In this document: piece after piece, positions 1 to 64,000 of the stretch
How the letters are laid out: each line of letters opens with the position of its first letter
Position numbering within the stretch: position 1 is the first letter of the stretch
Virus record (IMG/VR): IMGVR_UViG_3300025598_000024
Coordinates: 41,160-105,159 of that record
Strand: one strand, 5' to 3'
Source of the DNA: a virus
Length of the DNA: 64,000 nt
Made by a program: the position numbers and the translations under genes
The notes under the pieces: generated by a model
Databases searched by the model: none
Seen by the model: the letters and a program-made list of their open reading frames with translations, nothing else
What the model was told of the DNA's origin: nothing

Positions 1-18
1 GGCGGTTACTGCTCTACC

Positions 19-47
19 ATTATAAACGACTGCTGTCGCTGTGTCAA
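19..47 (-). promoter_or_regulatory. consensus sigma70/SigA promoter firing out of the left window edge
   Basis: minus strand reads TTGACA (47-42), 17-nt spacer, TATAAT (24-19); the -35 overlaps the primase stop codon. Confidence 0.85.
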
Positions 48-1081
48 GCACCAACCGAACTGATTTGCCAGGCCAGTGAACCCACTGATTCTGGCACCTG
101 CTCCAGTGTAGCAGGGTCATGCCCATCGGGTGTGTCAATCACTCGCACCCTGGTGTATGAGGATAGCTCACGCACCAAATTCCGTGTAGACTTTCTGCCT
201 GCCTCGTCACCATCCATGAAGATGGTAACACTAGAGAACTTGCGCAACAAATCAATCTGCTTGCCTTCCACCTTAGCACCAAACGTTGCTACCACGTTGT
301 TAATGCCTCGGCTCTTCAAGACTAGCACACTCATCGGGCTCTCTACCACATAGATATCTTCCATGCTTTGCACGTTATCCATGTTGTACAGCCATGCTCC
401 GCGAGGGAATCCCTTGCTGTTGCGATACTTGGGCAAGCCTTCTACATCCTGGATCTTTCTAGCGACCCAGCCGATCAACTTGCCATTCATGAAGTGTGGC
501 AAAACAACCCTGTCCACTCTCACGCTGTGCTCCCCAGCATATGAACGAGATACCTCAATCCTGTCACGGTCAACGCCGGTACGCATCTCTGCTTGTACCT
601 GCTCGCTCACGCCACGATCAGTAAGGTAATCACAGGGCATCACCCATCTGTTGATAATGGTATCACTATAGACTGGGATTTCTTCGCGCTTAACCGGTTC
701 CTTATCGAAGACCCCCTTGAGGCGATTGGTGAATTCTTCTGTAGGAACAAGCCTTGATCCTTGCGACTCATTCCGTAGTAGTGCAACGGCATCGCTACGT
801 GGCATTCCGAGCACGTTTGACACCAGCCAAGCCAGATCCCCTCCTCCGCACGTAAAGCAGTTGAAGAGAAGGCTGGATAGGTTAAGACTAGCTGATGGAT
901 TTGTATCTCCGTTTCGGTGGTTACCGAATGGTAGTGGGCAACTATGTACGAGCTCGTCTCCTGATGGCGTGATATTTTGAGCACCGATAATATTGACAAG
1001 CACACTGTATCCATCCAGACCCGAAAGGTCTTCTTTAGGTGCTTTATCATATCGGTTACTCGCTAGCGTCTTCATACTCAC
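44..1081 (-). CDS. dnaG: DNA primase (CHC2 Zn finger + TOPRIM)
   Basis: CPLP..H..D.NPS...FNCFTC Zn finger; KYRNS; VVES and MDGDEAG TOPRIM motifs; downstream of the helicase. Confidence 0.9.
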   Translation of the reverse strand: MSMKTLASNRYDKAPKEDLSGLDGYSVLVNIIGAQNITPSGDELVHSCPLPFGNHRNGDTNPSASLNLSSLLFNCFTCGGGDLAWLVSNVLGMPRSDAVALLRNESQGSRLVPTEEFTNRLKGVFDKEPVKREEIPVYSDTIINRWVMPCDYLTDRGVSEQVQAEMRTGVDRDRIEVSRSYAGEHSVRVDRVVLPHFMNGKLIGWVARKIQDVEGLPKYRNSKGFPRGAWLYNMDNVQSMEDIYVVESPMSVLVLKSRGINNVVATFGAKVEGKQIDLLRKFSSVTIFMDGDEAGRKSTRNLVRELSSYTRVRVIDTPDGHDPATLEQVPESVGSLAWQISSVGA

Positions 1082-2339
1082 GAACCACTCTTAGTGCAGT
1101 GCTATCACGAAGCTCGAATGCCATCATCCAGCTCTTTAAGTTACTACGTCGACTCTTCAGGATATCCAGTACCAGTGCTTCGTTAGCCTTCATCTCCTTG
1201 GTGCATCCAATTCCGAATGCCCAGTCAACGATCTGCTCTACCTGGCTGCTCAAACCAATGTTCGCCAGGCCACCACGGCCCTTCTTGCTCTTCATGGCTT
1301 CACGGTTGAACTGAGCCAGCCAGACACTGGCCATGCCCATCTCTCGATTCACACTAGCAACATCAGTGATTACCTCTGCCATCTGCAGGCTCTGGAAGTT
1401 GTTGGCTGTACCGTAGTTCTTCTCAGTTGTGATCCAACTTAGCTGGTCACCCACCATCAGGTCAGCTCCCCAGTGCTTGGCCTTGCTGTACAGCTCCATA
1501 ACACTACGTTCGTTCTTCTTGCTGGGGCTGTCGATCAACAGGTACTCACCGTACTCCATGACCTCTTCTCGAGCTTCCTTAAGTAACTTAAGTTCAGCAG
1601 GAGTAAGTTGTCCTCGCTCGTATCGACCATAGGGTACACCACTGGCCAGACAGTCCAATCGCATCAGGGTAAGCTCCTTGCGCAGCTCCAGGCTGGCAAA
1701 GTACACACGCTGCTTGCGTCGTGCTGCTTCCAGTGCAATCTGTGCACCCACCCAGCTCTTACCAACGTTCGGGATACCAACCACCACAGCCAGCTCACCC
1801 TTCTGGATGCCGTACATGTGGTCATTAAGTTCATCCCAGCCAAAGTAGATGCCACGCTTTTCGGTAGAAGAGTTAGCAACGTTGTCGATGTACTCGTTGA
1901 CCCGTCGCTCGTATCCCTGACCGTAGATCTCAATGCGCTCACGGGTGCTGGTGTCGCTCTGGATCTTGGTCAGGCTGCTGAGTGCAATGTTGATGCCCTC
2001 TTCTGGACTCTCTTCCAGCGCGTTAGCTGCCTTGAGCAGCACGCTCTGTGTCATTGCCTTGCGGTACTTGGCCATTAGTTCTTCGATCAGAACACCCACC
2101 AGGTACTCCTGCTCTGGCCATTCGTTCCTGGCAAAGTAGTCAGCGAACTTGGTCTTTAGGAAATCTTCTGTGATGGTCTGCTTGAACTCGCTACGGATGT
2201 AGTAGTCCAGGCTGTAATCGAACAACTCCTTCACTCCTTCATCGAAGAAGTGTTCACTGCGCACGCCCTTATTCCAGATATCGTTGAACGATTCCAGGTT
2301 GACAAAGTGTCTAACAAGGCTCTTCTCAATGTCTGCCAT
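1056..2339 (-). CDS. dnaB: DnaB-like replicative helicase
   Basis: Walker A GIPNVGKS, SLEL, AQFNRE, EQIVD, KSR motifs of SF4 helicases. Confidence 0.9.
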   Translation of the reverse strand: MADIEKSLVRHFVNLESFNDIWNKGVRSEHFFDEGVKELFDYSLDYYIRSEFKQTITEDFLKTKFADYFARNEWPEQEYLVGVLIEELMAKYRKAMTQSVLLKAANALEESPEEGINIALSSLTKIQSDTSTRERIEIYGQGYERRVNEYIDNVANSSTEKRGIYFGWDELNDHMYGIQKGELAVVVGIPNVGKSWVGAQIALEAARRKQRVYFASLELRKELTLMRLDCLASGVPYGRYERGQLTPAELKLLKEAREEVMEYGEYLLIDSPSKKNERSVMELYSKAKHWGADLMVGDQLSWITTEKNYGTANNFQSLQMAEVITDVASVNREMGMASVWLAQFNREAMKSKKGRGGLANIGLSSQVEQIVDWAFGIGCTKEMKANEALVLDILKSRRSNLKSWMMAFELRDSTALRVVREYEDASE

Positions 2340-3139
2340 CAGATAATCTTTCTTACTTGTCCGGTCTTAATCTCATCCAGCGTACGGTTGCGTGCAAACT
2401 CTCTGTAGTCCACACCATCCATGTTGTGTACGATCATGCGTTCCTTGAGCAAGGAGAAGATAGCACTACCATAGCCCTCGTTCAACTCTTCGATGGTCAT
2501 GTTGGTGGTGATGAACGTTGGACGGTTGTCTAGCGCACGCTGACGCAACACATGATCAAAGGTTGCTTCGCTCAGGTTGTTCTTGGTACGAAACTCCTTA
2601 CCAATGTCATCCAGGAAGAACACGTCGCTCTTGACCACCTTGGCCTCAAAACGCATCTTGTCCTCGTTGCTACCCCAACCACGTGTGAACTCGTCAACCA
2701 TCTGAGTGAACGTGGCGAAGTATACATCATAGCCAAGCTTGACCATCTCCTTGGCAATCAGGCTGCTGAGCAGTGTCTTGCCAGTGCCCCAGCTGCCGGT
2801 GTACATTACACCCATACCACCCTTGATGAAGTCACGGTGCTGGCTAAGGTAAACCTGTGCAAGATCACGTGCCTTCTGGTCACCGTGGAAGTCAGACCAT
2901 CCCAGGCGCTGGTAGTTCAGGCCAATACCTGCCAGTAGATAGTGCTTGTACAACTGCAGCTGTGCCTTGCAATCGCCGCAGATTCTGTCCTCACAAGTAG
3001 GGCACCCAGCCTTACTAAAACTATCAAACTGTGGGTACTTTTGCTCTAGGTAATCCTTGTCACCATCGTTCAAGAACTGATACGTGAGATCCACGTAGTC
3101 CTTGCCCCAATCAAATAGCGAATCTGTTAAGGAACTCAT
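2339..3139 (-). CDS. DnaC/IstB-like helicase loader ATPase
   Basis: Walker A GSWGTGKT, Walker B FFLDDIG, R....RPTFITTN; Cys cluster at N-terminus. Confidence 0.88.
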   Translation of the reverse strand: MSSLTDSLFDWGKDYVDLTYQFLNDGDKDYLEQKYPQFDSFSKAGCPTCEDRICGDCKAQLQLYKHYLLAGIGLNYQRLGWSDFHGDQKARDLAQVYLSQHRDFIKGGMGVMYTGSWGTGKTLLSSLIAKEMVKLGYDVYFATFTQMVDEFTRGWGSNEDKMRFEAKVVKSDVFFLDDIGKEFRTKNNLSEATFDHVLRQRALDNRPTFITTNMTIEELNEGYGSAIFSLLKERMIVHNMDGVDYREFARNRTLDEIKTGQVRKII

Positions 3140-3575
3140 CGGTTGCCATTATCCCTTCTGTACTAACCCTGTTTTCTTTCTTGATCCGGTTCTGCTGCAG
3201 CTCGATGTACAGCTTGTCCTGAATCCACTTGCTGCCCTTGGTGAAAGCTGTGACTGTCAATACCATGTTGTCCAGTTTGCCAGCATGCTTGTCAAACAAC
3301 AGCTCGATCATTGGCCCAGCGTCAGCGCCGTAGCGTTCGATAAAGCTCTTGAAGATAGCGATCTCCTTCACCCACTCTACAATGTACTCGAAGCCGTGTG
3401 CTTCCTTGTAGCGGTTGGCAAAATATAGCAGCAGCTCTTTGGCTGTAGGCGCTGCCAGCGATACTTCAGTTACCAGCTGTTGGATGTTGTCGGGCTGTTC
3501 CAGCTCTTCATAGTCATCATAGCTGTCGCTGTCGTAATCGCCGGGCTGTCCATCAAACGTTTTCTCGCTTACCAC
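3111..3575 (-). CDS. hypothetical protein in replication module
   Basis: ORF overlapping both neighbours; no recognisable motif. Confidence 0.6.
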   Translation of the reverse strand: MVSEKTFDGQPGDYDSDSYDDYEELEQPDNIQQLVTEVSLAAPTAKELLLYFANRYKEAHGFEYIVEWVKEIAIFKSFIERYGADAGPMIELLFDKHAGKLDNMVLTVTAFTKGSKWIQDKLYIELQQNRIKKENRVSTEGIMATDEFLNRFAI

Positions 3576-3924
3576 GGTTCGTGCTCCTTACTGCGTTGAA
3601 CTCACTTGACCTGCCTGCAAACGTACTGATCTTATCATTGATCCAGTTGCGCGTCTCACTGTCATAGTCATCCAGGTCACGGCCTGTCGGACCAATCGCT
3701 GACACATTACCACGGCTGATCAGCATGAAGCGCCACTTTACCTCAGGCACTTCACGGTCTAGCTCTTCGTGCCCATAGATCTGAATCCAGTTCTCGTCCA
3801 GCCCACACAAGAAACCCTCGTAGATGAAACCATCGCTGAACACTCTGATCTCTTTCTTGCGTGATGACATGATGGCCAGATTCCTTTCGAACATCTGATC
3901 ATCGGGTTGTGCTAACTTACTCAT
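3553..3924 (-). CDS. hypothetical protein
   Basis: ORF in the operon with overlapping ends. Confidence 0.6.
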   Translation of the reverse strand: MSKLAQPDDQMFERNLAIMSSRKKEIRVFSDGFIYEGFLCGLDENWIQIYGHEELDREVPEVKWRFMLISRGNVSAIGPTGRDLDDYDSETRNWINDKISTFAGRSSEFNAVRSTNRGKRENV

Positions 3925-3929
3925 GATAT

Positions 3930-4184
3930 TTACTTTCCTTCCGGGTTTTCCCAGTTGATGTTACCGAACCACTTGTCGAATACATCTGGACCAAGATCAA
4001 AGTCCAGCTTTTTTACTCTGCTGTTTGTTTGCTTTGGCTTGTAGATGTGCTCAACAAGATTGTATGCAGCTACAAATGGCAGCACAACAATGAACACTGG
4101 CAGAGTGATGATGAATAGCAACGTCATAACCACCACCAACCATACCTTGATTATTGCACTGTTCTTTTCTAGCATCTTAAGCAT
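3930..4184 (-). CDS. small membrane protein
   Basis: long hydrophobic segment IIKVWLVVV...LPFVAAY. Confidence 0.6.
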   Translation of the reverse strand: MLKMLEKNSAIIKVWLVVVMTLLFIITLPVFIVVLPFVAAYNLVEHIYKPKQTNSRVKKLDFDLGPDVFDKWFGNINWENPEGK

Positions 4185-5228
4185 CTATTCCTCCTCATAT
4201 TTTACATAGATTTCAAAATCATCAACAATATCATACTGTTCAAAAAAGTCTGGGAACTGCATGTCACCGATCTCACAAACTCTTGGCAACATCATATCAC
4301 ACACCTCATCGAATGTATCGTCATCATCGTAGTGCACTGCAACAGTGCTGATACTGTCCCTGTATTTTACAATGAACTCTTTGATTTCTTCAAGGTCATT
4401 CACCTGTACCAGCCTGACATCACCATATAGTGGTTCAAACAGATCCTTATCACTCAACCTGCTGACTCTCAAATAGTATGACGCATACTTGGAGTTAATA
4501 TATTTTTCTGTGAAGTCGCTCTTACGAGTAAATGGCAGCTTATCTCTGTACTCTTCTACAGCAGTAGAAAATACTGTGACCATACATCCGCTTATCATCT
4601 TGATAATATCTTTTGTTATGGGTCCAATGACAAAATAAAACTTTGGAGCAAGACGACCATGGCCATAGTAAGCCACGAAATCAAAACAGATCTCAGCAGA
4701 TAGAACGTAACTTATATCCTCAGACTTGATAATGCCAAACGAAAATCGCTCCGGGTATTCCCACACAGCTCTGTCAACTGTTTCATAATCACGGTACATG
4801 CTTACAGTATTTTCATTACCATAAACAATAATATCTGTCGCACGCTGCAGAGCGTTGAACCATCTGTCACTCAGGGCCATGCCTTCGAAGAATGGTGTGT
4901 GAACATTATATTCTATTCCATCAGCATGATGCTCTAGAACATTCTGTGCCAGGAACATATCATCCAGGTGAGGGCTTCTGATGTCAATGCTCTCAGCACC
5001 AGATAACTTAGCACAAAGAAAGATGCTCTTAGCGAATACGCCTGGGTTCTCGTCGCCACCAACAATAACAAATCTTCTGCCTGACGGGGTGAGGTCCTCT
5101 TCAAAGATGCTTGGTACTTCTAAGCTTTCAAAAAGCACGCGGTAGTCAGACGAAAGAAACCTGCCATACTGTTCTAAGACAGTTGCCATGTCTAGTGAAG
5201 GGTTGACGACCCAGCTGCTATTCAGCAT
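4185..5228 (-). CDS. LuxC-like acyl-CoA reductase fold protein; Arg at the expected catalytic Cys
   Basis: ordered motifs ENPG, ATDIIVYGNENTV, YPERFSFGII, DFVAYYGHGRLAP, ISTVAV, RVCEIGDMQFP resemble the LuxC family. Confidence 0.6.
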   Translation of the reverse strand: MLNSSWVVNPSLDMATVLEQYGRFLSSDYRVLFESLEVPSIFEEDLTPSGRRFVIVGGDENPGVFAKSIFLCAKLSGAESIDIRSPHLDDMFLAQNVLEHHADGIEYNVHTPFFEGMALSDRWFNALQRATDIIVYGNENTVSMYRDYETVDRAVWEYPERFSFGIIKSEDISYVLSAEICFDFVAYYGHGRLAPKFYFVIGPITKDIIKMISGCMVTVFSTAVEEYRDKLPFTRKSDFTEKYINSKYASYYLRVSRLSDKDLFEPLYGDVRLVQVNDLEEIKEFIVKYRDSISTVAVHYDDDDTFDEVCDMMLPRVCEIGDMQFPDFFEQYDIVDDFEIYVKYEEE

Positions 5229-6201
5229 CCAGGTGGCCTAGCTCACGAAGGAACCGGTCACGTGACAGGTTCTTTGCCTTGCTCTCTGTCTGGATATCGA
5301 ACTGTGGCATGAAGGTGCCAGCCCACTGGACCAGCGCACTGTTGGTGTAGTACTGGCTGTGTGCTCGCATTGCCATGCGGTTGTGACCATCGCTGAGCAT
5401 TTGTGCGTGGTCTGGAAGAGCATCGGCACGGTAGTTATCAAGAATGTTTTCACGAGGCGAGCTGAAGTGGATCACTGGTCGTTGACCACGCCAGCTATCG
5501 ATAACCATCTGCACACGTGGGTCATCCGGCTGAATGAACTCTGCTTCCTTGACCCAGTGGTGGTGGATATCCAGCACCAGTGCGCAGTGCTCTGCCAGCT
5601 TGAGCGATTCGTCAAGACCCCAGCTGATCTCGTCATTCTCGATGGTGATCACGTTGCGTGCTTCTGTTGACAAACGTGGGAGAACATCGATAATGCCCTG
5701 TGCACCCTGCGCGCCGCTGATGTGCACGTTGCACTTGAAGTCCTGGAACTTTTGTCCGTATCCCATCCAGCGGATCATGTCACAGTGGTACTCGAACTCA
5801 TGGATGGAACGCTCTACCACATCTTGCTTGTCACTGGCAAGCACGGTGAACTGACCTGGGTGGAATGACAGGCGAACGTCAAGCTCACGTGCCAGGTCAC
5901 CGATCTGCTTGAACCTGTCAGCAAGAATGACTTGAATGTCTGGCTTCTGCCAGAACTTCTGCCAAACCTCGTGAGTATACATGGGCAGAATGTCACTGCC
6001 CAGGCGAACCATACGGGTGATCTCTGGCCCTGCGCCAACGTTACGGATCAGCTTCTCAATGGCTGCCAGGTTGTGGTGCATGATCTCACGCATACGGATC
6101 TCAGCATCACGCATGGTCTGGCGGTTAAGCCAGGCAACTGTGGTGGAGCGCATGTTGCACTCGTCGTCACCGATGTACTTACAACAGAATCCTACTCGCA
6201 T
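5218..6201 (-). CDS. uvsE: UV damage endonuclease (UvsE/UVDE)
   Basis: GFCCK start, RLGSD, RLSFHPGQF, TIENDE, VLDIHHH, HFSS, RAHS, ESKAKN. Confidence 0.93.
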   Translation of the reverse strand: MRVGFCCKYIGDDECNMRSTTVAWLNRQTMRDAEIRMREIMHHNLAAIEKLIRNVGAGPEITRMVRLGSDILPMYTHEVWQKFWQKPDIQVILADRFKQIGDLARELDVRLSFHPGQFTVLASDKQDVVERSIHEFEYHCDMIRWMGYGQKFQDFKCNVHISGAQGAQGIIDVLPRLSTEARNVITIENDEISWGLDESLKLAEHCALVLDIHHHWVKEAEFIQPDDPRVQMVIDSWRGQRPVIHFSSPRENILDNYRADALPDHAQMLSDGHNRMAMRAHSQYYTNSALVQWAGTFMPQFDIQTESKAKNLSRDRFLRELGHLDAE

Positions 6202-6206
6202 GTCCT

Positions 6207-6557
6207 CTACTCCATCACGTTCCGGCCCTTGCGGTAACGCAGTCGGTGTTTCTTGACTGGTTCCTTGAAGGCATCTACTCTTAGCACTATCAGCCTGAGC
6301 TGTCTGTCCGTCATCTTATCAGCTCTTCGCAGAGCGTGTGCAATCCTGAGGATATCGTTCAGACTGTACCTACGGCGATTGCTTTCGGTGCGGTGAGCGA
6401 CAATGGGATTGGCCTGATTATCAAACAGGTACTTCTCTTTCTTTCTGAGGGCGTTGGCTGTCATGTCAAAGAATGCAGCAGCCATCGTGGTGTTGAACAG
6501 CAGTTCATCATCCCGAATGGGGATGACCCTCTTTCTACTACTTGAGCTTTCTGACAT
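6207..6557 (-). CDS. MerR-like HTH DNA-binding protein (start moved to MSESS)
   Basis: AAAFFDMTANALRKKE...RTESNRRRYSLNDI MerR-type HTH and wing. Confidence 0.7.
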   Translation of the reverse strand: MSESSSSRKRVIPIRDDELLFNTTMAAAFFDMTANALRKKEKYLFDNQANPIVAHRTESNRRRYSLNDILRIAHALRRADKMTDRQLRLIVLRVDAFKEPVKKHRLRYRKGRNVME

Positions 6558-7212
6558 ACACAGCCGTCTTGATCTTGCCAGGCGTAGCTGCCTTGACAAT
6601 CTGCTCCATGCCAACTGTGCCCAGGGCCAGTTGCTTTTCCAGAGCTTCTTCATTGAGCTCGTACGTGGTGGTCTTGCTCATCTCAACACTACCATCAGCG
6701 AACTCAGTGGTGGTGTGAGTAGTGACCATATTGGTCACGCTCTTGAACTGTTCTGCATCCAGCACGGTCTTGAGCAGATCAACATCCACAGTAAGCTTGC
6801 CACCGCTGACTTCCTTGCTGATCTTGATACCGTTATCAGGACTGACCAGAAAGCCACTCTTCTCTGATGGGTCATCTCCGGTAGCACTGATGCGGTAGTT
6901 GATAATATCAGTGGCATACGCCTTGAGTGCGCTCTCACGGCCTTCGATTAAATCCTTGGCATTACGCACTGCGACAAGTTCTTCTGCCATGAGATCGATC
7001 TGCACTGGCGTGGCATTGCTGACAATGGTGGTATCAGTCATGCCGATGATCTCGTACACGCTGGTAAGCACACCATCAATGTCAGCCAGGTTCACGTTCT
7101 CTTCGCTGAGCTTGCGGTTTGCAGCACGACTGGTGAGTGTTGATTCTTCTGGTACCAAGCTTGGGATCAGCGACAGCTTTTCGTCCTTGCGCTTTGGCAT
7201 GATGTACTTCAT
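6538..7212 (-). CDS. hypothetical protein
   Basis: 224-aa ORF with AGGAG RBS. Confidence 0.7.
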   Translation of the reverse strand: MKYIMPKRKDEKLSLIPSLVPEESTLTSRAANRKLSEENVNLADIDGVLTSVYEIIGMTDTTIVSNATPVQIDLMAEELVAVRNAKDLIEGRESALKAYATDIINYRISATGDDPSEKSGFLVSPDNGIKISKEVSGGKLTVDVDLLKTVLDAEQFKSVTNMVTTHTTTEFADGSVEMSKTTTYELNEEALEKQLALGTVGMEQIVKAATPGKIKTAVYVRKLK

Positions 7213-7222
7213 TGTTTTCTCC

Positions 7223-7792
7223 TTACTGGATTTGCTCTACTTGTAGAGACCTTGTAGTAGTAACCCACAACGGGCCACCAACTCCTAGTGCTGTCAGTGT
7301 AGCACGTCTTGCTGCTTCAATCACATCACCCTTGGTCCATGGCCCGGTGTTACCCAGGCTTCCAAGGGCTTCGCTGATGCCACTACCGATAGCATAGCGC
7401 CCACTGGCAGGGATTGCAACACCAAAGGAATCATCAATCACTGCCAGGTTGTTTTGCCAGGCCATGATGATGCTACCATCAAAACTCTCGGTGCGCTTGC
7501 TCACTGACATAGCTCCATGATACTGCAGTGCTTCACGCATCCTGGTGACAACTTCTTTCACCATAAACTCTTCAACGTCATGGTCATCACGGAAGTGTGG
7601 CCAGTCTACCCAGTGCTTGATCACCTGCATGGAACGTACGTTACCACAGCCACCAAAGATAAACCGATGCTGCGGTGCTACCCACAGCTTGCTCGAACCA
7701 TCATCATCCTTGGTGTAGTCCCAGGTTAGTTCGGAATCACCAACGATAACAACACCATCTTTACGCGTGATTGCAGCAGCGATAACAGTCAT
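7223..7792 (-). CDS. HslV/proteasome-beta-like Ntn peptidase
   Basis: N-terminal (M)T, GDS, SK, GxxG and AIGSG motifs. Confidence 0.75.
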   Translation of the reverse strand: MTVIAAAITRKDGVVIVGDSELTWDYTKDDDGSSKLWVAPQHRFIFGGCGNVRSMQVIKHWVDWPHFRDDHDVEEFMVKEVVTRMREALQYHGAMSVSKRTESFDGSIIMAWQNNLAVIDDSFGVAIPASGRYAIGSGISEALGSLGNTGPWTKGDVIEAARRATLTALGVGGPLWVTTTRSLQVEQIQ

Positions 7793-8625
7793 AGGTATTC
7801 CTTCTTTAACCTTTCCAGGTATACTCTACAATAGTCTACGTTTTCTTCTTTAGCAGTCAGGCAACCGTACACCCTACGGTTATCAATGATCTGTGGTATG
7901 CCATAGATTCTCAGATTGTAAGCAAACGTTATGTACTCGCAACCTTCGGGATGACCATTCTGGTAGCTGACTCTGTCAAACACATCACTGCGTATAAGAT
8001 ATGTACAGTGTACTATACCCACCTCGAACAGTCCAATAATCTGCCGTTGCAAAATAGTATAGTAAAACGTATCAAAGTCACCGTTTGTATTGTGGGTATC
8101 CCCACAGTCCATCACAGTTACATCAAAGTTGCTGTATGTAGAGTTACTGGGGAACGGGCCGGACGCTTCATTCTCATCGCATGCATAGCTTAGCATGGGA
8201 GCGATCACAGGCATGTTGGCTTCTACCATAGCATCCAGGGTTTCTGGAACCAGGAAATTGTCAACGTCGCTAGTAAAATAATAATCACAGCCTTCTTCTA
8301 CAGCTGCGATAAAGCCTTTGGTACGCACGGCTCGCATAACACGCTGCCTGTCAGCATTCCATTCATGAGTGGTGTATTTAGTTATAGGAGCTTGTAGATC
8401 ATAGTCTTCAAATATAACTTTTTTGTACAGGTCAGACACTTTGGCTGTCCACTCTGACAGGATCTCACGACTTCTATCCTGGTTGTTATTAGTCTTAACA
8501 TAGAGAATGATCCTATCCTTAGGATAGGACCACTGCTCTAATGTTTCCAGGTAGAACGGTAGTGTATGTTCCTTGTCCTTCACTAGGACATGGACAAGCA
8601 CTAACGGTTTAGTACTCATAGTCAT
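7789..8625 (-). CDS. GT-A glycosyltransferase resembling the procollagen galactosyltransferase (COLGALT) N-terminal domain
   Basis: LP..L..LE...YPKDRI.L..TNNN.D....L.EW, DYYFTSDVDN, VIAPML, YSNF, G.F.V..VHCTYLI. Confidence 0.8.
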   Translation of the reverse strand: MTMSTKPLVLVHVLVKDKEHTLPFYLETLEQWSYPKDRIILYVKTNNNQDRSREILSEWTAKVSDLYKKVIFEDYDLQAPITKYTTHEWNADRQRVMRAVRTKGFIAAVEEGCDYYFTSDVDNFLVPETLDAMVEANMPVIAPMLSYACDENEASGPFPSNSTYSNFDVTVMDCGDTHNTNGDFDTFYYTILQRQIIGLFEVGIVHCTYLIRSDVFDRVSYQNGHPEGCEYITFAYNLRIYGIPQIIDNRRVYGCLTAKEENVDYCRVYLERLKKEYL

Positions 8626-8911
8626 CCGTCACTGGTGCCAGGTCACTGTCGGGGTTGCGTTCGACGGGAGCTGGTTCGCTAGCAACAGCTGGCTGCTGCT
8701 CACTTATAAGTTCTTTGACAACGCTGGCGAACTGTGGCCCAACAACGTCATCCCACATGGCAGAGAACTGGTCTTGCAAAGCATCGACTACGATCTCACC
8801 ATCAACCAGCTTGATCTCACAGCCAACCTCTGGCTTGATCCAGTCCCACTCACCTTTGGAGTTGCGCACCTGAAGAGTTGCGCCAATACTTACATTAAGC
8901 TTCAGTTCCAT
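8609..8911 (-). CDS. hypothetical protein (MELKLNVSIGATLQV...)
   Basis: GAGGA RBS before ATG 8911; a diverged paralogous N-terminus at 11261-11365 supports the start. Confidence 0.75.
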   Translation of the reverse strand: MELKLNVSIGATLQVRNSKGEWDWIKPEVGCEIKLVDGEIVVDALQDQFSAMWDDVVGPQFASVVKELISEQQPAVASEPAPVERNPDSDLAPVTDDYEY

Positions 8912-9278
8912 TTTCTTCCTCTGTTCCTTTGACGTAGTTGATGAGGCTAAGGGCATACAGTGCCCTGTCGATGATATCACCATCAGGGGTAGGACAGTGC
9001 TCAAGGTATCTATCCAACAGTTCTGAGAGTGAACTCTCCAGCTTTTGGATGCCTGCCTCATAGAAAACGTATTCGTTAACAGTAACTATCTGCTGGTCTT
9101 CTGGTAGTTCAGAAAAATCTTCTGGCTCTTCCAGAAGAAATTCTTTTTGGTTCTTGCTCATCTTTCTGATCTTGTTGAATAAATAGATGCCAGCAATGCT
9201 TTTGCCAATGCCTTCCATCTTGCCCTTCACGTCAGCTGGCTTGTAATCCATGTCCAGCTCATACTTGTATGGTTCCAT
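8895..9278 (-). CDS. hypothetical protein
   Basis: AAGGAG RBS, 127 aa. Confidence 0.65.
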   Translation of the reverse strand: MEPYKYELDMDYKPADVKGKMEGIGKSIAGIYLFNKIRKMSKNQKEFLLEEPEDFSELPEDQQIVTVNEYVFYEAGIQKLESSLSELLDRYLEHCPTPDGDIIDRALYALSLINYVKGTEEENGTEA

Positions 9279-9303
9279 GTTGCTCCTTACTTGTTGTTAA
9301 TGC

Positions 9304-9393
9304 TGGCGGAAGCAGTGGGATTCGAACCCACGGAGCGCTTGCACACTCAACGGTTTAGCAAACCGTCCCATTAGGCCACTCAGGCATGCTTCC
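9304..9393 (-). tRNA. tRNA-Ser(GCT)
   Basis: GGAAGCA/TGCTTCC acceptor, ACGGT-TT-GCT-AA-ACCGT, long variable arm, TTCGAAT, G73, encoded CCA. Confidence 0.93.
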
Positions 9394-9398
9394 AGACT

Positions 9399-9788
9399 TT
9401 AGTCGCAGCAGCTGTCCCGCCAGCCACATCCACCACACTTGTAGTGAGCATGCTCTGGCTTGAGGTCTGAACCACACTGTGGACAGTCCATGAAAACTGC
9501 GAGGGGGTTATGCTGCTGCTTGTCCCACTCTACACTACCACAGCACCCATCGCAACCGTGCACGCTGGTCTCTTTGAGCTCTGTGATCCTGTACTCATCT
9601 GGATCAGGATGACCAATACCATGAGTGCAGATGCGTTCCATGATACCACGGTCAGTTCTCCAGTGCTGTGGAAAAGACCGCATGGAATGATCAGACATGT
9701 TGTGAATGGTGCACTGTTGCCCATTGCACTGATCGCTGTCATGAACCATCAAGTAGACATCAGAGTTTTCTAACTGAACACGTTCCAT
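9399..9788 (-). CDS. Cys/His-rich hypothetical protein with C-terminal Zn ribbon
   Basis: ERICTHGIGHPDPD, HGCDGCC, CPQCG...CGGCG; AAAGGA RBS before ATG 9788. Confidence 0.7.
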   Translation of the reverse strand: MERVQLENSDVYLMVHDSDQCNGQQCTIHNMSDHSMRSFPQHWRTDRGIMERICTHGIGHPDPDEYRITELKETSVHGCDGCCGSVEWDKQQHNPLAVFMDCPQCGSDLKPEHAHYKCGGCGWRDSCCD

Positions 9789-9806
9789 ACTAATCCTTTT
9801 TACTGC

Positions 9807-9875
9807 AGTGGACATTGAGGGACTCGAACCCCCGACCCTCTGGATGTAAGCCAGATGCTCTAACCAACTGAGCTA
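9807..9875. repeat. 69-bp direct repeat copy 1 (tRNA-Val minus the 5' acceptor strand)
   Basis: identical to 11385-11453. Confidence 0.95.
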
Positions 9876-9882
9876 CCAAGGC
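9809..9882 (-). pseudogene. chimeric pseudo-tRNA-Val(TAC) with a mismatched acceptor stem
   Basis: 5' strand GCCTTGG cannot pair with 3' strand AATGTCC; the rest is identical to tRNA-Val. Confidence 0.8.
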
Positions 9883-9892
9883 CTATAGTTCT

Positions 9893-9921
9893 AGTATAGT
9901 GGTTACCTTGTTCGAGTGCAA
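9893..9921 (-). promoter_or_regulatory. sigma70-type promoter upstream of the chimeric tRNA
   Basis: TTGCAC (9921-9916), 17 nt, TATACT (9898-9893). Confidence 0.7.
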
Positions 9922-9995
9922 CTCTTAGCAAGAGTAGAGATTGACCACTATGCCATTGACCTTAAGGATTTCCACGGCCTTGTTTGATGAAGCCG

Positions 9996-11264
9996 TTAAA
10001 TCGACAGAATGCCACCTTGCCTCGGGCCATCCTTGATTGCGATCAAGTTGGCGTTCACGTAGCTTATGTCGTGTTCACGGTGCCAATCATTCGGGAAGAA
10101 CGTAATCAGGCGACTTACCTGGAATCGGCACGTGATCTGGGGCACGAAGTTGGCGTAGTTGCGATCCGTGAAGTACCAAAAGCTGTTCTCGTTGTAGAAC
10201 GCTACGTGGGTGGGGTCTTGGAATGCACCACGACCGTCCGTGCTGGGAGTCAAGGAGAGCAGGATGCCACCGTGTGCGAGCACTCGGTAAAGCTCGTTGA
10301 ACAACGTCACCTTGTCGGGAATGTGCTCGAGGAAGTCACGAGCTCGAATGACGCCGACCGAGTTATCAGGCAGCGGGATGCCCTTCGTCACATCAGCCAC
10401 GATGTCGACACCCGGCCGCTCGTACTGATCCACACCGACGTACTGGGGGTGCTTGTTGTGGGCCGCACCGAGGTCGAGGGCGAGCAGGCCCTCACGCTTC
10501 GCCCACGCCAGCGCATTGCCTTCGACGTAGGAGTCATACAGGGCAACCGTGTCGGTTTGGATCGCCTGGTTGATCGTGGGGTCAGACTGGGTATTCCTCG
10601 AGTGGACCCGCTGGAGGTAGAGGCACTGGTCGATGAGGTGGAACGCCGTGTGCTGGAACAGCCGGCACATCAGGTCTTGGTCGTCAAGCACCGTCAGCTC
10701 AGGGTTGTACCCACCAGCTGCGTCGTAGGTGGTCTTGCGAAAGGCTCGGAGGTGGTTCGGTGCGTACCAGATGTAACTAACGTTTTGTGGATACGGCAAC
10801 ATTGAGTTGCACTGCAACACTGATTGGCCGTTCACCTCGACTTCGGTGTACTCCCAACCGTGGGCCGGGTTGAAACGCTGATCGTTTCGTGAACCATCTT
10901 CATTAATCTGTGCACATTGGCTATAGACGAAACCAACCGATGGGTTGGCATCAAAAGCAGCGACCACTTCAGCCAAGGCTTCTTGAGCCAACAAGTCATC
11001 GTGGTCGAGTTCCAACAAGAACTCACCACGAGTTTGCTCGCAGGCATAACGCTTTGCTGCTCCAACACCATGCAGATCGTTGTTCTGCAACACTCGAACC
11101 CGAGGATCAGCAACCGGCGGACGCCAGTTGGCTCCATTGTTCATCACAACAACCCACTCCCAATCGGAGAAGGTCTGAGCTACGAGGCTGTCAAAACATT
11201 CATTCAGGAACGTTGGACGGTGGCTCGGCGTGAAGACGCTGATGCGCGGTTCGGTGGGGCTCAC
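9996..11264 (-). CDS. GT2 glycosyltransferase fused to a SAM-dependent methyltransferase
   Basis: ISVFTPS, LELDHDD, DDQDL; C-terminal LDLGAA, FLEHIPD, ELYRVL.HGG, DPTH. Confidence 0.88.
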   Translation of the reverse strand: MSPTEPRISVFTPSHRPTFLNECFDSLVAQTFSDWEWVVVMNNGANWRPPVADPRVRVLQNNDLHGVGAAKRYACEQTRGEFLLELDHDDLLAQEALAEVVAAFDANPSVGFVYSQCAQINEDGSRNDQRFNPAHGWEYTEVEVNGQSVLQCNSMLPYPQNVSYIWYAPNHLRAFRKTTYDAAGGYNPELTVLDDQDLMCRLFQHTAFHLIDQCLYLQRVHSRNTQSDPTINQAIQTDTVALYDSYVEGNALAWAKREGLLALDLGAAHNKHPQYVGVDQYERPGVDIVADVTKGIPLPDNSVGVIRARDFLEHIPDKVTLFNELYRVLAHGGILLSLTPSTDGRGAFQDPTHVAFYNENSFWYFTDRNYANFVPQITCRFQVSRLITFFPNDWHREHDISYVNANLIAIKDGPRQGGILSI

Positions 11265-11365
11265 TTCTTCGGACGCAGAATGGCCGGCTTAATCCAGTCC
11301 CACTCTCCTTTGGCATTCTTGACCTGGAGAGTTGCTCCTATACTGACGCTGAGTTTAATTTCCAT
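11261..11365 (-). pseudogene. truncated 34-aa paralogue of the 8609-8911 gene
   Basis: MEIKLSVSIGATLQVKNAKGEWDWIKP (23/27 identical) then AILRPKK*; its TGA overlaps the GT GTG start. Confidence 0.8.
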
Positions 11366-11384
11366 GTTTTCCTTTCTTACTTGG

Positions 11385-11453
11385 AGTGGACATTGAGGGA
11401 CTCGAACCCCCGACCCTCTGGATGTAAGCCAGATGCTCTAACCAACTGAGCTA
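11385..11453. repeat. 69-bp direct repeat copy 2
   Basis: identical to 9807-9875. Confidence 0.95.
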
Positions 11454-11460
11454 AATGTCC
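11387..11460 (-). tRNA. tRNA-Val(TAC)
   Basis: GGACATT/AATGTCC acceptor, TCTGG-CT-TAC-AT-CCAGA, TTCGAGT. Confidence 0.92.
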
Positions 11461-11469
11461 TAAAAATTG

Positions 11470-11628
11470 CTACTCTTCAGGTGGAGAAAAGAGATACAAT
11501 TCTTCTGTGTCATAAGCCTGTAAATCATCTGGGAATGATGAAAACTCTACTACTGCTTTACCATCAGAAGTAAAGCCAATAATCTTTCCAATTTCGATTG
11601 CTACGTAATCACCAGCTTTTAATGTCAT
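11470..11628 (-). CDS. small hypothetical protein (52 aa, not in the ORF track)
   Basis: MTLKAGDYVAIEIGK...; AAAGG RBS; fills the gap between neighbours. Confidence 0.55.
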   Translation of the reverse strand: MTLKAGDYVAIEIGKIIGFTSDGKAVVEFSSFPDDLQAYDTEELYLFSPPEE

Positions 11629-11643
11629 TTGTTTGCCTTTCTT

Positions 11644-11868
11644 TTAGTTGACGTACGTGATCTTACCACGTTCTGCATCAGTGTCAAACTCTAGTGGGAT
11701 CTCTGTGAGCAGGTCCCAGATCTGCACTGCATCGCATGGCCATGAGATATTGTACACGCCGTTTGGCCCTGCGCAACCACGGCACAGGCTAACGCTAGTG
11801 CCAGCGCCTTGTGCCTGGATCATTGGTGAGTGCTTCATTACCAGTTCGTATGGTGCATAGTTGTTCAT
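11644..11868 (-). CDS. hypothetical protein
   Basis: ATGA overlap with thyX stop; H..CxxC...WPC motif. Confidence 0.6.
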   Translation of the reverse strand: MNNYAPYELVMKHSPMIQAQGAGTSVSLCRGCAGPNGVYNISWPCDAVQIWDLLTEIPLEFDTDAERGKITYVN

Positions 11869-12542
11869 GGTGCGACCCTACCATTCTCGTTCCATGCCTC
11901 GTATGTTACCGGCATGGCTTGTTTAAAAAACTCTTCGACAGCACGAGCATAGTCCTGAATCTCCTGTTGTGCATGCCGCTCTGCTCTAAGGCTCAAGAAC
12001 GCCATCAATGACCTGGCGTTCACTGTCCAGATCCATTCAGTGTATGCGTTCACTGGCAGTACAATGCGTGCCAGCTCTGGTGCTACCCCACATGCTAGCA
12101 GAGTTTTGTAGCCCTGGAATGCACTGCTTGACGCTGAGTCAATCAGCCCTGCGATAGCAGGTTCATTCATGACTTCGTACTCGTAGGCTCCTGGCTTGCC
12201 AACACGCTTGCGGATGTGATCACGGTCAGGAACATAGTAGCCCATGTCGATCTCGGTGTAACGACCGCTCACCTCATTGAATGAGTTGCCAATACGATGA
12301 CGGATCCATTCCCTGGCCACAAAGATTGGCAGGCGAACACAGAACTTGAAGTAGGTGTGTTCGAATGGTGAACCATGCCGGTTACGCATAAGGTAACCGA
12401 TCAGTTTGTCATCGCCAGGTTCCATCTGTTCATGGCTGGTATGGAAAGACACGCGTGCAGCGTTAACCACGTCCAGGTCACTGGCACTGCTGTCTAACAG
12501 TGTGACGAACCCATCGTTATGTACTTTGATTGTATTTTCCAT
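11865..12542 (-). CDS. thyX: flavin-dependent thymidylate synthase
   Basis: AARVS, HGSPFEH, REWIRHR, SFNEVSGRY, ELAR.VLP, NARSL..F..LR, HAQQEI. Confidence 0.95.
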   Translation of the reverse strand: MENTIKVHNDGFVTLLDSSASDLDVVNAARVSFHTSHEQMEPGDDKLIGYLMRNRHGSPFEHTYFKFCVRLPIFVAREWIRHRIGNSFNEVSGRYTEIDMGYYVPDRDHIRKRVGKPGAYEYEVMNEPAIAGLIDSASSSAFQGYKTLLACGVAPELARIVLPVNAYTEWIWTVNARSLMAFLSLRAERHAQQEIQDYARAVEEFFKQAMPVTYEAWNENGRVAP

Positions 12543-12618
12543 GGAGCCGAGAGTGGGATTCGAACCCACGACATCTTTATTACAAGTAAAGCACTCTGAC
12601 CAACTGAGCTATCTCGGC
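12542..12618 (-). tRNA. tRNA-Thr(TGT)
   Basis: GCCGAGA/TCTCGGC, CTTTA-CT-TGT-AA-TAAAG, encoded CCA. Confidence 0.93.
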
Positions 12619-12623
12619 GGGTG

Positions 12624-12696
12624 TACCCCTGGCACGAATCGAACGCGCAACCTAGTGGGTAGAAACCACTTGCTCTATCCATTGAGCTACAGGGGC
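12624..12696 (-). tRNA. tRNA-Arg(TCT)
   Basis: GCCCCTG/CAGGGGT, AGTGG-TT-TCT-AC-CCACT, TTCGATT. Confidence 0.9.
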
Positions 12697-12701
12697 ATAT
12701 T

Positions 12702-12878
12702 CTAGTGGGTGATGTCATGCTCCTTGTCGAACTGCTTGTGAATCTTCTGCCAGATCCGTTTACGACCCAGGTAGTAACCCAGTGTGAACACAATGATCTC
12801 TTCTATCACACTCACAATGCTTTCCGCAATCAGATGATTGGGATCGGTGAGAATGCTCCACCAGGTCTCGTGATGCAT
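12702..12878 (-). CDS. small membrane protein (58 aa, not in the ORF track)
   Basis: MHHETWWSILTDPNH...IIVFTLGYYLG...; GGAG RBS. Confidence 0.6.
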   Translation of the reverse strand: MHHETWWSILTDPNHLIAESIVSVIEEIIVFTLGYYLGRKRIWQKIHKQFDKEHDITH

Positions 12879-12880
12879 GG

Positions 12881-13120
12881 CTAACTCCCTGTGTCGTAGA
12901 TGTTATCGCTGATCCCGTTCTGCCGCAAGATCTCGATTGCCTCATAGTAGTACGGGTTGCTCATCACACTAGCAGCCGGTGCTGCTGTCTTCAACACACT
13001 CTTCACCCACATCTTGTTAGCGTCATAGTTTACGAATGCATCGATCAGCTTGGGCTGTACCGGTACCTTGGCCAGTTCCAGGATGATCCTTGCTGCCCAT
13101 CGTATATCTTTAGTTGTCAT
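12881..13120 (-). CDS. hypothetical protein
   Basis: GGAGG RBS, 79 aa. Confidence 0.65.
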   Translation of the reverse strand: MTTKDIRWAARIILELAKVPVQPKLIDAFVNYDANKMWVKSVLKTAAPAASVMSNPYYYEAIEILRQNGISDNIYDTGS

Positions 13121-13131
13121 TGTTACCTCCG

Positions 13132-13174
13132 TACCCTGAGGGGGACTTGAACCCCCACCCCATGGAGTATACCA
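13132..13174 (-). pseudogene. 3' half of a split class II (Leu-type) tRNA
   Basis: TGG + 15-nt variable region + GGGGG-TTCAAGT-CCCCC + TCAGGGT + A73; begins immediately after the HNH stop. Confidence 0.85.
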
Positions 13175-13624
13175 TTATTTTTTCTTGTGTGCTGCTGTTT
13201 TCAATGCATGGCAGTTAGGGCACAAAATTTGTAAGTTCTCCAAAGAATTATCAAAATGATCACTGTTGATATGGTCTAGCTCTAGCGGTGCTGGTTGCCC
13301 CAACCATTCTGTTATCCCACAGACCTCACAAATGGCTTCTTTAATACCCTCCTTGATAAGTTTTAACCTTAACTTCCCAGAATGGATTGGCTGCCTATTA
13401 GATAGGTACTCTTCGATATCAACTTTATTCCTGGCTGGTCTTCCTTTTGTAAAGCTTTTGCCAACAAAATGTGAGTAATCAATACCTGCTTTTACAGCCC
13501 TATTTTTTAAATGGGTTTGTGACCCAGTCATTGGTTTTACGCCTATTTTTCTGCATGTATCAGCCCATGTAGTAGATGAAGCCACTGCATCAGCCAACTG
13601 TTGATCTGTATATCTATGTTTCAT
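13175..13624 (-). CDS. HNH homing-type endonuclease
   Basis: CEVCG...LELDHINSDHFDNSLENLQILCPNCHA; AT-rich. Confidence 0.92.
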   Translation of the reverse strand: MKHRYTDQQLADAVASSTTWADTCRKIGVKPMTGSQTHLKNRAVKAGIDYSHFVGKSFTKGRPARNKVDIEEYLSNRQPIHSGKLRLKLIKEGIKEAICEVCGITEWLGQPAPLELDHINSDHFDNSLENLQILCPNCHALKTAAHKKK

Positions 13625-13678
13625 GTATACTATAACACCACGTATACACTTTTACATTGTTTACATTGTTTTATATTG

Positions 13679-13762
13679 TGCCCCCGGTCAGACTCGAACT
13701 GACAAGACCTTACGGTCATTACCTCCTAAGGGTAACGTGTTTACCTATTTCACCACGGGGGC
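13679..13762 (-). tRNA. tRNA-Leu(TAG), nested inside the split tRNA
   Basis: GCCCCCG/CGGGGGC, TTACC-CT-TAG-GA-GGTAA, long variable arm, A73. Confidence 0.92.
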
Positions 13763-13802
13763 ATATCAAACCTGGCGCGTCTGCCTATTCCGCCATCAGG
13801 GC
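13763..13802 (-). pseudogene. 5' half of a split Leu-type tRNA
   Basis: GCCCTGA TG GCG-GAATAGGCAGA-CGC G CCAGG TT TGA TA; the acceptor strand pairs with TCAGGGT at 13133-13139. Confidence 0.85.
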
Positions 13803-13806
13803 TCTG

Positions 13807-13880
13807 TGCCCCAGGTGGGATTCGAACCCACACTACAAGGATTTTAAGTCCTCCTCCTCTGCCTGTTGGGATACTAGGGC
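13807..13880 (-). tRNA. tRNA-Leu(TAA) with short variable loop
   Basis: GCCCTAG/CTGGGGC, GAGGA-CT-TAA-AA-TCCTT, 5-nt variable loop. Confidence 0.9.
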
Positions 13881-13885
13881 TTCTG

Positions 13886-13967
13886 TGGGCCAGGTAGGAT
13901 TCGAACCTACGTAGCTTTACGCGGCGGTTTTACAGACCGCTTCCTTTGGCCGCTCGGACACTGACCC
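13886..13967 (-). tRNA. tRNA-Tyr(GTA)
   Basis: GGGTCAG/CTGGCCC, GCGGT-CT-GTA-AA-ACCGC, long variable arm. Confidence 0.93.
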
Positions 13968-13978
13968 ATTCTACTGCG

Positions 13979-14052
13979 TCGGAATGACAGGATTCGAACC
14001 TGCGACATCTGCGTCCCAAACGCAGCGCTCTACCAAGCTGAGCTACATTCCG
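13979..14052 (-). tRNA. tRNA-Pro(TGG)
   Basis: CGGAATG/CATTCCG, CTGCG-TT-TGG-GA-CGCAG. Confidence 0.93.
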
Positions 14053-14062
14053 TATACTGTTG

Positions 14063-14133
14063 TCCTCCTGGAGGGTACCGCCCCCTCTTTTCAGGATTAA
14101 AAGTCCCGTACATCACTTTAATGTTTCAGGAGG
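14063..14133 (-). tRNA. non-canonical tRNA-Lys(TTT)
   Basis: CCTCCTG/CAGGAGG, ACAT/ATGT D stem, CGGGA-CT-TTT-AA-TCCTG, GAGGG/CCCTC T stem; but A8, no D-loop GG, T loop GGCGGTA. Confidence 0.7.
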
Positions 14134-14605
14134 TTAAATATTCTTCTATTGATTCTTTCTTTTTTTCATACCATCCTAGTCTGATGTTGCAACTATAGCA
14201 CAGTAACCCTCTAACGCTACCAGTTTTGTGATCGTGATCAACACAAAAGTTTTTACCAGTAGAGCACCTATCGATCTTGCATATTCCACAGCGATGGTTT
14301 TGACCCTCTAGCATACTGTAGTAATCAGCAATAGTCAAACCAAATTTTCTAGTAGCAGATTTTATATTAAAACAATTTCTACAATATGCATTTTTATTGT
14401 TATCACCTTTGTAGGCACCACAGTATAAACATGGTTTTGGTGATGGTACATAACTGGAGTACCTAACTGAATGCTGTGCTCTAGCTGCGCAGCTTTGAGA
14501 ACAGTATAATCCTATATTCTTTTTTACTTGATAGGCATATCTTTTATATACATTGCTACAGTCAGTTCTACTGCATATTACTTGCTCTGATGTTCTAGTA
14601 GTCAT
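14126..14605 (-). CDS. endonuclease VII-family homing-type endonuclease
   Basis: CGIC...VDHDHKTGSVRGLLCYSCN..LG; N-terminal YCSQSC Zn motifs; AT-rich; AGGAG RBS. Confidence 0.88.
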   Translation of the reverse strand: MTTRTSEQVICSRTDCSNVYKRYAYQVKKNIGLYCSQSCAARAQHSVRYSSYVPSPKPCLYCGAYKGDNNKNAYCRNCFNIKSATRKFGLTIADYYSMLEGQNHRCGICKIDRCSTGKNFCVDHDHKTGSVRGLLCYSCNIRLGWYEKKKESIEEYLTS

Positions 14606-14650
14606 AGTCACTCTCCTGTGGCTACTAGTGCAAGTACAAGTATGAATTAA

Positions 14651-14678
14651 ATCACTCTACCAACTGAGTTACAGGGGC
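14651..14678 (-). pseudogene. 5' remnant of a canonical tRNA (acceptor strand + D arm)
   Basis: GCCCCTG TA ACTC-AGTTGGTA-GAGT G, then no anticodon or T arm. Confidence 0.75.
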
Positions 14679-14995
14679 ATGTAATCGTACTCCCAATCAT
14701 CCATGCTACCCAACCTTACCAGATGCATGCAAGGATCGTCACCTCTATCCCAGGCCTGCTCTTCAGTGGGATGCACAGGGTACCCATCGTGTGTGTTGCA
14801 GAACTGCTCACTACAGTAGCCGTTCTCCACGCCATAGTTCAACCACTGCTCAAAGTCCATCCTGGCATCTCGCTGCTCTTGACAGGTGCAGTACCAGTCA
14901 AAGTGAATACGGAATGCCTGTCGCCTGCAGTTCAGGCAGTGCTTGACGCCTTCGCTGTCTGTGTCTACTTCAGTCTTGTGTACCATTTCTACCAA
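14669..14995 (-). CDS. hypothetical Cys/His-rich protein
   Basis: FEQWL.YG...GYCS...CNTHDG.P....GDDPC.H.VRL. Confidence 0.6.
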   Translation of the reverse strand: MVEMVHKTEVDTDSEGVKHCLNCRRQAFRIHFDWYCTCQEQRDARMDFEQWLNYGVENGYCSEQFCNTHDGYPVHPTEEQAWDRGDDPCMHLVRLGSMDDWEYDYMPL

Positions 14996-15624
14996 CGCCC
15001 CGGTTCATAATAGTTAAAAAGAACTGCGATATCATCACAGTATATCACGTTCTCTTTGGTTTGATAAGCAATAACCTCATCTATAAATATACCATCACCC
15101 GATGGGTGAAGCGGTACCCTGAACTGTTTGAGAATCTTTCCAGTCAGAAAGATCTGTTCAATACTAACATGATCTCTCCTGGCCGACTCAGGGGTTGCGT
15201 TAAGACGTGTCGGAGGGTGAGCGCTCTCTGGTGCATGACCTTCAGGCAGCCTGTACCCTCTTTCCATTGCTGTGATAATAACGTCAGATGCTTTACCCTG
15301 TGACTTGACAAGATTTATTCTGTCTGCTAGGTCTTTGAAAAACGTAGGGTCGTATGCATCATCATCATTTAAAAAGCACCAGTACTCATCGTCTTTAACA
15401 TGATTAGCAATAAACCAATTTAATGACGTGTTGCTACGCGCCCAAAATTCTGTTGCATCATTGGGGCAACGATACGATATAATCCAGTCCTCATCGAACT
15501 GAAGACCAAATCCAAGATCATCATCAACTATTACGTGCCAGATAACGTCATGCATACTGAGCATATGTTTTAGAAGAGGTATGTTTTTGAACCTCATCAT
15601 TGGCGTTACAACATTAAAACGCAT
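14989..15624 (-). CDS. GT2-like glycosyltransferase
   Basis: VVTP, FLNDDD, DG.FI, NY. Confidence 0.7.
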   Translation of the reverse strand: MRFNVVTPMMRFKNIPLLKHMLSMHDVIWHVIVDDDLGFGLQFDEDWIISYRCPNDATEFWARSNTSLNWFIANHVKDDEYWCFLNDDDAYDPTFFKDLADRINLVKSQGKASDVIITAMERGYRLPEGHAPESAHPPTRLNATPESARRDHVSIEQIFLTGKILKQFRVPLHPSGDGIFIDEVIAYQTKENVIYCDDIAVLFNYYEPGRW

Positions 15625-16844
15625 CAGTGCCCGATGATCTCAAACTTTGGGCAAGGCACAATAAACTTGCCACCATCCCGCAAGTAATCCTGTTCACGCG
15701 CCACAAATTCATTGATGAAGTGCCATGGTAATACCAGCAGGTAGTCGGGCTTGGCTGCTCGCATCTCTTCTTCACTGTAGATAGGGATCTCAGTGCCTAC
15801 CGTCTTCAGGCCAAACTTGTAGTGGCTACGCTCAGCGATACCATCAATAAGAGTGTGATCTAGACCAAAGTATTGTAGAAGGGTGTTACCCTTGGTGCTT
15901 GCACCATAACCCCAGACGGTCTTGCCCTCAGCTTTTGCCTGCTTGATAAAGCTATAGGTCTGCTCCTTGAGATCCAGCAAACGCTGATAGAACTCGCTCC
16001 ATACTTCAGGAGTGTTATACCCCTTTGCTTCTTCATACTCTAGCAATGAGTTGACACGGTAGTTGCACACATCACGGTATGGTTGAGTACCAAAGCGTGT
16101 GATATCAGCTCCACTCTTCATGGCATAAACACGGAAAGAACCACCGTTGATATCATTCAGCTGAGTATCTATGATCTGAAAACCGTTCTCATTAAACAGT
16201 TTCTTTATCGATGCTAGCGAATGATAGTACAGGTGCTCATGACAAATATTATCAAAAGCCATCTGCTCAATCATGAGTGGTGTGTAGCTCATCTGCACAA
16301 CCAGCAGTCCATCATCATTCATGACGCTGGCAAGGTCCTGTAGAAATACGTCAGGGTGCTCCAGGTCATAAAACATTGCAATGATAGTAACCACGTCAGC
16401 CTTGGTGTGACCAAGGGGCGAGTTGCGATATGCTTCAGCAGAAAAATAATCCTGAATAATCAGATCAGCATGATGTGAGGACTCTGCCTTGAACGTGTCA
16501 TCTACCGGATCGATACCAATTCGGGTATATCCACCAGGAACAAAGCTGAGCAGGGTGCCATCATTACAAGCGATATCTAGCCACACAGGTGATTCAGGCA
16601 TCTTGTATGTTGAATGAATAGACTCTACAATGCCCTTAAGCTCATTAGTCATTGTTGCATTAATGCCAGACCGGTACCAGTAGCGACCATACATAAACTC
16701 GCCGGGTGTTACTTCTTCCAGCCGTGCAGCCTTACGTTGTTCATCAAACACCATCTTTAGACCGACGCGACCAGCACGGTAGTCTTCACCAGGCTTGACG
16801 AAGTCTGATACGTACAATTCACCTAGGTCGAATAGTTCTTTCAT
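15624..16844 (-). CDS. NDP-sugar C-methyltransferase
   Basis: LDIACNDGTLL, GIDP, FDNICHEH..Y, GYGASTKGNTLLQ, LPWHF. Confidence 0.88.
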   Translation of the reverse strand: MKELFDLGELYVSDFVKPGEDYRAGRVGLKMVFDEQRKAARLEEVTPGEFMYGRYWYRSGINATMTNELKGIVESIHSTYKMPESPVWLDIACNDGTLLSFVPGGYTRIGIDPVDDTFKAESSHHADLIIQDYFSAEAYRNSPLGHTKADVVTIIAMFYDLEHPDVFLQDLASVMNDDGLLVVQMSYTPLMIEQMAFDNICHEHLYYHSLASIKKLFNENGFQIIDTQLNDINGGSFRVYAMKSGADITRFGTQPYRDVCNYRVNSLLEYEEAKGYNTPEVWSEFYQRLLDLKEQTYSFIKQAKAEGKTVWGYGASTKGNTLLQYFGLDHTLIDGIAERSHYKFGLKTVGTEIPIYSEEEMRAAKPDYLLVLPWHFINEFVAREQDYLRDGGKFIVPCPKFEIIGH

Positions 16845-17458
16845 ATGTTAACTTCTCCTAATATATCGGTACGAACGTACCAGTCTTCATACGGCTTCTG
16901 ATAATATAGAGGGTTTGTATCCAGGCATGGTGCATCTTCTACAACACGAGTAAACCCATTAGTGGTTAAAAGATCATATAGTTTATTTTTGTTTGTGTCT
17001 CCCCAGCAGTACAGATTGTGTTCTACCGTTAATGCTCCGATCTTCCAGCGATAGAAGTCAAAGCACTTTAATATATCATACTCATGACCCTCTACGTCAA
17101 TAGATAAATAGTCAATAAACTCAGGAGCATCATACTGTTCGAGTACAGTATTCAACATCATGCATGGAACTTCTGATCCATACTCAGAGATAGAATCACT
17201 ACCAAAACGTATGGTGCCATCATAATCACTTACGGCTGCAAACACATTTTGACTGGTTCTATTCCCAACAAGCCTGTCGTAGGCACCACGATTCGCTTCG
17301 ATACAGATACCAGTCCAACCTAGTTCTTTTTCTAGGAAAGCTGTGTTGCTGCTCTGCAAACCATCATATGCACCAATGTCTAAGAACGTACCTCTACGTT
17401 TTCCATTGAATATCTTATTTACCCATTCATCCTGACCGGACTGAGCGTAGTATGTCAT
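16841..17458 (-). CDS. FkbM-family methyltransferase
   Basis: FLDIGAYDG..SNT, GICIEAN, IDYLSIDVEGHE, VEHN. Confidence 0.9.
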   Translation of the reverse strand: MTYYAQSGQDEWVNKIFNGKRRGTFLDIGAYDGLQSSNTAFLEKELGWTGICIEANRGAYDRLVGNRTSQNVFAAVSDYDGTIRFGSDSISEYGSEVPCMMLNTVLEQYDAPEFIDYLSIDVEGHEYDILKCFDFYRWKIGALTVEHNLYCWGDTNKNKLYDLLTTNGFTRVVEDAPCLDTNPLYYQKPYEDWYVRTDILGEVNI

Positions 17459-18375
17459 AATAGCTCCAGCACTCTGTTAACAGTAGAGCAGACAGACTCA
17501 TCGCTCCACTCAGATTTTAGCACTTCGTTCACTGTCGTTCCCTGATTGATGATTGATTCAAGGCTGAAATTATCACAATTAATCTCTGGGAATCTGTTGT
17601 TGATATGCCTGAACATGTCAGAACTATTAACAGCAAATGGTGAAGTTGTCCTTGGCATATAATCAATAACTGATGACAATCCATTGCCAGGAAGTGGATG
17701 GTATGTGAATACATTAATATCATTAGCACATAGAAAATCCATAAGCTGCTGATCTGTAACGAACTCAGTATTGATGTTTAGCTGAATGCCTGGTTTGATA
17801 ATCGCAGCACGACAACTATCAATCACTGAAGAAAGCAGGCTACCATTAGGATCAATAAATTCTGACCGTGTCATGTGTAAGTTAATAACTGCCTCATCGT
17901 ACTGGTCTTGCACAAGATTGCATAGATCATTAAAGCCCTTGTGGTGGAACGCCAGACCAAAGCTACCAATATTTATAATGCTATTCTTTACTCTTCGGTT
18001 CTCTAATGTTACATCTGGCATTGGTCTTGGCAGTGCGAACTGCATGCTCGATTCGTTCGCAGTCATATCAGTCATCAAGAATGCATCATGCTTCAAGTGC
18101 ACTGGCAGGCCAGCATCATGGTAAACATAGACCTGCTTGGCATTGATCTGGTTTGTTAATGTGGTTGTTACCCAGTTAGCAGTAATATTGTTATAGTTAT
18201 AGATGACCACATCAGGTTGATAAATATTTAATTCTTCAAGAAAAAAATCTTGCGACTGTGTCTCAATAAGATAGAAACGGTCTTCATCAGAGTTACACAG
18301 TATTTCAAAAAGCCTGTTTCCATACTGATATACACCACAACCTTTCTGGTAGTGGTTGACTAGCATCACCTTCAT
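17455..18375 (-). CDS. putative GT-B glycosyltransferase
   Basis: CGVYQYG, IGSFG..HKGF, NDINVF.Y, GLSSVIDY; cluster context. Confidence 0.6.
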   Translation of the reverse strand: MKVMLVNHYQKGCGVYQYGNRLFEILCNSDEDRFYLIETQSQDFFLEELNIYQPDVVIYNYNNITANWVTTTLTNQINAKQVYVYHDAGLPVHLKHDAFLMTDMTANESSMQFALPRPMPDVTLENRRVKNSIINIGSFGLAFHHKGFNDLCNLVQDQYDEAVINLHMTRSEFIDPNGSLLSSVIDSCRAAIIKPGIQLNINTEFVTDQQLMDFLCANDINVFTYHPLPGNGLSSVIDYMPRTTSPFAVNSSDMFRHINNRFPEINCDNFSLESIINQGTTVNEVLKSEWSDESVCSTVNRVLELL

Positions 18376-19139
18376 TACAAACCTTTAATAAGATGTTTTA
18401 ATATGTGTTGATTATTACGAATGTACTCAGGGTATCTCTCATCGATTGGCACAACCTCGAGAACATTGTTTCGACCAAAGATATCGGCATTGTTATTAAT
18501 ATTATCTTCTATACTGTTCAACACACCGTCATGGTTGAACTCACTATGGGCATAAGAAATGATCTTTTTTCTGACGAGATCTTTACCACCCAAAAATGAC
18601 CAGTGCCAGCCAGCATCTTGCACCATAATCGGATGATAGTTAATGATACCCCAATCTCCTCGTAACGACTGCAGGTCTATAGAGTTATAGTTGCTTATGC
18701 TTAGAGCTCGAGTGCCTGACCACTGTTCTGTTGTATTCACATTGTTTAAATAGTACTGATGCATGGTCTGTTCAAAAGCATAGTAATATTGTGGGTCCCA
18801 AAGCTCATCTCTGATAATCTTTAGCTTTACAGGGTCAGGCACCTCATCAATATCACTGATCATAACCATATCATCATGGCTGTATTCACTAAGATCAACC
18901 TTGTATTGACGTTGATAGTTTTCTCTACCCCAGTTGTCCAGGCCGTCAGGGAATCTTATTGTAATCAGATGGACACGATCATCAGGGTATGATTGTAAGC
19001 ATCCCTTATCATCACCCTGGTGAGTCTTATCTGCTTGGATGATGTAAAAAGCATCAACGATATCATTCAATATATTAATCCTGAGATCAAGCATCTCAAT
19101 CTCATTATTGAACATTGCAACATCAATGATCTTTGGCAT
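18375..19139 (-). CDS. GT17 (beta-1,4-GlcNAc transferase-like)
   Basis: FNNE..L.LR...L...VD.F, RENYQR, ISDIDEVP, AGWHWSF. Confidence 0.88.
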   Translation of the reverse strand: MPKIIDVAMFNNEIEMLDLRINILNDIVDAFYIIQADKTHQGDDKGCLQSYPDDRVHLITIRFPDGLDNWGRENYQRQYKVDLSEYSHDDMVMISDIDEVPDPVKLKIIRDELWDPQYYYAFEQTMHQYYLNNVNTTEQWSGTRALSISNYNSIDLQSLRGDWGIINYHPIMVQDAGWHWSFLGGKDLVRKKIISYAHSEFNHDGVLNSIEDNINNNADIFGRNNVLEVVPIDERYPEYIRNNQHILKHLIKGL

Positions 19140-19142
19140 GAT

Positions 19143-20414
19143 CTATCGCTTTTTAAGCAGGTTAGCAGTCTTTGACTTGTTTGCAGCACGGTTGAATACA
19201 TCGATCCACTGCTTGCATACCTCTTGCCAGGTGTTATGCTTGACCCACTTGTATGCATTCTCCGCACGCTGCTTGGCTTGAGCAGGATTGTTCTTGATGA
19301 ACTCGATTGCATCAGCTGCAGCCTGTACATCCATGAGCGGACGCATGCGCTCGTTATCATTCTCCTTGATGATCCAGTGGCTGGGAGTATGTCCACTGGG
19401 TACTCGCCAGCCTCTGTCATCGCCCAAGATCTCAGGAACACTGGTGTTATCTGGTGCTACTACTGGCAGCTTGGTTGCCATGGCCTCAGTGATTGTAAGG
19501 CCCCAACCCTCACCGTGTGTTGTAGTCAAGAAAACATCACTGGAATTATAGATGCTGTTCAACATCTCTATAGGGAAACCACTGTGCGCACTGAACTGCT
19601 GAGGGTTAGGGATTGTGAAGTCCTGCTCGAACTGAACACCAATAGACCTTGCCATCTCCAGCACGCTACCGCCAAAGTCTGTCTCCTGCATGTGCATGTA
19701 GAAGTAGATATCTTCGTGTCCACGATCCTTTAGCTCCTTTAAGATCATGAGGGTTCGTGAGATGTCCTTGCGCCCCTGGTTGCGGTTCACGTTTGTAACA
19801 ATAAACTTGTCCTGAAGCTGTGGTGGGAACACTGTGCTGCGGGCTGTGCGCTTTTGGACATCATGCAGAACGTAGAAGTCGCTGATGTTGGTGCCATGGT
19901 AGATTACATCCTGCTTGTCCGCCAGACTGCCAATGAACTTTCTGCTCTCTTCCTTGGCATACTCTGTGTATGCGACTGGGAAGTCAAAGGCAGCGACACA
20001 CTGAGTTACCCACTCTTCCCTGGGAGCACAGTCAAACGGGTAGTAGAAGATGGTGCTGAACGAATGTTGCTTGGTGCGCTGCAGCTCGAGTAGGTGCTGT
20101 ACGATTGGTAGCACAATGAATGTATCCTGAACAATGAACACAACATCGTAGTCGCCCTGGTTCAACAGGTCCAGGAACACCTGTCGGCCAAACACATCGC
20201 CGTATGGTCCCTGAGTGCGTAGTGCACTGATTGCTGGCCACAAACGGCCTGGCCACTTGTTTGTGTCATAAGGTCCACCATCATAGTTAACACCAACCAC
20301 ATCGATATCGTACTTGCCCGTAGCGTTAAGGTTGGTCATGATGTTACGCATGACCGTACCAAACCCGGTGCCACATGCATAGTCACCCCATGCAAGCACT
20401 CGTGTTTTACTCAT
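19143..20414 (-). CDS. GT4 glycosyltransferase
   Basis: TGFG.V, IYHG, NRNQ.RK, EGWGL...EAMA...PVV; GGAG RBS before ATG 20414. Confidence 0.9.
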   Translation of the reverse strand: MSKTRVLAWGDYACGTGFGTVMRNIMTNLNATGKYDIDVVGVNYDGGPYDTNKWPGRLWPAISALRTQGPYGDVFGRQVFLDLLNQGDYDVVFIVQDTFIVLPIVQHLLELQRTKQHSFSTIFYYPFDCAPREEWVTQCVAAFDFPVAYTEYAKEESRKFIGSLADKQDVIYHGTNISDFYVLHDVQKRTARSTVFPPQLQDKFIVTNVNRNQGRKDISRTLMILKELKDRGHEDIYFYMHMQETDFGGSVLEMARSIGVQFEQDFTIPNPQQFSAHSGFPIEMLNSIYNSSDVFLTTTHGEGWGLTITEAMATKLPVVAPDNTSVPEILGDDRGWRVPSGHTPSHWIIKENDNERMRPLMDVQAAADAIEFIKNNPAQAKQRAENAYKWVKHNTWQEVCKQWIDVFNRAANKSKTANLLKKR

Positions 20415-21121
20415 AGTTGTCTCCATTCAATCGGGCTAAGGTCAGGACTATTATATGGTGTTTTGTATAGCTCATTCAAGTTCTTGTTAGCACTACCCCA
20501 TTTTTGGATGTAGTAGTTACCACTTTTGATTGAGTTGACAGGCTGTGTCAGCTTCTTGGTTGTCTGGTGTCTGCGGTGAACGTATGGGATCTGTGTCTGC
20601 ACAGCGTTCAACCCCAGCAGGTGAATACGGTACTTCATGTCCGTGTCTTCCCACCAGGCTGGATCAAAGTTCTCATCAAAGGCTCCGCACCTATCAAAGA
20701 AATCGCTCTTGATGATAAAGCAAGAGTAACTCTGATCTTCGATGGCCTGAGTGGTGAACTCTTGACCTTCTACAAACAAAATATCATAGTCATCTGTCAG
20801 GTCATCTTTCACATCCACCGGGTACATCATCACAGTGGATCTATCGACGTGCTTTGTGAACCTGTCAACCAGATCATCTATGGTTTGTGGAGCAAATATA
20901 ACGTCATCATTGCTCACAATGATATAGTCACAAGAGCCATCCAGTGCCTGGCGGATGCCATTGTTCCAGGCTGCTGCTAGTGGGACCTGGAACAGATACT
21001 GTGGCTGAATATAGATCCTTAGATCATGTCGTGTCTTGGCAGAGTAGATCAGATCTATCGCCTGATCAAAGTTATTCAGCACTGGTACTACCAGGCCAAC
21101 GCGCAGTGCTCCGTCAGTCAT
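20411..21121 (-). CDS. GT2 glycosyltransferase
   Basis: VVPVLN, AAAWNNG, SNDDV, G.FDE.F...WEDTD. Confidence 0.88.
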   Translation of the reverse strand: MTDGALRVGLVVPVLNNFDQAIDLIYSAKTRHDLRIYIQPQYLFQVPLAAAWNNGIRQALDGSCDYIIVSNDDVIFAPQTIDDLVDRFTKHVDRSTVMMYPVDVKDDLTDDYDILFVEGQEFTTQAIEDQSYSCFIIKSDFFDRCGAFDENFDPAWWEDTDMKYRIHLLGLNAVQTQIPYVHRRHQTTKKLTQPVNSIKSGNYYIQKWGSANKNLNELYKTPYNSPDLSPIEWRQL

Positions 21122-21614
21122 AGTAAAACATATCCTCAAAAGTTATTTCATCAGGATAGTAATAGTTACTAACCAATTCGCTAGTGTTCATTATAGTTGG
21201 TAGCGCCGAACGAGTCAAGGACTGTTGCAACATAGCTTTTTCTAGCAGGTTCTGACGCTCCAGGAAATCAAAGTTAATTGGCTGAAGTTGTACGCCTGTC
21301 TCCTTGCGGATCTTTTCACGCTGTACAGGGTTAGTGCCAGCCCAGTATCCGTACTCTTCATGCTCAAGCGCATGCTGAAGGCAATCAGGCTTTACCGGGC
21401 AAGATAAGCATGCATCAACAACTTGCTGGCATACCTTCTGACCACGACCAACATAGAACTTGTCGGTATCAAGATCCTTACAGGCTGACAGATCGTGCCA
21501 GTCGTAATCAATGGAGCTGGAAGGGCCTCGGGAGGAGTCTAGGTCAGACGCCGACTGCAACTCCCGAGGAAGACCAGGCCCTTCGAGGAGGGGGAACCCC
21601 TCGTTACTTGGCAC
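21114..21614 (-). CDS. whiB: WhiB-family Fe-S transcription factor
   Basis: W...AC...FY...C..CPV..DC..HAL....GYWAG. Confidence 0.88.
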   Translation of the reverse strand: MPSNEGFPLLEGPGLPRELQSASDLDSSRGPSSSIDYDWHDLSACKDLDTDKFYVGRGQKVCQQVVDACLSCPVKPDCLQHALEHEEYGYWAGTNPVQREKIRKETGVQLQPINFDFLERQNLLEKAMLQQSLTRSALPTIMNTSELVSNYYYPDEITFEDMFYYD

Positions 21615-21822
21615 GGGTCTTACCCATCTTTACATTGCTGCGCCGGTAATTTTCAGCAGATTTAATCAGGTCAACAATGTACTCTGCGTACTGTCTTGCC
21701 TTATGCTCATCATCAGGCTTGTGACCAACAGTGAACTGCATGCCTACCAGAGTACTGTGTGTTTGACCACTGGTGATGTACTCCGTGATGTCATCAACGA
21801 TCTGCTGCTGTGTCTTGTTCAT
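21604..21822 (-). CDS. hypothetical protein
   Basis: AGGAG RBS. Confidence 0.6.
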   Translation of the reverse strand: MNKTQQQIVDDITEYITSGQTHSTLVGMQFTVGHKPDDEHKARQYAEYIVDLIKSAENYRRSNVKMGKTRAK

Positions 21823-21832
21823 TGCACTCTCC

Positions 21833-23725
21833 TTAGAACAGTAAACCTTGTGGGGTCATGTCAACTGTATCATCCATGTCTACCAGCTCGTCAACCACCC
21901 CACGGATGGCTGCTGCTTCTGCTCTGCGACGCAGCACCTTGCTGTCAACACGCTCTTCAATGGTATCACTCGCAACTGCACGGTATGTCCAGGTGTGACT
22001 GATGCCTTTGCTCTTGCTGTCTGCACGATTGATCCTGTCCTTGCGCTGCTTGTATTCAGCATAAGTCCTGGGAATCTCAATGTTCCACAGATATGGTGCA
22101 TACAGGTTAGCACCCTCTTGTAGAACATCACTGGTGATCAGGATAGCACCACCACGGGTCTCATTAAACGTCTTGATATTTCTGGCAGCTGTTTCAGTAT
22201 CCATACCAACTCCCCAGATTGCCAGCACCGGGATGTCACCACCAAAACGACGCTTGAGCTCTTCATAGTAGGGGAACAGTGTGCCGTTGGTCCAGAAGCT
22301 GAACAGCACTGCCTTTTCACCATTCTCGATATAGCTCTCCATGCTGTTCTCAATCAACTGGTACTTGGCACTGTGCTGAATATCCAGCTGATCACCAAAC
22401 TGTGCATGAATCTCTTTGGCAAACTTGCCATCACTGGTCTTTAGTCCAGCTGTGGTGTTACAGATCATTCTGAGCGTATCAATGCTGGACCAGCTGGCAG
22501 CAACGTTATCAGGGTTGTAACGCTCACGTGCAACACGTTCTGCCCAGTCGTAAATCTCGCGGTCACTATCGCTGAGATCGTAAATAACACGCTTGGCAAT
22601 GTTTTCTGGGAACTGAGCACGGATTGTTGGATCACTCTTCATTGCGATGTGTGTCCAGTCTTCATGCTTTTTACCGAGCAATGGAAGCTTGGCACGATCC
22701 CATTCCTTTACGTACATCTCATTAACATAACCATTTCGGTAATAGCTGATTTCTTTACCGTAAAAGAGTTTGAAAGCATCTCTTGAGAGGTTACTAACGT
22801 CTGGAATACCAGGAGCGATAACTTCAAAAATGTTCCTGATGTTCAAAGGGCTGGTGGTGTATGGAGTAGCAGTAAGTGCCAGAACCATTGAGCTGTGTTC
22901 CGGTGAGTTAATCAGCTGAGCAAACCCCTCGCTCATTAGACTCTTACCAGTATTAATCTTTTGAGCTTCATCTATAATGATTAATACTCTTTTATCTTTA
23001 ATCATAGATAGAATCTGTAGTAAATCAGTTCTATCATAAGACTTAACTTTTTTCTTTTGACCCTTGACTTTTGAAAGATTACCCTCTCGGATCTTTTCAT
23101 AGTTAAGAACCATAACATTGCTGGTGTCATTTTGGTATAAATCATGACGTTTTTGACGGGTCAATTTGTCACTAACACGAGTGACAGAAAGGTACGTCAT
23201 TCTTCTAAATTCCTGCTCCCAGTCATGCTGTTTGATCTTCTTACAGAACACGAGAACCATGTCGATATCGCCAGCATCAAAAAGCTTCTGGCTGGTCAAA
23301 CAGCTGAGTAGTGTCTTACCGGCTCCCGTATCCCACTGCACCAGCACGTTGGGGTTAACGGTATGCAGCTGTTCCCATACGTAGTTCAAACCAACATGCT
23401 GGAATGGGAACAGTTCATGATCGTCCAGGAACGGGCTGCGAACATCATAAGGGTCTGATGCACAAGATACTAGCGTTCGGTAGCGGGCCTCGGTCTCATC
23501 GTCATCAAACACAACAGAGATGCCGTTTTCTCTAGCAATGCTGTCAAACTGTGCAATGCTGTCACGGTTGCGTAGTGTGCCCAGGCTGTCCCAATTGAAT
23601 AACGATTCGATGCTCTTGTCCAGGGTGCTAAAGCGCAGGACGCCATTGAGCAGATTGCTCTTCTGTACGAAAACGGTCTTACTGGTCACGCCATAGAGTG
23701 TAGCACCTGGTGACCAGCCTGTCAA
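21833..23725 (-). CDS. SNF2-type SF2 helicase
   Basis: LFPFQ..G, DTGAGKT, NYE, IIDEAQ, LTATP, EGANL, QR.DRINR. Confidence 0.88.
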   Translation of the reverse strand: MTGWSPGATLYGVTSKTVFVQKSNLLNGVLRFSTLDKSIESLFNWDSLGTLRNRDSIAQFDSIARENGISVVFDDDETEARYRTLVSCASDPYDVRSPFLDDHELFPFQHVGLNYVWEQLHTVNPNVLVQWDTGAGKTLLSCLTSQKLFDAGDIDMVLVFCKKIKQHDWEQEFRRMTYLSVTRVSDKLTRQKRHDLYQNDTSNVMVLNYEKIREGNLSKVKGQKKKVKSYDRTDLLQILSMIKDKRVLIIIDEAQKINTGKSLMSEGFAQLINSPEHSSMVLALTATPYTTSPLNIRNIFEVIAPGIPDVSNLSRDAFKLFYGKEISYYRNGYVNEMYVKEWDRAKLPLLGKKHEDWTHIAMKSDPTIRAQFPENIAKRVIYDLSDSDREIYDWAERVARERYNPDNVAASWSSIDTLRMICNTTAGLKTSDGKFAKEIHAQFGDQLDIQHSAKYQLIENSMESYIENGEKAVLFSFWTNGTLFPYYEELKRRFGGDIPVLAIWGVGMDTETAARNIKTFNETRGGAILITSDVLQEGANLYAPYLWNIEIPRTYAEYKQRKDRINRADSKSKGISHTWTYRAVASDTIEERVDSKVLRRRAEAAAIRGVVDELVDMDDTVDMTPQGLLF

Positions 23726-26700
23726 TCACATGTTTACGTACGACACAGTGGTGTTGGCGACCTGCTCGATGCTGAACCTGGTGGGGTATACCTCTTTGTT
23801 CAACAGGAACAACTTCTTGCGGCTGGCTGGCGTGCGGCTGGACAGCTCGTTGGTCTTGCTATCACCGATGTAATCGATGTTGGCACTAATGTAGTAGGGG
23901 TTGCCAGTGTACCTGGGAACTATGCTCAGGCTGGTAATGAACACATTGGGGTCAAGAGCAGTCAGCCTGACCTGGATACCACTGGCTGCTGTGCCAGGTG
24001 ATGTTGTACTGACAACTGAGTTGATGTTGTTGATGCCAGTTATGATTGGCTTCCAGTTGCCGGACCCACTCTGTGTGGTGTACTCGTACCTGACTGGGTG
24101 GTAGAATGGTGAAAGCATGCTCATGTACATGATTTCATTCACCTTGCTGTCAGTCTGGGATATCCGTGCAGAGAATGACTGGTAGTTGTTTCCCGAATAT
24201 CCAGGCACCTCAATGTTGATCCAGGTTCCTATCGGAAGCGAGTTGCTTCTAAACTGCTTGTATGTGATCTCTGTAATGTTGCCAGAGTAGTCTGTACCCA
24301 TCAAGCTAACACGATAGGTCCCATTGTTAGTTGATGGTAGGTACACTCTTGCAACAGCGCTGACTCTCATGCTGTTCCGGTCAGATGGGCTGACCCATGC
24401 GGTAACAGGTGTTGTGCTAACGCTTAGATCAAACAGGCTGAACGGCGAACCAGATCCACTGATTACCATCTGAACAGTGTTGCTGGGGATACTGGATGAC
24501 CAAATCCCGCCAGTCGCTGTAACAACATTGCTGCCGATACCAGAGGTCACTGTTGCCACGGTTCCAGTTACGGTTGTACCAGCAATTGGTTGACCTGTGG
24601 ATGGGTTGATGAATTGTGTATACATTGTCAGGGTTGTATTGACCTGAGGAACTCCACTGATCCCAGCGACCTGTATGTTGTTAAGGAAGTAGTAGTTAAG
24701 CCCACCACTAGGGACAGCATAGCCACCAAAACCAGCTACTGCATACGGGCTAGCACCAAACTGATCCATCCAGGCCTGTGTTCCGCTGGGGCTGTACACA
24801 CCCGGGAGTGTGAATTTGTAAGCGGCTGAGAACTGGCCGCCACTAACGCTGATGCCGCTAGAAGTGGCTCCAGACCATACAGTCACTGTTGTGTTACTTA
24901 TAGTTGTACTGCCGAGAGCTGTCCATGAGCTTGTTCCGTTCAAGAAGTTGGCATCAAGGTAGTTAACAATATTAGAGCTCAAAGTATACAGTCCGGTCTG
25001 CACAGAATAAGAACCGGATACGGTTCCGGACAGTGCAATGACATTGCTGGTGCTTCCAAAGTTAGATACCACATTTAATGGATAGGTTATATTAGACCCT
25101 GTTAGATTGCTTGTGTCTTTAAGAAGAACCTGATTATCAGGAAGAAAGCTCTGCCAGTCAGTTGTAAGGCCAGCTATGCTAAATCCTGTGAATTTATCAA
25201 TGGTAGATACCCAGGGTGTTGTTGCAGTGTCATCAGGGTTCAGCATGATGTAACTGTTGTTATCCTGACCAGCAAAAGTGTTGTTGTTGTTTCTTGAGAT
25301 CAAACTACCCAGAGATGGTTGTATGTTGTCATAGGATGTATTCTCATAGAAAGCTGCTATATAGTACAACCCTACAAAGTATGCCTGATGCCATGTTTGA
25401 TTTATTGTAATCTGTGTGTAGTTATGCACACGAGTGTCTGGGAACTTGCGCTGCAAAAACTGTGTGTATGTTTGATTGTTATATCTTCCATCAGTGCCAA
25501 TCAGTTTGTAGCTGATGGTAGGATCAATCACCTGAGTTGAGCTGTTTGGCATTTGATTTGTTGTGCCACCAGTTGTTGAAGAGTTGAGCACACCAATAGC
25601 TGGCCAGGATGATGCATCAACACTATTAGCAGCACCAAACATTGTAGAATATGTGCTGGTATAGATTGGCTGCTGGTTGTTGTTCGACCCAAAGAACGAA
25701 TAGGTTTTTGTGTTGCCATCTATGATCGATGACTCTAGGCCAGTGAAGTACTCTTCTACATCATATGGGAATGCATTGATGGTCTTTGTAACCATATCGA
25801 ATGGCAGGTCATAGATCTCAGGAACTAGCTGAACAAACTCTAGCTTGAGATACGTGCATTGCACTGTCGGTATCTCATAGATGCCACTGCGCAGAGAGAA
25901 ATCTCTTTGTACAGGTGTCCAGGTAAACTGTGATGCATCTGTTCCAGTATTAGTGGTGTAGTAAAGATTAAATCTGCACCCATCATATACAGGGTTTATG
26001 TACAGCCTGTTCAGGGTTGTTATTGTTACACCATCACTAACCTGCATGTAGAAGTTTACAATGGCATCACCAACGGGTTGTGGTTCACTCTTCCAGTAAG
26101 AGTGGCTATTGTTGTTTAGTGCGTTGCTAAGGCTATAAACCTTTTCATTGTATGTTTCAATAAAACCAAACTTGTTCTGTACAACAAATGGTTGTGGTAC
26201 GCCGGATGCTGATACCGGCACATCGCTATAAGACTGTATATTAAGCCTTATACTCAAGTTCTTTACACCGATAGAGTACGGTATATCAACAAGAGTATTT
26301 GTTAAGGCACTCTGTCGCTGTACTGTTTTCTGTCGAGTGATTCTTATCTGGATGTAAGAACCTGACTGAATACTCAGAGTGCTGGTTGCAGCGTACTTTA
26401 TATTTACCCAATCAGTAGTGGTATTGATGTCCGGACCACCAGTGATTACGAACGTAGAAGCATCAGAGATTGGGGTGCCATCACTCCATAGCAGTTCTAC
26501 ATAGCAGGGTACGTTAAGAACATTGAAGTTGATTGCATTAAAGTATGTTGTGTTAGAAACATAGAAATTTAATACAACTGGTGCGCTATTAGGACCACCA
26601 AAATCTTGCGATGAGATCCATTCTGTCTGCGTTGCAGGGTTAAACTGTATATAGTTGCTGTTGTTGATTAAGCTGATCGTTGGGTCATTATAAGGGCTCG

Positions 26701-26845
26701 TATTGTTTGAAGCAGGCAGTGCATCGACCACCCCAGTATGAGCATAAATCTTGTTGTAGACAAGACCATCACTGGATATGCCGGGTGTTGGCCCTGGCGT
26801 AACGTAGTCTTTTAATGGGTCAGTATTTCTTGGAATGATTGGCAT
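23726..26845 (-). CDS. large baseplate/tail structural protein
   Basis: 1039 aa, S/T/N-rich beta-type composition, last gene of the baseplate block. Confidence 0.6.
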   Translation of the reverse strand: MPIIPRNTDPLKDYVTPGPTPGISSDGLVYNKIYAHTGVVDALPASNNTSPYNDPTISLINNSNYIQFNPATQTEWISSQDFGGPNSAPVVLNFYVSNTTYFNAINFNVLNVPCYVELLWSDGTPISDASTFVITGGPDINTTTDWVNIKYAATSTLSIQSGSYIQIRITRQKTVQRQSALTNTLVDIPYSIGVKNLSIRLNIQSYSDVPVSASGVPQPFVVQNKFGFIETYNEKVYSLSNALNNNSHSYWKSEPQPVGDAIVNFYMQVSDGVTITTLNRLYINPVYDGCRFNLYYTTNTGTDASQFTWTPVQRDFSLRSGIYEIPTVQCTYLKLEFVQLVPEIYDLPFDMVTKTINAFPYDVEEYFTGLESSIIDGNTKTYSFFGSNNNQQPIYTSTYSTMFGAANSVDASSWPAIGVLNSSTTGGTTNQMPNSSTQVIDPTISYKLIGTDGRYNNQTYTQFLQRKFPDTRVHNYTQITINQTWHQAYFVGLYYIAAFYENTSYDNIQPSLGSLISRNNNNTFAGQDNNSYIMLNPDDTATTPWVSTIDKFTGFSIAGLTTDWQSFLPDNQVLLKDTSNLTGSNITYPLNVVSNFGSTSNVIALSGTVSGSYSVQTGLYTLSSNIVNYLDANFLNGTSSWTALGSTTISNTTVTVWSGATSSGISVSGGQFSAAYKFTLPGVYSPSGTQAWMDQFGASPYAVAGFGGYAVPSGGLNYYFLNNIQVAGISGVPQVNTTLTMYTQFINPSTGQPIAGTTVTGTVATVTSGIGSNVVTATGGIWSSSIPSNTVQMVISGSGSPFSLFDLSVSTTPVTAWVSPSDRNSMRVSAVARVYLPSTNNGTYRVSLMGTDYSGNITEITYKQFRSNSLPIGTWINIEVPGYSGNNYQSFSARISQTDSKVNEIMYMSMLSPFYHPVRYEYTTQSGSGNWKPIITGINNINSVVSTTSPGTAASGIQVRLTALDPNVFITSLSIVPRYTGNPYYISANIDYIGDSKTNELSSRTPASRKKLFLLNKEVYPTRFSIEQVANTTVSYVNM

Positions 26846-27792
26846 TACTGTGCACCATATACTGTGGCGGTAACTTGTAGTGATGGTGACGCCATAGCCT
26901 CATAAGGAACACCTGTGGGGTCACTACTGTAAACATTTATTATGTTTCCAGTCATATCAATCGATACTTCCTGTGTCTGCAGATGAGCAAAGAAAGGTGC
27001 TGGGTTGGCCTGGCCTGGAGTAAGCCAGTATCGTGTGTCTGAACCGTTCTGGATGTTCATTGGAGTGACCAGGCGATTGGACATAACCGTTGGCTGCATA
27101 AAAAAGTATTGTGAACTGTCAGTCGAGCTGGCAACAGACACTGGCACATTGGTAAGATTCTTTATTGGGGTACCAAAGCTAACGATCAGGTTTGTTCCTA
27201 TGATCTTTGTAGCTGCGTCCAAAATTGCTCTCGCCTTGCTTTGGTCCCATGTGAATACTGTTCCGCTGGTGTCCAGAATAGGTATAAGAACAATCTCACG
27301 GCTTGAATCAACACCAGATCTACCCAGCCCAGGAGTCCTCCAAGATTCAGTCACATAGAACTTTATGCCCGTCATGGCCTGGCATAGCGTCATCAATGAC
27401 CATACAGTGGCACCGGTCTGGAAAGCTTCAGCAGCTCCCAGTAAACGCTCACGGTACTTGCCATCTTTTGAACTTACCTCATCCCACTGGTCAGCACCCA
27501 GTTGATCAATAAATGGGTTGCTAGAAAAACTGTAGATCTCTGGAGAAATTCTTGCTATGTTAAGTATCTCTCCAAGGATTAAATCAAGGTTGCTAAACTC
27601 TATGTGTTGCTGAGTAAGACGCGCTACTGTCTGGATGTTTCTAAGCTGGCCAGTGCCGCTATTGCCCAGCAATATTTGCATTAGCGTAGTGATGTTATGG
27701 TTCTCATCAAAGCTGTAGATGTTGTCAGGAAAGTTCCTAACCTTTTCTAAAAAGGTTATATGAGGATTATTTGCTACGATGTTACCAGCCAT
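26845..27792 (-). CDS. baseplate protein (gpI-like)
   Basis: LD..LG.....R...D..YR.RL motif; follows the J-like gene. Confidence 0.65.
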   Translation of the reverse strand: MAGNIVANNPHITFLEKVRNFPDNIYSFDENHNITTLMQILLGNSGTGQLRNIQTVARLTQQHIEFSNLDLILGEILNIARISPEIYSFSSNPFIDQLGADQWDEVSSKDGKYRERLLGAAEAFQTGATVWSLMTLCQAMTGIKFYVTESWRTPGLGRSGVDSSREIVLIPILDTSGTVFTWDQSKARAILDAATKIIGTNLIVSFGTPIKNLTNVPVSVASSTDSSQYFFMQPTVMSNRLVTPMNIQNGSDTRYWLTPGQANPAPFFAHLQTQEVSIDMTGNIINVYSSDPTGVPYEAMASPSLQVTATVYGAQ

Positions 27793-30293
27793 TAGAAGTT
27801 CGTCGCTCCCTTGTAGGTATAGTTAATACCATATAGTGAAGGCAACTGATTGCTGGCAAGTACGAAATCGCTAGCCTTTGTTGACTGAACTGTGCCATCT
27901 ATTGAAACAATATTAACGCTGTCTATTCTAACGTTTAGAACGCTTGCTGACGATATGACACTGGATGCAAGAGAAGCAAAAGAAACCAGCTGATTATAAC
28001 CAAATCCTGCAAAATACTGACTGATAGCAGAGTTTATATTTGATTGTACCGTTGATTGTGAAGAGCCAGCGCTGATCACCAGAGTCATATTCACAACCAG
28101 GTTGATAAATATAGCTTGATGTACTAGAACATTCGTACCTACAGGTCTGCTCTGTTGTACCAGTGCGTCTACATCCGTAACATCCATGTTATAACTGTGA
28201 GGATAAACAACGAATGCAGAGTTGCCAACAGATGGTAATGAGGACCAACCCGTTGGTGCTGATCCAGAACACAGAGCCAGTGCAGAGATTGAATTTACAG
28301 ACCCAGCAAGATCGGTAACGTCATACAAAGGATATGCGAGTGATTTACCACTCATTGTGATGTTAGTGGTGGTGTTATATGTTCCGGTGATGTTGTAGTT
28401 CAGGTAGATACCACTGCTTGTAACGCTGGTGATATAGTAATTATTACCAGATGTTGCGACACCGCTAGCAAGAGCCAAACCAGGATACAAGAAAAGATTG
28501 GCATTCGCAACAGGCATGAAGTTTGTACTAGACGAAGTATAACCAGAGGTTACCGTTCCTGTAAATGTGATATATGAATACTTGTTCAATGTGATTGGAA
28601 CATTAACAACAGTTCCGGTTGTGTTGTTGTACAGTGTGAAGTAGTCAGCAATTCCATTGGTAGATATGCTTGTTTGTGATGGGAAGTTGATAAGCGGTTG
28701 CTGATTAAGCCAGATGTAATAATCACCATTTGCATTAACAGTACCACTGCATGCTGTAGCACCATCAGCAAAAATGTAGTTGGTAGTGTTCAAGTAACTA
28801 CTAGCGTTGCCTGAAGAAAGAACAAGATTATTCAAGTCTAGTGAAGTTTGTTCAGTAATACTATTAGCAGTTGTACCATCGATGAAAACATCAACGTAGT
28901 TGCCACTGGATAGTGTCAAAGATCTGTTTGATGAAGGGCAGTACTCCGAAATCATTTCAACAGTGTTTCCGGCAAACAGTGCTGAGTATCCTGAGTTGTT
29001 AGATATGTTCACTGTAAGCGGAATAGATGGCTGACCAACAGGATAATAATAATCACTGGTGTTTGTGTATACCTGCTGAGCACTAGTATTCAATGAACTA
29101 CCAATCAGTTCATTCCCCTGTGGGAACATGAATCCAGCGTTGCCTGAAATTTGTGCGTTAATGTATGACATTGTTCCAGAGGTTCCAATATCTGGGTTGG
29201 CACTCTGAATCCACTCCCAGTATTTAGTGCCACTAATTGTTGTAACACCACTAACAGAAACACTGGTCCCAGGGATATTTGTTCCACTGCCAAGTATCAA
29301 TCGATATGGCAAAGCAGAAGAAAATGATAGAGTTATTCCGCCGCTAATAGTGTTTGAAGTTGGACTGGCTGATACTGTTATCGTATTCCCAGGAGCATAG
29401 GTATCAATCATTGTGTTGAGACCATTGGCAACAGAAGTACCTGTAGATGATGCGTTGAACGCACTGCTTGCTATGACTGTGGTGGCATTGATTCCAGAGT
29501 TAGTAAGTAGGTTTGTCATGCCAGAGTAGGCTACTAGTAGGAACGTAACCCCATTGTTGGATCCGTTGCTGCCACTAACTGTTGCAGAGATCTGACATTG
29601 CTCATCCCAATAGTTTTGTTGCCCGACAGCGTTAGCTCTGGTAACATTCTGGTCCTGTAGAGCTGTTACAACATACTTCCCGTACGTACCAGTTGTGTTA
29701 TTGAATGCTGTGTTCTGCCAGCGGTTCCTGAGCTCTGAGTCGCTTTCAGGGTCTGTACCACCAGTGATAGGGTAGTTGTTAGTAACGCTCGTTACGTTCA
29801 TAACTGAGCCAACTGTTTGTGAGATTGTGCTAGCGGGAACGTTACCGTATACGCCTGGCAGTACAGCCATCACTGGGGCGTCAGCAGATACAGCACCGGG
29901 TGGGATCACAGTTGCAGCAGTAGTGGTATAGTAGATTGCGCTAGGGTTGTTGTTGCTACTGCCAATAGGGATAGCCACCTGGGTGCCAACAGGTATGACT
30001 GTTAAAACTGTAGCCGTACCAGTTGTGCTGAAGGTTACTGTGCCAGATGCCCGCTTGCCCAGCTGACGATACACGCCAAAAAGGTTGCAGAATACGTCTA
30101 GCTCCTGCCCGGACTTGGTGTTAACATCATAACTATAAGTCTGCAGAGTTGCGTTGTTGTTAGCTGTACTGATCTCTTGAGCAACTGCTTCAAGGATCTT
30201 GTAGGTTGCGCTGCCAACGCTGACATCCCATGAGGGGTCATAGACAGATAGAGATGCCTGCAATCTCGCCAGTACTGTTCCTGCATCAGCCAT
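27792..30293 (-). CDS. baseplate J-like protein
   Basis: G.ELD....FG..R...A.GTVTF, IP.GT, G..GN, GG.D.ESD.ELR.R. Confidence 0.88.
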   Translation of the reverse strand: MADAGTVLARLQASLSVYDPSWDVSVGSATYKILEAVAQEISTANNNATLQTYSYDVNTKSGQELDVFCNLFGVYRQLGKRASGTVTFSTTGTATVLTVIPVGTQVAIPIGSSNNNPSAIYYTTTAATVIPPGAVSADAPVMAVLPGVYGNVPASTISQTVGSVMNVTSVTNNYPITGGTDPESDSELRNRWQNTAFNNTTGTYGKYVVTALQDQNVTRANAVGQQNYWDEQCQISATVSGSNGSNNGVTFLLVAYSGMTNLLTNSGINATTVIASSAFNASSTGTSVANGLNTMIDTYAPGNTITVSASPTSNTISGGITLSFSSALPYRLILGSGTNIPGTSVSVSGVTTISGTKYWEWIQSANPDIGTSGTMSYINAQISGNAGFMFPQGNELIGSSLNTSAQQVYTNTSDYYYPVGQPSIPLTVNISNNSGYSALFAGNTVEMISEYCPSSNRSLTLSSGNYVDVFIDGTTANSITEQTSLDLNNLVLSSGNASSYLNTTNYIFADGATACSGTVNANGDYYIWLNQQPLINFPSQTSISTNGIADYFTLYNNTTGTVVNVPITLNKYSYITFTGTVTSGYTSSSTNFMPVANANLFLYPGLALASGVATSGNNYYITSVTSSGIYLNYNITGTYNTTTNITMSGKSLAYPLYDVTDLAGSVNSISALALCSGSAPTGWSSLPSVGNSAFVVYPHSYNMDVTDVDALVQQSRPVGTNVLVHQAIFINLVVNMTLVISAGSSQSTVQSNINSAISQYFAGFGYNQLVSFASLASSVISSASVLNVRIDSVNIVSIDGTVQSTKASDFVLASNQLPSLYGINYTYKGATNF

Positions 30294-30738
30294 TTTGAAC
30301 CGTTATCCCACTGTTGCCTACGTATACGCTTAAACTTATTGTGCTATTGTCAAGAGTCACCATCTGTATATTTGATACGATTGATGTGCCCTGTATGCTA
30401 GAGTTAACTGATAGGATGCTCTGTATTATTTCGCTCTTGTTCCAGTTGGATAGCATAGCAGCATTCTGAGCAGCCTTCAAGGATAGCATCTGCTGCCCCT
30501 GATACAATTGTATTACTCTTAATATTTCATTATCAACAGAGTTAATATTTACACCAGCAGCATTAGATCCAATGAAAGAATTCAGCAGGCTACCAAACCC
30601 TGGGGTAGTAAATCCCGTACCAAGTGGCTCCTCTAGCCAACGCTGCAAGTCTTCAATCAGTTTTTTCTGACCTGTAGAGAACTGTATTTTACCACTGTTC
30701 ATCTGAATGTCGCCATTGCTTACTGTGATGGTTTTCAT
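30286..30738 (-). CDS. baseplate wedge protein (gp25-like)
   Basis: L.EP.G....P.FGS.L..FIG; position in the block. Confidence 0.7.
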   Translation of the reverse strand: MKTITVSNGDIQMNSGKIQFSTGQKKLIEDLQRWLEEPLGTGFTTPGFGSLLNSFIGSNAAGVNINSVDNEILRVIQLYQGQQMLSLKAAQNAAMLSNWNKSEIIQSILSVNSSIQGTSIVSNIQMVTLDNSTISLSVYVGNSGITVQNG

Positions 30739-30770
30739 ATTATCTCGTACAAAATAAGGGCTCTAGTACA

Positions 30771-31577
30771 CTATGCTTGGCATACAGTCATAGTCCATGA
30801 TGGAATGCTTGTGCCGTATGGCGGCTTGGGCCAGGCTGGCGAATAGCCATTAGCAACTGAAGGTTGCGCAGCAACATAGATTTGGTTAGCTGTATCCACG
30901 GCCCATACTAGTTCTACGTAATCACCAGCGTTCATCTGCTGAACAAAGTTCCAGCTGGGTAGAGCGTATGGAGACTTTGCGTAGATGCTGATTTCCCCAC
31001 CAGTCCAAGGCAAGTCAACTCCATTCTGCCGCATCCATACGCTTGTATTATAAGTAGCTGTACCACCAGCATTTGTGAGGGCGAACTGTGCTGTAAACTG
31101 AAAGTTATATACTCCAGCGGCTAAGGCAGTAATCTGTGAACCAGACACGAGAGTGAAACCGCTCTGGCCTACGACAGTATTAAAACTTACTACGTATGGT
31201 TGATTAGCTGACGTAGCAATCTGATTAGTAGTGTCATAGTAGCTCGCCCATGTTGGAGGAAATTGTGGAAGAAGCCCTGTACTATCAATGCGACGAGTGA
31301 TTGGATCATATATACCAGCGAATAGATACAAGCGGTAAAGCGTTGTTCGCTTCTCTACCCACCAGACCTGGTTGGGTTGAATCTGTGTATAATTAACTCC
31401 AGGAGGTAGAGCTTGTAGGTCTACTTCTACCTGGAAACCCTTCATGTCTACTGCTTTACAGTAGTAATTCTGAGCAGCATTCGGTGCTTGGCTTAGTGGA
31501 TGCAGAGCAGCAGCAGTGGTAATGATAACTCTGAGCACCCCGTCTTTTCCAGGGCTGTTCTTGATGATCGCGCTCAT
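30771..31577 (-). CDS. tail/baseplate protein with C-terminal C1q/BclA-like beta domain
   Basis: GVYNFQF.AQ...W.R.NG...GDYVEL.W; position. Confidence 0.5.
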   Translation of the reverse strand: MSAIIKNSPGKDGVLRVIITTAAALHPLSQAPNAAQNYYCKAVDMKGFQVEVDLQALPPGVNYTQIQPNQVWWVEKRTTLYRLYLFAGIYDPITRRIDSTGLLPQFPPTWASYYDTTNQIATSANQPYVVSFNTVVGQSGFTLVSGSQITALAAGVYNFQFTAQFALTNAGGTATYNTSVWMRQNGVDLPWTGGEISIYAKSPYALPSWNFVQQMNAGDYVELVWAVDTANQIYVAAQPSVANGYSPAWPKPPYGTSIPSWTMTVCQA

Positions 31578-34306
31578 ATTAGTGTGAGTCCATAGTCAAG
31601 AATCGTACCATTCTTTACAGGCGCTGTGAATGTTGCTTGGGTTGTAAAACCACTACTTCTGCTGCACTGGTGCGTAACAGTTGTACAATAGAACTGGTAC
31701 TCATCTGAGCCACCAGTATCATTGTCTATTGTCATGGTAACTCTCATGCCTGGGAACAGCTCTGGCATGAACGTAAGAGAGATCGTGCTGGCATACTGGT
31801 TAACCCATTGGTTCATAAAACCTGTCAGGGCGTACATATATTCCATGGCATGACTGTGGATCATGTTCTGCTCTTGCGCCATTGGCCTCATGCCATACCT
31901 CTGCAAGAAATTACTGGCACTTGTAGAATAGCTCTGCCCTTGAGAAAGTTTGCCAAACAGCAGATTCATGGTGCTTCCATCCTCTATACTTACAATGCCA
32001 TTGGTTGTATAGTAGTCACCCTCTGTGACCTGTTGGCCAATACCGTTAGTATCTCCAATAATTCCATAGTGAGTAACCAGCTGATTATCATCATGATAGA
32101 TCTGGAAATCAACTATCTCTACCGGGCTGATATCCAGAACTGGATCAGTACCATAAAAGCCATAGTAGTCTGGGAACCAAGCTATAAAATCTCCATTAGG
32201 AGCACTCATAAAGCTTCTAAGACCTGTGCCAATAATCTGCTGAAAGTCCGATAGAACGTTGTTGTCTAACAGGAAAGCTCGTGGCGTGCCAACCATAACG
32301 CTAGCTCGAGGATCAAACGTTGGTGGATTAAACAACATGCTAAAGCTTCCAGCAAGGCTGAGGAATTGAGATCCAGATGCAGTGGGGTTTGTGCCCTGGC
32401 TTTTGTCCATGACATCTGTTGTCTGCGAGAATGTATAGGTTTTGCCAGGAGTCAAAAGGTCTAGAGGTCTACGAGCTCCCATGTAGCTCATACCCCAGCC
32501 TGGCATTTCATTGCCACCCTTGATATCATTCCAGTTCAAAGCATCTTGACCAGCCTTGGTAGTACCACCATGAGCACCCATCATCATTCCATGACCATCT
32601 CCTCCAAAGCGTTGTGAAAGCATGGTTACGTGACCGGGCTGAGGAGTTCCGTCACTCGGAACGTTCCAGAAGAGCAAGTCACCAGGCTGTGGCTGTACAC
32701 TTGGCGGGATAAACGTACCAAAAATATTATTGTTCGAACTTGTTCCACCGCCCCACATACTCTGTACAGCGGTCTTTGCACCAGGGTTATGATCCCAGTG
32801 GACAATATTCAAATTGATTTTTGAATAGGCCCACTGCATAAGACCAGCACAGTCAAACCATCCAGGATTTTTTGCACTACCTGGAGTGACTCTGTAATGA
32901 GGGCCGCTTAAGTCCTGACTATATCCAGCACCAGTCTGACTAATTGCATATGAAATAACTGCTTGTTGAGCAGTTAAATATTCTTTAGGTGTGCTTGGCA
33001 GAGCATTAGATCCTGTTAGTTGAGCATTCACAGAAGCATTAGCATTCTGTGATATTTGGTCCTGTGGACCAGGTGATCTAATAGTGTTTTCATCAGCCCA
33101 GTTTGCATAAATCGGTACAGATGGTGGCTTTGCAGCATGCTGTAAATCGAACTTCTTTGGATCATCTACGTCGCCAGCAAGGTACGCAGCAACTCCAGGG
33201 TGTACTTGAATATAATTAATGTTAGCAATATCTGTATCAATGACAGCTTGATTTTTCTTATCAACAACGTTTGGTTTTTGTATAAGGCTTGTCGCTCTAA
33301 GAGCTACTGCTCTGTTTGTTTCCATGTTGGTTACAAGTAATAACCTACCATTCCAGTTGGCGTCTTTATCTTTCTTATTCCCTAGTGGCCAATCCTGTGC
33401 TATCCAGCGTTTTGCGTTATCTATCTGTCCACCACTATTTGTGGTAAATGCTGAATAGGAGAAAGGGATGCTTGCCCAGTATTCATCAAGTTGAATTCGA
33501 TCAATCGTTACAGCATTATTAGGGTTACTTCCTGGTGAGTTGGATTTACCGTTAGCACCTAGCGGATGTGTATAAAAAGCTTGAGCATAATTGGCAGTGA
33601 ATTCAGTGCCAGCAGGCGAACCGCTAGCACCAGTAACTTTTTGAGTAGTGCTATTATTGCTTGAGCCTGTGCTAGTACTATTGCCTGCTATATATGGCGC
33701 TGAACTCAATATCTGAGCTAGCTCACTTATGGAGTTCTGAGGTAACCCATTGTAAACACCATTATATGCTTTAGTAGCAAGAGATAGTAATCCGTTAGGG
33801 ATACCCTGGATGTGTATCTTGGATGGATCCCATCCACAAACACTAACCAGTAGGTTTATGACGGCTTGCGCCACTCCACCATCGTTCAATGTTGCATTCG
33901 AGCTGGAGGCTGCATAGTCCATGTTATTGAGCAGAAGCTGTTGAAACTGTTGTAGAGTGTCATCCCAATATGTATTTTGCAGTATTCTTATGGTGCAGTC
34001 CGCAGCAATGCTAACTGATGTTGGGATGAGCGTTTCAACTGGTGCAAATGTTACATAGCCAGTAAATACCTGTACCCAGTCAGTACGCTTTAAGAATACA
34101 ACTATGCGGTCCATGGTATTGATAACACGATTGTATTTCTTGCCAGGGTTTGCCAGGTCCATATTAAGCTGACTAACTGCATTGATATTCCTGGTAATAG
34201 TAATATCAATTATATCTTCGGATACATCAAGGATGCCGCTATTGGTATAGATAGAGCAAGCTATGTCCGGAGCGTATGAGAATGTACCTGATTGGTTAGC
34301 TGGCAT
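31574..34306 (-). CDS. baseplate hub with NlpC/P60 peptidoglycan hydrolase domain
   Basis: FDCAGL.QWAY, QPGDLLFW, GHV; hub-like N- and C-termini. Confidence 0.8.
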   Translation of the reverse strand: MPANQSGTFSYAPDIACSIYTNSGILDVSEDIIDITITRNINAVSQLNMDLANPGKKYNRVINTMDRIVVFLKRTDWVQVFTGYVTFAPVETLIPTSVSIAADCTIRILQNTYWDDTLQQFQQLLLNNMDYAASSSNATLNDGGVAQAVINLLVSVCGWDPSKIHIQGIPNGLLSLATKAYNGVYNGLPQNSISELAQILSSAPYIAGNSTSTGSSNNSTTQKVTGASGSPAGTEFTANYAQAFYTHPLGANGKSNSPGSNPNNAVTIDRIQLDEYWASIPFSYSAFTTNSGGQIDNAKRWIAQDWPLGNKKDKDANWNGRLLLVTNMETNRAVALRATSLIQKPNVVDKKNQAVIDTDIANINYIQVHPGVAAYLAGDVDDPKKFDLQHAAKPPSVPIYANWADENTIRSPGPQDQISQNANASVNAQLTGSNALPSTPKEYLTAQQAVISYAISQTGAGYSQDLSGPHYRVTPGSAKNPGWFDCAGLMQWAYSKINLNIVHWDHNPGAKTAVQSMWGGGTSSNNNIFGTFIPPSVQPQPGDLLFWNVPSDGTPQPGHVTMLSQRFGGDGHGMMMGAHGGTTKAGQDALNWNDIKGGNEMPGWGMSYMGARRPLDLLTPGKTYTFSQTTDVMDKSQGTNPTASGSQFLSLAGSFSMLFNPPTFDPRASVMVGTPRAFLLDNNVLSDFQQIIGTGLRSFMSAPNGDFIAWFPDYYGFYGTDPVLDISPVEIVDFQIYHDDNQLVTHYGIIGDTNGIGQQVTEGDYYTTNGIVSIEDGSTMNLLFGKLSQGQSYSTSASNFLQRYGMRPMAQEQNMIHSHAMEYMYALTGFMNQWVNQYASTISLTFMPELFPGMRVTMTIDNDTGGSDEYQFYCTTVTHQCSRSSGFTTQATFTAPVKNGTILDYGLTLI

Positions 34307-34315
34307 TCTTGATCT

Positions 34316-34963
34316 CTATTGTACTATTGATGTATTTGGTATATGACTTGCCAGAGAAGTTGAGCTTACCCAGCTATCCCCATACAAGTTTTGATCATAT
34401 GCAGTAGGAGCATAGGTGATGTTGTCAGTCAGACCAGTGACTACTGGGGTGCTATCCGCCGCTGGATAAGTAAGAATATTCATATAGTAATTAGTATAAA
34501 ATACATTCTTTTTTTTGTCAAACTGTTTCTCAACACTCTTGATCCAACCGGTATAGATCAATGGAGTAAGCTGCCCAGGCTTGCTGATCAAACTATTGAA
34601 TATAGGTGACTGTGCATTGTTGTTCCAGTAGTGCAGTGTCATTGGTGTAGTGGTCTGACCGCCAATCAGATAGGTTTGATGCACTCTGATAGCGTCTTGC
34701 AAATGGTTCATTCGACCAAATCCATCGTGTGGGTCAAGGCCTTCATAACCAGTATTTAATCTTGATGAGCTTCCTACCAGTGGCCAAATGCAGGTGAACT
34801 GTAGAAACATCTCTGCTCTACGGATAGGCGACCACCATAGTGCGCCATGCGTCTGCTGAGTGGTGAACTGGTTATTAGTAGACGTGCTAAAGCTGACCAT
34901 CCAGATATCATAATCCAGACTGGTGCTGCCATTATATAAAGTTAAGGTTGCGTTCCCAGCCAT
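34316..34963 (-). CDS. tail/baseplate protein
   Basis: position downstream of the tape measure. Confidence 0.55.
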   Translation of the reverse strand: MAGNATLTLYNGSTSLDYDIWMVSFSTSTNNQFTTQQTHGALWWSPIRRAEMFLQFTCIWPLVGSSSRLNTGYEGLDPHDGFGRMNHLQDAIRVHQTYLIGGQTTTPMTLHYWNNNAQSPIFNSLISKPGQLTPLIYTGWIKSVEKQFDKKKNVFYTNYYMNILTYPAADSTPVVTGLTDNITYAPTAYDQNLYGDSWVSSTSLASHIPNTSIVQ

Positions 34964-35124
34964 ACTGTCCAGTCCTGTTGATCGGTAGAACTCATCTGAT
35001 GAATCATTCCCATATTTCCACTAAAGGCAAAACCATTCATTAGTACATCTTGCTTGTCAGGATAAAGAATTGGTTGTGAAATTCTACAGTTTGCAGTTGT
35101 TAAATTCTTATAGTCTTTTGTCAT
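34942..35124 (-). CDS. small tail-region protein
   Basis: overlaps both neighbours. Confidence 0.45.
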   Translation of the reverse strand: MTKDYKNLTTANCRISQPILYPDKQDVLMNGFAFSGNMGMIHQMSSTDQQDWTVWLGTQP

Positions 35125-35744
35125 GATTTTACTCCATATGCTTTAAGAATATTAGCAAAGTTTTGTACGTCTTTATACTGTAAATTAATGTCAGTCTTAT
35201 TCATTCCATTCCACTTGGTATTATACCCAAGATTTGCACTTATTCTATCAAGAGCTATAGATACAGCTGCTTGTACAGGACCCTTTGTTGCACTAAGATC
35301 ATGTTGTATTTCAAAAGACATAGCATAAGGATATGTAATGGTTGTTACATCCCAAGCAATGCTCATCTGCTCGAGATAGACAACATATGATAAGTTCCTG
35401 CTAGGTACGTTCAAGCGCATTGGTACCTTGTACTGGTTCTGATCATTCTGTACAGCTTTAAAGTTACCGTACAGATCTAACAAGTTCTTTCTGCTACCGG
35501 CCTCACCTTGTAAATTCATCGTGGTTGCCATGGCTGAAAGTATCTGTGTTACACGACCACCATATGTATCGTAGCTCTGTGTGTTTATCTGATAGTTCCA
35601 GTTTAAACTATTAATATTAAATGGAAAATTATATGTTTTATTGCTAACGCTGTCAAATATAGATGCAACAGGTGTATGCAATGGCCTGTCTATAGCGCTG
35701 TGTTCATAGCCATATCCGAATTGATTTGTTTGGTTGATAAGCAT
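35121..35744 (-). CDS. tail tube initiator-like protein
   Basis: FPFN.NS..W.Y......T.GG; immediately after the tape measure. Confidence 0.55.
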   Translation of the reverse strand: MLINQTNQFGYGYEHSAIDRPLHTPVASIFDSVSNKTYNFPFNINSLNWNYQINTQSYDTYGGRVTQILSAMATTMNLQGEAGSRKNLLDLYGNFKAVQNDQNQYKVPMRLNVPSRNLSYVVYLEQMSIAWDVTTITYPYAMSFEIQHDLSATKGPVQAAVSIALDRISANLGYNTKWNGMNKTDINLQYKDVQNFANILKAYGVKS

Positions 35745-35759
35745 TGTATTATCTATCTG

Positions 35760-38216
35760 TTATCCAAAAGAAGCACGGCTTGTAGTGGTCTGTGGTGCAG
35801 AGTTCCCATTCGTACTATCATTCTTGTTCTTTACAAGGATTGACAATAATTTATCAAGATGAGGTTGCTTGAATGCAACTTCTACAGCAAGTGCTGCTGC
35901 TTGGCCACCAACTGCTCCTGCTGTCTGACTTGATAAAGATGTTAATGCCTGAGTGCTAGCGCTAGCCATTGCTTGTGCTGATGCATGGTTAGAAGAAGTT
36001 GCAGAAGGGGATGGCACTGTTGTTGTCCCACCACTGGATGAACCTGTTGTCCCACCACTGGATGAACCATATGAACCATCTGCTCTAGTTGGGTGGTTGC
36101 TAGCACTCATCGGTGCACCGTTATAAGTACCATTACCTGTAACAGATCCACTAACTGTATTAAACTTACCTTTAGCCTGTTGGATCTGCTCAAATACATA
36201 CTGTGTTGCTTCATATGGCCCCTGGATATTAATACCCATACCCTGCAACACACCCATAAGAACATTGGCGTACTGATCAAGCTCATGCACGCTCTTAACA
36301 GTCATGAGATCTCTGCCAACACTGTTTGAAAGCATCTTGATAATGCTGCCACTGTACATATCAATAAATTTGTTGGCACCAGAAGCAGTGCCCATCATCT
36401 TCTCACGGTAAGCATACATCTGATTATAACTTATACCAAGCTGTTGTGACATCATTGCCATTCCGAACTGACTGTTCATCAGGTCCTGACCAGTCAGACC
36501 AGTTCCGGCAAGAGCTGGGTTGCTGCCAGTAAATTTATTAGCTATCCTGCCAGCTGCTCCACTGGCACTAGTGCTACCACCCCACTGCATAAAACTACCC
36601 TGTGCAGCAATTCCAGCAGTTTGTCCTGCAGCAGTGTTAAAGTATGAGCCATTCGAGTTAGCTGTATTCCGCATTGATTGAATCATTGCAGCAGTTTGTG
36701 CTGGGTTCATGCCAACCTGCTGTAGTGCACCGATTGCCTGCGCTGTCTGACCCTGTGTCATACCATTCTGTATTTGCAGAGACTGAGCGGCATTCTGATA
36801 CTGACCTAGCAGGTCTCCACGATAACCCAAGCCAATGCCAGCATTCTGTGCTTGCTGAGCATTACCAAAGCTGTATGTTGGGTTTAAACCACCCCATGAA
36901 CGTACTACATTATCCATGAAGTTTCCTGCACTCCTACCATAGTCAACGTTTCCGTATCCCTGGGCTTGGTTCTGTGCGTAGCCTGTCCCTACCCTCACCA
37001 TGCCTGCAACCTGATTGGCTAGCTGGTATGCATTGTAGGCTGTTCCAAGACCACCACCTATCTGGCCAAGAGTTAGGCCACCCTCTCTTTTACCAGTGTC
37101 AGGGTTTACTATTCCACCTATAGAATAGCCACTAATGCTATTAGCTATGCTCAGATTTCGATCTAGCTTTTTCATAACATTATAGATTAATTCTTCTGAG
37201 CTACCTTTTTGTAGCGGCCCACCACTACGGTCCCTACCAGCATATGCATTAGCAAATCCGGCTGCTGCTTTATCTCCGGTACCCATTATTTCTTTAATGG
37301 CTGCTCTGACATCATCACGATTACCGAACATCTCTTTTTTCATGAAGCTGCCGAGTGAGCCACCAAAGCCACGGGTACCCAGTATCCTATCGATCTGTCG
37401 TGTACCCTGATCGTATGCATCCAGAGCTGACATGTGGACGCCAGTGTTTCTGAATCCATACTTGTTTTGTATGTTAGAGAAGTTTTCTTTTAGTGCTTGC
37501 CTTGCGTTGTTGAATGCATCGGTAGCAGGGTATATCATTGTTGATGTAGCAGTTCGTCCACCGCCTTCTACAAGATGTAGCGCATGGCTGCCAGGCTCTG
37601 GTATGCGAATATCTCCATAGCCAGGTGCTTTACGCGGACCGTGCTCAGCGTCATCATAGTGTATTTCTTCAGGAGGAACTGATGTCCTACCCGCAGCGTC
37701 TCTGGTCGCTGCTCGTGCTCTTGCCTTGAGATCCTTTAAAGGGTCATTGATACTAAGGTCTACAGCGTTCTGTTCAGAACGGGTTGAAGCATGCTGACTT
37801 TCAAATGATTGCCTCTTCCTTGCATCAGCAAGGAAGTCGTATACCATGCTGCCGGTGGACCCACCAAACGTTGAAGTGGCAGATGATAGGGCTCTGTTAA
37901 CATCGTTGAAAGTTCCACCCTGTTTGATGATACTTGTGGTCATCTCACGTATAGCCTGTAGGTTATTATTCAGAGCAGACTGGTTAGCTTCATTCATTGC
38001 ACCAATAAGGCCAAGGATCTCTTTCATCTGACCCAGAAGGTTTACGTTCTCTTGGAAGAACTCAGCAAGTTTTGAAGCACGATCAAGCACGCCGCCAAGA
38101 GCATCGCCCATAGCCTGGAAGTCTTTTGCTGTTTGAGAAGCAGCAGACTCCAGGCTCGACATAGCATCAGCTGCACCGTTGGCATTAACAGTGATGTTAA
38201 AGACAATCTCTGGCAC
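35760..38216 (-). CDS. tape measure protein
   Basis: A/G/Q/M-rich helical protein following the tail chaperones. Confidence 0.75.
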   Translation of the reverse strand: MPEIVFNITVNANGAADAMSSLESAASQTAKDFQAMGDALGGVLDRASKLAEFFQENVNLLGQMKEILGLIGAMNEANQSALNNNLQAIREMTTSIIKQGGTFNDVNRALSSATSTFGGSTGSMVYDFLADARKRQSFESQHASTRSEQNAVDLSINDPLKDLKARARAATRDAAGRTSVPPEEIHYDDAEHGPRKAPGYGDIRIPEPGSHALHLVEGGGRTATSTMIYPATDAFNNARQALKENFSNIQNKYGFRNTGVHMSALDAYDQGTRQIDRILGTRGFGGSLGSFMKKEMFGNRDDVRAAIKEIMGTGDKAAAGFANAYAGRDRSGGPLQKGSSEELIYNVMKKLDRNLSIANSISGYSIGGIVNPDTGKREGGLTLGQIGGGLGTAYNAYQLANQVAGMVRVGTGYAQNQAQGYGNVDYGRSAGNFMDNVVRSWGGLNPTYSFGNAQQAQNAGIGLGYRGDLLGQYQNAAQSLQIQNGMTQGQTAQAIGALQQVGMNPAQTAAMIQSMRNTANSNGSYFNTAAGQTAGIAAQGSFMQWGGSTSASGAAGRIANKFTGSNPALAGTGLTGQDLMNSQFGMAMMSQQLGISYNQMYAYREKMMGTASGANKFIDMYSGSIIKMLSNSVGRDLMTVKSVHELDQYANVLMGVLQGMGINIQGPYEATQYVFEQIQQAKGKFNTVSGSVTGNGTYNGAPMSASNHPTRADGSYGSSSGGTTGSSSGGTTTVPSPSATSSNHASAQAMASASTQALTSLSSQTAGAVGGQAAALAVEVAFKQPHLDKLLSILVKNKNDSTNGNSAPQTTTSRASFG
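36021..36068. repeat. 24-bp tandem repeat x2 within the tape measure gene (GSSSGGTT)
   Basis: tgttgtcccaccactggatgaacc twice. Confidence 0.9.
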
Positions 38217-38218
38217 GG

Positions 38219-38656
38219 CTAATCACCAATCAGGTCAATATCGATATCATCAAACATGTCTATAGACTGTATCTGCTTGATGAATTCCATATCTTCTTGC
38301 TTTTCCTTTTCTGACTTTGTTGACTTAACCTGTTCATCAATATCTGAGAACAGCTTTAGCAGCTCGTTGGCTTCTTCAACACTCTCTGGTGTTACCCAGG
38401 TAACTCCGCTGTTGCCGCTGTCAGCTTCATCCTGCTTTTGCTTGATGTACTCATTGTACATAGCAGGATTATTGATCATCATCATCTGTTCGAACTTTCG
38501 CAGTTCATCTTCAGAATCTTTAACCTTATTGCGGTGTATAACAGCAAACAGCAACTGCTCTTGAACCATATTAAGATCAGTCTGGTTCAATATGCCACGC
38601 AGATATGCTACCTCTGCACGCTCAATAACATAAGGATCTAATTCCCATCTTTTGGG
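38219..38656 (-). CDS. tail assembly chaperone GT extension (-1 frame)
   Basis: -1 frame open from the slippery site: PKRWELDPYVIERAEVAYLRGILNQTDL... Confidence 0.75.
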   Translation of the reverse strand, partial: PKRWELDPYVIERAEVAYLRGILNQTDLNMVQEQLLFAVIHRNKVKDSEDELRKFEQMMMINNPAMYNEYIKQKQDEADSGNSGVTWVTPESVEEANELLKLFSDIDEQVKSTKSEKEKQEDMEFIKQIQSIDMFDDIDIDLIGD

Positions 38657-39129
38657 ATATCATTAGTTTCCTCATCAGCAAAGATACTGTTGGTGGCGAC
38701 TGTCTGCAAGATACCCAGTTCGCCCAAAACGACTATTGCCTTATCCTCTAGCCGCTGAATCTCATCGTACAGTATCTCTACAACAACGTCATACCAGTTT
38801 TGCGTGACATAATCAAACTTTTGCTTTAATGAGTTGACACTCTTAAGTGAAGGAATAAGAGGCCGATCATCAACGCTAACTAGACCTGCTGCTACCGTAG
38901 CTGATTTCCAGGCACGGTTAAAACCAACACTATCAAGATATGGTTTTGTGATCAGGCTGACTTCAATCTTTTCGTTGATAGTAAGAGTCTTAACAACGAA
39001 CTTATGAAAGGGGATCTGGGTTACCTCACTCTGTAGGTAACCCAGGAACAGCAACCCCTCGAATTCATCCTTCCAGGCGTCTGGGAAGGTTGAAATATTT
39101 TCTGTCTCTTCAGTGAAACTATTTTCCAT
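38638..39129 (-). CDS. tail assembly chaperone G
   Basis: position upstream of the tape measure; ends IPKDGN* over the slippery site. Confidence 0.75.
   Translation of the reverse strand: MENSFTEETENISTFPDAWKDEFEGLLFLGYLQSEVTQIPFHKFVVKTLTINEKIEVSLITKPYLDSVGFNRAWKSATVAAGLVSVDDRPLIPSLKSVNSLKQKFDYVTQNWYDVVVEILYDEIQRLEDKAIVVLGELGILQTVATNSIFADEETNDIPKDGN
38650..38656 (-). other. -1 programmed ribosomal frameshift site C-CCA-AAA
   Basis: X-XXY-YYZ heptamer in the correct phase three codons before the stop; -1 frame joins the next ORF. Confidence 0.75.
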
Positions 39130-39145
39130 GATTCCTCTGGTCTAG

Positions 39146-39171
39146 GGTGCGATACACTATTATATCGCACC
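39146..39171 (-). promoter_or_regulatory. inverted repeat enclosing a TATAAT -10 box
   Basis: GGTGCGATA-TAATAGTG-TATCGCACC upstream of the chaperone RBS. Confidence 0.55.
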
Positions 39172-39184
39172 TACCCTGGGCGTA

Positions 39185-40192
39185 CTAGTTCTTGTTGAGG
39201 ACTCGTACGTATGGCTTCTTTACTCTGCGGCTACGGATGTCAACACTGGCGTAGTACTGACCATTAGTTCCGCTGACAGCAGTGGTAAGAGTGGTACCGA
39301 ACACGTTGTTGGCCAGTGCACTGCCAGTGACAACGTTGCTGCTACTTACAACAGTGGCTTGTGGTGCGAACGTCTTGGCTGCACCAACACCACTGGTCAT
39401 GTCAACACCGACTGTGCTACCAGCTGCAGTGCCGCTTGGTACAACAACGTTGGGGCAAACACCCTCGATCTGTACCCAACCAAAGTTACCTGTTGGGATA
39501 CTGACCAGAGCAACTCCAGAGAATCCACCCTGCTTGGTACCGATAGCAGTAACGTAGCCACCCTGCGTGCTGGTTCCACTTACGTTGCTGCTGACGTTGT
39601 ATGGTGTACCGATAGCATCTTGTGTGACCAGGTAGGTAGCCCCACTTGCAACCGTGATGTAACGGTTCTGCTCGTCGTACCATACTGTTGCCCAGCCACC
39701 GCTAATGGTGCTGGCAGTTCCGTTGTAAGTCAGTGCATAGCGAGCACCGTCAGGACCAACCAGTGTCTGGTTTGCTGCAGCACCGCTAAGCGTGGCTGCT
39801 GGCAGACCAATACCAGTGTTGCTACCAGCTGTACCACCAGCGTCATACCCCTGAGCGGCAAAGCCTGCGATGCTGAACGAGCTCAGGTTAGGACTTACCT
39901 GGGTGAGCAGGTTATTGAAGCTGATTCCGCTGCCAGCAGCCTGCAGGTTAAGACCATTAGAGGATTGTGCGAGCACGAATGTGCCACTAGCAGTAGTTAC
40001 GCTACCGGTTCCAGTGTCGTCCAGGTTGACGTTAACAACCTTGATGATATTCTGGCGAGCACCCAGGCTGATCTTGCTGAATGTCTCTGCGTCTACTGTG
40101 TACTGAACACCTGGAAGCATCTTTCTGTGGTCAGGCAGGATAGCTTGACCGACTCCAGGTTGTAGCTGAATTACAAATGAACGAGCAGCCAT
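39185..40192 (-). CDS. virion structural protein (G/S/T-rich)
   Basis: composition; FGWVQ..G motif; position after the tube gene. Confidence 0.55.
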   Translation of the reverse strand: MAARSFVIQLQPGVGQAILPDHRKMLPGVQYTVDAETFSKISLGARQNIIKVVNVNLDDTGTGSVTTASGTFVLAQSSNGLNLQAAGSGISFNNLLTQVSPNLSSFSIAGFAAQGYDAGGTAGSNTGIGLPAATLSGAAANQTLVGPDGARYALTYNGTASTISGGWATVWYDEQNRYITVASGATYLVTQDAIGTPYNVSSNVSGTSTQGGYVTAIGTKQGGFSGVALVSIPTGNFGWVQIEGVCPNVVVPSGTAAGSTVGVDMTSGVGAAKTFAPQATVVSSSNVVTGSALANNVFGTTLTTAVSGTNGQYYASVDIRSRRVKKPYVRVLNKN

Positions 40193-40208
40193 TTTATGTT
40201 ACCTTTCC

Positions 40209-40682
40209 TTAGAGGAGTTCTTTTCTTGAACGATATACGATACGGATAGTCTTTGGGATTGTCATGCTCTGGATGTTGATCTGCTCATCGATAGTTACGT
40301 TGGTTACAACACAACCCTGATAAACAATCTTACGTTGTGTGCCATCTGGCTTGTTGATAACCTTTACACAGGTTACTTCACCCTGGGCCAGCTGAGCTTT
40401 GAATACATCCAGAAGGTCACTAGCAGTAGAGAAATTCCCACCGAGCTGTGCCCATACTTCGGCATTCCATTGTTCCAGGAACATGATTTCTAGAGTCCCA
40501 GCACTCAAAGCGATTGGGAACGCAATCTCGATTGGGTATGGGCTGTCTAGAGGTTGAATAGGCTGAGGTTGCTGAACAGGCTGTGGTCCAACCTCACTGA
40601 TCATCTGTGCATAAATCAGTGGCTGACCATTGTATACAAAGGCTGTATACCCACCACCTACACGGAATTTTGAATTAGCCAT
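40209..40682 (-). CDS. tail tube protein
   Basis: 157 aa directly after the sheath; Y.GC.V...DE. Confidence 0.75.
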   Translation of the reverse strand: MANSKFRVGGGYTAFVYNGQPLIYAQMISEVGPQPVQQPQPIQPLDSPYPIEIAFPIALSAGTLEIMFLEQWNAEVWAQLGGNFSTASDLLDVFKAQLAQGEVTCVKVINKPDGTQRKIVYQGCVVTNVTIDEQINIQSMTIPKTIRIVYRSRKELL

Positions 40683-40690
40683 GTGTTCTC

Positions 40691-42226
40691 CTAGTAGACT
40701 ACGAAGTTGCTCTGAGCGTTACCATAAACTACTTGACCGGTCTGCGTGTTAAGGCTGACATTGGCCTGGATGTAATTGATTGGGAACGTCGGTGCATATT
40801 GGAAGCTGACAGTAATTGTTGTAGGCGTAGCTGGATTGACTGCGAAGCTAAGGTTCTGATAGCCCTGAATCAGGCCATTGCTCAGAGCATTAGTAAGAGT
40901 CGCCTGTACAGTAGCCAGTGCAGCAGCACTTGTATTCTTTGTGAGAGGCCCACCAACCAGATAACTGTTGATCAGGTCAGTCCTTACAAGCTGTGCCAGT
41001 CTGTCACCAATTGCACTGATGGAAATCTCTTGTGTCAACCAGTTTTGTACATTGGTGGTTAGCCCATGCAGTACCCAGAAGTTTCCATCTGTCTTCTTGC
41101 GAACAACAAGAACTCCATAAGGCAAATAACTTGTCTGTGCATCTGTCAGGTTGATCTGGTTGGGGATGTCATTGAAACCAAGCACCTGCTTGTTGGTGAT
41201 TGGCGTGCTGATGTCCGGCTGCTGGCCTACAAACAAACCAGCTAGTGCGGCAGCAACATAGTAACCAGCAATGTTAATTGTAGCGTTGCTCAAACCGTTT
41301 GTGGTGTTAAGACCAGGATTAAAGTTAACTACAGGAGGGTAGATAACGCTAACTCTGGAACTGTTAAAACCATTGGCAAGAGCCTGGTAACTAGCTACTG
41401 TGGTCTGAGCATTGGTGCCATCTACACCCAGGAAAGCTCTCTGATAGATACCATTGTTAGCCTGAGTGTTGATGTAAGAGTTGATAGCATAAGCTACAGT
41501 ACCTGCAGTTACACCGGTGATAACACCACTGGATGTAAGTGAGTTGAGAGGTACAATAACATCAGCAGCAGTGTTGGACAGGTAGATTGGGTTGCTACCG
41601 CTAGTGGCTACAGTCAATGTGTTAGCCCAGTCACTGGGTTGAGCAGAGCCACTGTTCGATACACGAGCTACTGGTACGATACTTACAATACTAGCGCCGT
41701 TCTGGAACGCTAACTGGCTTGCAAGAACTGCTGGGTTGACGATAGTTGTACCACTGATTGCTGGCCCAATAGCACTGGATACAGCGTTCTGGCTGGTGTA
41801 CCTACCGTATGCCCCCCAATTGTGACCGTACTGTAAGGTTAGCGTGCCACTGGGAAGTGCGTTAACTCCAGTTGCTGTAACACCAACTGTTGTAAGGGTG
41901 CTGATGCCGTTAGCAGTACTAATATTAAAGTTGTATCCGTATGTTCCTGTTACAGTCGTACCGCTAATGCCGCTAGCCCAGGTGAGAGTAAACCCTGAAT
42001 AGCTAGCATAAGTACCGGTCGATGTGGTGTTTACCGTGGGAACAGTCAACTGACCTAGTGGGATACCACTGGTTGGAACTGGTGCATAGAAAGTATCAGT
42101 CTGACTACCTGGAGTGGGCTGGTCAGCTACAATAGCGATGCTAAGGCTGGTGGGGCTAACGCTGGTCAGCGCAGATGTTGTCTGCGTTACATACACACCA
42201 GGCACTTGGTAGTTAGAAATAGGCAT
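40691..42226 (-). CDS. contractile tail sheath protein
   Basis: YQVPGVYV start, AAALAG, P.TNK...GF, GLTT, EIS, P.FPINYI. Confidence 0.85.
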   Translation of the reverse strand: MPISNYQVPGVYVTQTTSALTSVSPTSLSIAIVADQPTPGSQTDTFYAPVPTSGIPLGQLTVPTVNTTSTGTYASYSGFTLTWASGISGTTVTGTYGYNFNISTANGISTLTTVGVTATGVNALPSGTLTLQYGHNWGAYGRYTSQNAVSSAIGPAISGTTIVNPAVLASQLAFQNGASIVSIVPVARVSNSGSAQPSDWANTLTVATSGSNPIYLSNTAADVIVPLNSLTSSGVITGVTAGTVAYAINSYINTQANNGIYQRAFLGVDGTNAQTTVASYQALANGFNSSRVSVIYPPVVNFNPGLNTTNGLSNATINIAGYYVAAALAGLFVGQQPDISTPITNKQVLGFNDIPNQINLTDAQTSYLPYGVLVVRKKTDGNFWVLHGLTTNVQNWLTQEISISAIGDRLAQLVRTDLINSYLVGGPLTKNTSAAALATVQATLTNALSNGLIQGYQNLSFAVNPATPTTITVSFQYAPTFPINYIQANVSLNTQTGQVVYGNAQSNFVVY

Positions 42227-42298
42227 ACAATCTCCTTCAATGCTTTGTACAACAAACAGCTGCTTTTACAGTGTTGGTTGAGAGATATTTGGTTAAAC

Positions 42299-42967
42299 TT
42301 ATGATGTAGTCGTCTTGGTAGAGTCGTAAAACAGCTCGCTTGGCACATAGGCAGTGCCGCTTGTAACAACCTCTGTAATCTGTGGCACTTGGTAGTCATA
42401 TTTACTAGTGTAGAAGTCACCAATGCAGCTTATTCTTACGCTAGCCTCATAGGTGATATCATCAGTGCTCCAAGGAGTACCGCTTGTGATGCTGTCACCC
42501 AGCGGGGTATAGGTATCGGGCTGCAGTGTCATACCAACAAGGTCATTGTTGTATATGCTGTTGTAGAATGCTGAGCTTGCCGGACTGCTACCGTTCATTA
42601 GTATAAGGTTTGTTATACTATCCCACAGTCTGTCTCGCTCTTCGCTATGCATGGCCATGATCTGTAGATCTATGCTGCCTTCAAAATAACCAGTACGAGT
42701 TACATTGTCTGCGGGATATGTTTGACCATTGATGACAATTCCATTTGTATCTGTGCTGTATACATCTGGCTGCAGACCAGACCACTGGACTTTCCCAGGT
42801 CTGAACTGCACAAGCACTGCTGGCCACTGAATAACTTCCAGCGGATAATTAATCGTGATGCTGTTGGGCACAAGATCCAGGCTGGTATTAACAGGAGAGC
42901 TCGCCAGTTGCTGGAACCCAGCATTAAGTGCTTCTACTATTGCTGTTTTAACGGCTGTTACAAACAT
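42299..42967 (-). CDS. tail terminator/neck protein
   Basis: YP....WPA.LV, A..SEERD; position. Confidence 0.6.
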   Translation of the reverse strand: MFVTAVKTAIVEALNAGFQQLASSPVNTSLDLVPNSITINYPLEVIQWPAVLVQFRPGKVQWSGLQPDVYSTDTNGIVINGQTYPADNVTRTGYFEGSIDLQIMAMHSEERDRLWDSITNLILMNGSSPASSAFYNSIYNNDLVGMTLQPDTYTPLGDSITSGTPWSTDDITYEASVRISCIGDFYTSKYDYQVPQITEVVTSGTAYVPSELFYDSTKTTTS

Positions 42968-43488
42968 TAGTAGGTCTTTCGCCCAGCATTGATAATATTA
43001 TTAATGGTTTCACCAAGCTTGGTTTCTTGAATAATCCTGACGGGGTCATCCACAGTCATGCCGCGTTCCCACTCTTGTGTGCTTCTTTCTACAGCACGCT
43101 CGATAAAGAATTGACCAGGCTCAGCCTGTTTTATCCATAGTGGCTTGCCATCTGTCAGGCTGCCATCGTCGGCAGATCTGGTTATGATGGGTAGCCTACC
43201 GACATCATTGCGGTTTATTCTTCTAAACGCCAGGCTGCCATCAGCTTCACGAATAGGAATAACACGATCAGAAACAGTTGTGATAGGCCGCTCTGGCTCT
43301 CCCTGATCGTACTTTAAAATGTACTGTGCGCTCTCTGGCACAACAATATCTACGATGCCATCCTGCCAGCTGGGCATGATCTGGTTGACTGCGTTAGCAG
43401 TCTTTTTAGGTGCAGTTGTTTTGATGATCTCAACAGCACGCCTGGATATTTTCTGTGTTTCACTGGCTGGTAATGGTATGTTGTTCAT
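42967..43488 (-). CDS. neck/tail completion protein
   Basis: AP.KT...W....PG..FIERAV; position. Confidence 0.5.
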   Translation of the reverse strand: MNNIPLPASETQKISRRAVEIIKTTAPKKTANAVNQIMPSWQDGIVDIVVPESAQYILKYDQGEPERPITTVSDRVIPIREADGSLAFRRINRNDVGRLPIITRSADDGSLTDGKPLWIKQAEPGQFFIERAVERSTQEWERGMTVDDPVRIIQETKLGETINNIINAGRKTY

Positions 43489-44168
43489 ATTATCGGCACG
43501 TTATAGTATGGGTGTGTGGTTGGCAGATTGTAAAGCGTAGTGAACTGATTGACTATTTTTGTTGTGTCATAGCTGATCCCTGGACCAGTCCTGACAGTTT
43601 GAACGTTAACTGAGCTCACTTCAAAACGGTCACCCAGCGCGGTTGGTGTGTCACCATCCCAGGAGAGCACTCTGACCAGCAGATCGCCAACCCGGATCTC
43701 TGGATACCATGACATCTGAACAGTTGGATTGTCTCGCCAGAACTGACCGGTGCTGATGTTGGCGCGGATCTGTGGAGTATCCGCAGCCAGTGTGTACAGG
43801 TGGTAGCAGGTTGTTTTGAAACCACCATTGAATGTGGTGCCATAGCAGTTCGGGCAAAAGCTATTGCCTGACTGCTTATAAACATTGCTCACACGAGACT
43901 GTACAGAAGCATTGGGATTGGTAGGATCAACACTGTCCTGGCACTGCTGACAGTAGCCAACCAGACCCAGCGCAGCATCTTCTGCACGCCAGAGCTGTCT
44001 TACAATAATCTGTTCACCGAACCACTGCAGAGTCTCGTCATGAAAGCGCTGCTGATTAATCTCAGCATAGATATCTCTTTGCTTTACTACAAGCAAAGGG
44101 CTTTCTTTCTGGTAGTAAAGATCTCCCTGCTGCACTGGTGGCAGTGGAGATGGGTCAATACCAGACAT
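43485..44168 (-). CDS. head-tail joining (stopper-like) protein
   Basis: CQQC...CPNCYGTTF.GG, P.IR.GDL.V; position. Confidence 0.6.
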   Translation of the reverse strand: MSGIDPSPLPPVQQGDLYYQKESPLLVVKQRDIYAEINQQRFHDETLQWFGEQIIVRQLWRAEDAALGLVGYCQQCQDSVDPTNPNASVQSRVSNVYKQSGNSFCPNCYGTTFNGGFKTTCYHLYTLAADTPQIRANISTGQFWRDNPTVQMSWYPEIRVGDLLVRVLSWDGDTPTALGDRFEVSSVNVQTVRTGPGISYDTTKIVNQFTTLYNLPTTHPYYNVPII

Positions 44169-44171
44169 TGT

Positions 44172-44798
44172 TTATACGCCACCCATGTTAGCTGCGAACT
44201 CAGCGACTTCATTTTCCCAAACCACGCGGGCGGACCAACCCTGCTCTGCATACCAATCAATAAGATCTTGCGGGTTCTCGCCGCGATGCCAGTAGGTTCC
44301 CCAAACTTCTACAATCTCACGGGTGTCACGTTTAACATAATCGGGAATATGTACGCCAACTTTAGGGTTACCAATAAAGTAACGTTTATCCTGTGTGCTA
44401 ACGTAGCCAAGTGGTTCTAATACCGGCTTTAGAGAAAGCTCTACTTTAGAAGATTTGTTGTTCGAGCCATAGACATTAAGAAACTTACCTTCCTTATGAA
44501 GGCGAACATTCTTTTCAGACATCTTCTTGCGAAAACTATAATCATATTTATGCTTTGCTAGGCGCTTAAGGTTGCGTGCACGCTGTTCTTCAAACGTAAC
44601 TGTGCGGATATAATGCCCTGCAACGAAACGATTTTGGCGATACTTATTTGTTCTAACAGTTTCACCACAACCACAACCGCATAAAACTTCACGGTCCTGG
44701 CATCCTGGGCATGTTTTACGGTCTGGACCACCACGAGTTTTAATCTGTTCTTTTTTTTCTTTACAAACACGGCACACATATTGGAGAGTAACTGGCAT
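44172..44798 (-). CDS. free-standing endonuclease (Zn/NUMOD-like N-terminus, DUF559/Vsr-like PD-(D/E)xK C-terminus)
   Basis: LCGCGCGE...RFVAGH; SKVE; IPD....IVEV.G.YWH...GW....VWE. Confidence 0.8.
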   Translation of the reverse strand: MPVTLQYVCRVCKEKKEQIKTRGGPDRKTCPGCQDREVLCGCGCGETVRTNKYRQNRFVAGHYIRTVTFEEQRARNLKRLAKHKYDYSFRKKMSEKNVRLHKEGKFLNVYGSNNKSSKVELSLKPVLEPLGYVSTQDKRYFIGNPKVGVHIPDYVKRDTREIVEVWGTYWHRGENPQDLIDWYAEQGWSARVVWENEVAEFAANMGGV

Positions 44799-44799
44799 A

Positions 44800-45690
44800 T
44801 TAAACTCCTCCAAGGTTGGCTGAAGCGTACTGAAAATGCGGCCTTGCTGGATTGATAAACATTCGTGGGATAAGACCACCAGCAACCAGCAGGCTTCGCT
44901 TGCTTCCTACCATGAAGCTACGCTTCATCTGACGCAGCTGCTTGTCAGCGATTTCCTTGTCGAACAGATATAGCTGCCACCAGCGTTGGTAGTAGTCACG
45001 ACGATCCATCCAGGCAGCATTCATACCGTTGGGTGTGGGCTGCTCGATGTAGTTACGAGCGATGTGTTTCAGAAAGTGAGCATAGGTCTGGCTGGCCAGA
45101 ACGCCGTACCAGTTACTGGGGAAGATCACCGCAGCATTAGCACCTATCTCATAGGCTGGATTGAATACTGGTTGAAACTCAAAATTGATATAGTCAATGG
45201 CTTCTGTGCTCATTACCATGGCAACTTCTTCGTACATCAAGAAACCACTCTGCTGCATCTCCTGCAGGTAAGGGCCACCACTGGTGCTGTCAAAACTTTT
45301 GTCCAGTCGGTGTACTATTCCTGCTGCCAGCTGACGCTCATCATAACTCAGATTGCTCCAGTATGGCATCTGATCTGTTATGACCAGTTGATCAGTGTAC
45401 TGCCTGTCACTGCCATTCACTGTGTATTGCCAGTTGACGTTATAGTTGCCCTGGATAGCAGTCTGTGAGCTGTCCAACATATACTGGAAGGTCCCAGTAG
45501 ATTCTTGAGTAGCGTATGTGCCACTGGGAACTATTGTCAGACTACCGTCAGTGCTGGTTATGCTCAGACTTACATCAGGAAAAGTATTACCGCTCACCGT
45601 GATAAGATCAGGGTCAGTTAGAACCCCGTTAGAATAGGTCATTATACCAACGGGTTCTACTGCATACTGTGGGAACGGACGTACTCTCAT
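44800..45690 (-). CDS. head-to-tail adaptor-like protein
   Basis: position; D.FDS..GGP.L..., DRRDY..RW. Confidence 0.6.
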   Translation of the reverse strand: MRVRPFPQYAVEPVGIMTYSNGVLTDPDLITVSGNTFPDVSLSITSTDGSLTIVPSGTYATQESTGTFQYMLDSSQTAIQGNYNVNWQYTVNGSDRQYTDQLVITDQMPYWSNLSYDERQLAAGIVHRLDKSFDSTSGGPYLQEMQQSGFLMYEEVAMVMSTEAIDYINFEFQPVFNPAYEIGANAAVIFPSNWYGVLASQTYAHFLKHIARNYIEQPTPNGMNAAWMDRRDYYQRWWQLYLFDKEIADKQLRQMKRSFMVGSKRSLLVAGGLIPRMFINPARPHFQYASANLGGV

Positions 45691-46586
45691 CAGCCTATGC
45701 CAGTCACTTGTAGAACTGCATATGCTGACCCTATATTGGTAGCAGGTTGACCAGGTGTATTGCTTATAAGAAAGCTAAACAATACTGGATTTCTAGAACT
45801 AGCTATATAAGTAGCCATTTGGCTGTATTCGTTGGCGGTCTGGTAAGTAGTTGCTTGTATTATACTCGGATAAGATGTGCTAAATGTTATTCCACCAGCC
45901 TGTAAAGCTATAGTAGCTACTCCACCGGATGCAGCAGCGAACACAGCTACTCTACCCCATACTTGATAGGTTAGATGTCCTGACATTGTTATAGTCACGA
46001 TAGCATTGCTATTTGTTCCAGCATTATTGTTATAAACTGGACCGTTACCATACGCACCAGATGTAGTTATTGATAAAGGAACTATATTACTGCCACTTAT
46101 CGCTAGTATCTGACCATCAGCTCCACCAACGATTGAGTTGTTAGCAGCAAAAGTACTGCCACTTATTGTAATTCCACTGATAGTGTTGGTGAATGCTGCA
46201 CCACTGGCGCTAGTACCAACCAATAACTGACCAGATGCTGGAGTGGGGAAATCACCATTGGCGATCTGGTTGCTGATGCCAAAGTCACTGGATAGTGGAC
46301 CAGCGACCCATTGCGTTCCTGCGCTGCCGCTGGTAGCAGTGGTTCCTTCGCGGCCTCTGCCACCGCTGATTGTAATAACGTTTACTGTACCAGTGGTGCT
46401 GACGTTGGTTACATAAATGATCTCGCCACTAGCAGTAACACCGTTATAACCAGGATTAATAACAACAGGCAGATAGGTTCCAGTGGTCAGCTGGCTGGGG
46501 AAGCCAGTGCCAGTGAATGTAGTCTGAGTGGTGTTGAAACCACTAAGCGTACCGTATAGAAAATTACCGCGATAACGAGATGCCAT
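45690..46586 (-). CDS. virion structural/fibre protein
   Basis: EII.VT...RG.EGT.A motif; S/T/G-rich. Confidence 0.6.
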   Translation of the reverse strand: MASRYRGNFLYGTLSGFNTTQTTFTGTGFPSQLTTGTYLPVVINPGYNGVTASGEIIYVTNVSTTGTVNVITISGGRGREGTTATSGSAGTQWVAGPLSSDFGISNQIANGDFPTPASGQLLVGTSASGAAFTNTISGITISGSTFAANNSIVGGADGQILAISGSNIVPLSITTSGAYGNGPVYNNNAGTNSNAIVTITMSGHLTYQVWGRVAVFAAASGGVATIALQAGGITFSTSYPSIIQATTYQTANEYSQMATYIASSRNPVLFSFLISNTPGQPATNIGSAYAVLQVTGIG

Positions 46587-46594
46587 GCTTTATC

Positions 46595-47101
46595 CTAGGC
46601 TAGCTTCCAGGCTGGACGTACTTTTGTTGTGTTGAAACGCAGGAAGGTTTGTGGCTGACGGCCATCTACTCCATAGCCCTGCTGAGCGGTGTGAACAGGA
46701 TGGTTTACCCAGGTGTAGCTGGGGTCACCCTGTTGACCGTGGCTGATGGTAAGGATGTCACCGTTGGTGTTGGATACAACCAGAGCTACGTGCTCACCGG
46801 TTCCAGGACCATATACAACTGCGTCACCCGGCATGGCCTGTGCGGCTGGAACATGAATACCGTGCTGCAATAGTGTGCCGGTATATCCCCAGCCAGCATA
46901 GTTAGCGCCGTTGGGGTCATTGGCTCCTGCACTGTAGTAGCATAGTGTGAAGAAGCCGCTGCAGTCGGTATTGACAGGCCAGACTGGCTTGCTCAGATGC
47001 TCGTAGGCCATACGGCCTGCGCCCTCGGTGTAGTTGAAGTGAGCCTTGTTGGCCAAGAACCACTTGCCATTTTGTACGATATCATATCTTGCGTCAGTCA
47101 T
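46595..47101 (-). CDS. NlpC/P60 peptidase, probable endolysin
   Basis: TDCSGF...Y..AG, GYTGTL, PGD.VVYG...EHVALV. Confidence 0.8.
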   Translation of the reverse strand: MTDARYDIVQNGKWFLANKAHFNYTEGAGRMAYEHLSKPVWPVNTDCSGFFTLCYYSAGANDPNGANYAGWGYTGTLLQHGIHVPAAQAMPGDAVVYGPGTGEHVALVVSNTNGDILTISHGQQGDPSYTWVNHPVHTAQQGYGVDGRQPQTFLRFNTTKVRPAWKLA

Positions 47102-47156
47102 TGTTTTCTCCTGTTTGGTCTGTATTACCTAGTGTAAAAGCAACGGGGTTTTACAT

Positions 47157-47681
47157 TCAAGTTGGGACAGTATCCCCACCAGCAGGACGATCTGGCTCGG
47201 CATAATCCTCTGGCACGGTCATTTCTGGTTCTGACCGCTCTTGCGAATCAGTTATTTGTTCTATTACGTAATCAGCTGCTGGTTGATCAAACTCATTGGT
47301 TATATTACCAACCGTGTCAACATTATTCTGGACTGTATAACCACCAACAGGAACGGCAAGTTTGTAAATGCTTATCGTTGGGTTGGTAGTACTGATCTTG
47401 AATGAGAAGATGACAGTCTTGTTAGCCAGATCAGACAGCTTGAAAAGCTCATTCAGCTTTATATGAAGGCTTGTTCTAGTTCTAACACTGTCTAGCAGGA
47501 CTAGTTCATCGCTGGTAAAAGTATGCAAATAATGTATTTTTATAAAGCTGGCAGAGTCAGGCACTGGTATGGTGAATCGCTGACCGCCAAGCTTGAATGA
47601 TCCCAGTCTGGTTAGTCCTACCTGTGGTGTGATAGGTCTGCCACCAGTCAGATAGTCATTAGTTCTTCTGCTAGCACTCAT
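47157..47681 (-). CDS. hypothetical protein
   Basis: 174-aa ORF. Confidence 0.55.
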   Translation of the reverse strand: MSASRRTNDYLTGGRPITPQVGLTRLGSFKLGGQRFTIPVPDSASFIKIHYLHTFTSDELVLLDSVRTRTSLHIKLNELFKLSDLANKTVIFSFKISTTNPTISIYKLAVPVGGYTVQNNVDTVGNITNEFDQPAADYVIEQITDSQERSEPEMTVPEDYAEPDRPAGGDTVPT

Positions 47682-47702
47682 AATTTTCTACCAGAATGAC
47701 CA

Positions 47703-47936
47703 TTAGTAATTACCAGTTAGAGTCATATAAACTTGGGGCGACCAATCAGATACTGTAAAGCTTGTGCTGAAAGCACCAAGTGCGGCTCCCGGCAGAGATG
47801 AACCAGCACTAGGTGCGCTAGTATATATGCACGAACCAATCGGTGTGCCAGCAGAGTCAAAGTTAGGTATGATTGGATCAATACCGGTTAGTGCTGCCAC
47901 TCTCATGTTAGTTGAAGTTGTTGCTGTGCCATGTCT
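47703..47936 (-). pseudogene. probable orphaned C-terminal fragment of a fibre gene
   Basis: open frame RHGTATTSTNMRVAALTG...; no RBS; in-frame TAG at 47937-47939. Confidence 0.4.
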
Positions 47937-47971
47937 CTAGCCTAGGTCAGTGGTGGGGTCCGAGGCCATGA

Positions 47972-49507
47972 TTAGTACCAGATCTCAATAATGCCAGCGG
48001 CACCGGCACCACCGGCTCCACCGGCACCTGAACCTGAGCCACCGTTGTAGGAACCGCCACCGCCGCCACCGCCACCGCAACCGGGTGTCGTTGCCGTTGC
48101 GCCTGTGCCGCCATTGACGGTTGGATTTGAGCCGGGATTTGTTATTTGGTAAGTGACCAATGCAGCATTCGCAGCGGCTGATGCAAGACCACCAAGACCG
48201 CCAGTAGTGGCCGTTGCCGCAGTGCCACCGGAGCCGCCGACTACGCCTTGATTAGGTGGTGCGGAGTTGGTGTTTGAGGGTCCGCCACTGCCGGGGTTGT
48301 TCTGTGACGATGAACTGTTGCCGCCGCTGCTTAGTCCGGCTGCTGCGTACATACCACCATTGGAGTTTGTTGTGGCGTTGGCGTTGCTTCCCGGTGCCGG
48401 TGCACCACCGTTGGCTTGTGCCAGCACTGTCGAAGTATTAGTGTCGGTCAGTTTAGTGGTACTACTACTATTACCACCGAACCCACCATTGTTGCCACCA
48501 GCAGCACCACCGGCTCCACCGGCTCCACCGGCTCCAATCGTGGCGGTCAACGTATGCCCAGCAGTCACGGCAACGTTGACGATTTTGACTTCACCGCCAC
48601 CGCCACCGCCGGCTCCCACTTGGAGAACATTGGTACTCGGTGAGCCGCCACCACCGCCACCGGCTCCACCGCCGACTAGTCGAACAATGACGTTGCTAAT
48701 GCCACTCGGGACAACCCATGTGCTACCAGTGGTGGTAAGAGCAACGTAAGCGGTACCGGAAACACCTTGGAACCCTTGGTTGCCCTGCGTACCCTGCGTC
48801 CCCTGATTACCTTGGAAGCCTTGGTTCCCCTGGAAACCTTGAAAGCCTTGGAAACCTTGATAGCCCTGAGTCCCTTGATAGCCTTGATTGCCTTGTACTC
48901 CCTGGTAACCCTGATATCCCTGATTTCCTTGATAACCTTGGTATCCCTGTGTACCTTTAAGACCTTGATAGCCCTGACTGCCCTGGTAACCTTGATTTCC
49001 TTGGGTTCCCTGCGGTCCAGGAATAGGCACAAAGATTGCTGTCTTGTCGATATACCAGGTATTGCTAACTGCAGTGAACGCAGCTGTCCCAGGCACATAG
49101 ATCTCACCAATAAGCATGGTGCCAGCCGGTACAGCTGGCTTGACCGGAGGATCAGTGATGCTACCATTGTTCCATCCAGCCAGTGTTATAGCAGTGCCCT
49201 GAACGACTGATACTGTTGTGCCACTGACAACTACAATGTCACGACGGTCTCCCGTGCTAGCAGCAACGGTTGTAAAGCTTGCTGCTGAGACACTGGTATT
49301 TGTTCCACTGATGGAATATGTTCCAGGCGTTAGATTGCCACTGATCACAGTGCCACTGGGGTTGGTCAGGTTCCCTGACAGCTGGAAGCCACTGATAACA
49401 CCGGTTGCCTGGCCGAGCAGGTACAAAGAGCTAAGGTCGGTATTATCCAGTACAGCCTGAGCTGGCCAGGTTGGATTGTTCTGTGATTCGGGAATGATCA
49501 AAGCCAT
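47972..49507 (-). CDS. collagen-like fibre protein with glycine-rich C-terminal domain
   Basis: R.D.VV..GT..V..GT...P.KP..P N-domain; about 28 G-x-Q triplets; W.VP.G....V.LVGGG.GGG domain. Confidence 0.8.
   Translation of the reverse strand: MALIIPESQNNPTWPAQAVLDNTDLSSLYLLGQATGVISGFQLSGNLTNPSGTVISGNLTPGTYSISGTNTSVSAASFTTVAASTGDRRDIVVVSGTTVSVVQGTAITLAGWNNGSITDPPVKPAVPAGTMLIGEIYVPGTAAFTAVSNTWYIDKTAIFVPIPGPQGTQGNQGYQGSQGYQGLKGTQGYQGYQGNQGYQGYQGVQGNQGYQGTQGYQGFQGFQGFQGNQGFQGNQGTQGTQGNQGFQGVSGTAYVALTTTGSTWVVPSGISNVIVRLVGGGAGGGGGGSPSTNVLQVGAGGGGGGEVKIVNVAVTAGHTLTATIGAGGAGGAGGAAGGNNGGFGGNSSSTTKLTDTNTSTVLAQANGGAPAPGSNANATTNSNGGMYAAAGLSSGGNSSSSQNNPGSGGPSNTNSAPPNQGVVGGSGGTAATATTGGLGGLASAAANAALVTYQITNPGSNPTVNGGTGATATTPGCGGGGGGGGSYNGGSGSGAGGAGGAGAAGIIEIWY
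48765..49019 (-). repeat. collagen (G-x-Q)n 9-bp-period repeat
   Basis: GPQ GTQ GNQ GYQ ... GFQ. Confidence 0.9.
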
Positions 49508-49509
49508 GG

Positions 49510-50238
49510 TTATGGTCCAGTGATCTGCTCGGTTACTGTTATCTGGTCACCAATCGAGCTCAGTGTAGCACTGGTGCTAAACGGAGTGGCGAACATAAGC
49601 CCGGTATAGCCAGTTCCAGAAACAGTTCCACGTGTATTAAAGATGCCAACACCATTGATGGTCGATGGGATCGTGTCTGATGCACCAACTGTGAACACAC
49701 TGGTAAGAGTTACAACAGTGCTACCACTGGTTGCTGTGGTTGTCGGTGCAGCACTGATGGCTACAACACTGGGTTTGCGCATAAGACCGCTGGTAGTGAT
49801 CTCACCCGGCAAATTGATAGTGGAGTTGGTAACAGCATTCATGTTGCCACTGCCCAGTGCCATGTACCAACTGGGTGTTGTACCGGTGAACAGCATGTAG
49901 TTGCTAGCTGTTCCTGGAACACTGCCCGGAGTGCTACCATCGGTTCCTGGTGTGTACCACTGGTCTACAGTGACATTGCATGGACCAAATGCAGCAGCTG
50001 GGTTGTTAATAACATTTGCATATACAACTGCACCGGTGCCAGATGTAACTACTACAAGTGTGTAACCTTGTAGTGCTCCACTGGTAACAACAATGTTATT
50101 AATGGTATAGCTGTTAGAGGTTGCGGTGCTACCGGCACCAGCCCATGAAACAGGAGTGCCACCGGATACAGTTGTACTCCAGCTACCGGCACCAAACAGG
50201 CCACGGGCCCACATCAAACGCCCCTGGTTAACAATCAT
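49510..50238 (-). CDS. virion structural protein
   Basis: YMALG.G, L.GE....GL.R, I..VGIF, GD.I.VT. Confidence 0.6.
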   Translation of the reverse strand: MIVNQGRLMWARGLFGAGSWSTTVSGGTPVSWAGAGSTATSNSYTINNIVVTSGALQGYTLVVVTSGTGAVVYANVINNPAAAFGPCNVTVDQWYTPGTDGSTPGSVPGTASNYMLFTGTTPSWYMALGSGNMNAVTNSTINLPGEITTSGLMRKPSVVAISAAPTTTATSGSTVVTLTSVFTVGASDTIPSTINGVGIFNTRGTVSGTGYTGLMFATPFSTSATLSSIGDQITVTEQITGP

Positions 50239-50600
50239 TGTTGCTCCTCTGGGATGTCATTAAGCGTGTAGTGGGTCTGCTCGTAGTCGTCAGGGCGGCC
50301 ACCAACGCCATAGAAATCTTGTAGCTGCTTTTGCAGGATGGCATTATCGCTCCACACCCAGAGAGGTGTGCCATAGCCATGAGAGTCCCAAGCACCACTG
50401 CCATGAACAACGGCGATAAAGGCCTCGTGACCTGGTAGCTGGGTGATATCCGGACGGCGAGCGAACTCGAGTGCTATTTCCCGAACGTCTTCATCAGTGA
50501 CAGTATAGCTGTCAGGTATGGTTATGTAAGTTACTGTTGGCGCAGAATCGTCAGGGATGGCGGCGAGCTTTGGGTACTGATTGCCTAGTTGTACCTGCAT
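50235..50600 (-). CDS. hypothetical protein
   Basis: coupled ORF. Confidence 0.6.
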   Translation of the reverse strand: MQVQLGNQYPKLAAIPDDSAPTVTYITIPDSYTVTDEDVREIALEFARRPDITQLPGHEAFIAVVHGSGAWDSHGYGTPLWVWSDNAILQKQLQDFYGVGGRPDDYEQTHYTLNDIPEEQQ

Positions 50601-50608
50601 TTTTTACC

Positions 50609-51232
50609 TTAAATAAACTGGATACTAGCACTTACCAACATCGTATCGCCGGGATTAAGAATCACACCATCAGCAAAGCTGGACTTCAAGAACATCTTGC
50701 CATTCGCAGTGTTGTTCCCACCTACTATGCGAGTTCCAGCGGGTATTACATTGGTACTGATAGGGCTGCCGTTGGCATGGCGAGTAATAGTAAGAGTATT
50801 CCCCGTGCCAGATACAACTGTCATTACCTCACTGAGCACCTGTACATCAAAAGGATATGTACCAGGAAAAACACTGGCATCTGAGACACTAACCGTTGTG
50901 GCACCAGGATTAAGCTGAGCTGTTAGTACAGTGTCAGCAGAGCTGGTTGATCCGTTAAAAAGCCCCAGGTTGGTTATAACCTGTGGGCCACTACTGGTTA
51001 GAGCAGCGGTGAGAACCAGAGTATCGTTAGTTGTGAACGTGGTCTGGAAACTACCAGACACCGCAACTCTTGGTCCAGATGGATTGCTAATGCTTTCATC
51101 TGTTCCCAGGGCTGGCGCTGCTCCAGTACCCCATTGCATGTATCTAGGCTGGGCAGCAGAGTATCCGCTCCCAACTAACACTGCAGTCAGGTTACTTCTC
51201 ACCTGACTGGTCAAGGCTGTGGTTATCATCAT
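50609..51232 (-). CDS. virion structural protein
   Basis: P.Y..WGTG, TTNDT, IT..GLF, L..GD; AAGGA RBS. Confidence 0.6.
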   Translation of the reverse strand: MMITTALTSQVRSNLTAVLVGSGYSAAQPRYMQWGTGAAPALGTDESISNPSGPRVAVSGSFQTTFTTNDTLVLTAALTSSGPQVITNLGLFNGSTSSADTVLTAQLNPGATTVSVSDASVFPGTYPFDVQVLSEVMTVVSGTGNTLTITRHANGSPISTNVIPAGTRIVGGNNTANGKMFLKSSFADGVILNPGDTMLVSASIQFI

Positions 51233-51332
51233 CTTCCTTTGATGAAGTAACGGCACCCAGGAACTCCTGAGTACCGTCGCTTCTTATTATTTGTATTGAT
51301 ACGACACTTACGTTCGCAATAACTTCGTTCAT
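51192..51332 (-). CDS. small protein (46 aa, not in the ORF track)
   Basis: MNEVIANVSVVSIQIIRSDGTQEFLG...; TGATG coupling to the upstream stop. Confidence 0.5.
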   Translation of the reverse strand: MNEVIANVSVVSIQIIRSDGTQEFLGAVTSSKEDDDNHSLDQSGEK

Positions 51333-52075
51333 CAGCTGTTCTGGCGCCAGGTTCTCTTCTGAGCAGTCTGGTACAGGTTGCCACTGTATGTGGCAAAGTA
51401 ACCATCATACTCTTGTGTTTCGCTGGGGATGGTGTTGATCTGACGAACCTGCTGCTGCTGTGTGAGCGTGCCAGTGGTTGTGATCGTGGTGCCACCGGTA
51501 AGGATGGTGCTGTTAGAGATCATACCACCAAAGCCAACAGGGTAGTAGTGAACCGTTGCGTCATCGATCCAGTTGGGAGTAGCGTTAGGCGTGCCTACAT
51601 AGCTGGGGTAGCTTGTGCCCAGAGCACCGGATAGTGATACAGCCGTAAGAGTTGGAGGAGTACCTGTACCGCTGACCACTGATAGAATAATACCGCTGGG
51701 TACAATAATGTCAACAACAGCACCACCATTAGCTGCACCGGTGTTACCCTTGAGCAGCTGAGCAGGGCCAGCATTAACAAAGAAGTTGCTTGCACTCAGA
51801 GGACCAGCAGCAAGAGCAGAAACCAGGTCACTTACCTTGGCTGTTCCAGTGATGGTGGTGGTCTTAACACCGGTACCAGTACCACTGATGGTGAAGCTGC
51901 CAGTACTGAGCACACCGGTCAAGCGCAGGATACCACTGGCCTGAGCAAATGCATTGACCAGGTTGGCCTCGTCAATTGGAGGGTTAGGGTTTGCAGGAGT
52001 AACGCCACCACGTGTTTGAGCACGCAGCGTGGCTTTGTTGGCCTGCTCCTGAGAAACGTTTGGGGTTATTGGCAT
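51332..52075 (-). CDS. virion structural protein
   Basis: S/T/G-rich; head region. Confidence 0.55.
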   Translation of the reverse strand: MPITPNVSQEQANKATLRAQTRGGVTPANPNPPIDEANLVNAFAQASGILRLTGVLSTGSFTISGTGTGVKTTTITGTAKVSDLVSALAAGPLSASNFFVNAGPAQLLKGNTGAANGGAVVDIIVPSGIILSVVSGTGTPPTLTAVSLSGALGTSYPSYVGTPNATPNWIDDATVHYYPVGFGGMISNSTILTGGTTITTTGTLTQQQQVRQINTIPSETQEYDGYFATYSGNLYQTAQKRTWRQNS

Positions 52076-52128
52076 TATATGTCACCTATTCTTTTAAAAG
52101 ATTTACTGGATAGTGAGTGCACAGAACT

Positions 52129-52407
52129 CTAGAAGCCTCTGTTGGTAGTGTTGTACTGGTCGTTCTGGAATACAAATCCAGTATTATTCTGACCAGCCCA
52201 ACCAGTTCCGCTAAGAACTGGGCTTGCAAAGCCGCTTACAACAGCTCCAGGGAATGTTTGTGGTAGCCAGACATTGAACCAGGGCTGGTTAGAGTACGTG
52301 GTACCGCTAAGCACAGTACCGCTAGGAATTACTGCCTTTAGCGATCCACTGTCGGCAACGAAGGTCTCTTCTACAGGGGCTGCTGCTTTTTCTGTTTTGT
52401 CGCTCAT
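52129..52407 (-). CDS. small structural protein
   Basis: AAGGAG RBS; SG-rich. Confidence 0.55.
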   Translation of the reverse strand: MSDKTEKAAAPVEETFVADSGSLKAVIPSGTVLSGTTYSNQPWFNVWLPQTFPGAVVSGFASPVLSGTGWAGQNNTGFVFQNDQYNTTNRGF

Positions 52408-52446
52408 GCGTGCTCCTTATGATATGTAGAGCAACAGCCCTACTAT

Positions 52447-53013
52447 CTACTTGTTCGGTTTAGGCTTTGGGTTACTAGTGCTATTATTCCAAACTTGCTC
52501 CCAACTCTGGCTTGGGCCCTTGGGCTCTGCCTCGTCTGGAAGATCAATCTTGTACATGCCATTGTTATCGCTAGCACCAACAGACAGGCTCTCGCGAAGT
52601 CGATCCAGGTGGCTTTCACTAGAATCGCTCTCATCAACGAGAGTTGAGATCTTTTCCATGGCATCATCTTCACTCAGAAAAGCGATTCTGCCACGTTGTA
52701 CAGCCCGCAGAACGTATGGGTCCTGACGGATGTCTGCAGAAATAGGTTGAATACTGCCATGATAACCAGCAGCGGACAACTTAAAACTGCCCTTATCACT
52801 GCGGAAAAGCGTGCTGCCTGTCATCAGGTTCTCAATCCAGTCATTGGTCTGGATGTTCTTGAGTCCCTGAAAGTTTACAGCACCACTACTTCTTGCAGCG
52901 CTAAGGTCTGATGGATCTGGACGATGCTCTTCAAAGTGACCGCCAAGATCCGTTACCGGAAGGCTGACGCTCTCGCTGCTGACATCGCTGGATCGTGATA
53001 CGCTTCTTGCCAT
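52447..53013 (-). CDS. hypothetical protein downstream of the capsid gene
   Basis: AAGGAG RBS. Confidence 0.65.
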   Translation of the reverse strand: MARSVSRSSDVSSESVSLPVTDLGGHFEEHRPDPSDLSAARSSGAVNFQGLKNIQTNDWIENLMTGSTLFRSDKGSFKLSAAGYHGSIQPISADIRQDPYVLRAVQRGRIAFLSEDDAMEKISTLVDESDSSESHLDRLRESLSVGASDNNGMYKIDLPDEAEPKGPSQSWEQVWNNSTSNPKPKPNK

Positions 53014-53094
53014 TTTTATTCTCCTTGTTTCAAGGGGCTTGGCTGCCCTAACAGATCTAGGAATTCTAGAAGTGTTTTATATAACACAGCAAGT

Positions 53095-53132
53095 GCCGGG
53101 GCGATTTGCTTTCGCAGGGATCGCTCCCCGGC
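53095..53132 (-). terminator. GC-rich hairpin after the capsid stop (GAAA tetraloop)
   Basis: GCCGGGG-A-GCGAT-CCC-TGC-GAAA-GCA-A-ATCGC-CCCGGC; no clear U tract. Confidence 0.55.
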
Positions 53133-53149
53133 TAATGCTGCAGGTACTA

Positions 53150-54160
53150 CTAGGCCTTGACGATCTTGCCGAGGCCACGTGGGTTAAGAACAATCTCGCT
53201 GACGAGCTCATCCATGACCCAACCCTTGTGGAACTTCTCAGGGGTGTTGTTCTCTTCAACGTCGAGGCTGTACATGACGGGGAAGACACCGAGGAACTCG
53301 GGACTTGGGGTCATGTAAACGGTACCCTGGGGAACCTCGATACTACGCTGAACCTGGAAACCACCGAACTGAACAATGCGCTCACCGGCTACAACGCGGT
53401 CCTTGAAGGCCCAACCGGTCTGGTTGATGTCCCACTTGTAGAGGTCACGGTAGTCGATGGGATTGAACAGCAGACGGCTGGCCTCCAACTGGTGGACCTC
53501 GATGAGGGCGACCAGGTCGTACATCGAGTCAGGGGTTACGTAACCCGAAAGCTCGTTGACAATGTGGTTTGGGCTGACCGTGTGGTTGGGGTCAACGGCG
53601 TAGTTGTTGATAGCGGCTTCAAGAACAGTGATAAGACGGGCGTCTTCCTGCATCATGATGGCCTGCTTGCTCATGTCCTGAGCGTATTCTACGATGTTGA
53701 CTCTGAGGTACCAGAGGTCTTCCTTCTTGATCTGTGGGAAGGTGGCAATACGGAACAGGCGGACCGGAACCTTCTTACCTTCGAAGGGGGTTACGCGAAC
53801 CTCACCCTCGTTACCCGACAAGATGTAGGCCTGGCCGTACTCGTCAAGGACGTCGTACATGACAGGTACACCAGGGGTCAATGGGTCTTCCAGTAGAACG
53901 TTACGGGTCATACCCTGATAACGAAGCTTGAGCTGGATAGGACCAATCATACCCTGGCCCAGACGGACCATGTAGTTGTCCTTGTCAGCAAGGATGCCAG
54001 CTAGACGACGCTGCTTTTCCTCACGCGTAGCAGTCTTACGACCAGTGGCGGAAGCAAGACGCTCTTGAGCCTCTACGATTCCAGAAACATAGTCGTCCGA
54101 CTTCTTGGCTGTGCGCGGTGCCAGGTGGTCCGCTACAGCGCCATTAGGGGAAATACTCAT
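53150..54160 (-). CDS. major capsid protein
   Basis: strong high-expression codon bias; LRYQG..R.VL..D, RLFRIA.FP, GWV..E......NPRG; position. Confidence 0.85.
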   Translation of the reverse strand: MSISPNGAVADHLAPRTAKKSDDYVSGIVEAQERLASATGRKTATREEKQRRLAGILADKDNYMVRLGQGMIGPIQLKLRYQGMTRNVLLEDPLTPGVPVMYDVLDEYGQAYILSGNEGEVRVTPFEGKKVPVRLFRIATFPQIKKEDLWYLRVNIVEYAQDMSKQAIMMQEDARLITVLEAAINNYAVDPNHTVSPNHIVNELSGYVTPDSMYDLVALIEVHQLEASRLLFNPIDYRDLYKWDINQTGWAFKDRVVAGERIVQFGGFQVQRSIEVPQGTVYMTPSPEFLGVFPVMYSLDVEENNTPEKFHKGWVMDELVSEIVLNPRGLGKIVKA

Positions 54161-54181
54161 GATTAATTTACCTTTCCTTAA

Positions 54182-54700
54182 CTAGTTGGCCAAGCCAGCG
54201 GCTAGACGGACAACAATTTGTGTTGGGCTGACAACATCGATCAGCTCAGCGACTGGAACGGATGCTAGTGTGCCTGCAGCACCACTGGTTGTGGTAAGCT
54301 GGCCAGTGCCACTAGTTGTGTACAGAATTGTACGGGTACCGTTCGTTGGGACCGTGTAAGACTGAGTGGTGTCAAAGGCAGGAGCCGTGATGGTGAAGAA
54401 GGCGTTAACGCCACCCAGCCATACGGCCCAGGCATTGATACCAACCTGGGTTACGTCATCAATGTTAGGGTTACGGTCAAGAGCACTCAAACCGAAAGGC
54501 TTGGCATTGGCCGTACTGGTAGCACTACCAGCGTTGGCAACCGTGTCAGGTCCACTGCGGTACATAACCATGCCCGAGTAGATGTTGGTCGTGTCACTGG
54601 GGTCCAGGAACGTGTTGTATGGAGTAGCCTCATACTTTTCGTACAGTGGGGTGCACGTACGGTGGACCCCAACATTAGCTACGCTATTGAGTTGCAGCAT
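54182..54700 (-). CDS. capsid decoration/cement protein
   Basis: small beta-rich protein immediately upstream of the capsid gene. Confidence 0.6.
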   Translation of the reverse strand: MLQLNSVANVGVHRTCTPLYEKYEATPYNTFLDPSDTTNIYSGMVMYRSGPDTVANAGSATSTANAKPFGLSALDRNPNIDDVTQVGINAWAVWLGGVNAFFTITAPAFDTTQSYTVPTNGTRTILYTTSGTGQLTTTSGAAGTLASVPVAELIDVVSPTQIVVRLAAGLAN

Positions 54701-54727
54701 CTTTCTTTCTCCTTGTAGGGGATTCTG

Positions 54728-56170
54728 TTAAAGTGTCATCAGCCAGTCGTCAGCAGAAAGCTGCTCACGGCTAGTTGTTGAGGCCGTTGTCAACCGACCC
54801 ATCTCTGGCAGGCGGCTGTTACCACTTGCCACTTTTTGGCTCCGGGGTTGACGTGCCCCAGATTCTTCGAGCATGTCCAGGCTGGCTACAAAACCTGCTA
54901 GCTTAGCACTGTCCATTTGCTCAAACTTGGCGAGGTGCTTGGCACGGTCATCCTCGTTGACCATACCCAGCTTCTCAAGGCGCTCTACGATAGCCAGGCT
55001 CTCGAAGATCTTTTCACGGCTGGCCTGTACTGCACCCAGCGCATTCTGGTAAGGAACAAATGCCGGGTTGCTGGCATCCATGGGGAAAACCTCCTGCTTG
55101 TGTGGCTCTTGACCAGGAACAATTCCGGTCTCAGCACCATCGTTGTAGTAGTTGACATAGCCAGCATCTTCAGCGTTGATCTGCTCGGCCTCTAGTGGAT
55201 TGGTGGTGTAGTCAGGCGTCATGACTCGAGCGCGGTCCCAGACACCAGCCTGGTCATCAAGGTCACGAACATCAACAGTTACACCAGTCTCCTGGCGACC
55301 GTTGGTGGCTTCCTTCTTGCCCTTGCCCTTCTTCTTCTTGTCCTTGCCCTTGCCCTTGAGCCAGGATGGCTTGCCATCATCCTCTTCGTCGTCTTTTTCG
55401 TCGTCGCCCTTTTCTTCCTTCTCGCAGTCCTTGCAACCCTTGCCCTTGCAGCTCTTGCAGTTCTTCTTGGCGGCGAACTTGTTGATCTCATCCAGCAGGT
55501 TCTCAAGTTCCTTGAGGTTGCTGCTGGCCTGCTTGTAGTCACTGGTGTTGATCAGGTCGTTCTCAATGTCAAGAACGATGGCTGCAACGGTACCGACAAC
55601 ATCATTAACATCAGTGTCGGTGTTAGCAAACTTGCTAACGGTGGCTGCCTCGTTACTGGCAGTGATCAGACGAGAAAAGTCAAAATCAACCTGCTCATCA
55701 ATGGCGTTACGAATGTCACGGCTGGCCTTGTAAACCTGGTACAGGCTCTCATCGATAGGGTCAACGCTTGCAGCCTTCTGGCCAGCGCCCAGGCTGCCTG
55801 GAGGAAGTGCACCAATATTGCCACCAAAACCGGTGCTGGGAGCCAGTGTTCCTGGCATGCTTGCGGGGTCTGGGCCACCGAGTGCGTAAACCTGACTCAT
55901 ACCTGGCATACCAACAATCTCTCCTGGTTGACCGCCAGCTGGGTCAGCGGCGTCAAGGTCGGTAACCTGAATCATTCTGGTTACTGGACGGTTAGCAGAG
56001 GTGTTTGCCATCTGCTCTACAACTGGTACTTCAGCTGGAACAAGCGCATCAGCGTAAGGCTGAACACCCTGAAGGTGTGGGATCTGGCGAGGTGTAGCTG
56101 GCCCTGGGAGACCACTGCTGCTCCAAGCATTCTCTGCCTGCTTGATTAGCTCATTATCGAAACGACTCAT
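54728..56170 (-). CDS. scaffold-like head protein
   Basis: low-complexity K/D/E tract, helical C-terminus, between protease and capsid genes. Confidence 0.55.
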   Translation of the reverse strand: MSRFDNELIKQAENAWSSSGLPGPATPRQIPHLQGVQPYADALVPAEVPVVEQMANTSANRPVTRMIQVTDLDAADPAGGQPGEIVGMPGMSQVYALGGPDPASMPGTLAPSTGFGGNIGALPPGSLGAGQKAASVDPIDESLYQVYKASRDIRNAIDEQVDFDFSRLITASNEAATVSKFANTDTDVNDVVGTVAAIVLDIENDLINTSDYKQASSNLKELENLLDEINKFAAKKNCKSCKGKGCKDCEKEEKGDDEKDDEEDDGKPSWLKGKGKDKKKKGKGKKEATNGRQETGVTVDVRDLDDQAGVWDRARVMTPDYTTNPLEAEQINAEDAGYVNYYNDGAETGIVPGQEPHKQEVFPMDASNPAFVPYQNALGAVQASREKIFESLAIVERLEKLGMVNEDDRAKHLAKFEQMDSAKLAGFVASLDMLEESGARQPRSQKVASGNSRLPEMGRLTTASTTSREQLSADDWLMTL

Positions 56171-56940
56171 TGTAGCTCCTCGCTAGTATTCTTGTCGGTG
56201 TTGTTTTGATCCATAGCAGCATTAAATGGTTTTTCTGATTTCATGGTTGCATCAAGCTGTAGTGCTTCTTGCATACGTACCACTGGCTGCTTTGGTAGAA
56301 TCATGCTGCTATCTAAAAACATTCCAGGGCTTACCGGCATCTGTTGCTGCTTGTCTGCAGCTTCAATCCTGCTGGCCACTGCTTTTATTTTTTTCGTAGG
56401 CTTCTTGCTATCTTCTGGCTTCTGCTTTTTTCTGCTATTAAATACTTCAAAGGTTGGTAGAAAACGTGGGCCCTTGTTCTTAACAGTTTTTTCGTTGATG
56501 CCGGTAAATTTTGAGCTAGGTGTTCTCAGCCCTTCTGGTGGCAAAGAGCCATAACAGCCCTGTGTTTCACAGCTACCATTTACTATACTCATGTTACGGC
56601 ATACATTACATTTATCTTTTTTAACTTTTTCTGAGTTTTGTGAGAACTGATCAATTATGGCAACAGGTGTCTGACCTTCAGCAGATGCACTTTTCTTCGT
56701 AGGAGCAGCTTTATCAGCCATGGCCTGCTGTTGAACCATTGTGGCCATGCTGTATTCTTGATAGGCTGCTTCAAGCTTGGGATCAAGAAAGCCACATGTA
56801 GCATTCTGGCAGATACCATCACGGTAACCACCAACACCACACTGTGGGCAGTTGTCAATTGGCTGACTGACAACAGGTATACGCATCCCGCTATAGCCCT
56901 GCTTGTGCTCTAGAGTTTCGCTGACTTTTAAGATGGGCAT
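56167..56940 (-). CDS. Zn-ribbon head-region protein
   Basis: CPQCG...C...CGF; second Cys cluster. Confidence 0.55.
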   Translation of the reverse strand: MPILKVSETLEHKQGYSGMRIPVVSQPIDNCPQCGVGGYRDGICQNATCGFLDPKLEAAYQEYSMATMVQQQAMADKAAPTKKSASAEGQTPVAIIDQFSQNSEKVKKDKCNVCRNMSIVNGSCETQGCYGSLPPEGLRTPSSKFTGINEKTVKNKGPRFLPTFEVFNSRKKQKPEDSKKPTKKIKAVASRIEAADKQQQMPVSPGMFLDSSMILPKQPVVRMQEALQLDATMKSEKPFNAAMDQNNTDKNTSEELQ

Positions 56941-57611
56941 TAGTAGCGCCTCTTGTCAGTGAGCCAGGCACTCTCGTCAGCTGGATCAAATACAAAACTC
57001 AATTCGAAAAAGTTAGGGCGTATGCAGCTCTCGAATACCAAGCTCTCAGTGCGCTTACCCTCTTTGTAAACAGTAACCGTGCGCCCCTTCATGCGAGGAA
57101 TGTGCACACAGTACTCGCTAGGCTTGCTGGCGTACTTACCACAAGCACTGCACTGGGTTCCATCAACGTCAGCACCCATGCTGACAGCCTTGAGCTTGCC
57201 ATCCATTATTGCCCCAGCAAGTTTGGGGAAGGTTTCTGCATCGACTTCCATCAGGCAGTAAACACTGGCATCGATAACACCGCTAGCCAGTTTTGATTCT
57301 TTGTAGACAGCATCCAGGATCACACCACGAGCACGCTCGGGGTCACTGTTGTTGTGCTCTACATAAATAGGACGACCAACAAATGTCTTGTAGCTCTTCT
57401 TGATCTGGTCTACAGGCCAGCCATCGTAGTTGGCATTAACACGGCTGCTGATAGCACGGCTAGCCGCATAAACATACCCCTTCTCTGGATTGAAGTTGGG
57501 GAAGTCTTCCAGCTTTACTGGGGAGATCTCGATAGGTTGCGTACGGGTAGACAAAGACATAAGACTGTTACGTCCCATGAGTCCAACTGTTGGTGCGCTA
57601 TACTTTATCAT
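56940..57611 (-). CDS. capsid maturation protease-like protein
   Basis: N.N.DG, YKTF.GRP.YVEH, RG.ILDA, VSMG, CS.CG...YC.H, FFELS.V.DPAD. Confidence 0.7.
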   Translation of the reverse strand: MIKYSAPTVGLMGRNSLMSLSTRTQPIEISPVKLEDFPNFNPEKGYVYAASRAISSRVNANYDGWPVDQIKKSYKTFVGRPIYVEHNNSDPERARGVILDAVYKESKLASGVIDASVYCLMEVDAETFPKLAGAIMDGKLKAVSMGADVDGTQCSACGKYASKPSEYCVHIPRMKGRTVTVYKEGKRTESLVFESCIRPNFFELSFVFDPADESAWLTDKRRY

Positions 57612-57659
57612 ATTCAACGCCTAGTTTATCCAGTACTGCTTTTTACATCATCTTAATAT

Positions 57660-58052
57660 TTATTTTGTGTTAATTAGTTTTCGCTTGAGCAGTTCATTTA
57701 GTTCATTCAGCATAATTCTGTGCTCTTCACTGACTTCCAGGTGATACTCTGCAAGTTCAGCAGATATACGATCAGCACGCTTGGCAGCTATAAGAAGAAT
57801 AGCTCCCTGCAGGCCAGCCAGAGTAGAAAGACACAGATTAAGCAGGATATAAGGATAAGGATCAAAAGGCTTGCTTGAGGATACGTTGTACCACATCCAA
57901 GCTGCCATAAAGCAGCAAAAACTAAAGACAAAAGGCCAACTGCCCATACTACGCCGCATAACATCAGCACTTTTTTCTCCGAATGTCCTCTGGTCTCCAC
58001 TACGGACCTTTGGGTGAAAGTCCCAGTGGCTTACCTTTTTGATGGCACGCAT
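57660..58052 (-). CDS. DUF1003-family membrane protein
   Basis: TFGE..AD.....GSW.F, FDPYPYILLNL.LS.LA.LQ..ILL. Confidence 0.8.
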   Translation of the reverse strand: MRAIKKVSHWDFHPKVRSGDQRTFGEKSADVMRRSMGSWPFVFSFCCFMAAWMWYNVSSSKPFDPYPYILLNLCLSTLAGLQGAILLIAAKRADRISAELAEYHLEVSEEHRIMLNELNELLKRKLINTK

Positions 58053-58420
58053 CAAACTTCTCCGTCTATTAGACCTCTGTGATAACCTTTGTGCTCAGCA
58101 AAATCTTCTTTGATAGCATCAATACGCATGTGCAGGACATCCTGTCCCTGCTTTAGTTCTGTCAGTCCATTTTCCATTCGGTTCAGCTGGTCTTTACCGC
58201 TACTACCACCATTGGGTCTCCACTGTGATAGCAACTGCTCAAACTTGTCATCGATGTCTTCTTTGATTACATCAATTTTATTATCGCTGTGCTTGATAAC
58301 AAGTTTGTAGATAAAGCGTGCTATTGCGCCGAACCCGGCAGCTGCAAAAAAGAAGTTTGCTATATATCCAAACCAGGCATTGCTAGTGTCGAAGAAGCTG
58401 GCAACCATATCAATCGTCAT
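58052..58420 (-). CDS. membrane protein (TM + coiled coil; holin-like candidate), start uncertain
   Basis: N-terminal TM, PNGGSS.KD..R.E motif. Confidence 0.6.
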   Translation of the reverse strand: MTIDMVASFFDTSNAWFGYIANFFFAAAGFGAIARFIYKLVIKHSDNKIDVIKEDIDDKFEQLLSQWRPNGGSSGKDQLNRMENGLTELKQGQDVLHMRIDAIKEDFAEHKGYHRGLIDGEV

Positions 58421-58604
58421 CCTCGAGCTTCTCGTAGATACTGTTCTCAAGGTTCAGTTTGTTAGCATTGCGTGCTGTAAGCCCTTCGCCCTCTTTGATA
58501 ATATCTATCTTGACCAGTGGGCTAACAATATCCAGGAAGCTGCTCTTGTTAAAAGATGTCTTTGGCAGGATTCTGGGTGAACGATCATCAAATAATCTGC
58601 TCAT
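58410..58604 (-). CDS. small hypothetical protein
   Basis: ATGA overlap with the portal stop. Confidence 0.55.
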   Translation of the reverse strand: MSRLFDDRSPRILPKTSFNKSSFLDIVSPLVKIDIIKEGEGLTARNANKLNLENSIYEKLEDDD

Positions 58605-61600
58605 ATGTTTTCCTCTTTAGTAGGATCGATCTGTCGTCGTGCTGGTTGATTCATTCCACCCTCGCCATCGCTATGGTGATCAAGATCAGTTGGCTCAGGA
58701 ATCATTGGGTCTTCACTAGCTTCTATGAGCGCCGCAAGGTGCGATTTAAATTGATCTTCATCAAACTTTTCATAGCTGTCATCAAGAGTTACCTTGATGC
58801 CACTGGCCAGCTTCATCTTCCTGCGCTTACGGCTCTCCAGAGGTGTTGCGAACTTCATTCTGCCACCGTACTCAACACGTTCATTGATAACGCTGCCATC
58901 ACCAAAACTGGTTGTTAGCTCTTCGTCATCAACACCAGCTGTCTTTTTCTGTGGCCCATTCTTGGGGCCCTTCTTGCTGGGCTTTGGCTGTGTTTTCTTT
59001 TGATCGTATGATTCAGCTGGACGCTTGCGTTCTGTACCACGCTGTGTCTGGGTCTGCTGCTGTGCTTCCTGGTTGATCATTGGGTACAGCTGAGCACCCA
59101 GTGCAGCATCACTATTTTGTGCTGGCACGCCGGTCATGTTGGGAGCAGCTGGTGGTGTAACAAGTCCAGCAATTGCACCTGGTGCTAGCTGTGCAGCTAT
59201 TGCTGGGTTCTCCATCATTGCAAGATAGGCCTGGTATTCCTGAATGTATTCTGGTGGGATTGGTAGTTGTTGCACCAACAGCTGCTGGAAGAGCTCTCGC
59301 TTGAACTGCTGTTCAGCTACAACGCTCTTTACCTTCTCTTCACGACGAGTCTCTAGCTCGTCATCAAAGTCAATCGGGATGTTGACCGCAAGAGTGCCCA
59401 GACTGATGGGAAAGCCTGCAGCCATCAGGTTCTGCAGGAAGCCTCGCTCAATGGTTTCATCACGCAGGTTCATGCTGCGGAAACGCACTTCTGGGATGGC
59501 CAGCTTGGGTCGCTCTTCGATGTACTCAGCACCGGTCTCTTCATCCACCATGAGAACAGTTTCCATGATTGGCAGTGTCCTACCATTCACTGTACGCATC
59601 TCATAGTGGCCCTGACGCTCTGCGACAGGCTCCATACGGCTGCGAATAAAGCCCTCTATCTTGTGCTGATAGGTACTAAGCATCTGTGTGATCAGTTCGC
59701 GGTTAAGTGCACCACTAGCGTATGTACCACCATGGCCACCCTGCAGCAGGTCAGAGCCAATGCCGAACACCTGCATGATCTTGCTCTCAACACGCATGAA
59801 GTCAGCATCCAGTCGTGGCATGCTCTCACGACCAAAGGCATTCTGAATTTGTAGTCCATGGTGATAGGTCATCAATCGGAAGTCCGAGTTGATTGCCATG
59901 CTCAGGTCATCTCTCAGGCTCTGGAGCTCAGTAGCATCAGGGATCCATGGTCCGTCCTGGTCTACGTCAGGAAGACCCAGAGTAGCAAGTATGAGAGGGC
60001 TATATAGGCGATCAGCAATTGCATCTTGAGCAGCGTTGAGAGACTCCTCAAGCATAAGCATGCGAAAAGCACGAAGCAGAATAGGAGTACCATGCTCACT
60101 CCAGGGGTTAGTATTGTGCGTTACAAGGCCAGCAGTAATGTGGGTATGGTGCTCATCAATTCCAATGGCCATTGTTTCTTCATCAATACCCATTTCAATT
60201 TTTACAATTTGATCATATGGGAATTTAGATGGGCGTGTATTTCTAATAGGCGTAGTGTTAGGAACTTGCTTTCTTGAACAAAGCGGTTGCACATAATGAG
60301 ATAGCAAAGACTTAGCCTCTTGCTTGCCAACAATGAGACGGTGACCATAACCAGAATCCGGTGCATAGTCATATTTAGGCACGTCATAGATTCTTGATTC
60401 TACTCCAAGGAATGACAACAATGTTTGACAATCTTCAAGCAGTGAACGGTTCATACTAGTCCATACAACCATGCCATTTGAGTCAACATGACCATCAGTA
60501 TCTAGATAACCAGCAAGAAAAGCTCCCCAAACTTCAGGCCCACCATCCCAAATACAAGACGGGACTCTCTTTGTATAAGTAGTTTGCCCCTTGATACCAG
60601 CATCTACGATTAATTTCTTGATTAAATTAGGATTTTTTGTTTGTTCACCCTGTGAAATAACGAATGATATCTCACGGTCACCGGCTTGCGATAGTTTGCA
60701 ACCATATCCGGCAACGAATTCATTCATCCAATTTAGTATTTCTTTGTCTTCATTGTGGAAAATAATCGTTTTATGGCCATAGCTACCATCACCAACCATT
60801 AAACCAAAGAATCTTGCTTCATCGGTCGATACATTGCTGGTCATCTCAGGATTATACGAATGGCCGACCAACAAATTTGTTCCGATAGAAAGATCGGCAG
60901 CTTCTACCCAGCCATTATCAGTAAGGAATGGGTGCTCCGAGTTAACACCAATCTTTCGACCTTGCTTAGTCGTGATCCAATAGATTGGTTCTGGTTCATT
61001 AATACCTTGGTGACTAACGGTGCTGCGAACAATCTTATTCGTAGTCTCATCCCATGCGAGCACTTCATCGCCAACAGCAAGGTCTCTTGCCTGGACAGGA
61101 CCAGTTGGGGTCATTATATCAGTAGAACCAACAACGCACTTGAACTTGATCTGTTTCATGATCACGTCACTGACAGGGATCTCTTTGTCCTGACGTGCCC
61201 AGGCAACAACGTCTGGATACATCTGCATGAGCATCTGATATTCCTGTGAAGGGTCACGAGTCTCAATAAGCTTTTTGATCTCCTGAGGTACCTTTACATG
61301 GTACTGATAGGTGCGTAGCGCTCGGTTCTTTGCAACGATAACGTCATTTGGATTGATGATTTCATCATCTTCCCAGGCACCAATACCATCGTGCCAGCTG
61401 CCCATGGCAAACACTTCACCAACGGTCCAGTGTTCACGGCCCAGGTCAAACAGGAACTCCTGATAGTTTAGACCATCAAAGAACATCTCGTTGTAGAAGT
61501 CACTGATGCGCTTGTCGTGATGGACGAGCTCAATGTCAAGGAGTGGGAAACGCGTGTAGATATCAATAAGACCTGGTACCAGGTAGTGTGTGGTGTAAAG

Positions 61601-61984
61601 CAGGCGAGTCCAGTCACGGATTTTACGTGTTTGTTCGTCGGGGTCCTCCATGTTGAACCACCAGGTACGCTCACGCCAGTATTCGAATGGGTCGTGAAGC
61701 TTGGGCCAGGCCCACTGAGCATCACTCCCAGTGGCAGCAGCAGTACGGCCAAGAGTACGGGATACACCGCCCTCCATGTTAACCCTGCCACCCATCGTAT
61801 TGAGTCGCTCACGGCCTTCCGTAGGCATTCTGGCAACATCACTAGCGAAAGATCCTCCGGTACGAACATTGCGTAGCAGCTCTTGCGTTTCAAGGCGATT
61901 GCGCACGGGGTTGCTAGAGCCAGTAATACCGGCTTTGCGCATGTTGTTAAGCTCCGCTGAGGCGCTCCAGTCTTTGGATGGCAT
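58601..61984 (-). CDS. portal protein containing an intein
   Basis: ID.Y.RFPL, REHW..GE.F, INP..V, PW..HG.P.L.R, FGI...L.G; upstream of protease/capsid. Confidence 0.8.
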   Translation of the reverse strand: MPSKDWSASAELNNMRKAGITGSSNPVRNRLETQELLRNVRTGGSFASDVARMPTEGRERLNTMGGRVNMEGGVSRTLGRTAAATGSDAQWAWPKLHDPFEYWRERTWWFNMEDPDEQTRKIRDWTRLLYTTHYLVPGLIDIYTRFPLLDIELVHHDKRISDFYNEMFFDGLNYQEFLFDLGREHWTVGEVFAMGSWHDGIGAWEDDEIINPNDVIVAKNRALRTYQYHVKVPQEIKKLIETRDPSQEYQMLMQMYPDVVAWARQDKEIPVSDVIMKQIKFKCVVGSTDIMTPTGPVQARDLAVGDEVLAWDETTNKIVRSTVSHQGINEPEPIYWITTKQGRKIGVNSEHPFLTDNGWVEAADLSIGTNLLVGHSYNPEMTSNVSTDEARFFGLMVGDGSYGHKTIIFHNEDKEILNWMNEFVAGYGCKLSQAGDREISFVISQGEQTKNPNLIKKLIVDAGIKGQTTYTKRVPSCIWDGGPEVWGAFLAGYLDTDGHVDSNGMVVWTSMNRSLLEDCQTLLSFLGVESRIYDVPKYDYAPDSGYGHRLIVGKQEAKSLLSHYVQPLCSRKQVPNTTPIRNTRPSKFPYDQIVKIEMGIDEETMAIGIDEHHTHITAGLVTHNTNPWSEHGTPILLRAFRMLMLEESLNAAQDAIADRLYSPLILATLGLPDVDQDGPWIPDATELQSLRDDLSMAINSDFRLMTYHHGLQIQNAFGRESMPRLDADFMRVESKIMQVFGIGSDLLQGGHGGTYASGALNRELITQMLSTYQHKIEGFIRSRMEPVAERQGHYEMRTVNGRTLPIMETVLMVDEETGAEYIEERPKLAIPEVRFRSMNLRDETIERGFLQNLMAAGFPISLGTLAVNIPIDFDDELETRREEKVKSVVAEQQFKRELFQQLLVQQLPIPPEYIQEYQAYLAMMENPAIAAQLAPGAIAGLVTPPAAPNMTGVPAQNSDAALGAQLYPMINQEAQQQTQTQRGTERKRPAESYDQKKTQPKPSKKGPKNGPQKKTAGVDDEELTTSFGDGSVINERVEYGGRMKFATPLESRKRRKMKLASGIKVTLDDSYEKFDEDQFKSHLAALIEASEDPMIPEPTDLDHHSDGEGGMNQPARRQIDPTKEENI
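60113..61138 (-). mobile_element. LAGLIDADG intein, 342 aa
   Basis: Cys1 (CVVGST), block B SEHPFL, GLMVGDGS and LAGYLDTDG, terminal HN followed by Thr+1; AT-richer than the exteins. Confidence 0.92.
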
Positions 61985-61994
61985 TAATTATTCC

Positions 61995-62186
61995 TTAGAA
62001 GGTTGTACAGCTGCAGAAGTCAACTCCACCGCCAACTTTTTGGTGACCACATGCATAGAACTCGAGGCTGTTACTGAAGCGGATAACTCCGCCACCATCG
62101 TTCTGGTCAATAGGGTTACCATTGAAATCAAAGTTAGCACCAACGCGACGAGTGCGAGCTAATCTTATATTCTGTTGTCTTTCCAT
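61995..62186 (-). CDS. small Cys-containing protein
   Basis: AAGGAG RBS; CGH...CSC. Confidence 0.55.
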   Translation of the reverse strand: MERQQNIRLARTRRVGANFDFNGNPIDQNDGGGVIRFSNSLEFYACGHQKVGGGVDFCSCTTF

Positions 62187-62195
62187 GTCAACTCC

Positions 62196-64000
62196 TTATG
62201 CCTGTGGTTCAATCCATGAGATACGGCCCAACAACTGCACGCCTACACCGTTAAGGTTCTGAGCGACCAGTGTCAATGTGTCAGGACCATCTGGGTAGAT
62301 GTTCTTGTCTGGTGTTGCCAGTGCTGCAGTGGTAGCAGTACCGCCGTTGAGGATGCTGTTACCGAGGTCACGAACACCAGCAACGTTAACTTCCTGTGTG
62401 GTGTCTACGAAGAAACCACCGGTAACTTCACCAGCAGCCAAACCACTAGCAACCGTAACACCATTGGGTACAGAAGAGTAGTCAGCAATCTGGCTAAGCG
62501 ATGAGTTCGGGCTGTTTGCACCAGCGACGACGTTTGTCCACTGTGGCAATGTTCCACCACTGATAAGCTGTGGCACGCTATTCAAGTAAGCCTTGATAAG
62601 CACGTTACCGGCACCAACCCCCTGTGTACCAGTAACTGTAACCGATACGTCAAGTGTCTGCAGCTGCAGCTGTACACGGTTAGCCAGTTCGTGCGATCCA
62701 AGGATAGAACTTGTTTGGCCATTGTCAACGCTAGGAGCAATACGAATCGACATCAGAGACTTGGTCTGACCAGAAGCCAACGTAATTGGAGTAGTCTGAC
62801 CATAGGTGAACAAAAGGTTGGCGTCAGGCGAGAAACCACCATCCATTGTTACTGCAGTACCCCAGTGGCTAAAGTATGGGCTGTGCGTAGGCATTGCCAA
62901 CTCAACCGTAGTTGGTGCGGTAGCAGAGTATGAGAATGCAGTTCCTGCAAGTCCCATAGCCTGCACTGGAACCGTTGCGCTGGCGTTAGTCGATACAGAA
63001 GCATTGCTAAACGTAATGAAGTTACCGCTGATGGAAGTAACGTATGTGTTGTCGGGGAACAACGTCGGTGCAGTAACCTTAGAACCAATTGCAACACCGG
63101 TAATAGTTCCGCTACCAATTGGGCTACCAGACGTTAAAGAAAGCGTCAGGGAAGCAGGGGTAGCAATACCACGTGTCAAACCACCGAAGCTGTTAGCAGT
63201 TACAGTTGTGTAATTAACGTATTCAACACCAGTCGTGGCGTTCTTGATCGCAAGAGTGCCTGATGCAGGGAATGCGCTATTGCCAGCTGGATTCAGCGTA
63301 TTGTTAACATAGATTGTGGTGTCTGTTGCACCGATGCCAGATGTGGTAGTGGTAATTGGTGGGATCGTAGATGTTTCGTAACGACCCGGCAAGTTACCAG
63401 AGCGCATGTAGGCAGTGGTGTTGATGTTGTTGTTAGCCAGCTTGTGGCAGAACAGGATGTTACCATCAGTAGTTCTCAGGCCCCAACGCACGAAACCAGC
63501 TCCGTACCACGAGTAGTCAAGGTACCACATCTGCATCTTGGTAATGTCAAGCTTGTAACCGCTGGGTCCAGTTCCATCAAGTTTGTCAATGTTCCATTGC
63601 GACTGTGGCATACGGTTGTCGACAGTGGCTGTAACAGTCACGTAGTTGGCAGTAATACCACGGTAAGCAGGGCTAATGGTGATCTGCGTATCGCTAGTGA
63701 TATCAGTAACACGGTAAGAGCTACCACGGATAACAATGTACTGACCAGGGGTCAGCTGCTTGCTAAAGATGGTTGGGAAATTGCCATCGGTTGCAGTAAC
63801 CGTTGTGCTACCGTTTGTTACAGTTACACGACCAGCAATCTGCTTAATTGAGCTACGAAGAACAGCGTAAAGCTGCTGACCATCGTACTCGAAGAACATG
63901 CCGTTCTCTTGGTTGAAAAGACCCATTCTCTGTACAGCACCGTACCAACCATTAACTGTGCAAATAAAGTTTGCAGGATAATCAGATGGTGAAGTATTGC
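62196..64000 (-). CDS. large virion fibre/structural protein, 5' end beyond the window
   Basis: frame open to the window edge; KMQM..DYSWYGAG.VRWG, AYMRSGNLP.RYE, SHWG..V.MDG. Confidence 0.75.
   Translation of the reverse strand, partial: NTSPSDYPANFICTVNGWYGAVQRMGLFNQENGMFFEYDGQQLYAVLRSSIKQIAGRVTVTNGSTTVTATDGNFPTIFSKQLTPGQYIVIRGSSYRVTDITSDTQITISPAYRGITANYVTVTATVDNRMPQSQWNIDKLDGTGPSGYKLDITKMQMWYLDYSWYGAGFVRWGLRTTDGNILFCHKLANNNINTTAYMRSGNLPGRYETSTIPPITTTTSGIGATDTTIYVNNTLNPAGNSAFPASGTLAIKNATTGVEYVNYTTVTANSFGGLTRGIATPASLTLSLTSGSPIGSGTITGVAIGSKVTAPTLFPDNTYVTSISGNFITFSNASVSTNASATVPVQAMGLAGTAFSYSATAPTTVELAMPTHSPYFSHWGTAVTMDGGFSPDANLLFTYGQTTPITLASGQTKSLMSIRIAPSVDNGQTSSILGSHELANRVQLQLQTLDVSVTVTGTQGVGAGNVLIKAYLNSVPQLISGGTLPQWTNVVAGANSPNSSLSQIADYSSVPNGVTVASGLAAGEVTGGFFVDTTQEVNVAGVRDLGNSILNGGTATTAALATPDKNIYPDGPDTLTLVAQNLNGVGVQLLGRISWIEPQA

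Follow-up and report, generated by a model that had tools for sequence, protein, structure and literature searches.

How does a phage come to carry a tRNA-Leu gene in two parts, with a second, complete tRNA-Leu gene and a nuclease gene lying between them, and what kind of genetic element would leave such an arrangement behind? The locus in question lies in a 105-kb IMG/VR virus record with an estimated completeness of ~71%, of which we analyzed the final 64 kb (hereafter, the window). The record encodes a tail sheath, a portal and further virion proteins of a contractile-tailed phage, and its nine tRNA genes, all on the minus strand between 9304 and 14052, lie scattered among small ORFs, thyX and two nuclease genes. 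Read along the minus strand, the gene order is tRNA-Pro, tRNA-Tyr, a 75-nt tRNA(UAA) with a short variable arm (13880-13806), a 3-nt gap, the 5′ part of tRNA-Leu, the insert and the 3′ part, the tRNA(UAA) being a neighbor outside the split gene.

The 5′ part of the resident tRNA-Leu spans 35 nt (13802-13768, minus strand, as are all features of the locus below) and comprises GCCCTGA, a Leu-type D arm, CCAGG and TTT, corresponding to tRNA positions 1 to ~34. The first-pass annotation had extended this half to 13763; compared with intact tRNA-Leu genes, 13802-13768 is tRNA-like, but the last five nucleotides, GATAT (13767-13763), are not, and may be either left-junction filler or a spacer carried by the inserted module. 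Then follow a complete nested tRNA-Leu(UAG) of 85 nt (13762-13678) with a long variable arm and A73, detected by ARAGORN and by the Rfam tRNA model (59 bits) and the only tRNA-Leu(UAG) of the 105-kb record; an AT-rich spacer of 53 nt (13677-13625) with two GTATAC motifs and a TATAGT 4 nt ahead of the ATG; and a 149-aa ORF for an HNH homing endonuclease (13624-13175; PF01844, PHROG 10822), whose TAA adjoins the 3′ part with 0 nt between. The 3′ part spans 43 nt (13174-13132) and comprises TGG (positions 41-43), a variable region, a T arm that pairs perfectly (GGGGG/TTCAAGT/CCCCC), TCAGGGT and A73. GATAT, tRNA-Leu(UAG), spacer and HNH gene together place the two parts 593 bp apart, in agreement with the earlier description of some 590 bp holding a tRNA-Leu(TAG), a spacer and an HNH gene whose TAA abuts the 3′ half.

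The same description called the spacer promoter-like, which is borne out by eye (GTATAC twice, TATAGT) but not by a sigma-70 consensus scan, which makes no call. The 53 nt between tRNA and HNH gene contain no Shine-Dalgarno sequence. A TATAC...TATAGT element ahead of the HNH ATG is common to the window and the homologous loci L007 and L046, and GTATAC is enriched upstream of HNH genes, a real feature but one of a minority (7/90). The GC content of the insert is 0.39, against 0.51 in its flanks, a comparison that supports reading the insert as a foreign, AT-richer unit; the Endo VII gene 500 bp upstream is likewise AT-richer. For the 79-aa protein encoded downstream, no relative was found except in L001, an independent IMG/VR contig that shares 99.9% identity with the window in the vicinity of the locus.

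We next consider whether the two parts belong together. As the first-pass annotation had proposed, they are 5′ and 3′ halves of a tRNA-Leu on the minus strand with complementary acceptor strands, which pair at 7/7 positions, including one G-U. Using half-profiles that represent 36 phage tRNA-Leu genes by their first 34 nt and by their last 32 nt, we found these two to be the only clear orphan tRNA-Leu halves in the 105-kb record (E 0.0024 for the 5′ half and 0.0028 for the 3′ half), with one extra 5′ match at E 0.44, and among 50,697 phage records the best matches of each half are tRNA-Leu genes. A 24-nt stretch of the 5′ part, covering the D arm and one anticodon-stem strand, is identical to cellular tRNA-Leu(GAG/CAG) genes from 67 species (39 Actinomycetota, of which 31 are Acidimicrobiia), and the T arm of the 3′ part is also identical in some of these genes. 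ARAGORN called a tRNA in 233 of 600 artificial fusions of the halves; run on each half alone, Rfam gave weak tRNA-like matches only. L001 has the identical split, and because this contig is independent, the split is not an assembly error. The split tRNA-Leu is beyond chance coincidence. By its D arm, A73, variable arm and best matches the broken gene is identified as a tRNA-Leu, and at the level of sequence tRNA-Leu genes of Acidimicrobiia match it in the D arm, the anticodon stem and the T arm.

Mapping the break against intact genes (the tRNA-Leu(UAG) of S-CAM4 and cellular tRNA-Leu genes), we found that tRNA-like sequence of the 5′ part runs through CCAGGTT(T), to position ~33-34 with T33-A36 as the range for its end, and that in the 3′ part it starts again with T41, in the CCTGG stem strand. 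Approximately 5-8 nt are thus missing at the break (34-40), namely the anticodon, the 3′ side of its loop and two stem nucleotides. Since the anticodon was lost at the break, the original anticodon is unreadable, in line with the earlier view that it is uncertain; its positions are absent relative to intact relatives. An uninterrupted allele of the split gene, which the first-pass annotation had anticipated in related phage contigs, did not emerge from pattern scans of IMG/VR: exact scans with 24-nt 5′, 30-nt and 22-nt 3′, and nested-tRNA patterns matched only L001 or nothing, and a degenerate 5′ pattern matched 24 loci, all of them other tRNA-Leu genes with non-matching 3′ ends. Because no empty-site allele was found in IMG/VR, we take the insertion from the complementarity of the two halves. 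A full tRNA ending in the 3′ part and starting within the 3′ end of the HNH gene, where GCCCTAA in the codons for CPNCH pairs at 6/7 positions with the 3′ acceptor strand, was also considered and rejected, there being no D or anticodon arm; the GCCCTAA is simply a run of conserved HNH codons. The sequence TGGTATAC at the right junction was likewise rejected as a D-loop remnant, the sequence that follows it being too short for an anticodon arm.

Is the interruption an intron? A permissive search (E ≤ 1) with the Rfam group I ribozyme model (RF00028) gave no match at 9000-15000, where Rfam reported only tRNAs, and the long-intron mode of ARAGORN gave no intron-containing tRNA spanning the split. 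The same Rfam search yields group I intron matches of 59-70 bits in ten related loci. The space upstream of the HNH ORF amounts to 143 nt, of which 85 nt are tRNA and 58 nt are AT-rich spacer and filler; as the HNH stop adjoins the 3′ part with no nucleotide in between, these 58 nt are all that remains for a ribozyme, too little to hold one. The left end at ~T34 lies near the canonical intron site, yet the exons are incomplete, positions 35-40 being missing. The HNH gene of the window is therefore free-standing, outside any intron or intein. As read from its sequence, the split tRNA-Leu cannot splice, having neither a ribozyme nor positions 35-40, and for want of a ribozyme the halves would not be rejoined.

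The product of the ORF is a predicted HNH / His-Me finger endonuclease both by profile and by catalytic residues. It matches Pfam PF01844 at 32.3 bits (cut-off 21.4, residues 99-143) and PHROG 10822 at E ~6e-42 (5.7e-42), is full length relative to 15 homologues with a C-terminal tail of normal length, and retains the columns that are invariant in an alignment of 16 homologues (C99, C102, D117, H118, N130, C135, N137, C138 and H139). Database homologues number 724 at E ≤ 1e-10, the closest (P0002) at 69% identity and P0002-P0016 together spanning 55-69%; IMG/VR contributes at least 516 homologues, and an identical protein is encoded on ten contigs. Over 101 aa the protein is 56% identical (E 2e-36) to an H-N-H enzyme in the tRNA region of the T5-like Serratia phage Slocum, which its record annotation likens to T5 hegA/TflIV, the link to the T5 family here running through Slocum. 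A sequence search of the PDB gave no informative structure. On the protein tree the window enzyme groups with P0002 (SH-aLRT 98), and the one member of its clade with known context (L030) is free-standing; intron-borne HNH enzymes fall in at least two places, with one such clade sister to a free-standing clade (SH-aLRT 97).

We then gathered ~120 homologous HNH loci from IMG/VR, metagenomes and isolates and classified their surroundings, which fell into four layouts. In layout 1 the HNH gene lies inside a group I intron of tRNA-Leu(UAA) between U34 and A35 (L007, L046, L050 and L062; RF00028 64-70 bits, gathering score 50), the intron ending in G, and the intron mode of ARAGORN suggests the same for L176 and L181. 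In layout 2 a tRNA-Leu(UAA) carries an ORF-less group I intron, with the HNH gene free-standing ~45 nt downstream (L113, L132, L144, L151, L163 and L169; 59-69 bits). Layout 3, the commonest at ~35 loci, has a tRNA without an intron 36-52 nt upstream of the HNH start; its anticodon is Leu, and it may be a full-size tRNA-Leu or a tRNA(UAA) of 73-77 nt. This layout is also seen in S-CRM01 and in Gordonia phage GodonK, whose HNH gene follows a tRNA-Leu(UAG) at a distance of 3 nt. In layout 4, found at more than 10 loci and in both Slocum and the FelixO1-like phage mistaenkt, the HNH stop abuts or overlaps a downstream tRNA-Leu. Judged across these ~120 loci, the HNH family is tied to tRNA genes with a Leu anticodon, and the piece nested in the window (tRNA-Leu, 53 nt and HNH gene) is, by its order and spacing, layout 3. 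Comparison with the relatives that occupy tRNA-Leu introns between U34 and A35 points to the anticodon loop as the probable target.

Homologues with flanking tRNA halves and a nested tRNA, which the first-pass annotation had expected of the element, do occur (the window and L171), but in only two of the ~120 loci, and therefore the nested layout looks like an occasional product of misrepair and not the normal form of the element. Against the tRNA-Leu genes of the first 44 HNH-homologue loci (L005-L013, L030-L064 and Slocum) the nested tRNA reaches at most 69% identity, and with no close relative among these 44 loci, tRNA similarity does not demonstrate that the nested tRNA travels with the HNH gene.

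A related form was observed beside several nuclease genes. L006 has a 5′ tRNA fragment, an HNH ORF and then a complete tRNA or tRNA-like stretch, and L083 has a 5′ tRNA fragment, a PD-(D/E)xK-like ORF and then a complete tRNA or tRNA-like stretch; in the window, the Endo VII gene is preceded by a 25-nt 5′ tRNA fragment (14678-14654), giving the same succession of fragment, nuclease and tRNA. L083 was considered as a second nested case and set aside, the sequence being in fact a complete tRNA missed by ARAGORN.

To assess whether the tRNA and HNH gene move together, we compared L171 with L174. Positions 1291-1940 of L171 (66 nt, a 77-nt tRNA(UAA), a 46-nt spacer and the HNH gene to 7 nt before its stop) are 95.7% identical to L174, with unrelated flanks, and judged by this comparison the tRNA+HNH unit is demonstrably mobile as one piece. 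In L171 the unit is flanked by a 24-nt 5′ tRNA-Leu fragment (GCGAGTA and a D arm) and a 14-nt 3′ fragment, which begins right after the HNH stop and reads TCTCCC, TACTCGC, A. The acceptor strands of the two fragments pair at 7/7 positions, each fragment has its match in the intact, intron-bearing tRNA-Leu of L151/L166, and the 3′ fragment is absent from relatives sharing the downstream gene. The break points differ, lying in the D arm and T loop in L171 and at the anticodon in the window, and by this reading the nested layout arose independently at least twice. The earlier proposal of a mobile element inserted into a tRNA-Leu thus stands in part, in that a tRNA+HNH unit moves (L171/L174) and a second, unrelated tRNA-Leu is split in L171.

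The comparison with L001 also reveals how the locus decays. L001 lacks a 435-bp segment (13641-13207 of the window) that comprises the promoter-proximal spacer and the HNH gene apart from its last 32 nt, which remain; the phage can thus do without the nuclease gene, which is in the course of disappearing. Homing endonuclease genes undergo a cycle of gain and loss, of which the loss in L001 is an expected step, and the behavior of a homing gene is seen both in this presence in the window and loss in L001 and in the L171/L174 unit with its unrelated flanks. Over 12400-13206 the two genomes differ at five positions, four of them inside the 43-nt 3′ half, where two L001 changes turn the T stem GGGGG into GAAGG. 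With its T stem broken, the 3′ half appears free of tRNA-type constraint, which argues that the halves are dead remnants.

We consider it probable that illegitimate repair of a cut resident tRNA-Leu placed an intron-less tRNA+HNH homing module inside it. In its normal spread, the HNH enzyme would cut a tRNA-Leu allele without the module, and homologous repair would copy the tRNA+HNH unit across. Intron-borne members of the family should recognize the anticodon region, because the homing site of intron-encoded endonucleases has its center at the place where the intron inserts (PMC3984707), and layouts 2 and 3 may be free-standing derivatives with the same target. In the window, the HNH enzyme, or its immediate ancestor in a co-infecting donor of layout 3, would have cut the resident tRNA-Leu in its anticodon loop. 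Identity among such tRNA-Leu genes is 60-70%, and the resident gene would have been too diverged from the donor tRNA-Leu(UAG) for homologous repair, leaving the break to be closed by illegitimate joining that copied in a donor unit of ~590 bp at a cost of ~5-8 nt of target. The resulting structure, with the halves as homologous arms, could home normally into intact alleles, Leu(UAG) decoding would be supplied by the nested tRNA, and the nuclease gene would later have been deleted in the L001 lineage. The HNH enzyme as maker of the cut, the position of the cut, the escape of the nested tRNA from cleavage and the repair pathway are steps that we infer. The first-pass annotation was thus largely right on the anatomy and on the kind of element, but probably over-read the nested tRNA as a designed rescue; it may be the usual neighbor of the nuclease, carried along.

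Several observations weigh against insertion by illegitimate repair. Both junctions fall at functional boundaries, the left one 5 nt ahead of the nested tRNA and the right one precisely at the stop codon, and are therefore unlike the outcome of random end-joining, unless selection filtered the outcomes. The locus is present in two close genomes only, and the four clustered changes in the 3′ half of L001 are too many for drift at 0.1% divergence. Finally, a decayed intron would also account for the left break, which falls on the canonical intron site.

Under this last alternative, a group I intron with an HNH gene at the U34-A35 site, as in L007 and L062, lost its core together with the first nucleotides of exon 2, and a tRNA-Leu(UAG) was inserted into, or replaced, the 5′ part of the intron. 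Homologous HNH genes do occupy tRNA-Leu introns at this site, tRNA-like sequence in the window stops at ~T34, the split gene covers 671 bp, near the 759-857 bp of the intron-bearing genes, and L007 and L046, both of layout 1, likewise have the TATAC...TATAGT ahead of the ATG. We nevertheless consider a decayed intron unlikely: it requires at least three events where insertion requires one, Rfam finds no trace of a ribozyme core, the insert is exactly the standard free-standing unit of tRNA, spacer and HNH gene, the window enzyme clusters with free-standing members on the tree, and the split of L171 at the D arm and T loop shows that splitting needs no intron. The recurrence in L171 also bears on a different possibility, that the module was once flanked by two full copies of tRNA-Leu, of which the upstream copy lost its 3′ part and the downstream copy its 5′ part in two independent decays. 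The remnants in the window are complementary almost to the nucleotide, the first ending at ~34 and the second restarting at 41, which unrelated deletions would rarely produce, and the same complementarity recurs in L171. Two decays are thus quite improbable in our view, even though this phage has a neighboring cassette, between two tRNA-Val genes, that differs between the window and L001 amid flanks that are 99.9% identical, and a 5′ tRNA fragment with a complete tRNA accompanies other nuclease genes (L006, L083 and Endo VII here).

A third account would have the split gene work at the level of RNA, either with its acceptor strands pairing across 590 nt into a tRNA-like domain, which would guide RNase P or 3′-end processing of the HNH transcript, or with an RNA ligase joining the halves. 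The intact acceptor pairing, D arm and T arm of the window would fit such a function, and there is a precedent in T4, where processing of the tRNA downstream of segB reportedly cuts the segB mRNA at its stop codon (PMC2330249). However, with positions 35-40 missing no normal anticodon arm is possible, no ribozyme was found, and no complementary leaders are apparent by eye, the 5′ half leading into GATAT and the nested tRNA and the 3′ half following on Lys codons and TAA. Moreover, the halves would be parted by processing of the nested tRNA, and two mismatches break the T stem in L001; we regard a function in RNA as highly improbable.

If the module was inserted by illegitimate repair, the window and L171 preserve an illegitimate insertion event with both junctions readable. 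Homing endonuclease genes are generally held to colonize new sites through rare illegitimate events, which to our knowledge are almost never observed. The locus also marks a probable cut site in the anticodon region of tRNA-Leu, and its nuclease belongs to a single family found in every stage of association with a self-splicing intron, from a place within the intron or next to an ORF-less one to a place next to a tRNA without an intron or within a broken tRNA, which offers a testable system for the exchange of roles between introns and free-standing nucleases and for the reshuffling of phage tRNA sets, and makes it possible to ask whether a hitch-hiking tRNA can replace an intron in making an insertion harmless. 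In a wider reading, which we advance tentatively and lean slightly against, tRNA+HNH units would be a distinct class, widespread in phage tRNA arrays, of intron-less mobile elements of a 'cut-and-replace' kind, evolutionarily interchangeable with the mobile group I introns of phage tRNA-Leu, repaying a destroyed tRNA with a working one and driving turnover of the tRNA repertoire; the window would then be one caught insertion and no one-off accident. The locus is chiefly of value as a fossil of ectopic homing that can still be read, and as an entry to the intron, nuclease and tRNA-Leu system of phages.

Among known systems, the site of interruption recalls the group I intron of tRNA-Leu(UAA) between U34 and A35 that occurs in cyanobacteria and plastids. 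The window is interrupted at or within 1-2 nt of this site, but differs in having neither a ribozyme nor positions 35-40. We found no description of group I introns in phage tRNA genes among the open-access papers searched; a 2014 review places all phage introns known at the time in protein-coding genes (PMC3984707), and the phage tRNA-Leu introns reported here therefore lie outside its coverage. A precedent for the target is a known cellular homing endonuclease, encoded in an intron, that targets the anticodon region of a tRNA gene, although it has a PD-(D/E)xK fold and acts on another tRNA.

Trans homing is exemplified by F-CphI and the psbA intron of cyanophage S-PM2. In such collaborative or trans homing, an ORF-less intron is paired with a neighboring free-standing endonuclease (PMC3984707). 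The layout 2 loci (L113, L132, L144, L151, L163 and L169), each with an ORF-less tRNA-Leu intron and an HNH gene ~45 nt downstream, resemble this arrangement, whereas the window is intron-less, and a second complete tRNA gene stands in for an intron's protection of the host gene.

The free-standing H-N-H enzymes of T5, F-TflI, F-TflII as well as F-TflIV/hegA, were reportedly described by Akulenko and colleagues in 2004. Two later papers cite them as H-N-H endonucleases of the T5 tRNA region (PMC2330249; PMC5714182). They share with the window enzyme the PF01844 class and a setting among phage tRNA genes, and the relative in Slocum (56% over 101 aa) abuts a tRNA-Leu; kinship is judged here through Slocum, in which no split tRNA is annotated.

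A parallel in setting is SegB of T4 and T6, a free-standing GIY-YIG homing endonuclease in a tRNA gene cluster (PMC2330249; PMC13096335). SegB cuts the tRNA genes of relatives without segB and carries neighboring tRNA genes along, its stop codon abutting the next tRNA (PMC2330249), and it promotes rearrangement and amplification of tRNA+segB units through microhomology (PMC13096335). As in the window, it is a selfish nuclease gene among phage tRNA genes whose stop abuts a tRNA. Unlike the HNH enzyme of the window, SegB belongs to the GIY-YIG family, recognizes the T-loop region and sits between intact tRNA genes, and these papers describe no tRNA split by a unit with a complete nested tRNA. 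More broadly, we found no description in the open-access papers searched of a tRNA gene split by an intron-less unit of nuclease and tRNA. The locus is nonetheless a variation on intron-less homing, already known in principle.

Upstream of the tRNA-Leu split by the HNH gene, we found a region of the window (14063-14678, minus strand) in which an endonuclease VII (Endo VII)-family gene (14611-14126, minus strand; PF02945, 68 bits) is accompanied by a tRNA fragment. A 25-nt tRNA 5' fragment comprising the acceptor strand and a complete D arm (14678-14654, minus strand) overlaps the stop codon of the upstream open reading frame (ORF) and is followed by the Endo VII-family gene, 3' of whose stop codon lies a stretch with 7-bp acceptor-like pairing. 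Neither ARAGORN nor Rfam called a tRNA in this latter stretch. The array that contains the HNH split thus looks to hold a second nuclease gene lodged in a broken tRNA.

Split or fragmentary tRNA genes next to nuclease genes were also observed among the collected loci. A second split tRNA-Leu was found in locus L171 (1224-1961), where tRNA-Leu fragments of 24 nt (5') and 14 nt (3'), their acceptor strands complementary at 7/7 positions, enclose a tRNA(UAA)+HNH unit (1291-1940, the stretch compared with locus L174). This unit is 95.7% identical to that of L174, in an unrelated context, with an HNH tail that is 14 codons shorter in L171 and a stop codon positioned at the junction. At locus L083 (8310-9181), a 28-nt tRNA-Leu 5' fragment is followed by a 241-aa ORF, with a C-terminus that we judged by eye to be PD-(D/E)xK-like, and then by a complete tRNA-Leu(tag), with a 10-nt overlap at the ORF's stop; another ORF resembling it (9849-10529) likewise overlaps a tRNA-Met.

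Within the 5' part of the broken tRNA of the main locus (window 13768-13802), 24 nt of the D arm and anticodon stem are identical to cellular tRNA-Leu genes from 67 species (L188-L254), Acidimicrobiia foremost among them. This identity hints at the lineage of the host or the origin of the resident tRNA.

Comparing the window with L001, a near-identical relative contig, we found that the HNH deletion in L001 has its end right at the upstream copy of a 16-nt near repeat (15/16 matching), present in the HNH tail (window 13189-13204) and in a downstream 79-aa ORF (12979-12994) and coding for LKTAA in both. Adjoining this deletion, the tRNA 3' half carries two tandem dinucleotide changes within 10 nt (window 13154-13163 vs. 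L001 7576-7600), in surroundings otherwise 99.9% identical. These paired changes are too clustered to be explained by drift; a scar left by repair, or a conversion tract, may account for them. Elsewhere, a segment flanked by two tRNA-Val(tac) genes (window 9810-11460) is only ~80% identical between the two contigs, compared with 99.9% in its flanks, and looks like a cassette exchange with tRNA genes as anchors.

Upstream, the HNH gene is usually partnered by a tRNA(UAA) of 73-77 nt with a UAA (Leu) anticodon and a short variable arm, which is common among these phages (window 13806-13880; L171 1360-1436; L035 8-84; many of L112-L180). HNH homologues at L005-type loci contain in-frame TAG codons (L005, L008, L031-L034, L037), and a CUA-anticodon tRNA is present in L030 (63-135) and L036; the phages of these loci probably decode TAG as an amino acid.

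Finally, phage tRNA-Leu(UAA) genes were found to carry group I introns between U34 and A35 (Rfam 59-70 bits; L007 1414-2172, L046, L050 1388-2244, L062 1414-2179, L113, L132, L144, L151, L163 and L169), which either contain an HNH gene or are ORF-less with an HNH gene ~45 nt downstream. According to a 2014 review (PMC3984707), phage introns had been reported solely from protein-coding genes.

What the first reader, a model, noticed from the sequence alone, without database searches (positions are those of the whole stretch)
13132..44820. Recurring strategy: all three free-standing endonucleases (three different folds) sit beside a recoded copy of the target they broke
HNH/tRNA-Leu (13.1-13.8 kb), EndoVII/tRNA-Lys (14.06-14.68 kb) and DUF559-like/adaptor C-terminus (44.17-44.82 kb) each show a remnant of an essential sequence on one side and a diverged functional version on the other. 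In every case the endonuclease stop codon abuts or overlaps a target-derived piece. Inference: splicing-independent 'break-and-replace' homing cassettes acting on both RNA genes and protein termini, which would drive turnover and divergence of phage tRNA arrays. The portal intein solves the same problem by protein splicing.
Basis: inference. Interest (0 to 1): 0.85.

Follow-up and report, generated by a model that had tools for sequence, protein, structure and literature searches.

The report
Homing nucleases beside duplicated target pieces
Three selfish DNA-cutting genes in this uncultured phage each end inside sequence of the gene they sit against, and two of the three lie beside a spare working copy of what was interrupted, a layout known from fungal mitochondria and yeast but little described in phages.

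Summary
The anatomy is real at all three places, but the unifying story holds for only two.

(1) Vsr-like nuclease, 44172-44798. A relative without the insert (L001) shows the native junction. The nuclease ORF's last 7 codons, its stop and the next gene's ribosome site are the original end of the upstream virion gene. A re-spelled copy (NMGGV to NLGGV) now ends that gene and provides the nuclease's ribosome site. Four diverged nuclease alleles and 13 of 14 database homologues keep the same tail. Non-nuclease inserts at the same junction have no duplication.

(2) HNH, 13175-13624. Two tRNA-Leu halves with 7/7 pairing acceptor strands flank an intact tRNA-Leu(UAG) plus the HNH. The break follows U34. 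A 41%-identical HNH in another phage sits in a group I intron at that position.

(3) EndoVII, 14126-14605. This case is not supported. The odd tRNA-Lys(UUU) downstream belongs to a widespread, covarying tRNA family found without any nuclease. The upstream fragment matches Asn/Thr tRNAs.

"Three folds" is really two, because HNH and EndoVII are both His-Me fingers.

The principle is known from fungal mORFs, yeast WHO elements and T4 SegB. This scan has noted the same layout on other phage and archaeal DNA. Cleavage and self-immunity remain untested.

The parts
13768..13802 (-). 5' half of an older type-II tRNA-Leu gene: acceptor GCCCTGA, Leu-type D arm, anticodon stem CCAGG, loop TTT. It is followed by 5 nt of filler (13767-13763).
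   Evidence: Sequence. The 22-nt D-arm word recurs in intact tRNA-Leu genes of three other viral contigs.
13678..13762 (-). Intact type-II tRNA-Leu(UAG), lying inside the old split tRNA-Leu.
   Evidence: ARAGORN. Rfam tRNA 59 bits.
13175..13624 (-). HNH homing endonuclease, 149 aa, T5 F-TflIV-like.
   Evidence: Pfam HNH 1.1e-7. phrog_10822 5.7e-42. Catalytic region 71% identical in DNA to the Serratia phage Slocum gene annotated as TflIV-like.
13132..13174 (-). 3' piece of the old tRNA-Leu: TGG, variable arm, perfect T arm, acceptor TCAGGGT, A73. It starts directly after the HNH stop codon.
   Evidence: Sequence. Exact GGTTCAAGTCC. Acceptor pairs 7/7 with 13802-13796. Two dinucleotide changes against G002.
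14654..14678 (-). Orphan 5' fragment (acceptor plus D arm) of a canonical tRNA. It also supplies the last three codons and the stop of ORF 14669-14995.
   Evidence: Sequence. Its 24-nt word is exact in 11 other viral contigs, always in tRNA-Asn(GTT) or tRNA-Thr(TGT) genes.
14126..14605 (-). Endonuclease VII-type (His-Me finger) free-standing nuclease, 159 aa.
   Evidence: Pfam Endonuclease_7 5.9e-19. phrog_2914 3.2e-20.
14063..14133 (-). Non-canonical tRNA-Lys(UUU): D loop TAAAGTG, T loop GGCGGTA. The EndoVII stop TGA is its positions 6-8.
   Evidence: The minimum-energy fold is a cloverleaf. Family alignment A2: 98% of cells paired, 16 of 21 pairs with compensatory change, 0 of 500 shuffles as good. 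Model R1 scores it 93 bits. Bacterial-mode ARAGORN and the Rfam tRNA model miss it.
44800..45690 (-). 296-aa virion gene (PHROG 2791, upstream of the sheath module; 'adaptor' is unproven). Its last 8 codons (44800-44823) are the re-spelled copy, and their GGAGGAG forms the nuclease's Shine-Dalgarno site.
44172..44798 (-). Vsr-like PD-(D/E)xK homing endonuclease, 208 aa, with an N-terminal zinc ribbon. The real start is the ATG at 44798, 6 nt after GGAGGAG.
   Evidence: Foldseek: I-Bth0305I probability 0.99, Vsr 0.92-0.98, but E about 0.04. The profile aligns PDyV...GtyWH...GW..vvWE to Vsr. Present or absent among relatives.
44172..44195 (-). Native 3' end of the 296-aa gene (AANMGGV*), now the nuclease's last codons and stop. 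It carries the GGTGG ribosome site of the next gene.
   Evidence: Near-identical in DNA to the empty site of L001. The same tail occurs in every nuclease allele.
43485..44168 (-). Downstream virion gene (PHROG 2806). In nuclease-free relatives its start lies 1-3 nt after the native stop.

Best explanation
The phage carries three free-standing homing-endonuclease genes. Each was inserted into, or flush against, sequence the phage needs, and each reading frame runs on into host-derived DNA and uses a stop codon found there.

Case 3, structural-gene junction. A Vsr-like nuclease sits between two copies of the last ~8 codons of the upstream virion gene.
- The downstream (original) copy ends the nuclease ORF and keeps the ribosome site and close coupling of the next gene.
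- The upstream copy completes the virion gene and serves as the nuclease's ribosome site.
- No intron or intein is therefore needed.

Case 1, tRNA array. An HNH of the T5 TflIV lineage lies, together with an intact tRNA-Leu(UAG), inside an older tRNA-Leu. That tRNA is broken after U34, the classical tRNA-Leu group I intron site. The spare tRNA makes the disruption harmless.

Case 2. The EndoVII-type gene truncated a canonical tRNA and abuts an intact, pre-existing non-canonical tRNA-Lys. There is no replacement relationship between the two.

Inferred, not shown: spread by double-strand-break repair with co-conversion of flanks, as shown for T4 SegB. The duplications would be scars of an imprecise first insertion that were kept because they preserve gene function and expression.
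For: Case 3
- Empty site in L001 versus occupied site in L002 and the window.
- Four allele classes, 48-99.6% identical as proteins, in backgrounds whose 296-aa gene is only 72-98% identical to the window's. All end in ...WENEV..FA[AV]NMGGV*.
- 13 of 14 database homologues, down to 44% identity, keep A[VAS]N[ML]GGx. The one exception has a NUMOD3 motif and a different tail.
- WhiB-like and other inserts at the same junction in L003, L015, L021, L026 and L043 have no duplicated tail.
- Ribosome-site geometry read.

Case 1
- 7/7 acceptor complementarity and the anatomy.
- Full-length HNH homologues (34-47% identity by tblastn) all lie in tRNA arrays.
- Their stops abut or overlap a type-II tRNA in L078, L081, L082, L085 and Slocum.
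- L078 independently shows [24-nt tRNA-Leu 5' fragment][HNH][intact tRNA-Leu(tag)], with 20 of 24 positions identical and 0 of 200 shuffles as good.
- L079 carries a 41%-identical HNH (60 of 147 aligned residues) inside a group I intron (RF00028, 67.8 bits) in the anticodon loop of tRNA-Leu(UAA).

Case 2
- Family evidence for the odd tRNA.
- Identity of the fragment.

Precedent
- SegB homing in a tRNA cluster, and the segB stop codon abutting tRNA-Arg (PMC2330249).
Against: - No cleavage site is known for any of the three enzymes.
- G002 lacks 432 nt of the HNH (window 13210-13641) but has the same split tRNA-Leu. The HNH may therefore have entered an already split site. The retained 31 nt continue the HNH frame and the junction has only 3-of-4-nt microhomology, so deletion versus empty site is unresolved.
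- Only identical copies of the EndoVII gene were found, so its mobility is not shown.
- L001 is only about 88% identical in DNA, so it is not a near-isogenic empty site.
- DNA identity between the window and L016 shows no sharp cassette boundary.
- The nuclease alleles at the junction are homologous, so their shared tail may go back to a single insertion.
Confidence: 0.65

Rival explanations
1. All three are 'break-and-replace' cassettes: each nuclease cut the sequence now seen as a remnant, brought a diverged copy that it cannot cut, and this drives turnover of tRNA arrays and protein termini.
For: - The anatomy of cases 1 and 3.
- The upstream copy departs from the otherwise conserved ATGGGTGG in three of four nuclease alleles: CTTGGAGG twice and ATGTCGGG once.
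- L078 repeats the remnant-plus-replacement layout.
Against: - Case 2 fails.
- The L042 allele is hardly re-spelled.
- The native copy survives intact next to the nuclease, so immunity would have to come from the separation of half-sites. This is untested.
- G002 shows the split without the HNH.
Confidence: 0.2
2. The remnants are ordinary debris of recombination and decay in a fast-evolving tRNA array. The nucleases merely occupy permissive spacers, so the association is incidental.
For: - An intact tRNA-Val (11386-11460) and a partial copy, identical from tRNA position 8 onward (about 66 nt, ~9810-9877), flank a 422-aa glycosyltransferase/methyltransferase gene with no nuclease.
- In the tRNA region, fragments flank 2 of 2 nuclease genes and 1 of 8 other genes. 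My own hypergeometric calculation gives p about 0.07.
- More distant relatives (G004, G005) have small protein genes, not tRNAs, between the flanking genes.
Against: - This cannot explain case 3, where the duplication is precise, in frame and tied to the nuclease in every allele.
- The HNH lineage abuts type-II tRNAs in at least five unrelated contigs and is intron-encoded in tRNA-Leu in a sixth.
Confidence: 0.15
3. The overlaps exist mainly for expression control, not as relics of a target. Ending inside a tRNA lets RNase P processing remove the stop codon and throttle the nuclease. Ending on the native stop keeps translational coupling of the next structural gene.
For: - In T4, processing of tRNA-Arg is proposed to cut segB mRNA between its last codon and its stop. 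The same was suggested for the T5 F-Tfl genes (PMC2330249).
- The EndoVII TGA lies at tRNA positions 6-8. HNH homologues overlap tRNA 5' ends by 6-10 nt (L078, L082, Slocum) or end 1-2 nt before them (L081, L085).
- Ribosome-site motifs sit in both tail copies.
Against: - This does not explain why a second copy of the target piece exists.
- It is compatible with the best explanation rather than exclusive of it.
Confidence: 0.4
4. Case 1 descends from a group I intron in tRNA-Leu that carried the HNH and later lost its ribozyme. The neighbouring tRNAs took over decoding.
For: - L079 has exactly that intron-plus-HNH arrangement at U34/A35 of tRNA-Leu(UAA).
- The window's old tRNA-Leu breaks after TTT, which are positions 32-34.
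Against: - No Intron_gpI match in window 8500-16000 at E up to 10.
- The HNH stop touches the 3' piece, leaving no room for a ribozyme.
- An intact tRNA gene inside an intron would be unusual.
- DNA similarity to L079 is limited to the catalytic region.
Confidence: 0.15

Closest known systems
Mobile endonuclease ORFs (mORFs) of fungal mitochondria that make 'gene hybrids': Allomyces macrogynus atp6; Glomus atp6, atp9, cox2, nad3 (PMC3630166)
   Same: - The endonuclease ORF is inserted in the 3' end of a gene.
- An inserted C-terminus completes the gene, and the native C-terminus is displaced downstream of the ORF.
- The native copy is closer to nuclease-free relatives than the inserted copy is.
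- The ORF can be in phase with the native piece.
   Different: - This is a phage structural-gene junction.
- The nuclease is Vsr-like, not LAGLIDADG or GIY-YIG.
- The duplication is only about 24 nt.
- The displaced copy is still used: it supplies the nuclease's last codons and stop and the next gene's ribosome site.
WHO elements of Torulaspora/Lachancea yeasts, which home into FBA1 and replace its 3' end without splicing (PMC7282813)
   Same: Splicing-independent homing that replaces the end of an essential gene and leaves old ends downstream.
   Different: - WHO elements are eukaryotic and nuclear, with an intein-derived nuclease.
- Allele-specific cleavage is shown there. Here cleavage is untested.
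T4 SegB and the T5 F-Tfl HNH nucleases in tRNA gene clusters (PMC2330249; Akulenko 2004 as cited there)
   Same: - Free-standing nuclease genes inside phage tRNA arrays.
- SegB cuts tRNA genes and spreads together with neighbouring tRNA genes.
- Its stop codon abuts a tRNA.
- The window's HNH resembles the TflIV-like gene of Serratia phage Slocum.
   Different: - SegB is GIY-YIG.
- The papers I read describe no split tRNA with a substitute tRNA inside it.
Group I intron of tRNA-Leu(UAA) carrying a homing endonuclease
   Same: Same target position (after U34) and a homologous HNH, seen in L079.
   Different: The window has no ribozyme. A whole spare tRNA takes the place of splicing.
I-Bth0305I and Vsr (Vsr-like PD-(D/E)xK nucleases)
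   Same: Best structural matches of the third nuclease. The PD..., G..WH and GW..VWE motifs align with Vsr.
   Different: - Scores are weak: Foldseek E about 0.04 and profile E about 0.9.
- This protein has N-terminal zinc ribbons.
- It is free-standing, not in an intron or fractured gene.

Membership tests
Free-standing homing endonuclease gene | Nuclease domain of a family known to include homing enzymes | tested here: met
   HNH 1.1e-7 and Endonuclease_7 5.9e-19. The third enzyme is Vsr/I-Bth0305I-like by fold and motif, with weak scores.
Free-standing homing endonuclease gene | Present or absent at the same locus among related genomes | tested here: met
   Vsr-like: absent in L001 and many others, present in L002, L016/38, L022/23/25 and L042. 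HNH: 432 nt absent in G002 and, judging by tRNA spacing alone, in L073. EndoVII: only identical copies were found, so this feature is not shown for it.
Free-standing homing endonuclease gene | The enzyme cuts the nuclease-free allele and the gene is copied into it | not testable with these tools
   Needs cleavage and homing assays.
mORF/WHO-type 'replace the gene end' element | Duplicated gene end, with the native copy displaced beyond the nuclease ORF | tested here: met
mORF/WHO-type 'replace the gene end' element | The inserted copy is more diverged from nuclease-free relatives than the native copy is | tested here: met
   39 of 42 versus about 28 of 39 identical to L001, counted from the alignment. 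However, background divergence is about 12% and allele L042 is nearly unchanged.
mORF/WHO-type 'replace the gene end' element | The inserted copy resists cleavage | not testable with these tools
   No cleavage site is known.
   The anticodon of the old tRNA beyond U34 cannot be read.
   The fragment matches Asn/Thr tRNAs exactly. By my own count it is only 10 of 25 identical to the odd tRNA-Lys. That tRNA's family exists without nucleases.
Group I intron-encoded endonuclease | Ribozyme core flanking the ORF | tested here: not met
   No RF00028 match in 8500-16000 at E up to 10. The feature is met in L079.
Canonical bacterial-type tRNA (for 14063-14133) | Conserved G18G19 in the D loop and T54-psi55-C56 in the T loop; detection by standard models | tested here: not met
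   D loop TAAAGTG and T loop GGCGGTA. No Rfam tRNA match at E up to 10 and no bacterial-mode ARAGORN call. The cloverleaf itself is strongly supported by covariation.

The most novel reading that the evidence does not exclude
Phage tRNA arrays and tightly coupled structural-gene junctions are colonised by a general class of splicing-free homing cassettes. In this class the nuclease gene travels with a substitute for the piece it displaces: a whole tRNA, or the last codons of a gene together with the ribosome sites. The tRNA-Leu member arose from an intron-encoded HNH by exchanging the ribozyme for a spare tRNA. Such cassettes would be a main driver of tRNA-array turnover in phages.
Probability: 0.3. 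Interest if true: 0.7.

Novelty: new variant of a known kind. Interest (0 to 1): 0.5.

Why it matters
The finding shows how selfish nucleases can invade essential, tightly packed phage genes without an intron or intein. They duplicate just enough of the target to keep both the gene and the expression signals working.

The structural-gene case is unusually clean, with an empty site, four diverged alleles and non-nuclease controls at the same junction. It gives a defined pair of substrates for a cleavage test.

The tRNA-Leu case links a free-standing nuclease to an intron-encoded relative at the same nucleotide. This bears on how homing genes move between intron-borne and free-standing life styles.

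It also warns annotators. ORF ends of such nucleases, and short 'pseudo' tRNA pieces beside them, are host-derived.

Tried and rejected
- DNA search of the phage collection with both regions found only tRNA-level matches and the Slocum HNH. The 43400-45800 query found nothing.
- Searches with the 211-aa neighbour and with ThyX found no relatives other than G002.
- EndoVII relatives in the viral and metagenome collections were identical copies or distant catalytic-domain matches without tRNAs nearby. No empty site for case 2 was found.
- G003-G005 are too distant. They have small protein genes where the window has its tRNA/nuclease block.
- I first thought divergence rose sharply at the end of the 296-aa gene. 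Binning showed it lies within the gene-wide range, so I dropped that as evidence of a co-conversion tract.
- No sharp cassette boundary appears between the window and L016, L022 or L042.
- ARAGORN's mitochondrial mode calls the odd tRNA, but it also gives 10-18 calls per 64 kb of random sequence. That call alone was therefore discarded as evidence.
- Upstream duplicates of the downstream tRNA were sought in L081, L082, L085 and Slocum and not found.
- The literature searches found no phage report of a tRNA split by a nuclease-plus-tRNA insert. The library is incomplete, so this is not proof of absence.

Full report
**Setting**

The window is the right-hand 64 kb of a 105-kb IMG/VR virus record. 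It carries a sheath-type tail module, thyX, nine tRNA genes called by ARAGORN and an intein-bearing 1127-aa gene. All features discussed here lie on the - strand.

**Case 3: structural-gene junction, 44172-45690**

The 296-aa gene (PHROG 2791; its role as 'adaptor' is unproven) ends ...YASANLGGV*. The following ORF ends ...EFAANMGGV*, 3 nt before the next gene's ATG.

A protein search of viral contigs gave 44 related loci.
- In L001 the two virion genes are adjacent. The first ends ...YASANMGGV*, and the next gene starts after 3 nt.
- The window's downstream copy and the start of the next gene match L001 at 39 of 42 positions. The upstream copy matches at only about 28 of 39 (AGC>TCA, ATG>CTT, GGT GGC GTA>GGA GGA GTT). 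Both counts are mine, from the alignment.

So the nuclease ORF's last seven codons and its stop are the original end of the 296-aa gene. The gene itself is now completed by a re-spelled copy.

The real nuclease start is the ATG at 44798. It lies 6 nt after GGAGGAG, which is part of the re-spelled Gly-Gly-Val codons.

In nuclease-free alleles the native tail (ATGGGTGGAG..TAGTGTG) holds the ribosome site of the next gene, whose start lies 1-3 nt after the stop. The displaced copy is therefore not a dead relic. It keeps the next gene's initiation context. This last step is inference.

The arrangement holds across alleles.
- Nucleases 99.6, 91, 72 and 48% identical to the window's (L002; L016/L038; L022/23/25; L042) all end ...WENEV..FA[AV]NMGGV*.
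- So do 13 of 14 database homologues, down to 44% identity.
- The one exception (P0014) has a NUMOD3 motif and another tail.
- The upstream copy reads NLGGV, NLGGA or NMSGV in three classes. It is almost unchanged in L042.
- Other genes inserted at the same junction have no duplicated tail. These are WhiB-like genes of 118-134 aa in L003, L015, L021 and L043, and unknown genes of 145 aa in L026 and 152 aa in L043.

The enzyme has N-terminal zinc ribbons and a C-terminal domain. The AlphaFold model has mean pLDDT 74. Its best matches are the I-Bth0305I homing endonuclease (probability 0.99) and Vsr (0.92-0.98), but at weak E-values. The family profile aligns PDyV / GtyWH / GW..vvWE to Vsr. 'DUF559-like' is therefore roughly right, and 'Vsr-like' is more exact.

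Three caveats apply.
- L001 is only about 88% identical in DNA across the gene, so part of the 're-spelling' is background divergence.
- No sharp cassette boundary is visible.
- The alleles may all descend from one insertion.

**Case 1: HNH and tRNA-Leu, 13132-13802**

Reading, the elements run in this order:
1. The tRNA(taa) gene ends near 13806.
2. GCCCTGA-TG-GCGGAATAGGCAGACGCG-CCAGG-TTT follows at 13802-13768. This is an acceptor strand, a Leu-type D arm, an anticodon stem and the first three loop bases.
3. Five nt of filler.
4. An intact 85-nt tRNA-Leu(tag) at 13762-13678.
5. A 53-nt spacer.
6. The HNH gene at 13624-13175.
7. Directly after its TAA: TGG, a variable arm, GGGGG-TTCAAGT-CCCCC, TCAGGGT and A, ending at 13132.

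Evidence that the two pieces are halves of one tRNA-Leu:
- The two acceptor strands pair 7/7, with one G.U.
- ARAGORN accepts 143 of 672 artificial joins as full-span tRNAs.
- The 22-nt D-arm word occurs in intact tRNA-Leu genes elsewhere.
- The T-arm motif is the only exact match outside the called tRNAs.

One old tRNA-Leu is therefore split at its anticodon loop by about 590 nt that contain a working tRNA-Leu and the HNH.

Context from relatives of the HNH:
- The full-length homologues (34-47% identity by tblastn) all sit in tRNA arrays.
- In L078, L081, L082, L085 and Serratia phage Slocum the stop codon lies between 10 nt inside and 2 nt before the 5' end of a type-II tRNA, Leu or Tyr.
- L078 shows [24-nt tRNA-Leu 5' fragment][HNH][intact tRNA-Leu(tag)], with 20 of 24 positions identical and 0 of 200 shuffles as good.
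- L079 has a 41%-identical HNH (60 of 147 aligned residues) inside a 670-nt group I intron (RF00028, 67.8 bits). By the usual splice-site rule the intron lies between U34 and A35 of tRNA-Leu(UAA).

The window's break follows TTT, the loop positions 32-34. That is the same place. The window has no ribozyme.

The weak point is G002, a phage 99-100% identical here. It lacks window 13210-13641, almost the whole HNH, yet it keeps the split tRNA-Leu and tRNA-Leu(tag).
- The 31 nt it retains continue the HNH frame and fall partly within the Pfam HNH match.
- The junction has 3-of-4-nt microhomology (ATAC/ATGC).
- This favours a deletion.
- On the other hand, the window's C-terminal tail (LKTAAHKKK) is unlike that of the homologues (QTETYRGKN).
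- An HNH that entered an already split site therefore cannot be excluded.

Next to the junction the two phages differ by two dinucleotide changes within 10 nt: 13163/62 in the variable loop and 13155/54 in the T stem. In the roughly 3.1 kb of surrounding sequence (14986-13642 and 13150-11400) they differ at only 7 positions. This local excess is unexplained. A repair or conversion tract, or target-site variation, could account for it.

**Case 2: EndoVII, 14063-14678**

A loop-anchored pattern search found the same odd cloverleaf in an unrelated viral contig (L100), between tRNA-Tyr and tRNA-Arg. It also found the cloverleaf in 10 of 13 hits in bacterial MAG contigs. Seven of these are Verrucomicrobiales, including one Akkermansiaceae; the others are Armatimonadota, Actinomycetota and Chloracidobacterium. 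Eight of the ten lie inside dense tRNA arrays; the Actinomycetota copy has three tRNAs nearby and the Armatimonadota copy has none called.

Only the loops were fixed by the pattern. The stems, which the pattern left free, pair in 98% of cells. Sixteen of 21 pairs show compensatory change, and 0 of 500 shuffles do as well.

None of these copies has an EndoVII, HNH or Vsr-like gene nearby. The TGA at tRNA positions 6-8 is present in 8 of the 12 aligned members (TCCTCTGAAGC). So the EndoVII frame simply runs into a pre-existing tRNA gene and stops there.

The 24-nt word of the upstream fragment is exact only in tRNA-Asn(GTT) and tRNA-Thr(TGT) genes. EndoVII thus truncated some canonical tRNA and abuts an unrelated, intact one. 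It is not a remnant-and-replacement pair.

No empty site and no diverged allele of this EndoVII was found.

**General points**

- HNH and Endonuclease_7 are both His-Me finger groups (PMC5714182). Three families are involved, but only two folds.
- No further HNH or GIY-YIG gene is present in the record.
- A tRNA remnant also occurs without a nuclease. An intact tRNA-Val and a partial copy, identical from tRNA position 8 onward (about 66 nt), flank a 422-aa sugar/methyl-transferase gene.

**Comparison with what is known**

- Replacement of a gene's 3' end by a mobile endonuclease ORF, with the native end left downstream, is documented for fungal mitochondria (PMC3630166).
- The same principle, with demonstrated allele-specific cleavage, holds for the yeast WHO elements (PMC7282813).
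- T4 SegB is a free-standing nuclease in a tRNA cluster. It cuts tRNA genes at the T-arm motif and spreads with its neighbouring tRNA genes. Its stop abuts tRNA-Arg, with a proposed role of RNase P processing in limiting expression (PMC2330249).
- The present cases are phage variants of these kinds.
- What appears new is the use of the displaced tail as a working stop and ribosome site, and a whole substitute tRNA inside a split tRNA at the classical intron position.
- Earlier notes of this scan report the same layout in other phages and in DPANN archaea. I did not test those notes.

**Verdict**

It is a new variant of a known kind, of moderate interest.

Noticed in passing
window 14063-14133 (-); L100:4440-4511; L102-L114: The odd tRNA-Lys(UUU) (D loop TAA(C)AGTG, T loop GGCGGTA) is a conserved family in viral and bacterial tRNA arrays, found mainly in Verrucomicrobiales MAGs. 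In the same bacterial arrays Ile(GAU), Asn(GUU), Gly(UCC) and Val(UAC) tRNAs also lack the GG D loop and the TTCRANY T loop, and carry AGCGTTA, GGCGGAA or AGCATTA instead. This looks like a whole class of 'alternative-elbow' tRNAs, and standard finders partly miss it. Possible drivers are escape from tRNA-targeting defences or from nucleases that read the T-arm DNA motif. Both are speculation.
   Followed up: partly
window 9810-9877 and 11386-11460 (-), cargo 9996-11264: An intact tRNA-Val(tac) and a 5'-truncated copy, identical from tRNA position 8 onward, flank a 422-aa glycosyltransferase/methyltransferase-like gene. This is a tRNA-bounded cargo cassette without any nuclease.
   Followed up: partly
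window 13154-13163 versus L053 (G002): There are two dinucleotide differences within 10 nt of the tRNA-Leu 3' piece, beside the 432-nt HNH gap. The roughly 3.1 kb around it differ at only 7 positions. This local hypervariability next to the nuclease is unexplained.
   Followed up: partly
L079:1414-2172: A jumbo-phage contig (297 kb) carries tRNA-Leu(UAA) interrupted by a 670-nt group I intron that encodes an HNH 41% identical (60 of 147 aligned residues) to the window's.
   Followed up: partly
L003:4893-5249, L015, L021, L026, L043 (same junction as window 44168-44800): Relatives carry other small genes at this junction (WhiB-like, or unknown). All begin with a shared N-terminal motif (M/V)(D/N)W(N/K)(Q/L/K)RYA. 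It may be a shared cassette boundary or a targeting tag.
   Followed up: no
window 13806-13880 (-): A 75-nt, type-I-sized tRNA with anticodon UAA, called 'Leu' by ARAGORN, has a weak D arm. Phage Slocum has a homologue, and similar short 'Leu' tRNAs occur in the Verrucomicrobial arrays. Its amino-acid identity is uncertain.
   Followed up: no
window 14986-16844 versus L053: The window and G002 are mosaic. They are 99.9% identical up to 14986. After that the 211-aa gene (14989-15624) is absent from G002, and the methyltransferase gene is only 82% identical. A recombination boundary therefore lies close to the nuclease-rich tRNA block.
   Followed up: no
window 58601-61984 (-): A 1127-aa frame holds an intein with a LAGLIDADG domain (Pfam 4.8e-15) and HINT/intein splicing domains.
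   Followed up: partly

What the first reader, a model, noticed from the sequence alone, without database searches (positions are those of the whole stretch)
44172..44820. Endonuclease ends in a duplicate of the adaptor C-terminus; the recoded copy forms its Shine-Dalgarno site
Seen: the adaptor ends ...SANLGGV* (GCC AAC CTT GGA GGA GTT TAA, 44820-44800) and the nuclease ends ...AANMGGV* (GCT AAC ATG GGT GGC GTA TAA, 44192-44172). They differ at 6 of 21 nt, five at third codon positions. The downstream copy lies 3 nt before the next structural ATG, where the adaptor end would be expected. The upstream Gly-Gly codons read GGAGGAG, 6 nt before the nuclease ATG. Inference: the nuclease inserted in the last codons of an essential gene, fused to the old terminus, and supplied a new terminus that both destroys the site and drives its own translation.
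Basis: partly seen in the sequence, partly recalled or inferred. Interest (0 to 1): 0.8.

Follow-up and report, generated by a model that had tools for sequence, protein, structure and literature searches.

The report
Homing nuclease that replaces a gene's end
A selfish DNA-cutting-enzyme gene has inserted about seven codons before the stop of a phage neck gene: it brings a re-spelled copy of those codons so the neck protein stays whole, and it uses the displaced original codons as its own ending, a trick known from fungal mitochondria and yeast that I did not find described for phages.

Summary

**The layout**
- The 296-aa neck gene (44800-45690, minus strand) ends SANLGGV-stop.
- The adjacent 208-aa gene (44172-44798) ends AANMGGV-stop.
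- That gene encodes zinc ribbons plus a Vsr-like nuclease domain. Its nearest solved fold among homing enzymes is I-Bth0305I.

**Evidence that it is an insertion**
- More than 20 relatives have no nuclease. Their neck gene ends N-M/A-G-G-x-stop directly before the next structural gene. In the closest one (L011) this stretch matches the nuclease's 3' end at 18 of 18 nt.
- L060 (filled) and L023 (empty) are nearly the same phage. The native end is untouched and reads as the nuclease's last codons, with 1002 nt identical downstream.
- In that pair, the last 33 nt of the neck gene carry 9 changes, 7 of them silent. The next 620 nt upstream carry none.

**Evidence that the ending belongs to the locus**
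- Nuclease relatives at other loci lack this ending.
- One distant relative (L092) ends in a copy of its own, different upstream neighbour's end.

**What is not shown**
- Cleavage of the empty allele was not tested.
- The Shine-Dalgarno geometry is inherited from the native junction; it was strengthened, not invented.

This scan has noted the same layout before on other DNA, including sister phages. I rate it a new variant of a known kind.

The parts
44800..45690 (-). Neck gene, probably the head-to-tail adaptor (296 aa): N-terminal Ig-like sandwich, helical domain, conserved extended C-terminal arm
   Evidence: ORF. PHROG 2791, function unknown. It lies between the major head gene and the tail sheath gene. 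In the AlphaFold model, residues 115-270 align at Z about 8 to adaptor/neck chains of several phage structures: Pa223, Carin-1, T4 gp13/gp14, phage 812, VP1, SU10. It is 29-37% identical to structural proteins of actinobacteriophage myoviruses.
44800..44823 (-). Replacement (imported) copy of the neck gene's last codons plus stop, ending SANLGGV-stop. By analogy with L060 the imported patch may reach about 33 nt (to 44832).
   Evidence: It differs from the native copy at 7 of 24 nt. In the near-isogenic pair L060/L023 the equivalent stretch carries 9 substitutions in 33 nt, next to 620 nt with none. The Leu codon CTT occurs only in filled alleles and goes with one nuclease clade.
44805..44811 (-). 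GGAGGAG Shine-Dalgarno motif formed by the two Gly codons of the replacement copy, 6 nt before the nuclease ATG
   Evidence: Empty alleles show the same 6-nt geometry (GGTGGAG, then 6 nt, then the GTG start of the next gene).
44172..44798 (-). Free-standing homing-endonuclease-like gene (208 aa)
   Evidence: Single copy in the 105-kb virus record. 14 protein homologues. In every relative that has a close homologue (46% identity or more) and enough flanking sequence, it sits at this same junction.
44601..44798 (-). N-terminal zinc-ribbon region (CxxC...CxxC, CGCGCG...GH), the presumed DNA-binding module
   Evidence: Weak Zn_ribbon_8/FmdB hits. The module is duplicated in P0004, P0011 and P0012 and replaced by NUMOD3 repeats in P0014.
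44196..44465 (-). Vsr-like PD-(D/E)XK nuclease domain (residues 112-201)
   Evidence: Foldseek top hit is 3r3p, I-Bth0305I (E 0.011, prob 1.0), then Vsr. VIA-align gives Z 8.6 for 3hrl, 8.0 for 3r3p and 7.2 for 1cw0. The motifs PD and GxxWH align to Vsr. Invariant residues: E120, D153, E164, H171, E195.
44172..44195 (-). Native end of the neck gene (AANMGGV-stop), now read in frame as the nuclease's last codons and stop. It keeps the native spacing to the next gene.
   Evidence: 18/18 nt match to empty allele L011. The equivalent stretch in L060 is identical to empty L023, and so are the next 1002 nt. L055 and L058 share the cassette but diverge from the second codon of this stretch onward.
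43485..44168 (-). Next structural gene (227 aa, PHROG 2806), the native downstream neighbour of the neck gene
   Evidence: In empty alleles it starts 1-3 nt after the neck gene's stop.

Best explanation
This is a free-standing homing-endonuclease cassette of the Vsr-like (EDxHD-type) kind that spreads by replacing a gene's end. The mobile unit has two parts: a foreign, mostly synonymously re-spelled copy of the neck gene's last 8-11 codons plus stop, and a nuclease ORF without a C-terminus or stop of its own. It sits about 7-8 codons before the native stop. Shown: (a) the neck protein stays full length with the imported end; (b) the nuclease ORF runs in frame into the displaced native codons and uses the native stop, so the native Shine-Dalgarno and stop/start spacing for the next structural gene are untouched; (c) the two Gly codons of the imported end give the nuclease the same Shine-Dalgarno geometry that the native end gives the next gene; (d) presence is patchy among close relatives, and the junctions are recombination boundaries. 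Inferred: during co-infection the nuclease cuts nuclease-less alleles in or near the last ~30 nt of the neck gene, and repair copies the cassette from the filled genome. Also inferred: the re-spelling protects the carrier from cutting, or lowers loss by recombination between the two copies, or both.
For: Empty alleles: more than 20 distinct relatives end N-M/A-G-G-x-stop 1-3 nt before the next gene. L011 (98% aa identity in the neck protein) matches the nuclease 3' end at 18/18 nt, and both window copies map onto the same 21 nt of L011. Near-isogenic before/after pair: L060 and L023 have identical neck-protein cores. Downstream of the nuclease they are 100% identical for 1002 nt, starting at the native end. 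Upstream there are 9 mismatches in the last 33 nt (7 synonymous, Ala to Ser, Ala to Val, TAG to TGA), then none for 620 nt. The changes lying upstream of the duplicated stretch cannot be undone by recombination between the copies, so L023 is the ancestral state and L060 the gain. Same cassette, different right flank: L055 and L058 are 99.7% identical through the nuclease and diverge from the second codon of the native end onward. Patchiness: at least 4 gains or losses are forced on the neck-gene tree. Incongruence: window vs L055 is 74% in the neck protein but 91% in the nuclease; window vs L063 is 85% vs 51%. The ending is specific to the locus: homologues elsewhere lack it. Second locus: L092, whose nuclease core is homologous (hhalign prob 97%, E 3e-11), ends in RLRERLRR-stop, as does its unrelated upstream gene, and all 6 of 27 nt differences are synonymous. 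Nuclease identity: fold hits to I-Bth0305I and Vsr, conserved PD/EVxGTYWH motifs, and NUMOD3 in homologue P0014. Lower G+C than both flanks, 43.7 vs 48-49%.
Against: No cleavage assay, so activity and target site are unknown. Fold scores are middling (Z about 8; Foldseek E 0.01), and no Pfam or NCBIfam model reaches its threshold. In the L064 lineage the two copies share an 11-nt identical run and the same peptide, so heavy re-spelling is not obligatory. Window vs L055 nucleotide identity is only moderately higher in the nuclease (79%) than in the neck gene's 3' half (about 80%), so not every pair shows recent transfer. The L092 case has no empty allele to confirm it.
Confidence: 0.85

Rival explanations
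1. The repeat is a target-site duplication or local tandem duplication made when a transposon-like element inserted. Both copies would derive from the resident sequence and would have diverged afterwards.
For: Two direct copies of about 21-24 nt flank an inserted gene.
Against: In the near-isogenic pair L060/L023 the flanks are identical for 620 nt on one side and 1002 nt on the other. Yet the upstream copy already differs from the native sequence, and the changed patch (33 nt) extends beyond the duplicated stretch. That means imported DNA, not in-situ duplication followed by drift. There is no transposase, and no terminal inverted repeats lie at the junctions. The upstream copy follows the nuclease clade.
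Confidence: 0.03
2. The NMGGV ending is a functional part of the nuclease itself. It could be an intrinsic family motif, or a mimic of the adaptor's portal-binding arm that docks the nuclease on the neck. It would be kept by selection on the nuclease protein.
For: 13 of 14 database homologues and all locus-resident copies keep the peptide, despite many synonymous differences and nuclease identity as low as 44-50%.
Against: All those homologues whose context could be seen sit at the same junction. Family members elsewhere have unrelated endings. The spectrum of variants in the nuclease endings (A/S, A/V, V/A/M) equals that of native neck-gene ends. L055/L058 shows that the ending belongs to the recipient's background, not to the cassette. 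The last four residues are unstructured in the model.
Confidence: 0.05
3. The insertion history is as described, but the nuclease is no longer a homing enzyme. It is a domesticated or decaying passenger inherited vertically, and its patchiness comes from ordinary recombination between phages.
For: No activity data. Phage structural modules are mosaic anyway, and window vs L055 shows only a moderate identity excess in the nuclease.
Against: The ORF is intact in all 13 distinct filled alleles, with invariant catalytic-type residues. A very recent gain exists (L060 vs L023). Exchange boundaries fall exactly at the cassette edges. Nearly identical neck-gene backgrounds carry nucleases only about 50% identical to each other (L056 vs L069).
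Confidence: 0.1

Closest known systems
Mobile endonuclease ORFs (mORFs) that make 'gene hybrids' in fungal mitochondria: Allomyces macrogynus atp6; Glomus sp. atp6, atp9, cox2, nad3 (PMC3630166, read)
   Same: An endonuclease ORF sits in the 3' end of a host gene. It carries a foreign, diverged copy of the displaced C-terminal coding part in frame with the host gene. The native C-terminal part is left downstream and matches the sequence of close relatives without the insert.
   Different: The host here is a phage, not a mitochondrion. The nuclease is Vsr-like, not LAGLIDADG or GIY-YIG. The swapped piece is tiny (8-11 codons, against tens of codons). The native piece is not a silent relic: it is translated as the nuclease's own last codons and stop.
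WHO elements of Torulaspora/Lachancea yeasts, relatives of HO (PMC7282813; abstract read)
   Same: Homing elements that replace the 3' end of their target gene (FBA1) each time they integrate, without intron or intein splicing. Cleavage is allele-specific.
   Different: These are nuclear eukaryotic elements with an intein-like nuclease plus zinc fingers. They build clusters of old gene ends downstream. Cleavage has been shown experimentally there and has not been shown here.
EDxHD / Vsr-like homing endonucleases: I-Bth0305I (PDB 3r3p) and phage Hef-type enzymes (PMC3239194); also the 'fractured genes' with split inteins (PMC2677866, listed, not read)
   Same: A C-terminal Vsr-like catalytic fold, a variable modular N-terminal DNA-binding region, residence in phages, and free-standing members.
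   Different: I-Bth0305I is encoded in a group I intron in recA and uses NUMOD/HTH modules. This protein uses zinc ribbons, is only remotely similar in sequence (14% identity in the structural alignment), and keeps its host gene whole by replacing the gene end, not by splicing.
Intronless homing by free-standing endonucleases of T4-type phages (SegF, SegG, Mob). Stated from general knowledge, not checked here.
   Same: A free-standing nuclease gene between or next to essential phage genes. Spread occurs in mixed infection with co-conversion of flanking markers, and the carrier is protected by sequence differences at the cut site.
   Different: Those genes sit between complete genes. I did not find any described as entering a coding sequence and bringing a replacement gene end.

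Membership tests
EDxHD / Vsr-like homing endonucleases | C-terminal catalytic domain with the Vsr-type PD-(D/E)XK fold | tested here: met
   Model residues 112-208. Foldseek rank 1 is 3r3p (prob 1.0, E 0.011), rank 2 is 1vsr. VIA-align: Z 8.0, rmsd 3.0, 81 aligned for 3r3p; Z 7.2, 87 aligned, 21% identity for 1cw0. These scores are middling, but the same fold ranks first or near first in two programs.
EDxHD / Vsr-like homing endonucleases | Conserved catalytic residues equivalent to Vsr Asp51, His69 and Asp97 | tested here: inconclusive
   The profile alignment to Vsr pairs the PD of IPDY with Vsr PDF, and YWH with FWH. D153 and H171 are invariant. No equivalent of Asp97 could be assigned; E195 in WE is invariant among the close homologues, but two distant members of A3 have Asp there.
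EDxHD / Vsr-like homing endonucleases | Modular N-terminal DNA-binding region (NUMOD-type) | tested here: inconclusive
   This protein has zinc ribbons, not NUMODs. Homologue P0014 carries NUMOD3 above Pfam's cutoff.
EDxHD / Vsr-like homing endonucleases | Site-specific cleavage of the nuclease-less allele | not testable with these tools
   Needs an enzyme assay.
Gene-end-replacing homing elements (mORF / WHO type) | Endonuclease ORF inserted inside the 3' end of a host gene, with sporadic presence among close relatives | tested here: met
   Filled and empty alleles. At least 4 changes on the tree, and an identical neck-protein core in filled L060 and empty L023.
Gene-end-replacing homing elements (mORF / WHO type) | The element carries a foreign copy of the displaced gene end, in frame with the host gene | tested here: met
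   L060 vs L023: 9 changes in the last 33 nt, 7 of them silent, against 0 in the next 620 nt.
Gene-end-replacing homing elements (mORF / WHO type) | The native gene end is retained downstream and is closer to the relatives' sequence than the imported end is | tested here: met
   Window downstream copy matches L011 at 18/18 nt, against 12 of the same 18 nt for the upstream copy. The L060 downstream copy is identical to L023.
Gene-end-replacing homing elements (mORF / WHO type) | The endonuclease cuts the empty allele and the carrier allele is resistant | not testable with these tools
   Inferred only.
Transposon with target-site duplication | Identical duplication of resident sequence at insertion, a transposase, and terminal inverted repeats | tested here: not met
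   The upstream copy is foreign even in a very recent insertion. No inverted repeats at the junctions. The only gene in the insert is the nuclease.
Head-to-tail adaptor (label given to the host gene) | Fold and genome position of a portal-binding adaptor | tested here: inconclusive
   Its position between head and sheath genes fits. The helical domain matches several adaptor/neck chains, but only at Z 7.6-8.5, and no PHROG function is assigned.

The most novel reading that the evidence does not exclude
Running into the host gene's native last codons may be a built-in habit of this Vsr-like nuclease family, not an accident of one locus. On this reading the family's members lack a fixed C-terminus and stop. 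They enter a few codons before the stop of whatever gene they target, and they borrow its final codons, stop and ribosome-binding context, so that translation of the next gene is left exactly as before. That would make them unusually harmless invaders of tightly packed phage operons. Two unrelated loci show the layout: this neck gene, and the membrane-protein gene in L092.
Probability: 0.3. Interest if true: 0.7.

Novelty: new variant of a known kind. Interest (0 to 1): 0.58.

Why it matters
It gives a clean natural record, with before-and-after alleles, of how a free-standing homing endonuclease can enter an essential, tightly packed phage structural operon. No intron or intein is involved, the host protein keeps its full length, and the translation signals of the next gene are left in place.

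It adds a third way for the Vsr-like (EDxHD) family to keep its host gene working, beside introns and split inteins. It also extends gene-end replacement, known from fungal mitochondria and yeast, to phages.

In practice, such cassettes mark exchange boundaries in phage genomes. They can mislead gene callers and annotators, who may read the repeated C-terminal peptide as a nuclease motif or miss the gene-end chimera. They also point to a roughly 30-nt stretch where a new sequence-specific nuclease probably cuts.

Tried and rejected
The contexts of proteins P0001-P0014 could not be looked up directly, so I used scans of viral and metagenome contigs instead.
- **DNA search** of the region against isolated phages found nothing. 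A protein search with the nuclease found nothing there either.
- **Family models:** Pfam, NCBIfam and PHROGs gave no significant family for the nuclease. The PDB sequence and profile searches gave only weak Vsr hits.
- **Neck-protein fold:** the Foldseek PDB search was dominated by Ig-like domains and told nothing about function.
- **Empty allele for L092:** a search of viral contigs for the second locus found nothing.
- **More family members:** wider scans with the nuclease-domain alignment A3 found no new loci in viral contigs and none in prokaryote genomes.
- **Literature:** searches for a described phage case of gene-end replacement by a homing endonuclease found none. This is a limited search, not proof of absence.
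- **Considered and rejected:**
  - chance resemblance (plus the empty alleles);
  - target-site duplication;
  - an intrinsic nuclease motif;
  - loss of the cassette as the explanation for L023, because the changed patch reaches beyond the repeat.
- **Other inserts at the same junction:** the small 'VDWNQRYA' genes seen there in some relatives do not duplicate the gene end. They are a different kind of insert.
- **Not run:** Complex prediction, and the sequencing-read tools.

Full report
**1. The observation**

The window is part of a 105-kb uncultured virus record, and almost all long ORFs lie on the minus strand. The region is a myovirus structural module. Reading along the minus strand it contains:
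- a portal gene and a major head gene;
- a 298-aa gene;
- the 296-aa gene at 44800-45690;
- a 208-aa gene at 44172-44798;
- genes of 227, 173 and 222 aa;
- the tail sheath and tube genes.

The 296-aa protein ends SANLGGV-stop (44820-44800) and the 208-aa protein ends AANMGGV-stop (44192-44172). The two 21-nt stretches differ at six positions, five of them third codon positions. GGAGGAG (44811-44805) lies 6 nt before the ATG at 44798, and the next gene's ATG (44168) lies 3 nt after the second stop. Within the window this is the only pair of C-terminal heptapeptides, among 2415 pairs, with five or more identities.

**2. What the two genes are**

*The 208-aa protein.* It has no significant Pfam, NCBIfam or PHROG family.
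- Its N-terminal third holds CxxC/CxxC and CGCGCG...GH zinc-ribbon motifs.
- Its C-terminal 97 residues, modelled with an alignment of 15 homologues (mean pLDDT 76), fold as a Vsr-like PD-(D/E)XK nuclease.
- Foldseek's best PDB hit is the catalytic domain of the homing endonuclease I-Bth0305I, followed by E. coli Vsr.
- VIA-align gives Z 8.6 for 3hrl, 8.0 for 3r3p and 7.2 for 1cw0.
- A profile search aligns its PD and GxxWH motifs to those of Vsr. These residues are invariant in the family.
- One homologue (P0014) has NUMOD3 repeats, a hallmark of phage homing endonucleases, in place of the zinc ribbons.
- I-Bth0305I is the prototype of the 'EDxHD' family, which has intron-borne, intein-associated and free-standing phage members (PMC3239194).

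*The 296-aa protein.* It has an Ig-like N-terminal domain and a helical domain. The helical domain repeatedly matches head-to-tail adaptor or neck chains of solved phage necks at Z about 8. It also has a low-confidence but highly conserved C-terminal arm. 'Adaptor' is therefore a reasonable but not a secure label. The nearest isolated relatives are structural proteins of actinobacteriophage myoviruses, at 29-37% identity.

**3. Empty alleles**

A scan of viral contigs with the neck protein gave 44 loci. In more than 20 distinct ones the neck gene is followed, 1-3 nt after its stop, by the 227-aa gene's homologue, and it ends (A/S)(A/V)N(M/A)GG(V/A/M/I)-stop.

The closest empty allele, L011 (98% protein identity), ends SANMGGV-stop. 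Its last 18 nt are identical to the 3' end of the window's nuclease gene. BLAST of the window against L011 gives two alignments that both cover L011 positions 3871-3891.

**4. A natural before-and-after pair**

On the neck-gene tree, filled L060 and empty L023 have identical protein cores. At DNA level:
- They are 99.0% identical over 2224 nt upstream of the junction and 99.7% over 2522 nt downstream.
- Downstream, identity is perfect for 1002 nt. It starts at the native end of the neck gene (AVNMGGA-stop), which in L060 forms the nuclease's last codons.
- Upstream, nine mismatches fall in the last 33 nt of the neck gene: seven synonymous, Ala to Ser, Ala to Val, and TAG to TGA. The next 620 nt have none.

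So the insert brought a foreign copy of about 11 terminal codons with it. Several of the changes lie upstream of the duplicated stretch, so recombination between the two copies could not regenerate the L023 sequence. L023 is therefore the ancestral state and L060 the gain. This also rules out an in-situ or target-site duplication. No inverted repeats flank the gene.

**5. The native end belongs to the recipient**

L055 and L058 are 99.7% identical from far upstream through the nuclease. They diverge from the second codon of the native end onward, into different downstream backgrounds; one has an extra small gene.

The variants seen in nuclease endings (A/S, A/V, V/A/M) are the same as those in native neck-gene ends. 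This explains why the peptide looks conserved in nucleases that are only about 50% identical. No function in the nuclease needs to be invoked.

**6. Mobility signals**

- Presence is patchy, with at least four changes forced by well-supported branches.
- Nuclease and neck-gene similarities are incongruent. Window vs L055 is 74% in the neck protein and 91% in the nuclease; window vs L063 is 85% and 51%. The sister backgrounds L056 and L069 carry nucleases that are 91% and 52% identical to the window's.
- The nuclease gene has lower G+C than both flanks, 43.7 against 48-49%. This is weak evidence.
- Window vs L055 nucleotide identity is 79% in the nuclease, 68% in the neck gene's core and 60% in the next gene.

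**7. The ending is tied to the locus, and the layout recurs**

A metagenome scan gave 41 loci. Every close homologue (46% identity or more) that sits after the neck gene, and whose 3' end lies within the contig, ends in the NMGG-type peptide (NLGG in L056).

Homologues elsewhere end differently:
- L074 (42% identity);
- L075, where the nuclease sits upstream of the neck gene;
- L076-L095, L009 and L010.

One distant member, L092, has a homologous nuclease core (hhalign probability 97%, E 3e-11). It ends RLRERLRR-stop, and so does its unrelated upstream gene, a predicted membrane protein. All 6 differences in 27 nt are synonymous, and AAGGAGG sits in the downstream copy before the next gene. 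No empty allele was found for it, so this second case is suggestive, not proven.

**8. The Shine-Dalgarno point**

In empty alleles the Gly-Gly codons read GGTGGAG. They lie 6 nt before the GTG start of the next gene, often with an overlapping stop and start. The cassette's left junction reproduces this geometry for the nuclease. Five of seven nuclease lineages have GGAGG there, against a minority of empty alleles.

The replacement copy therefore keeps, and often strengthens, an existing signal. By running into the native end, the nuclease ORF also leaves the signal for the next gene untouched.

**9. Mechanism**

*Shown:*
- the structure of the cassette;
- its foreign left patch;
- the retained native end;
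- the recombination boundaries at its edges;
- its sporadic distribution.

*Inferred:*
- The enzyme cuts empty alleles in or near the last ~30 nt of the neck gene during mixed infection.
- Repair from the filled genome copies the cassette.
- The re-spelling protects the carrier from cutting, or reduces loss by recombination between the two direct copies, or both.

In the L064 lineage the two copies encode the same peptide and share an 11-nt run, so heavy re-spelling is not universal.

**10. Comparison with what is known**

The same logic is documented for mobile endonuclease ORFs in fungal mitochondria: Allomyces atp6 and Glomus atp6, atp9, cox2 and nad3 (PMC3630166). It is also documented for yeast WHO elements, which replace the 3' end of FBA1 (PMC7282813).

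My literature searches found no phage description. A paper on nucleases at exchange boundaries in phages (PMC10448857) fits the boundary pattern seen here but does not describe gene-end replacement.

This case differs from the fungal ones in four ways:
- the host is a phage;
- the nuclease is Vsr-like;
- the swapped piece is very small;
- the native piece is used as the nuclease's own terminus and stop.

**11. Earlier notes of this scan**

The scan has recorded this layout before on other DNA. That includes the same nuclease family in sister phages and other nuclease families at other genes. Those notes are unchecked leads. I re-derived the sister-phage alleles independently from loci L032/L061 and L052/L064. 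I took the WHO paper as a lead from one note and checked its abstract.

**Verdict:** real, well supported, and a new variant of a known kind of selfish element.

Noticed in passing
window 58601-61984 (-): The 1127-aa portal protein carries an intein with a LAGLIDADG endonuclease domain at about residues 283-624 (Pfam Intein_splicing, PT-HINT and LAGLIDADG_3; the PHROG portal match resumes at residue 621). This is another selfish element in the same structural module.
   Followed up: partly
L013:3893-4249, L025:3854-4222, L031:3854-4240, L036:3867-4304, L053:3861-4692: In several relatives the same junction between the neck gene and the next gene holds one or two small genes (118-152 aa, starting VDWNQRYA or MNWNKRYA) of unknown function. 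They do not duplicate the neck gene's end. In L056 and L058 such a gene probably follows the nuclease: there is a 355-373 nt gap there, and the L058 frame begins like the L031 gene.
   Followed up: partly
L075:3-281 and 272-1138: A nuclease homologue (57% identity in the core) sits immediately upstream of the neck gene and overlaps its start. Its own unrelated ending is ...RRSLCE. This suggests a second insertion site for the family in this phage group. The contig is too short to show the gene upstream.
   Followed up: no
L092:472-2218 (and L091): A distant family member ends in the same eight residues (RLRERLRR) as its unrelated upstream gene, a predicted membrane protein. All nucleotide differences are silent, and an AAGGAGG motif precedes the next gene. 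No empty allele was found.
   Followed up: partly
L056:3104-3127: The native-end copy behind the nuclease in L056 reads Leu (CTT) and stops at TAA, like the imported upstream copy. This may reflect gene conversion between the two copies, or a crossover inside the repeat.
   Followed up: no
window 47972-49507 (-): A 511-aa protein with a long collagen-like run of G-x-Q-G-type triplets, followed by a Gly/Ala/Ser-rich region. It is probably a fibre or decoration protein.
   Followed up: no
window 44799-44885 (-): The nuclease's reading frame stays open for 29 codons upstream of its ATG, to a TTG at 44885, and overlaps the end of the neck gene. There is no sign that this extension is used, and it is probably chance.
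   Followed up: no
window 13132-14678: Earlier notes of this scan report HNH and Endo VII nuclease cassettes that split tRNA genes in this same genome and bring replacement tRNAs. If so, 'bring your own replacement part' is a repeated theme in this phage. I did not check this.
   Followed up: no
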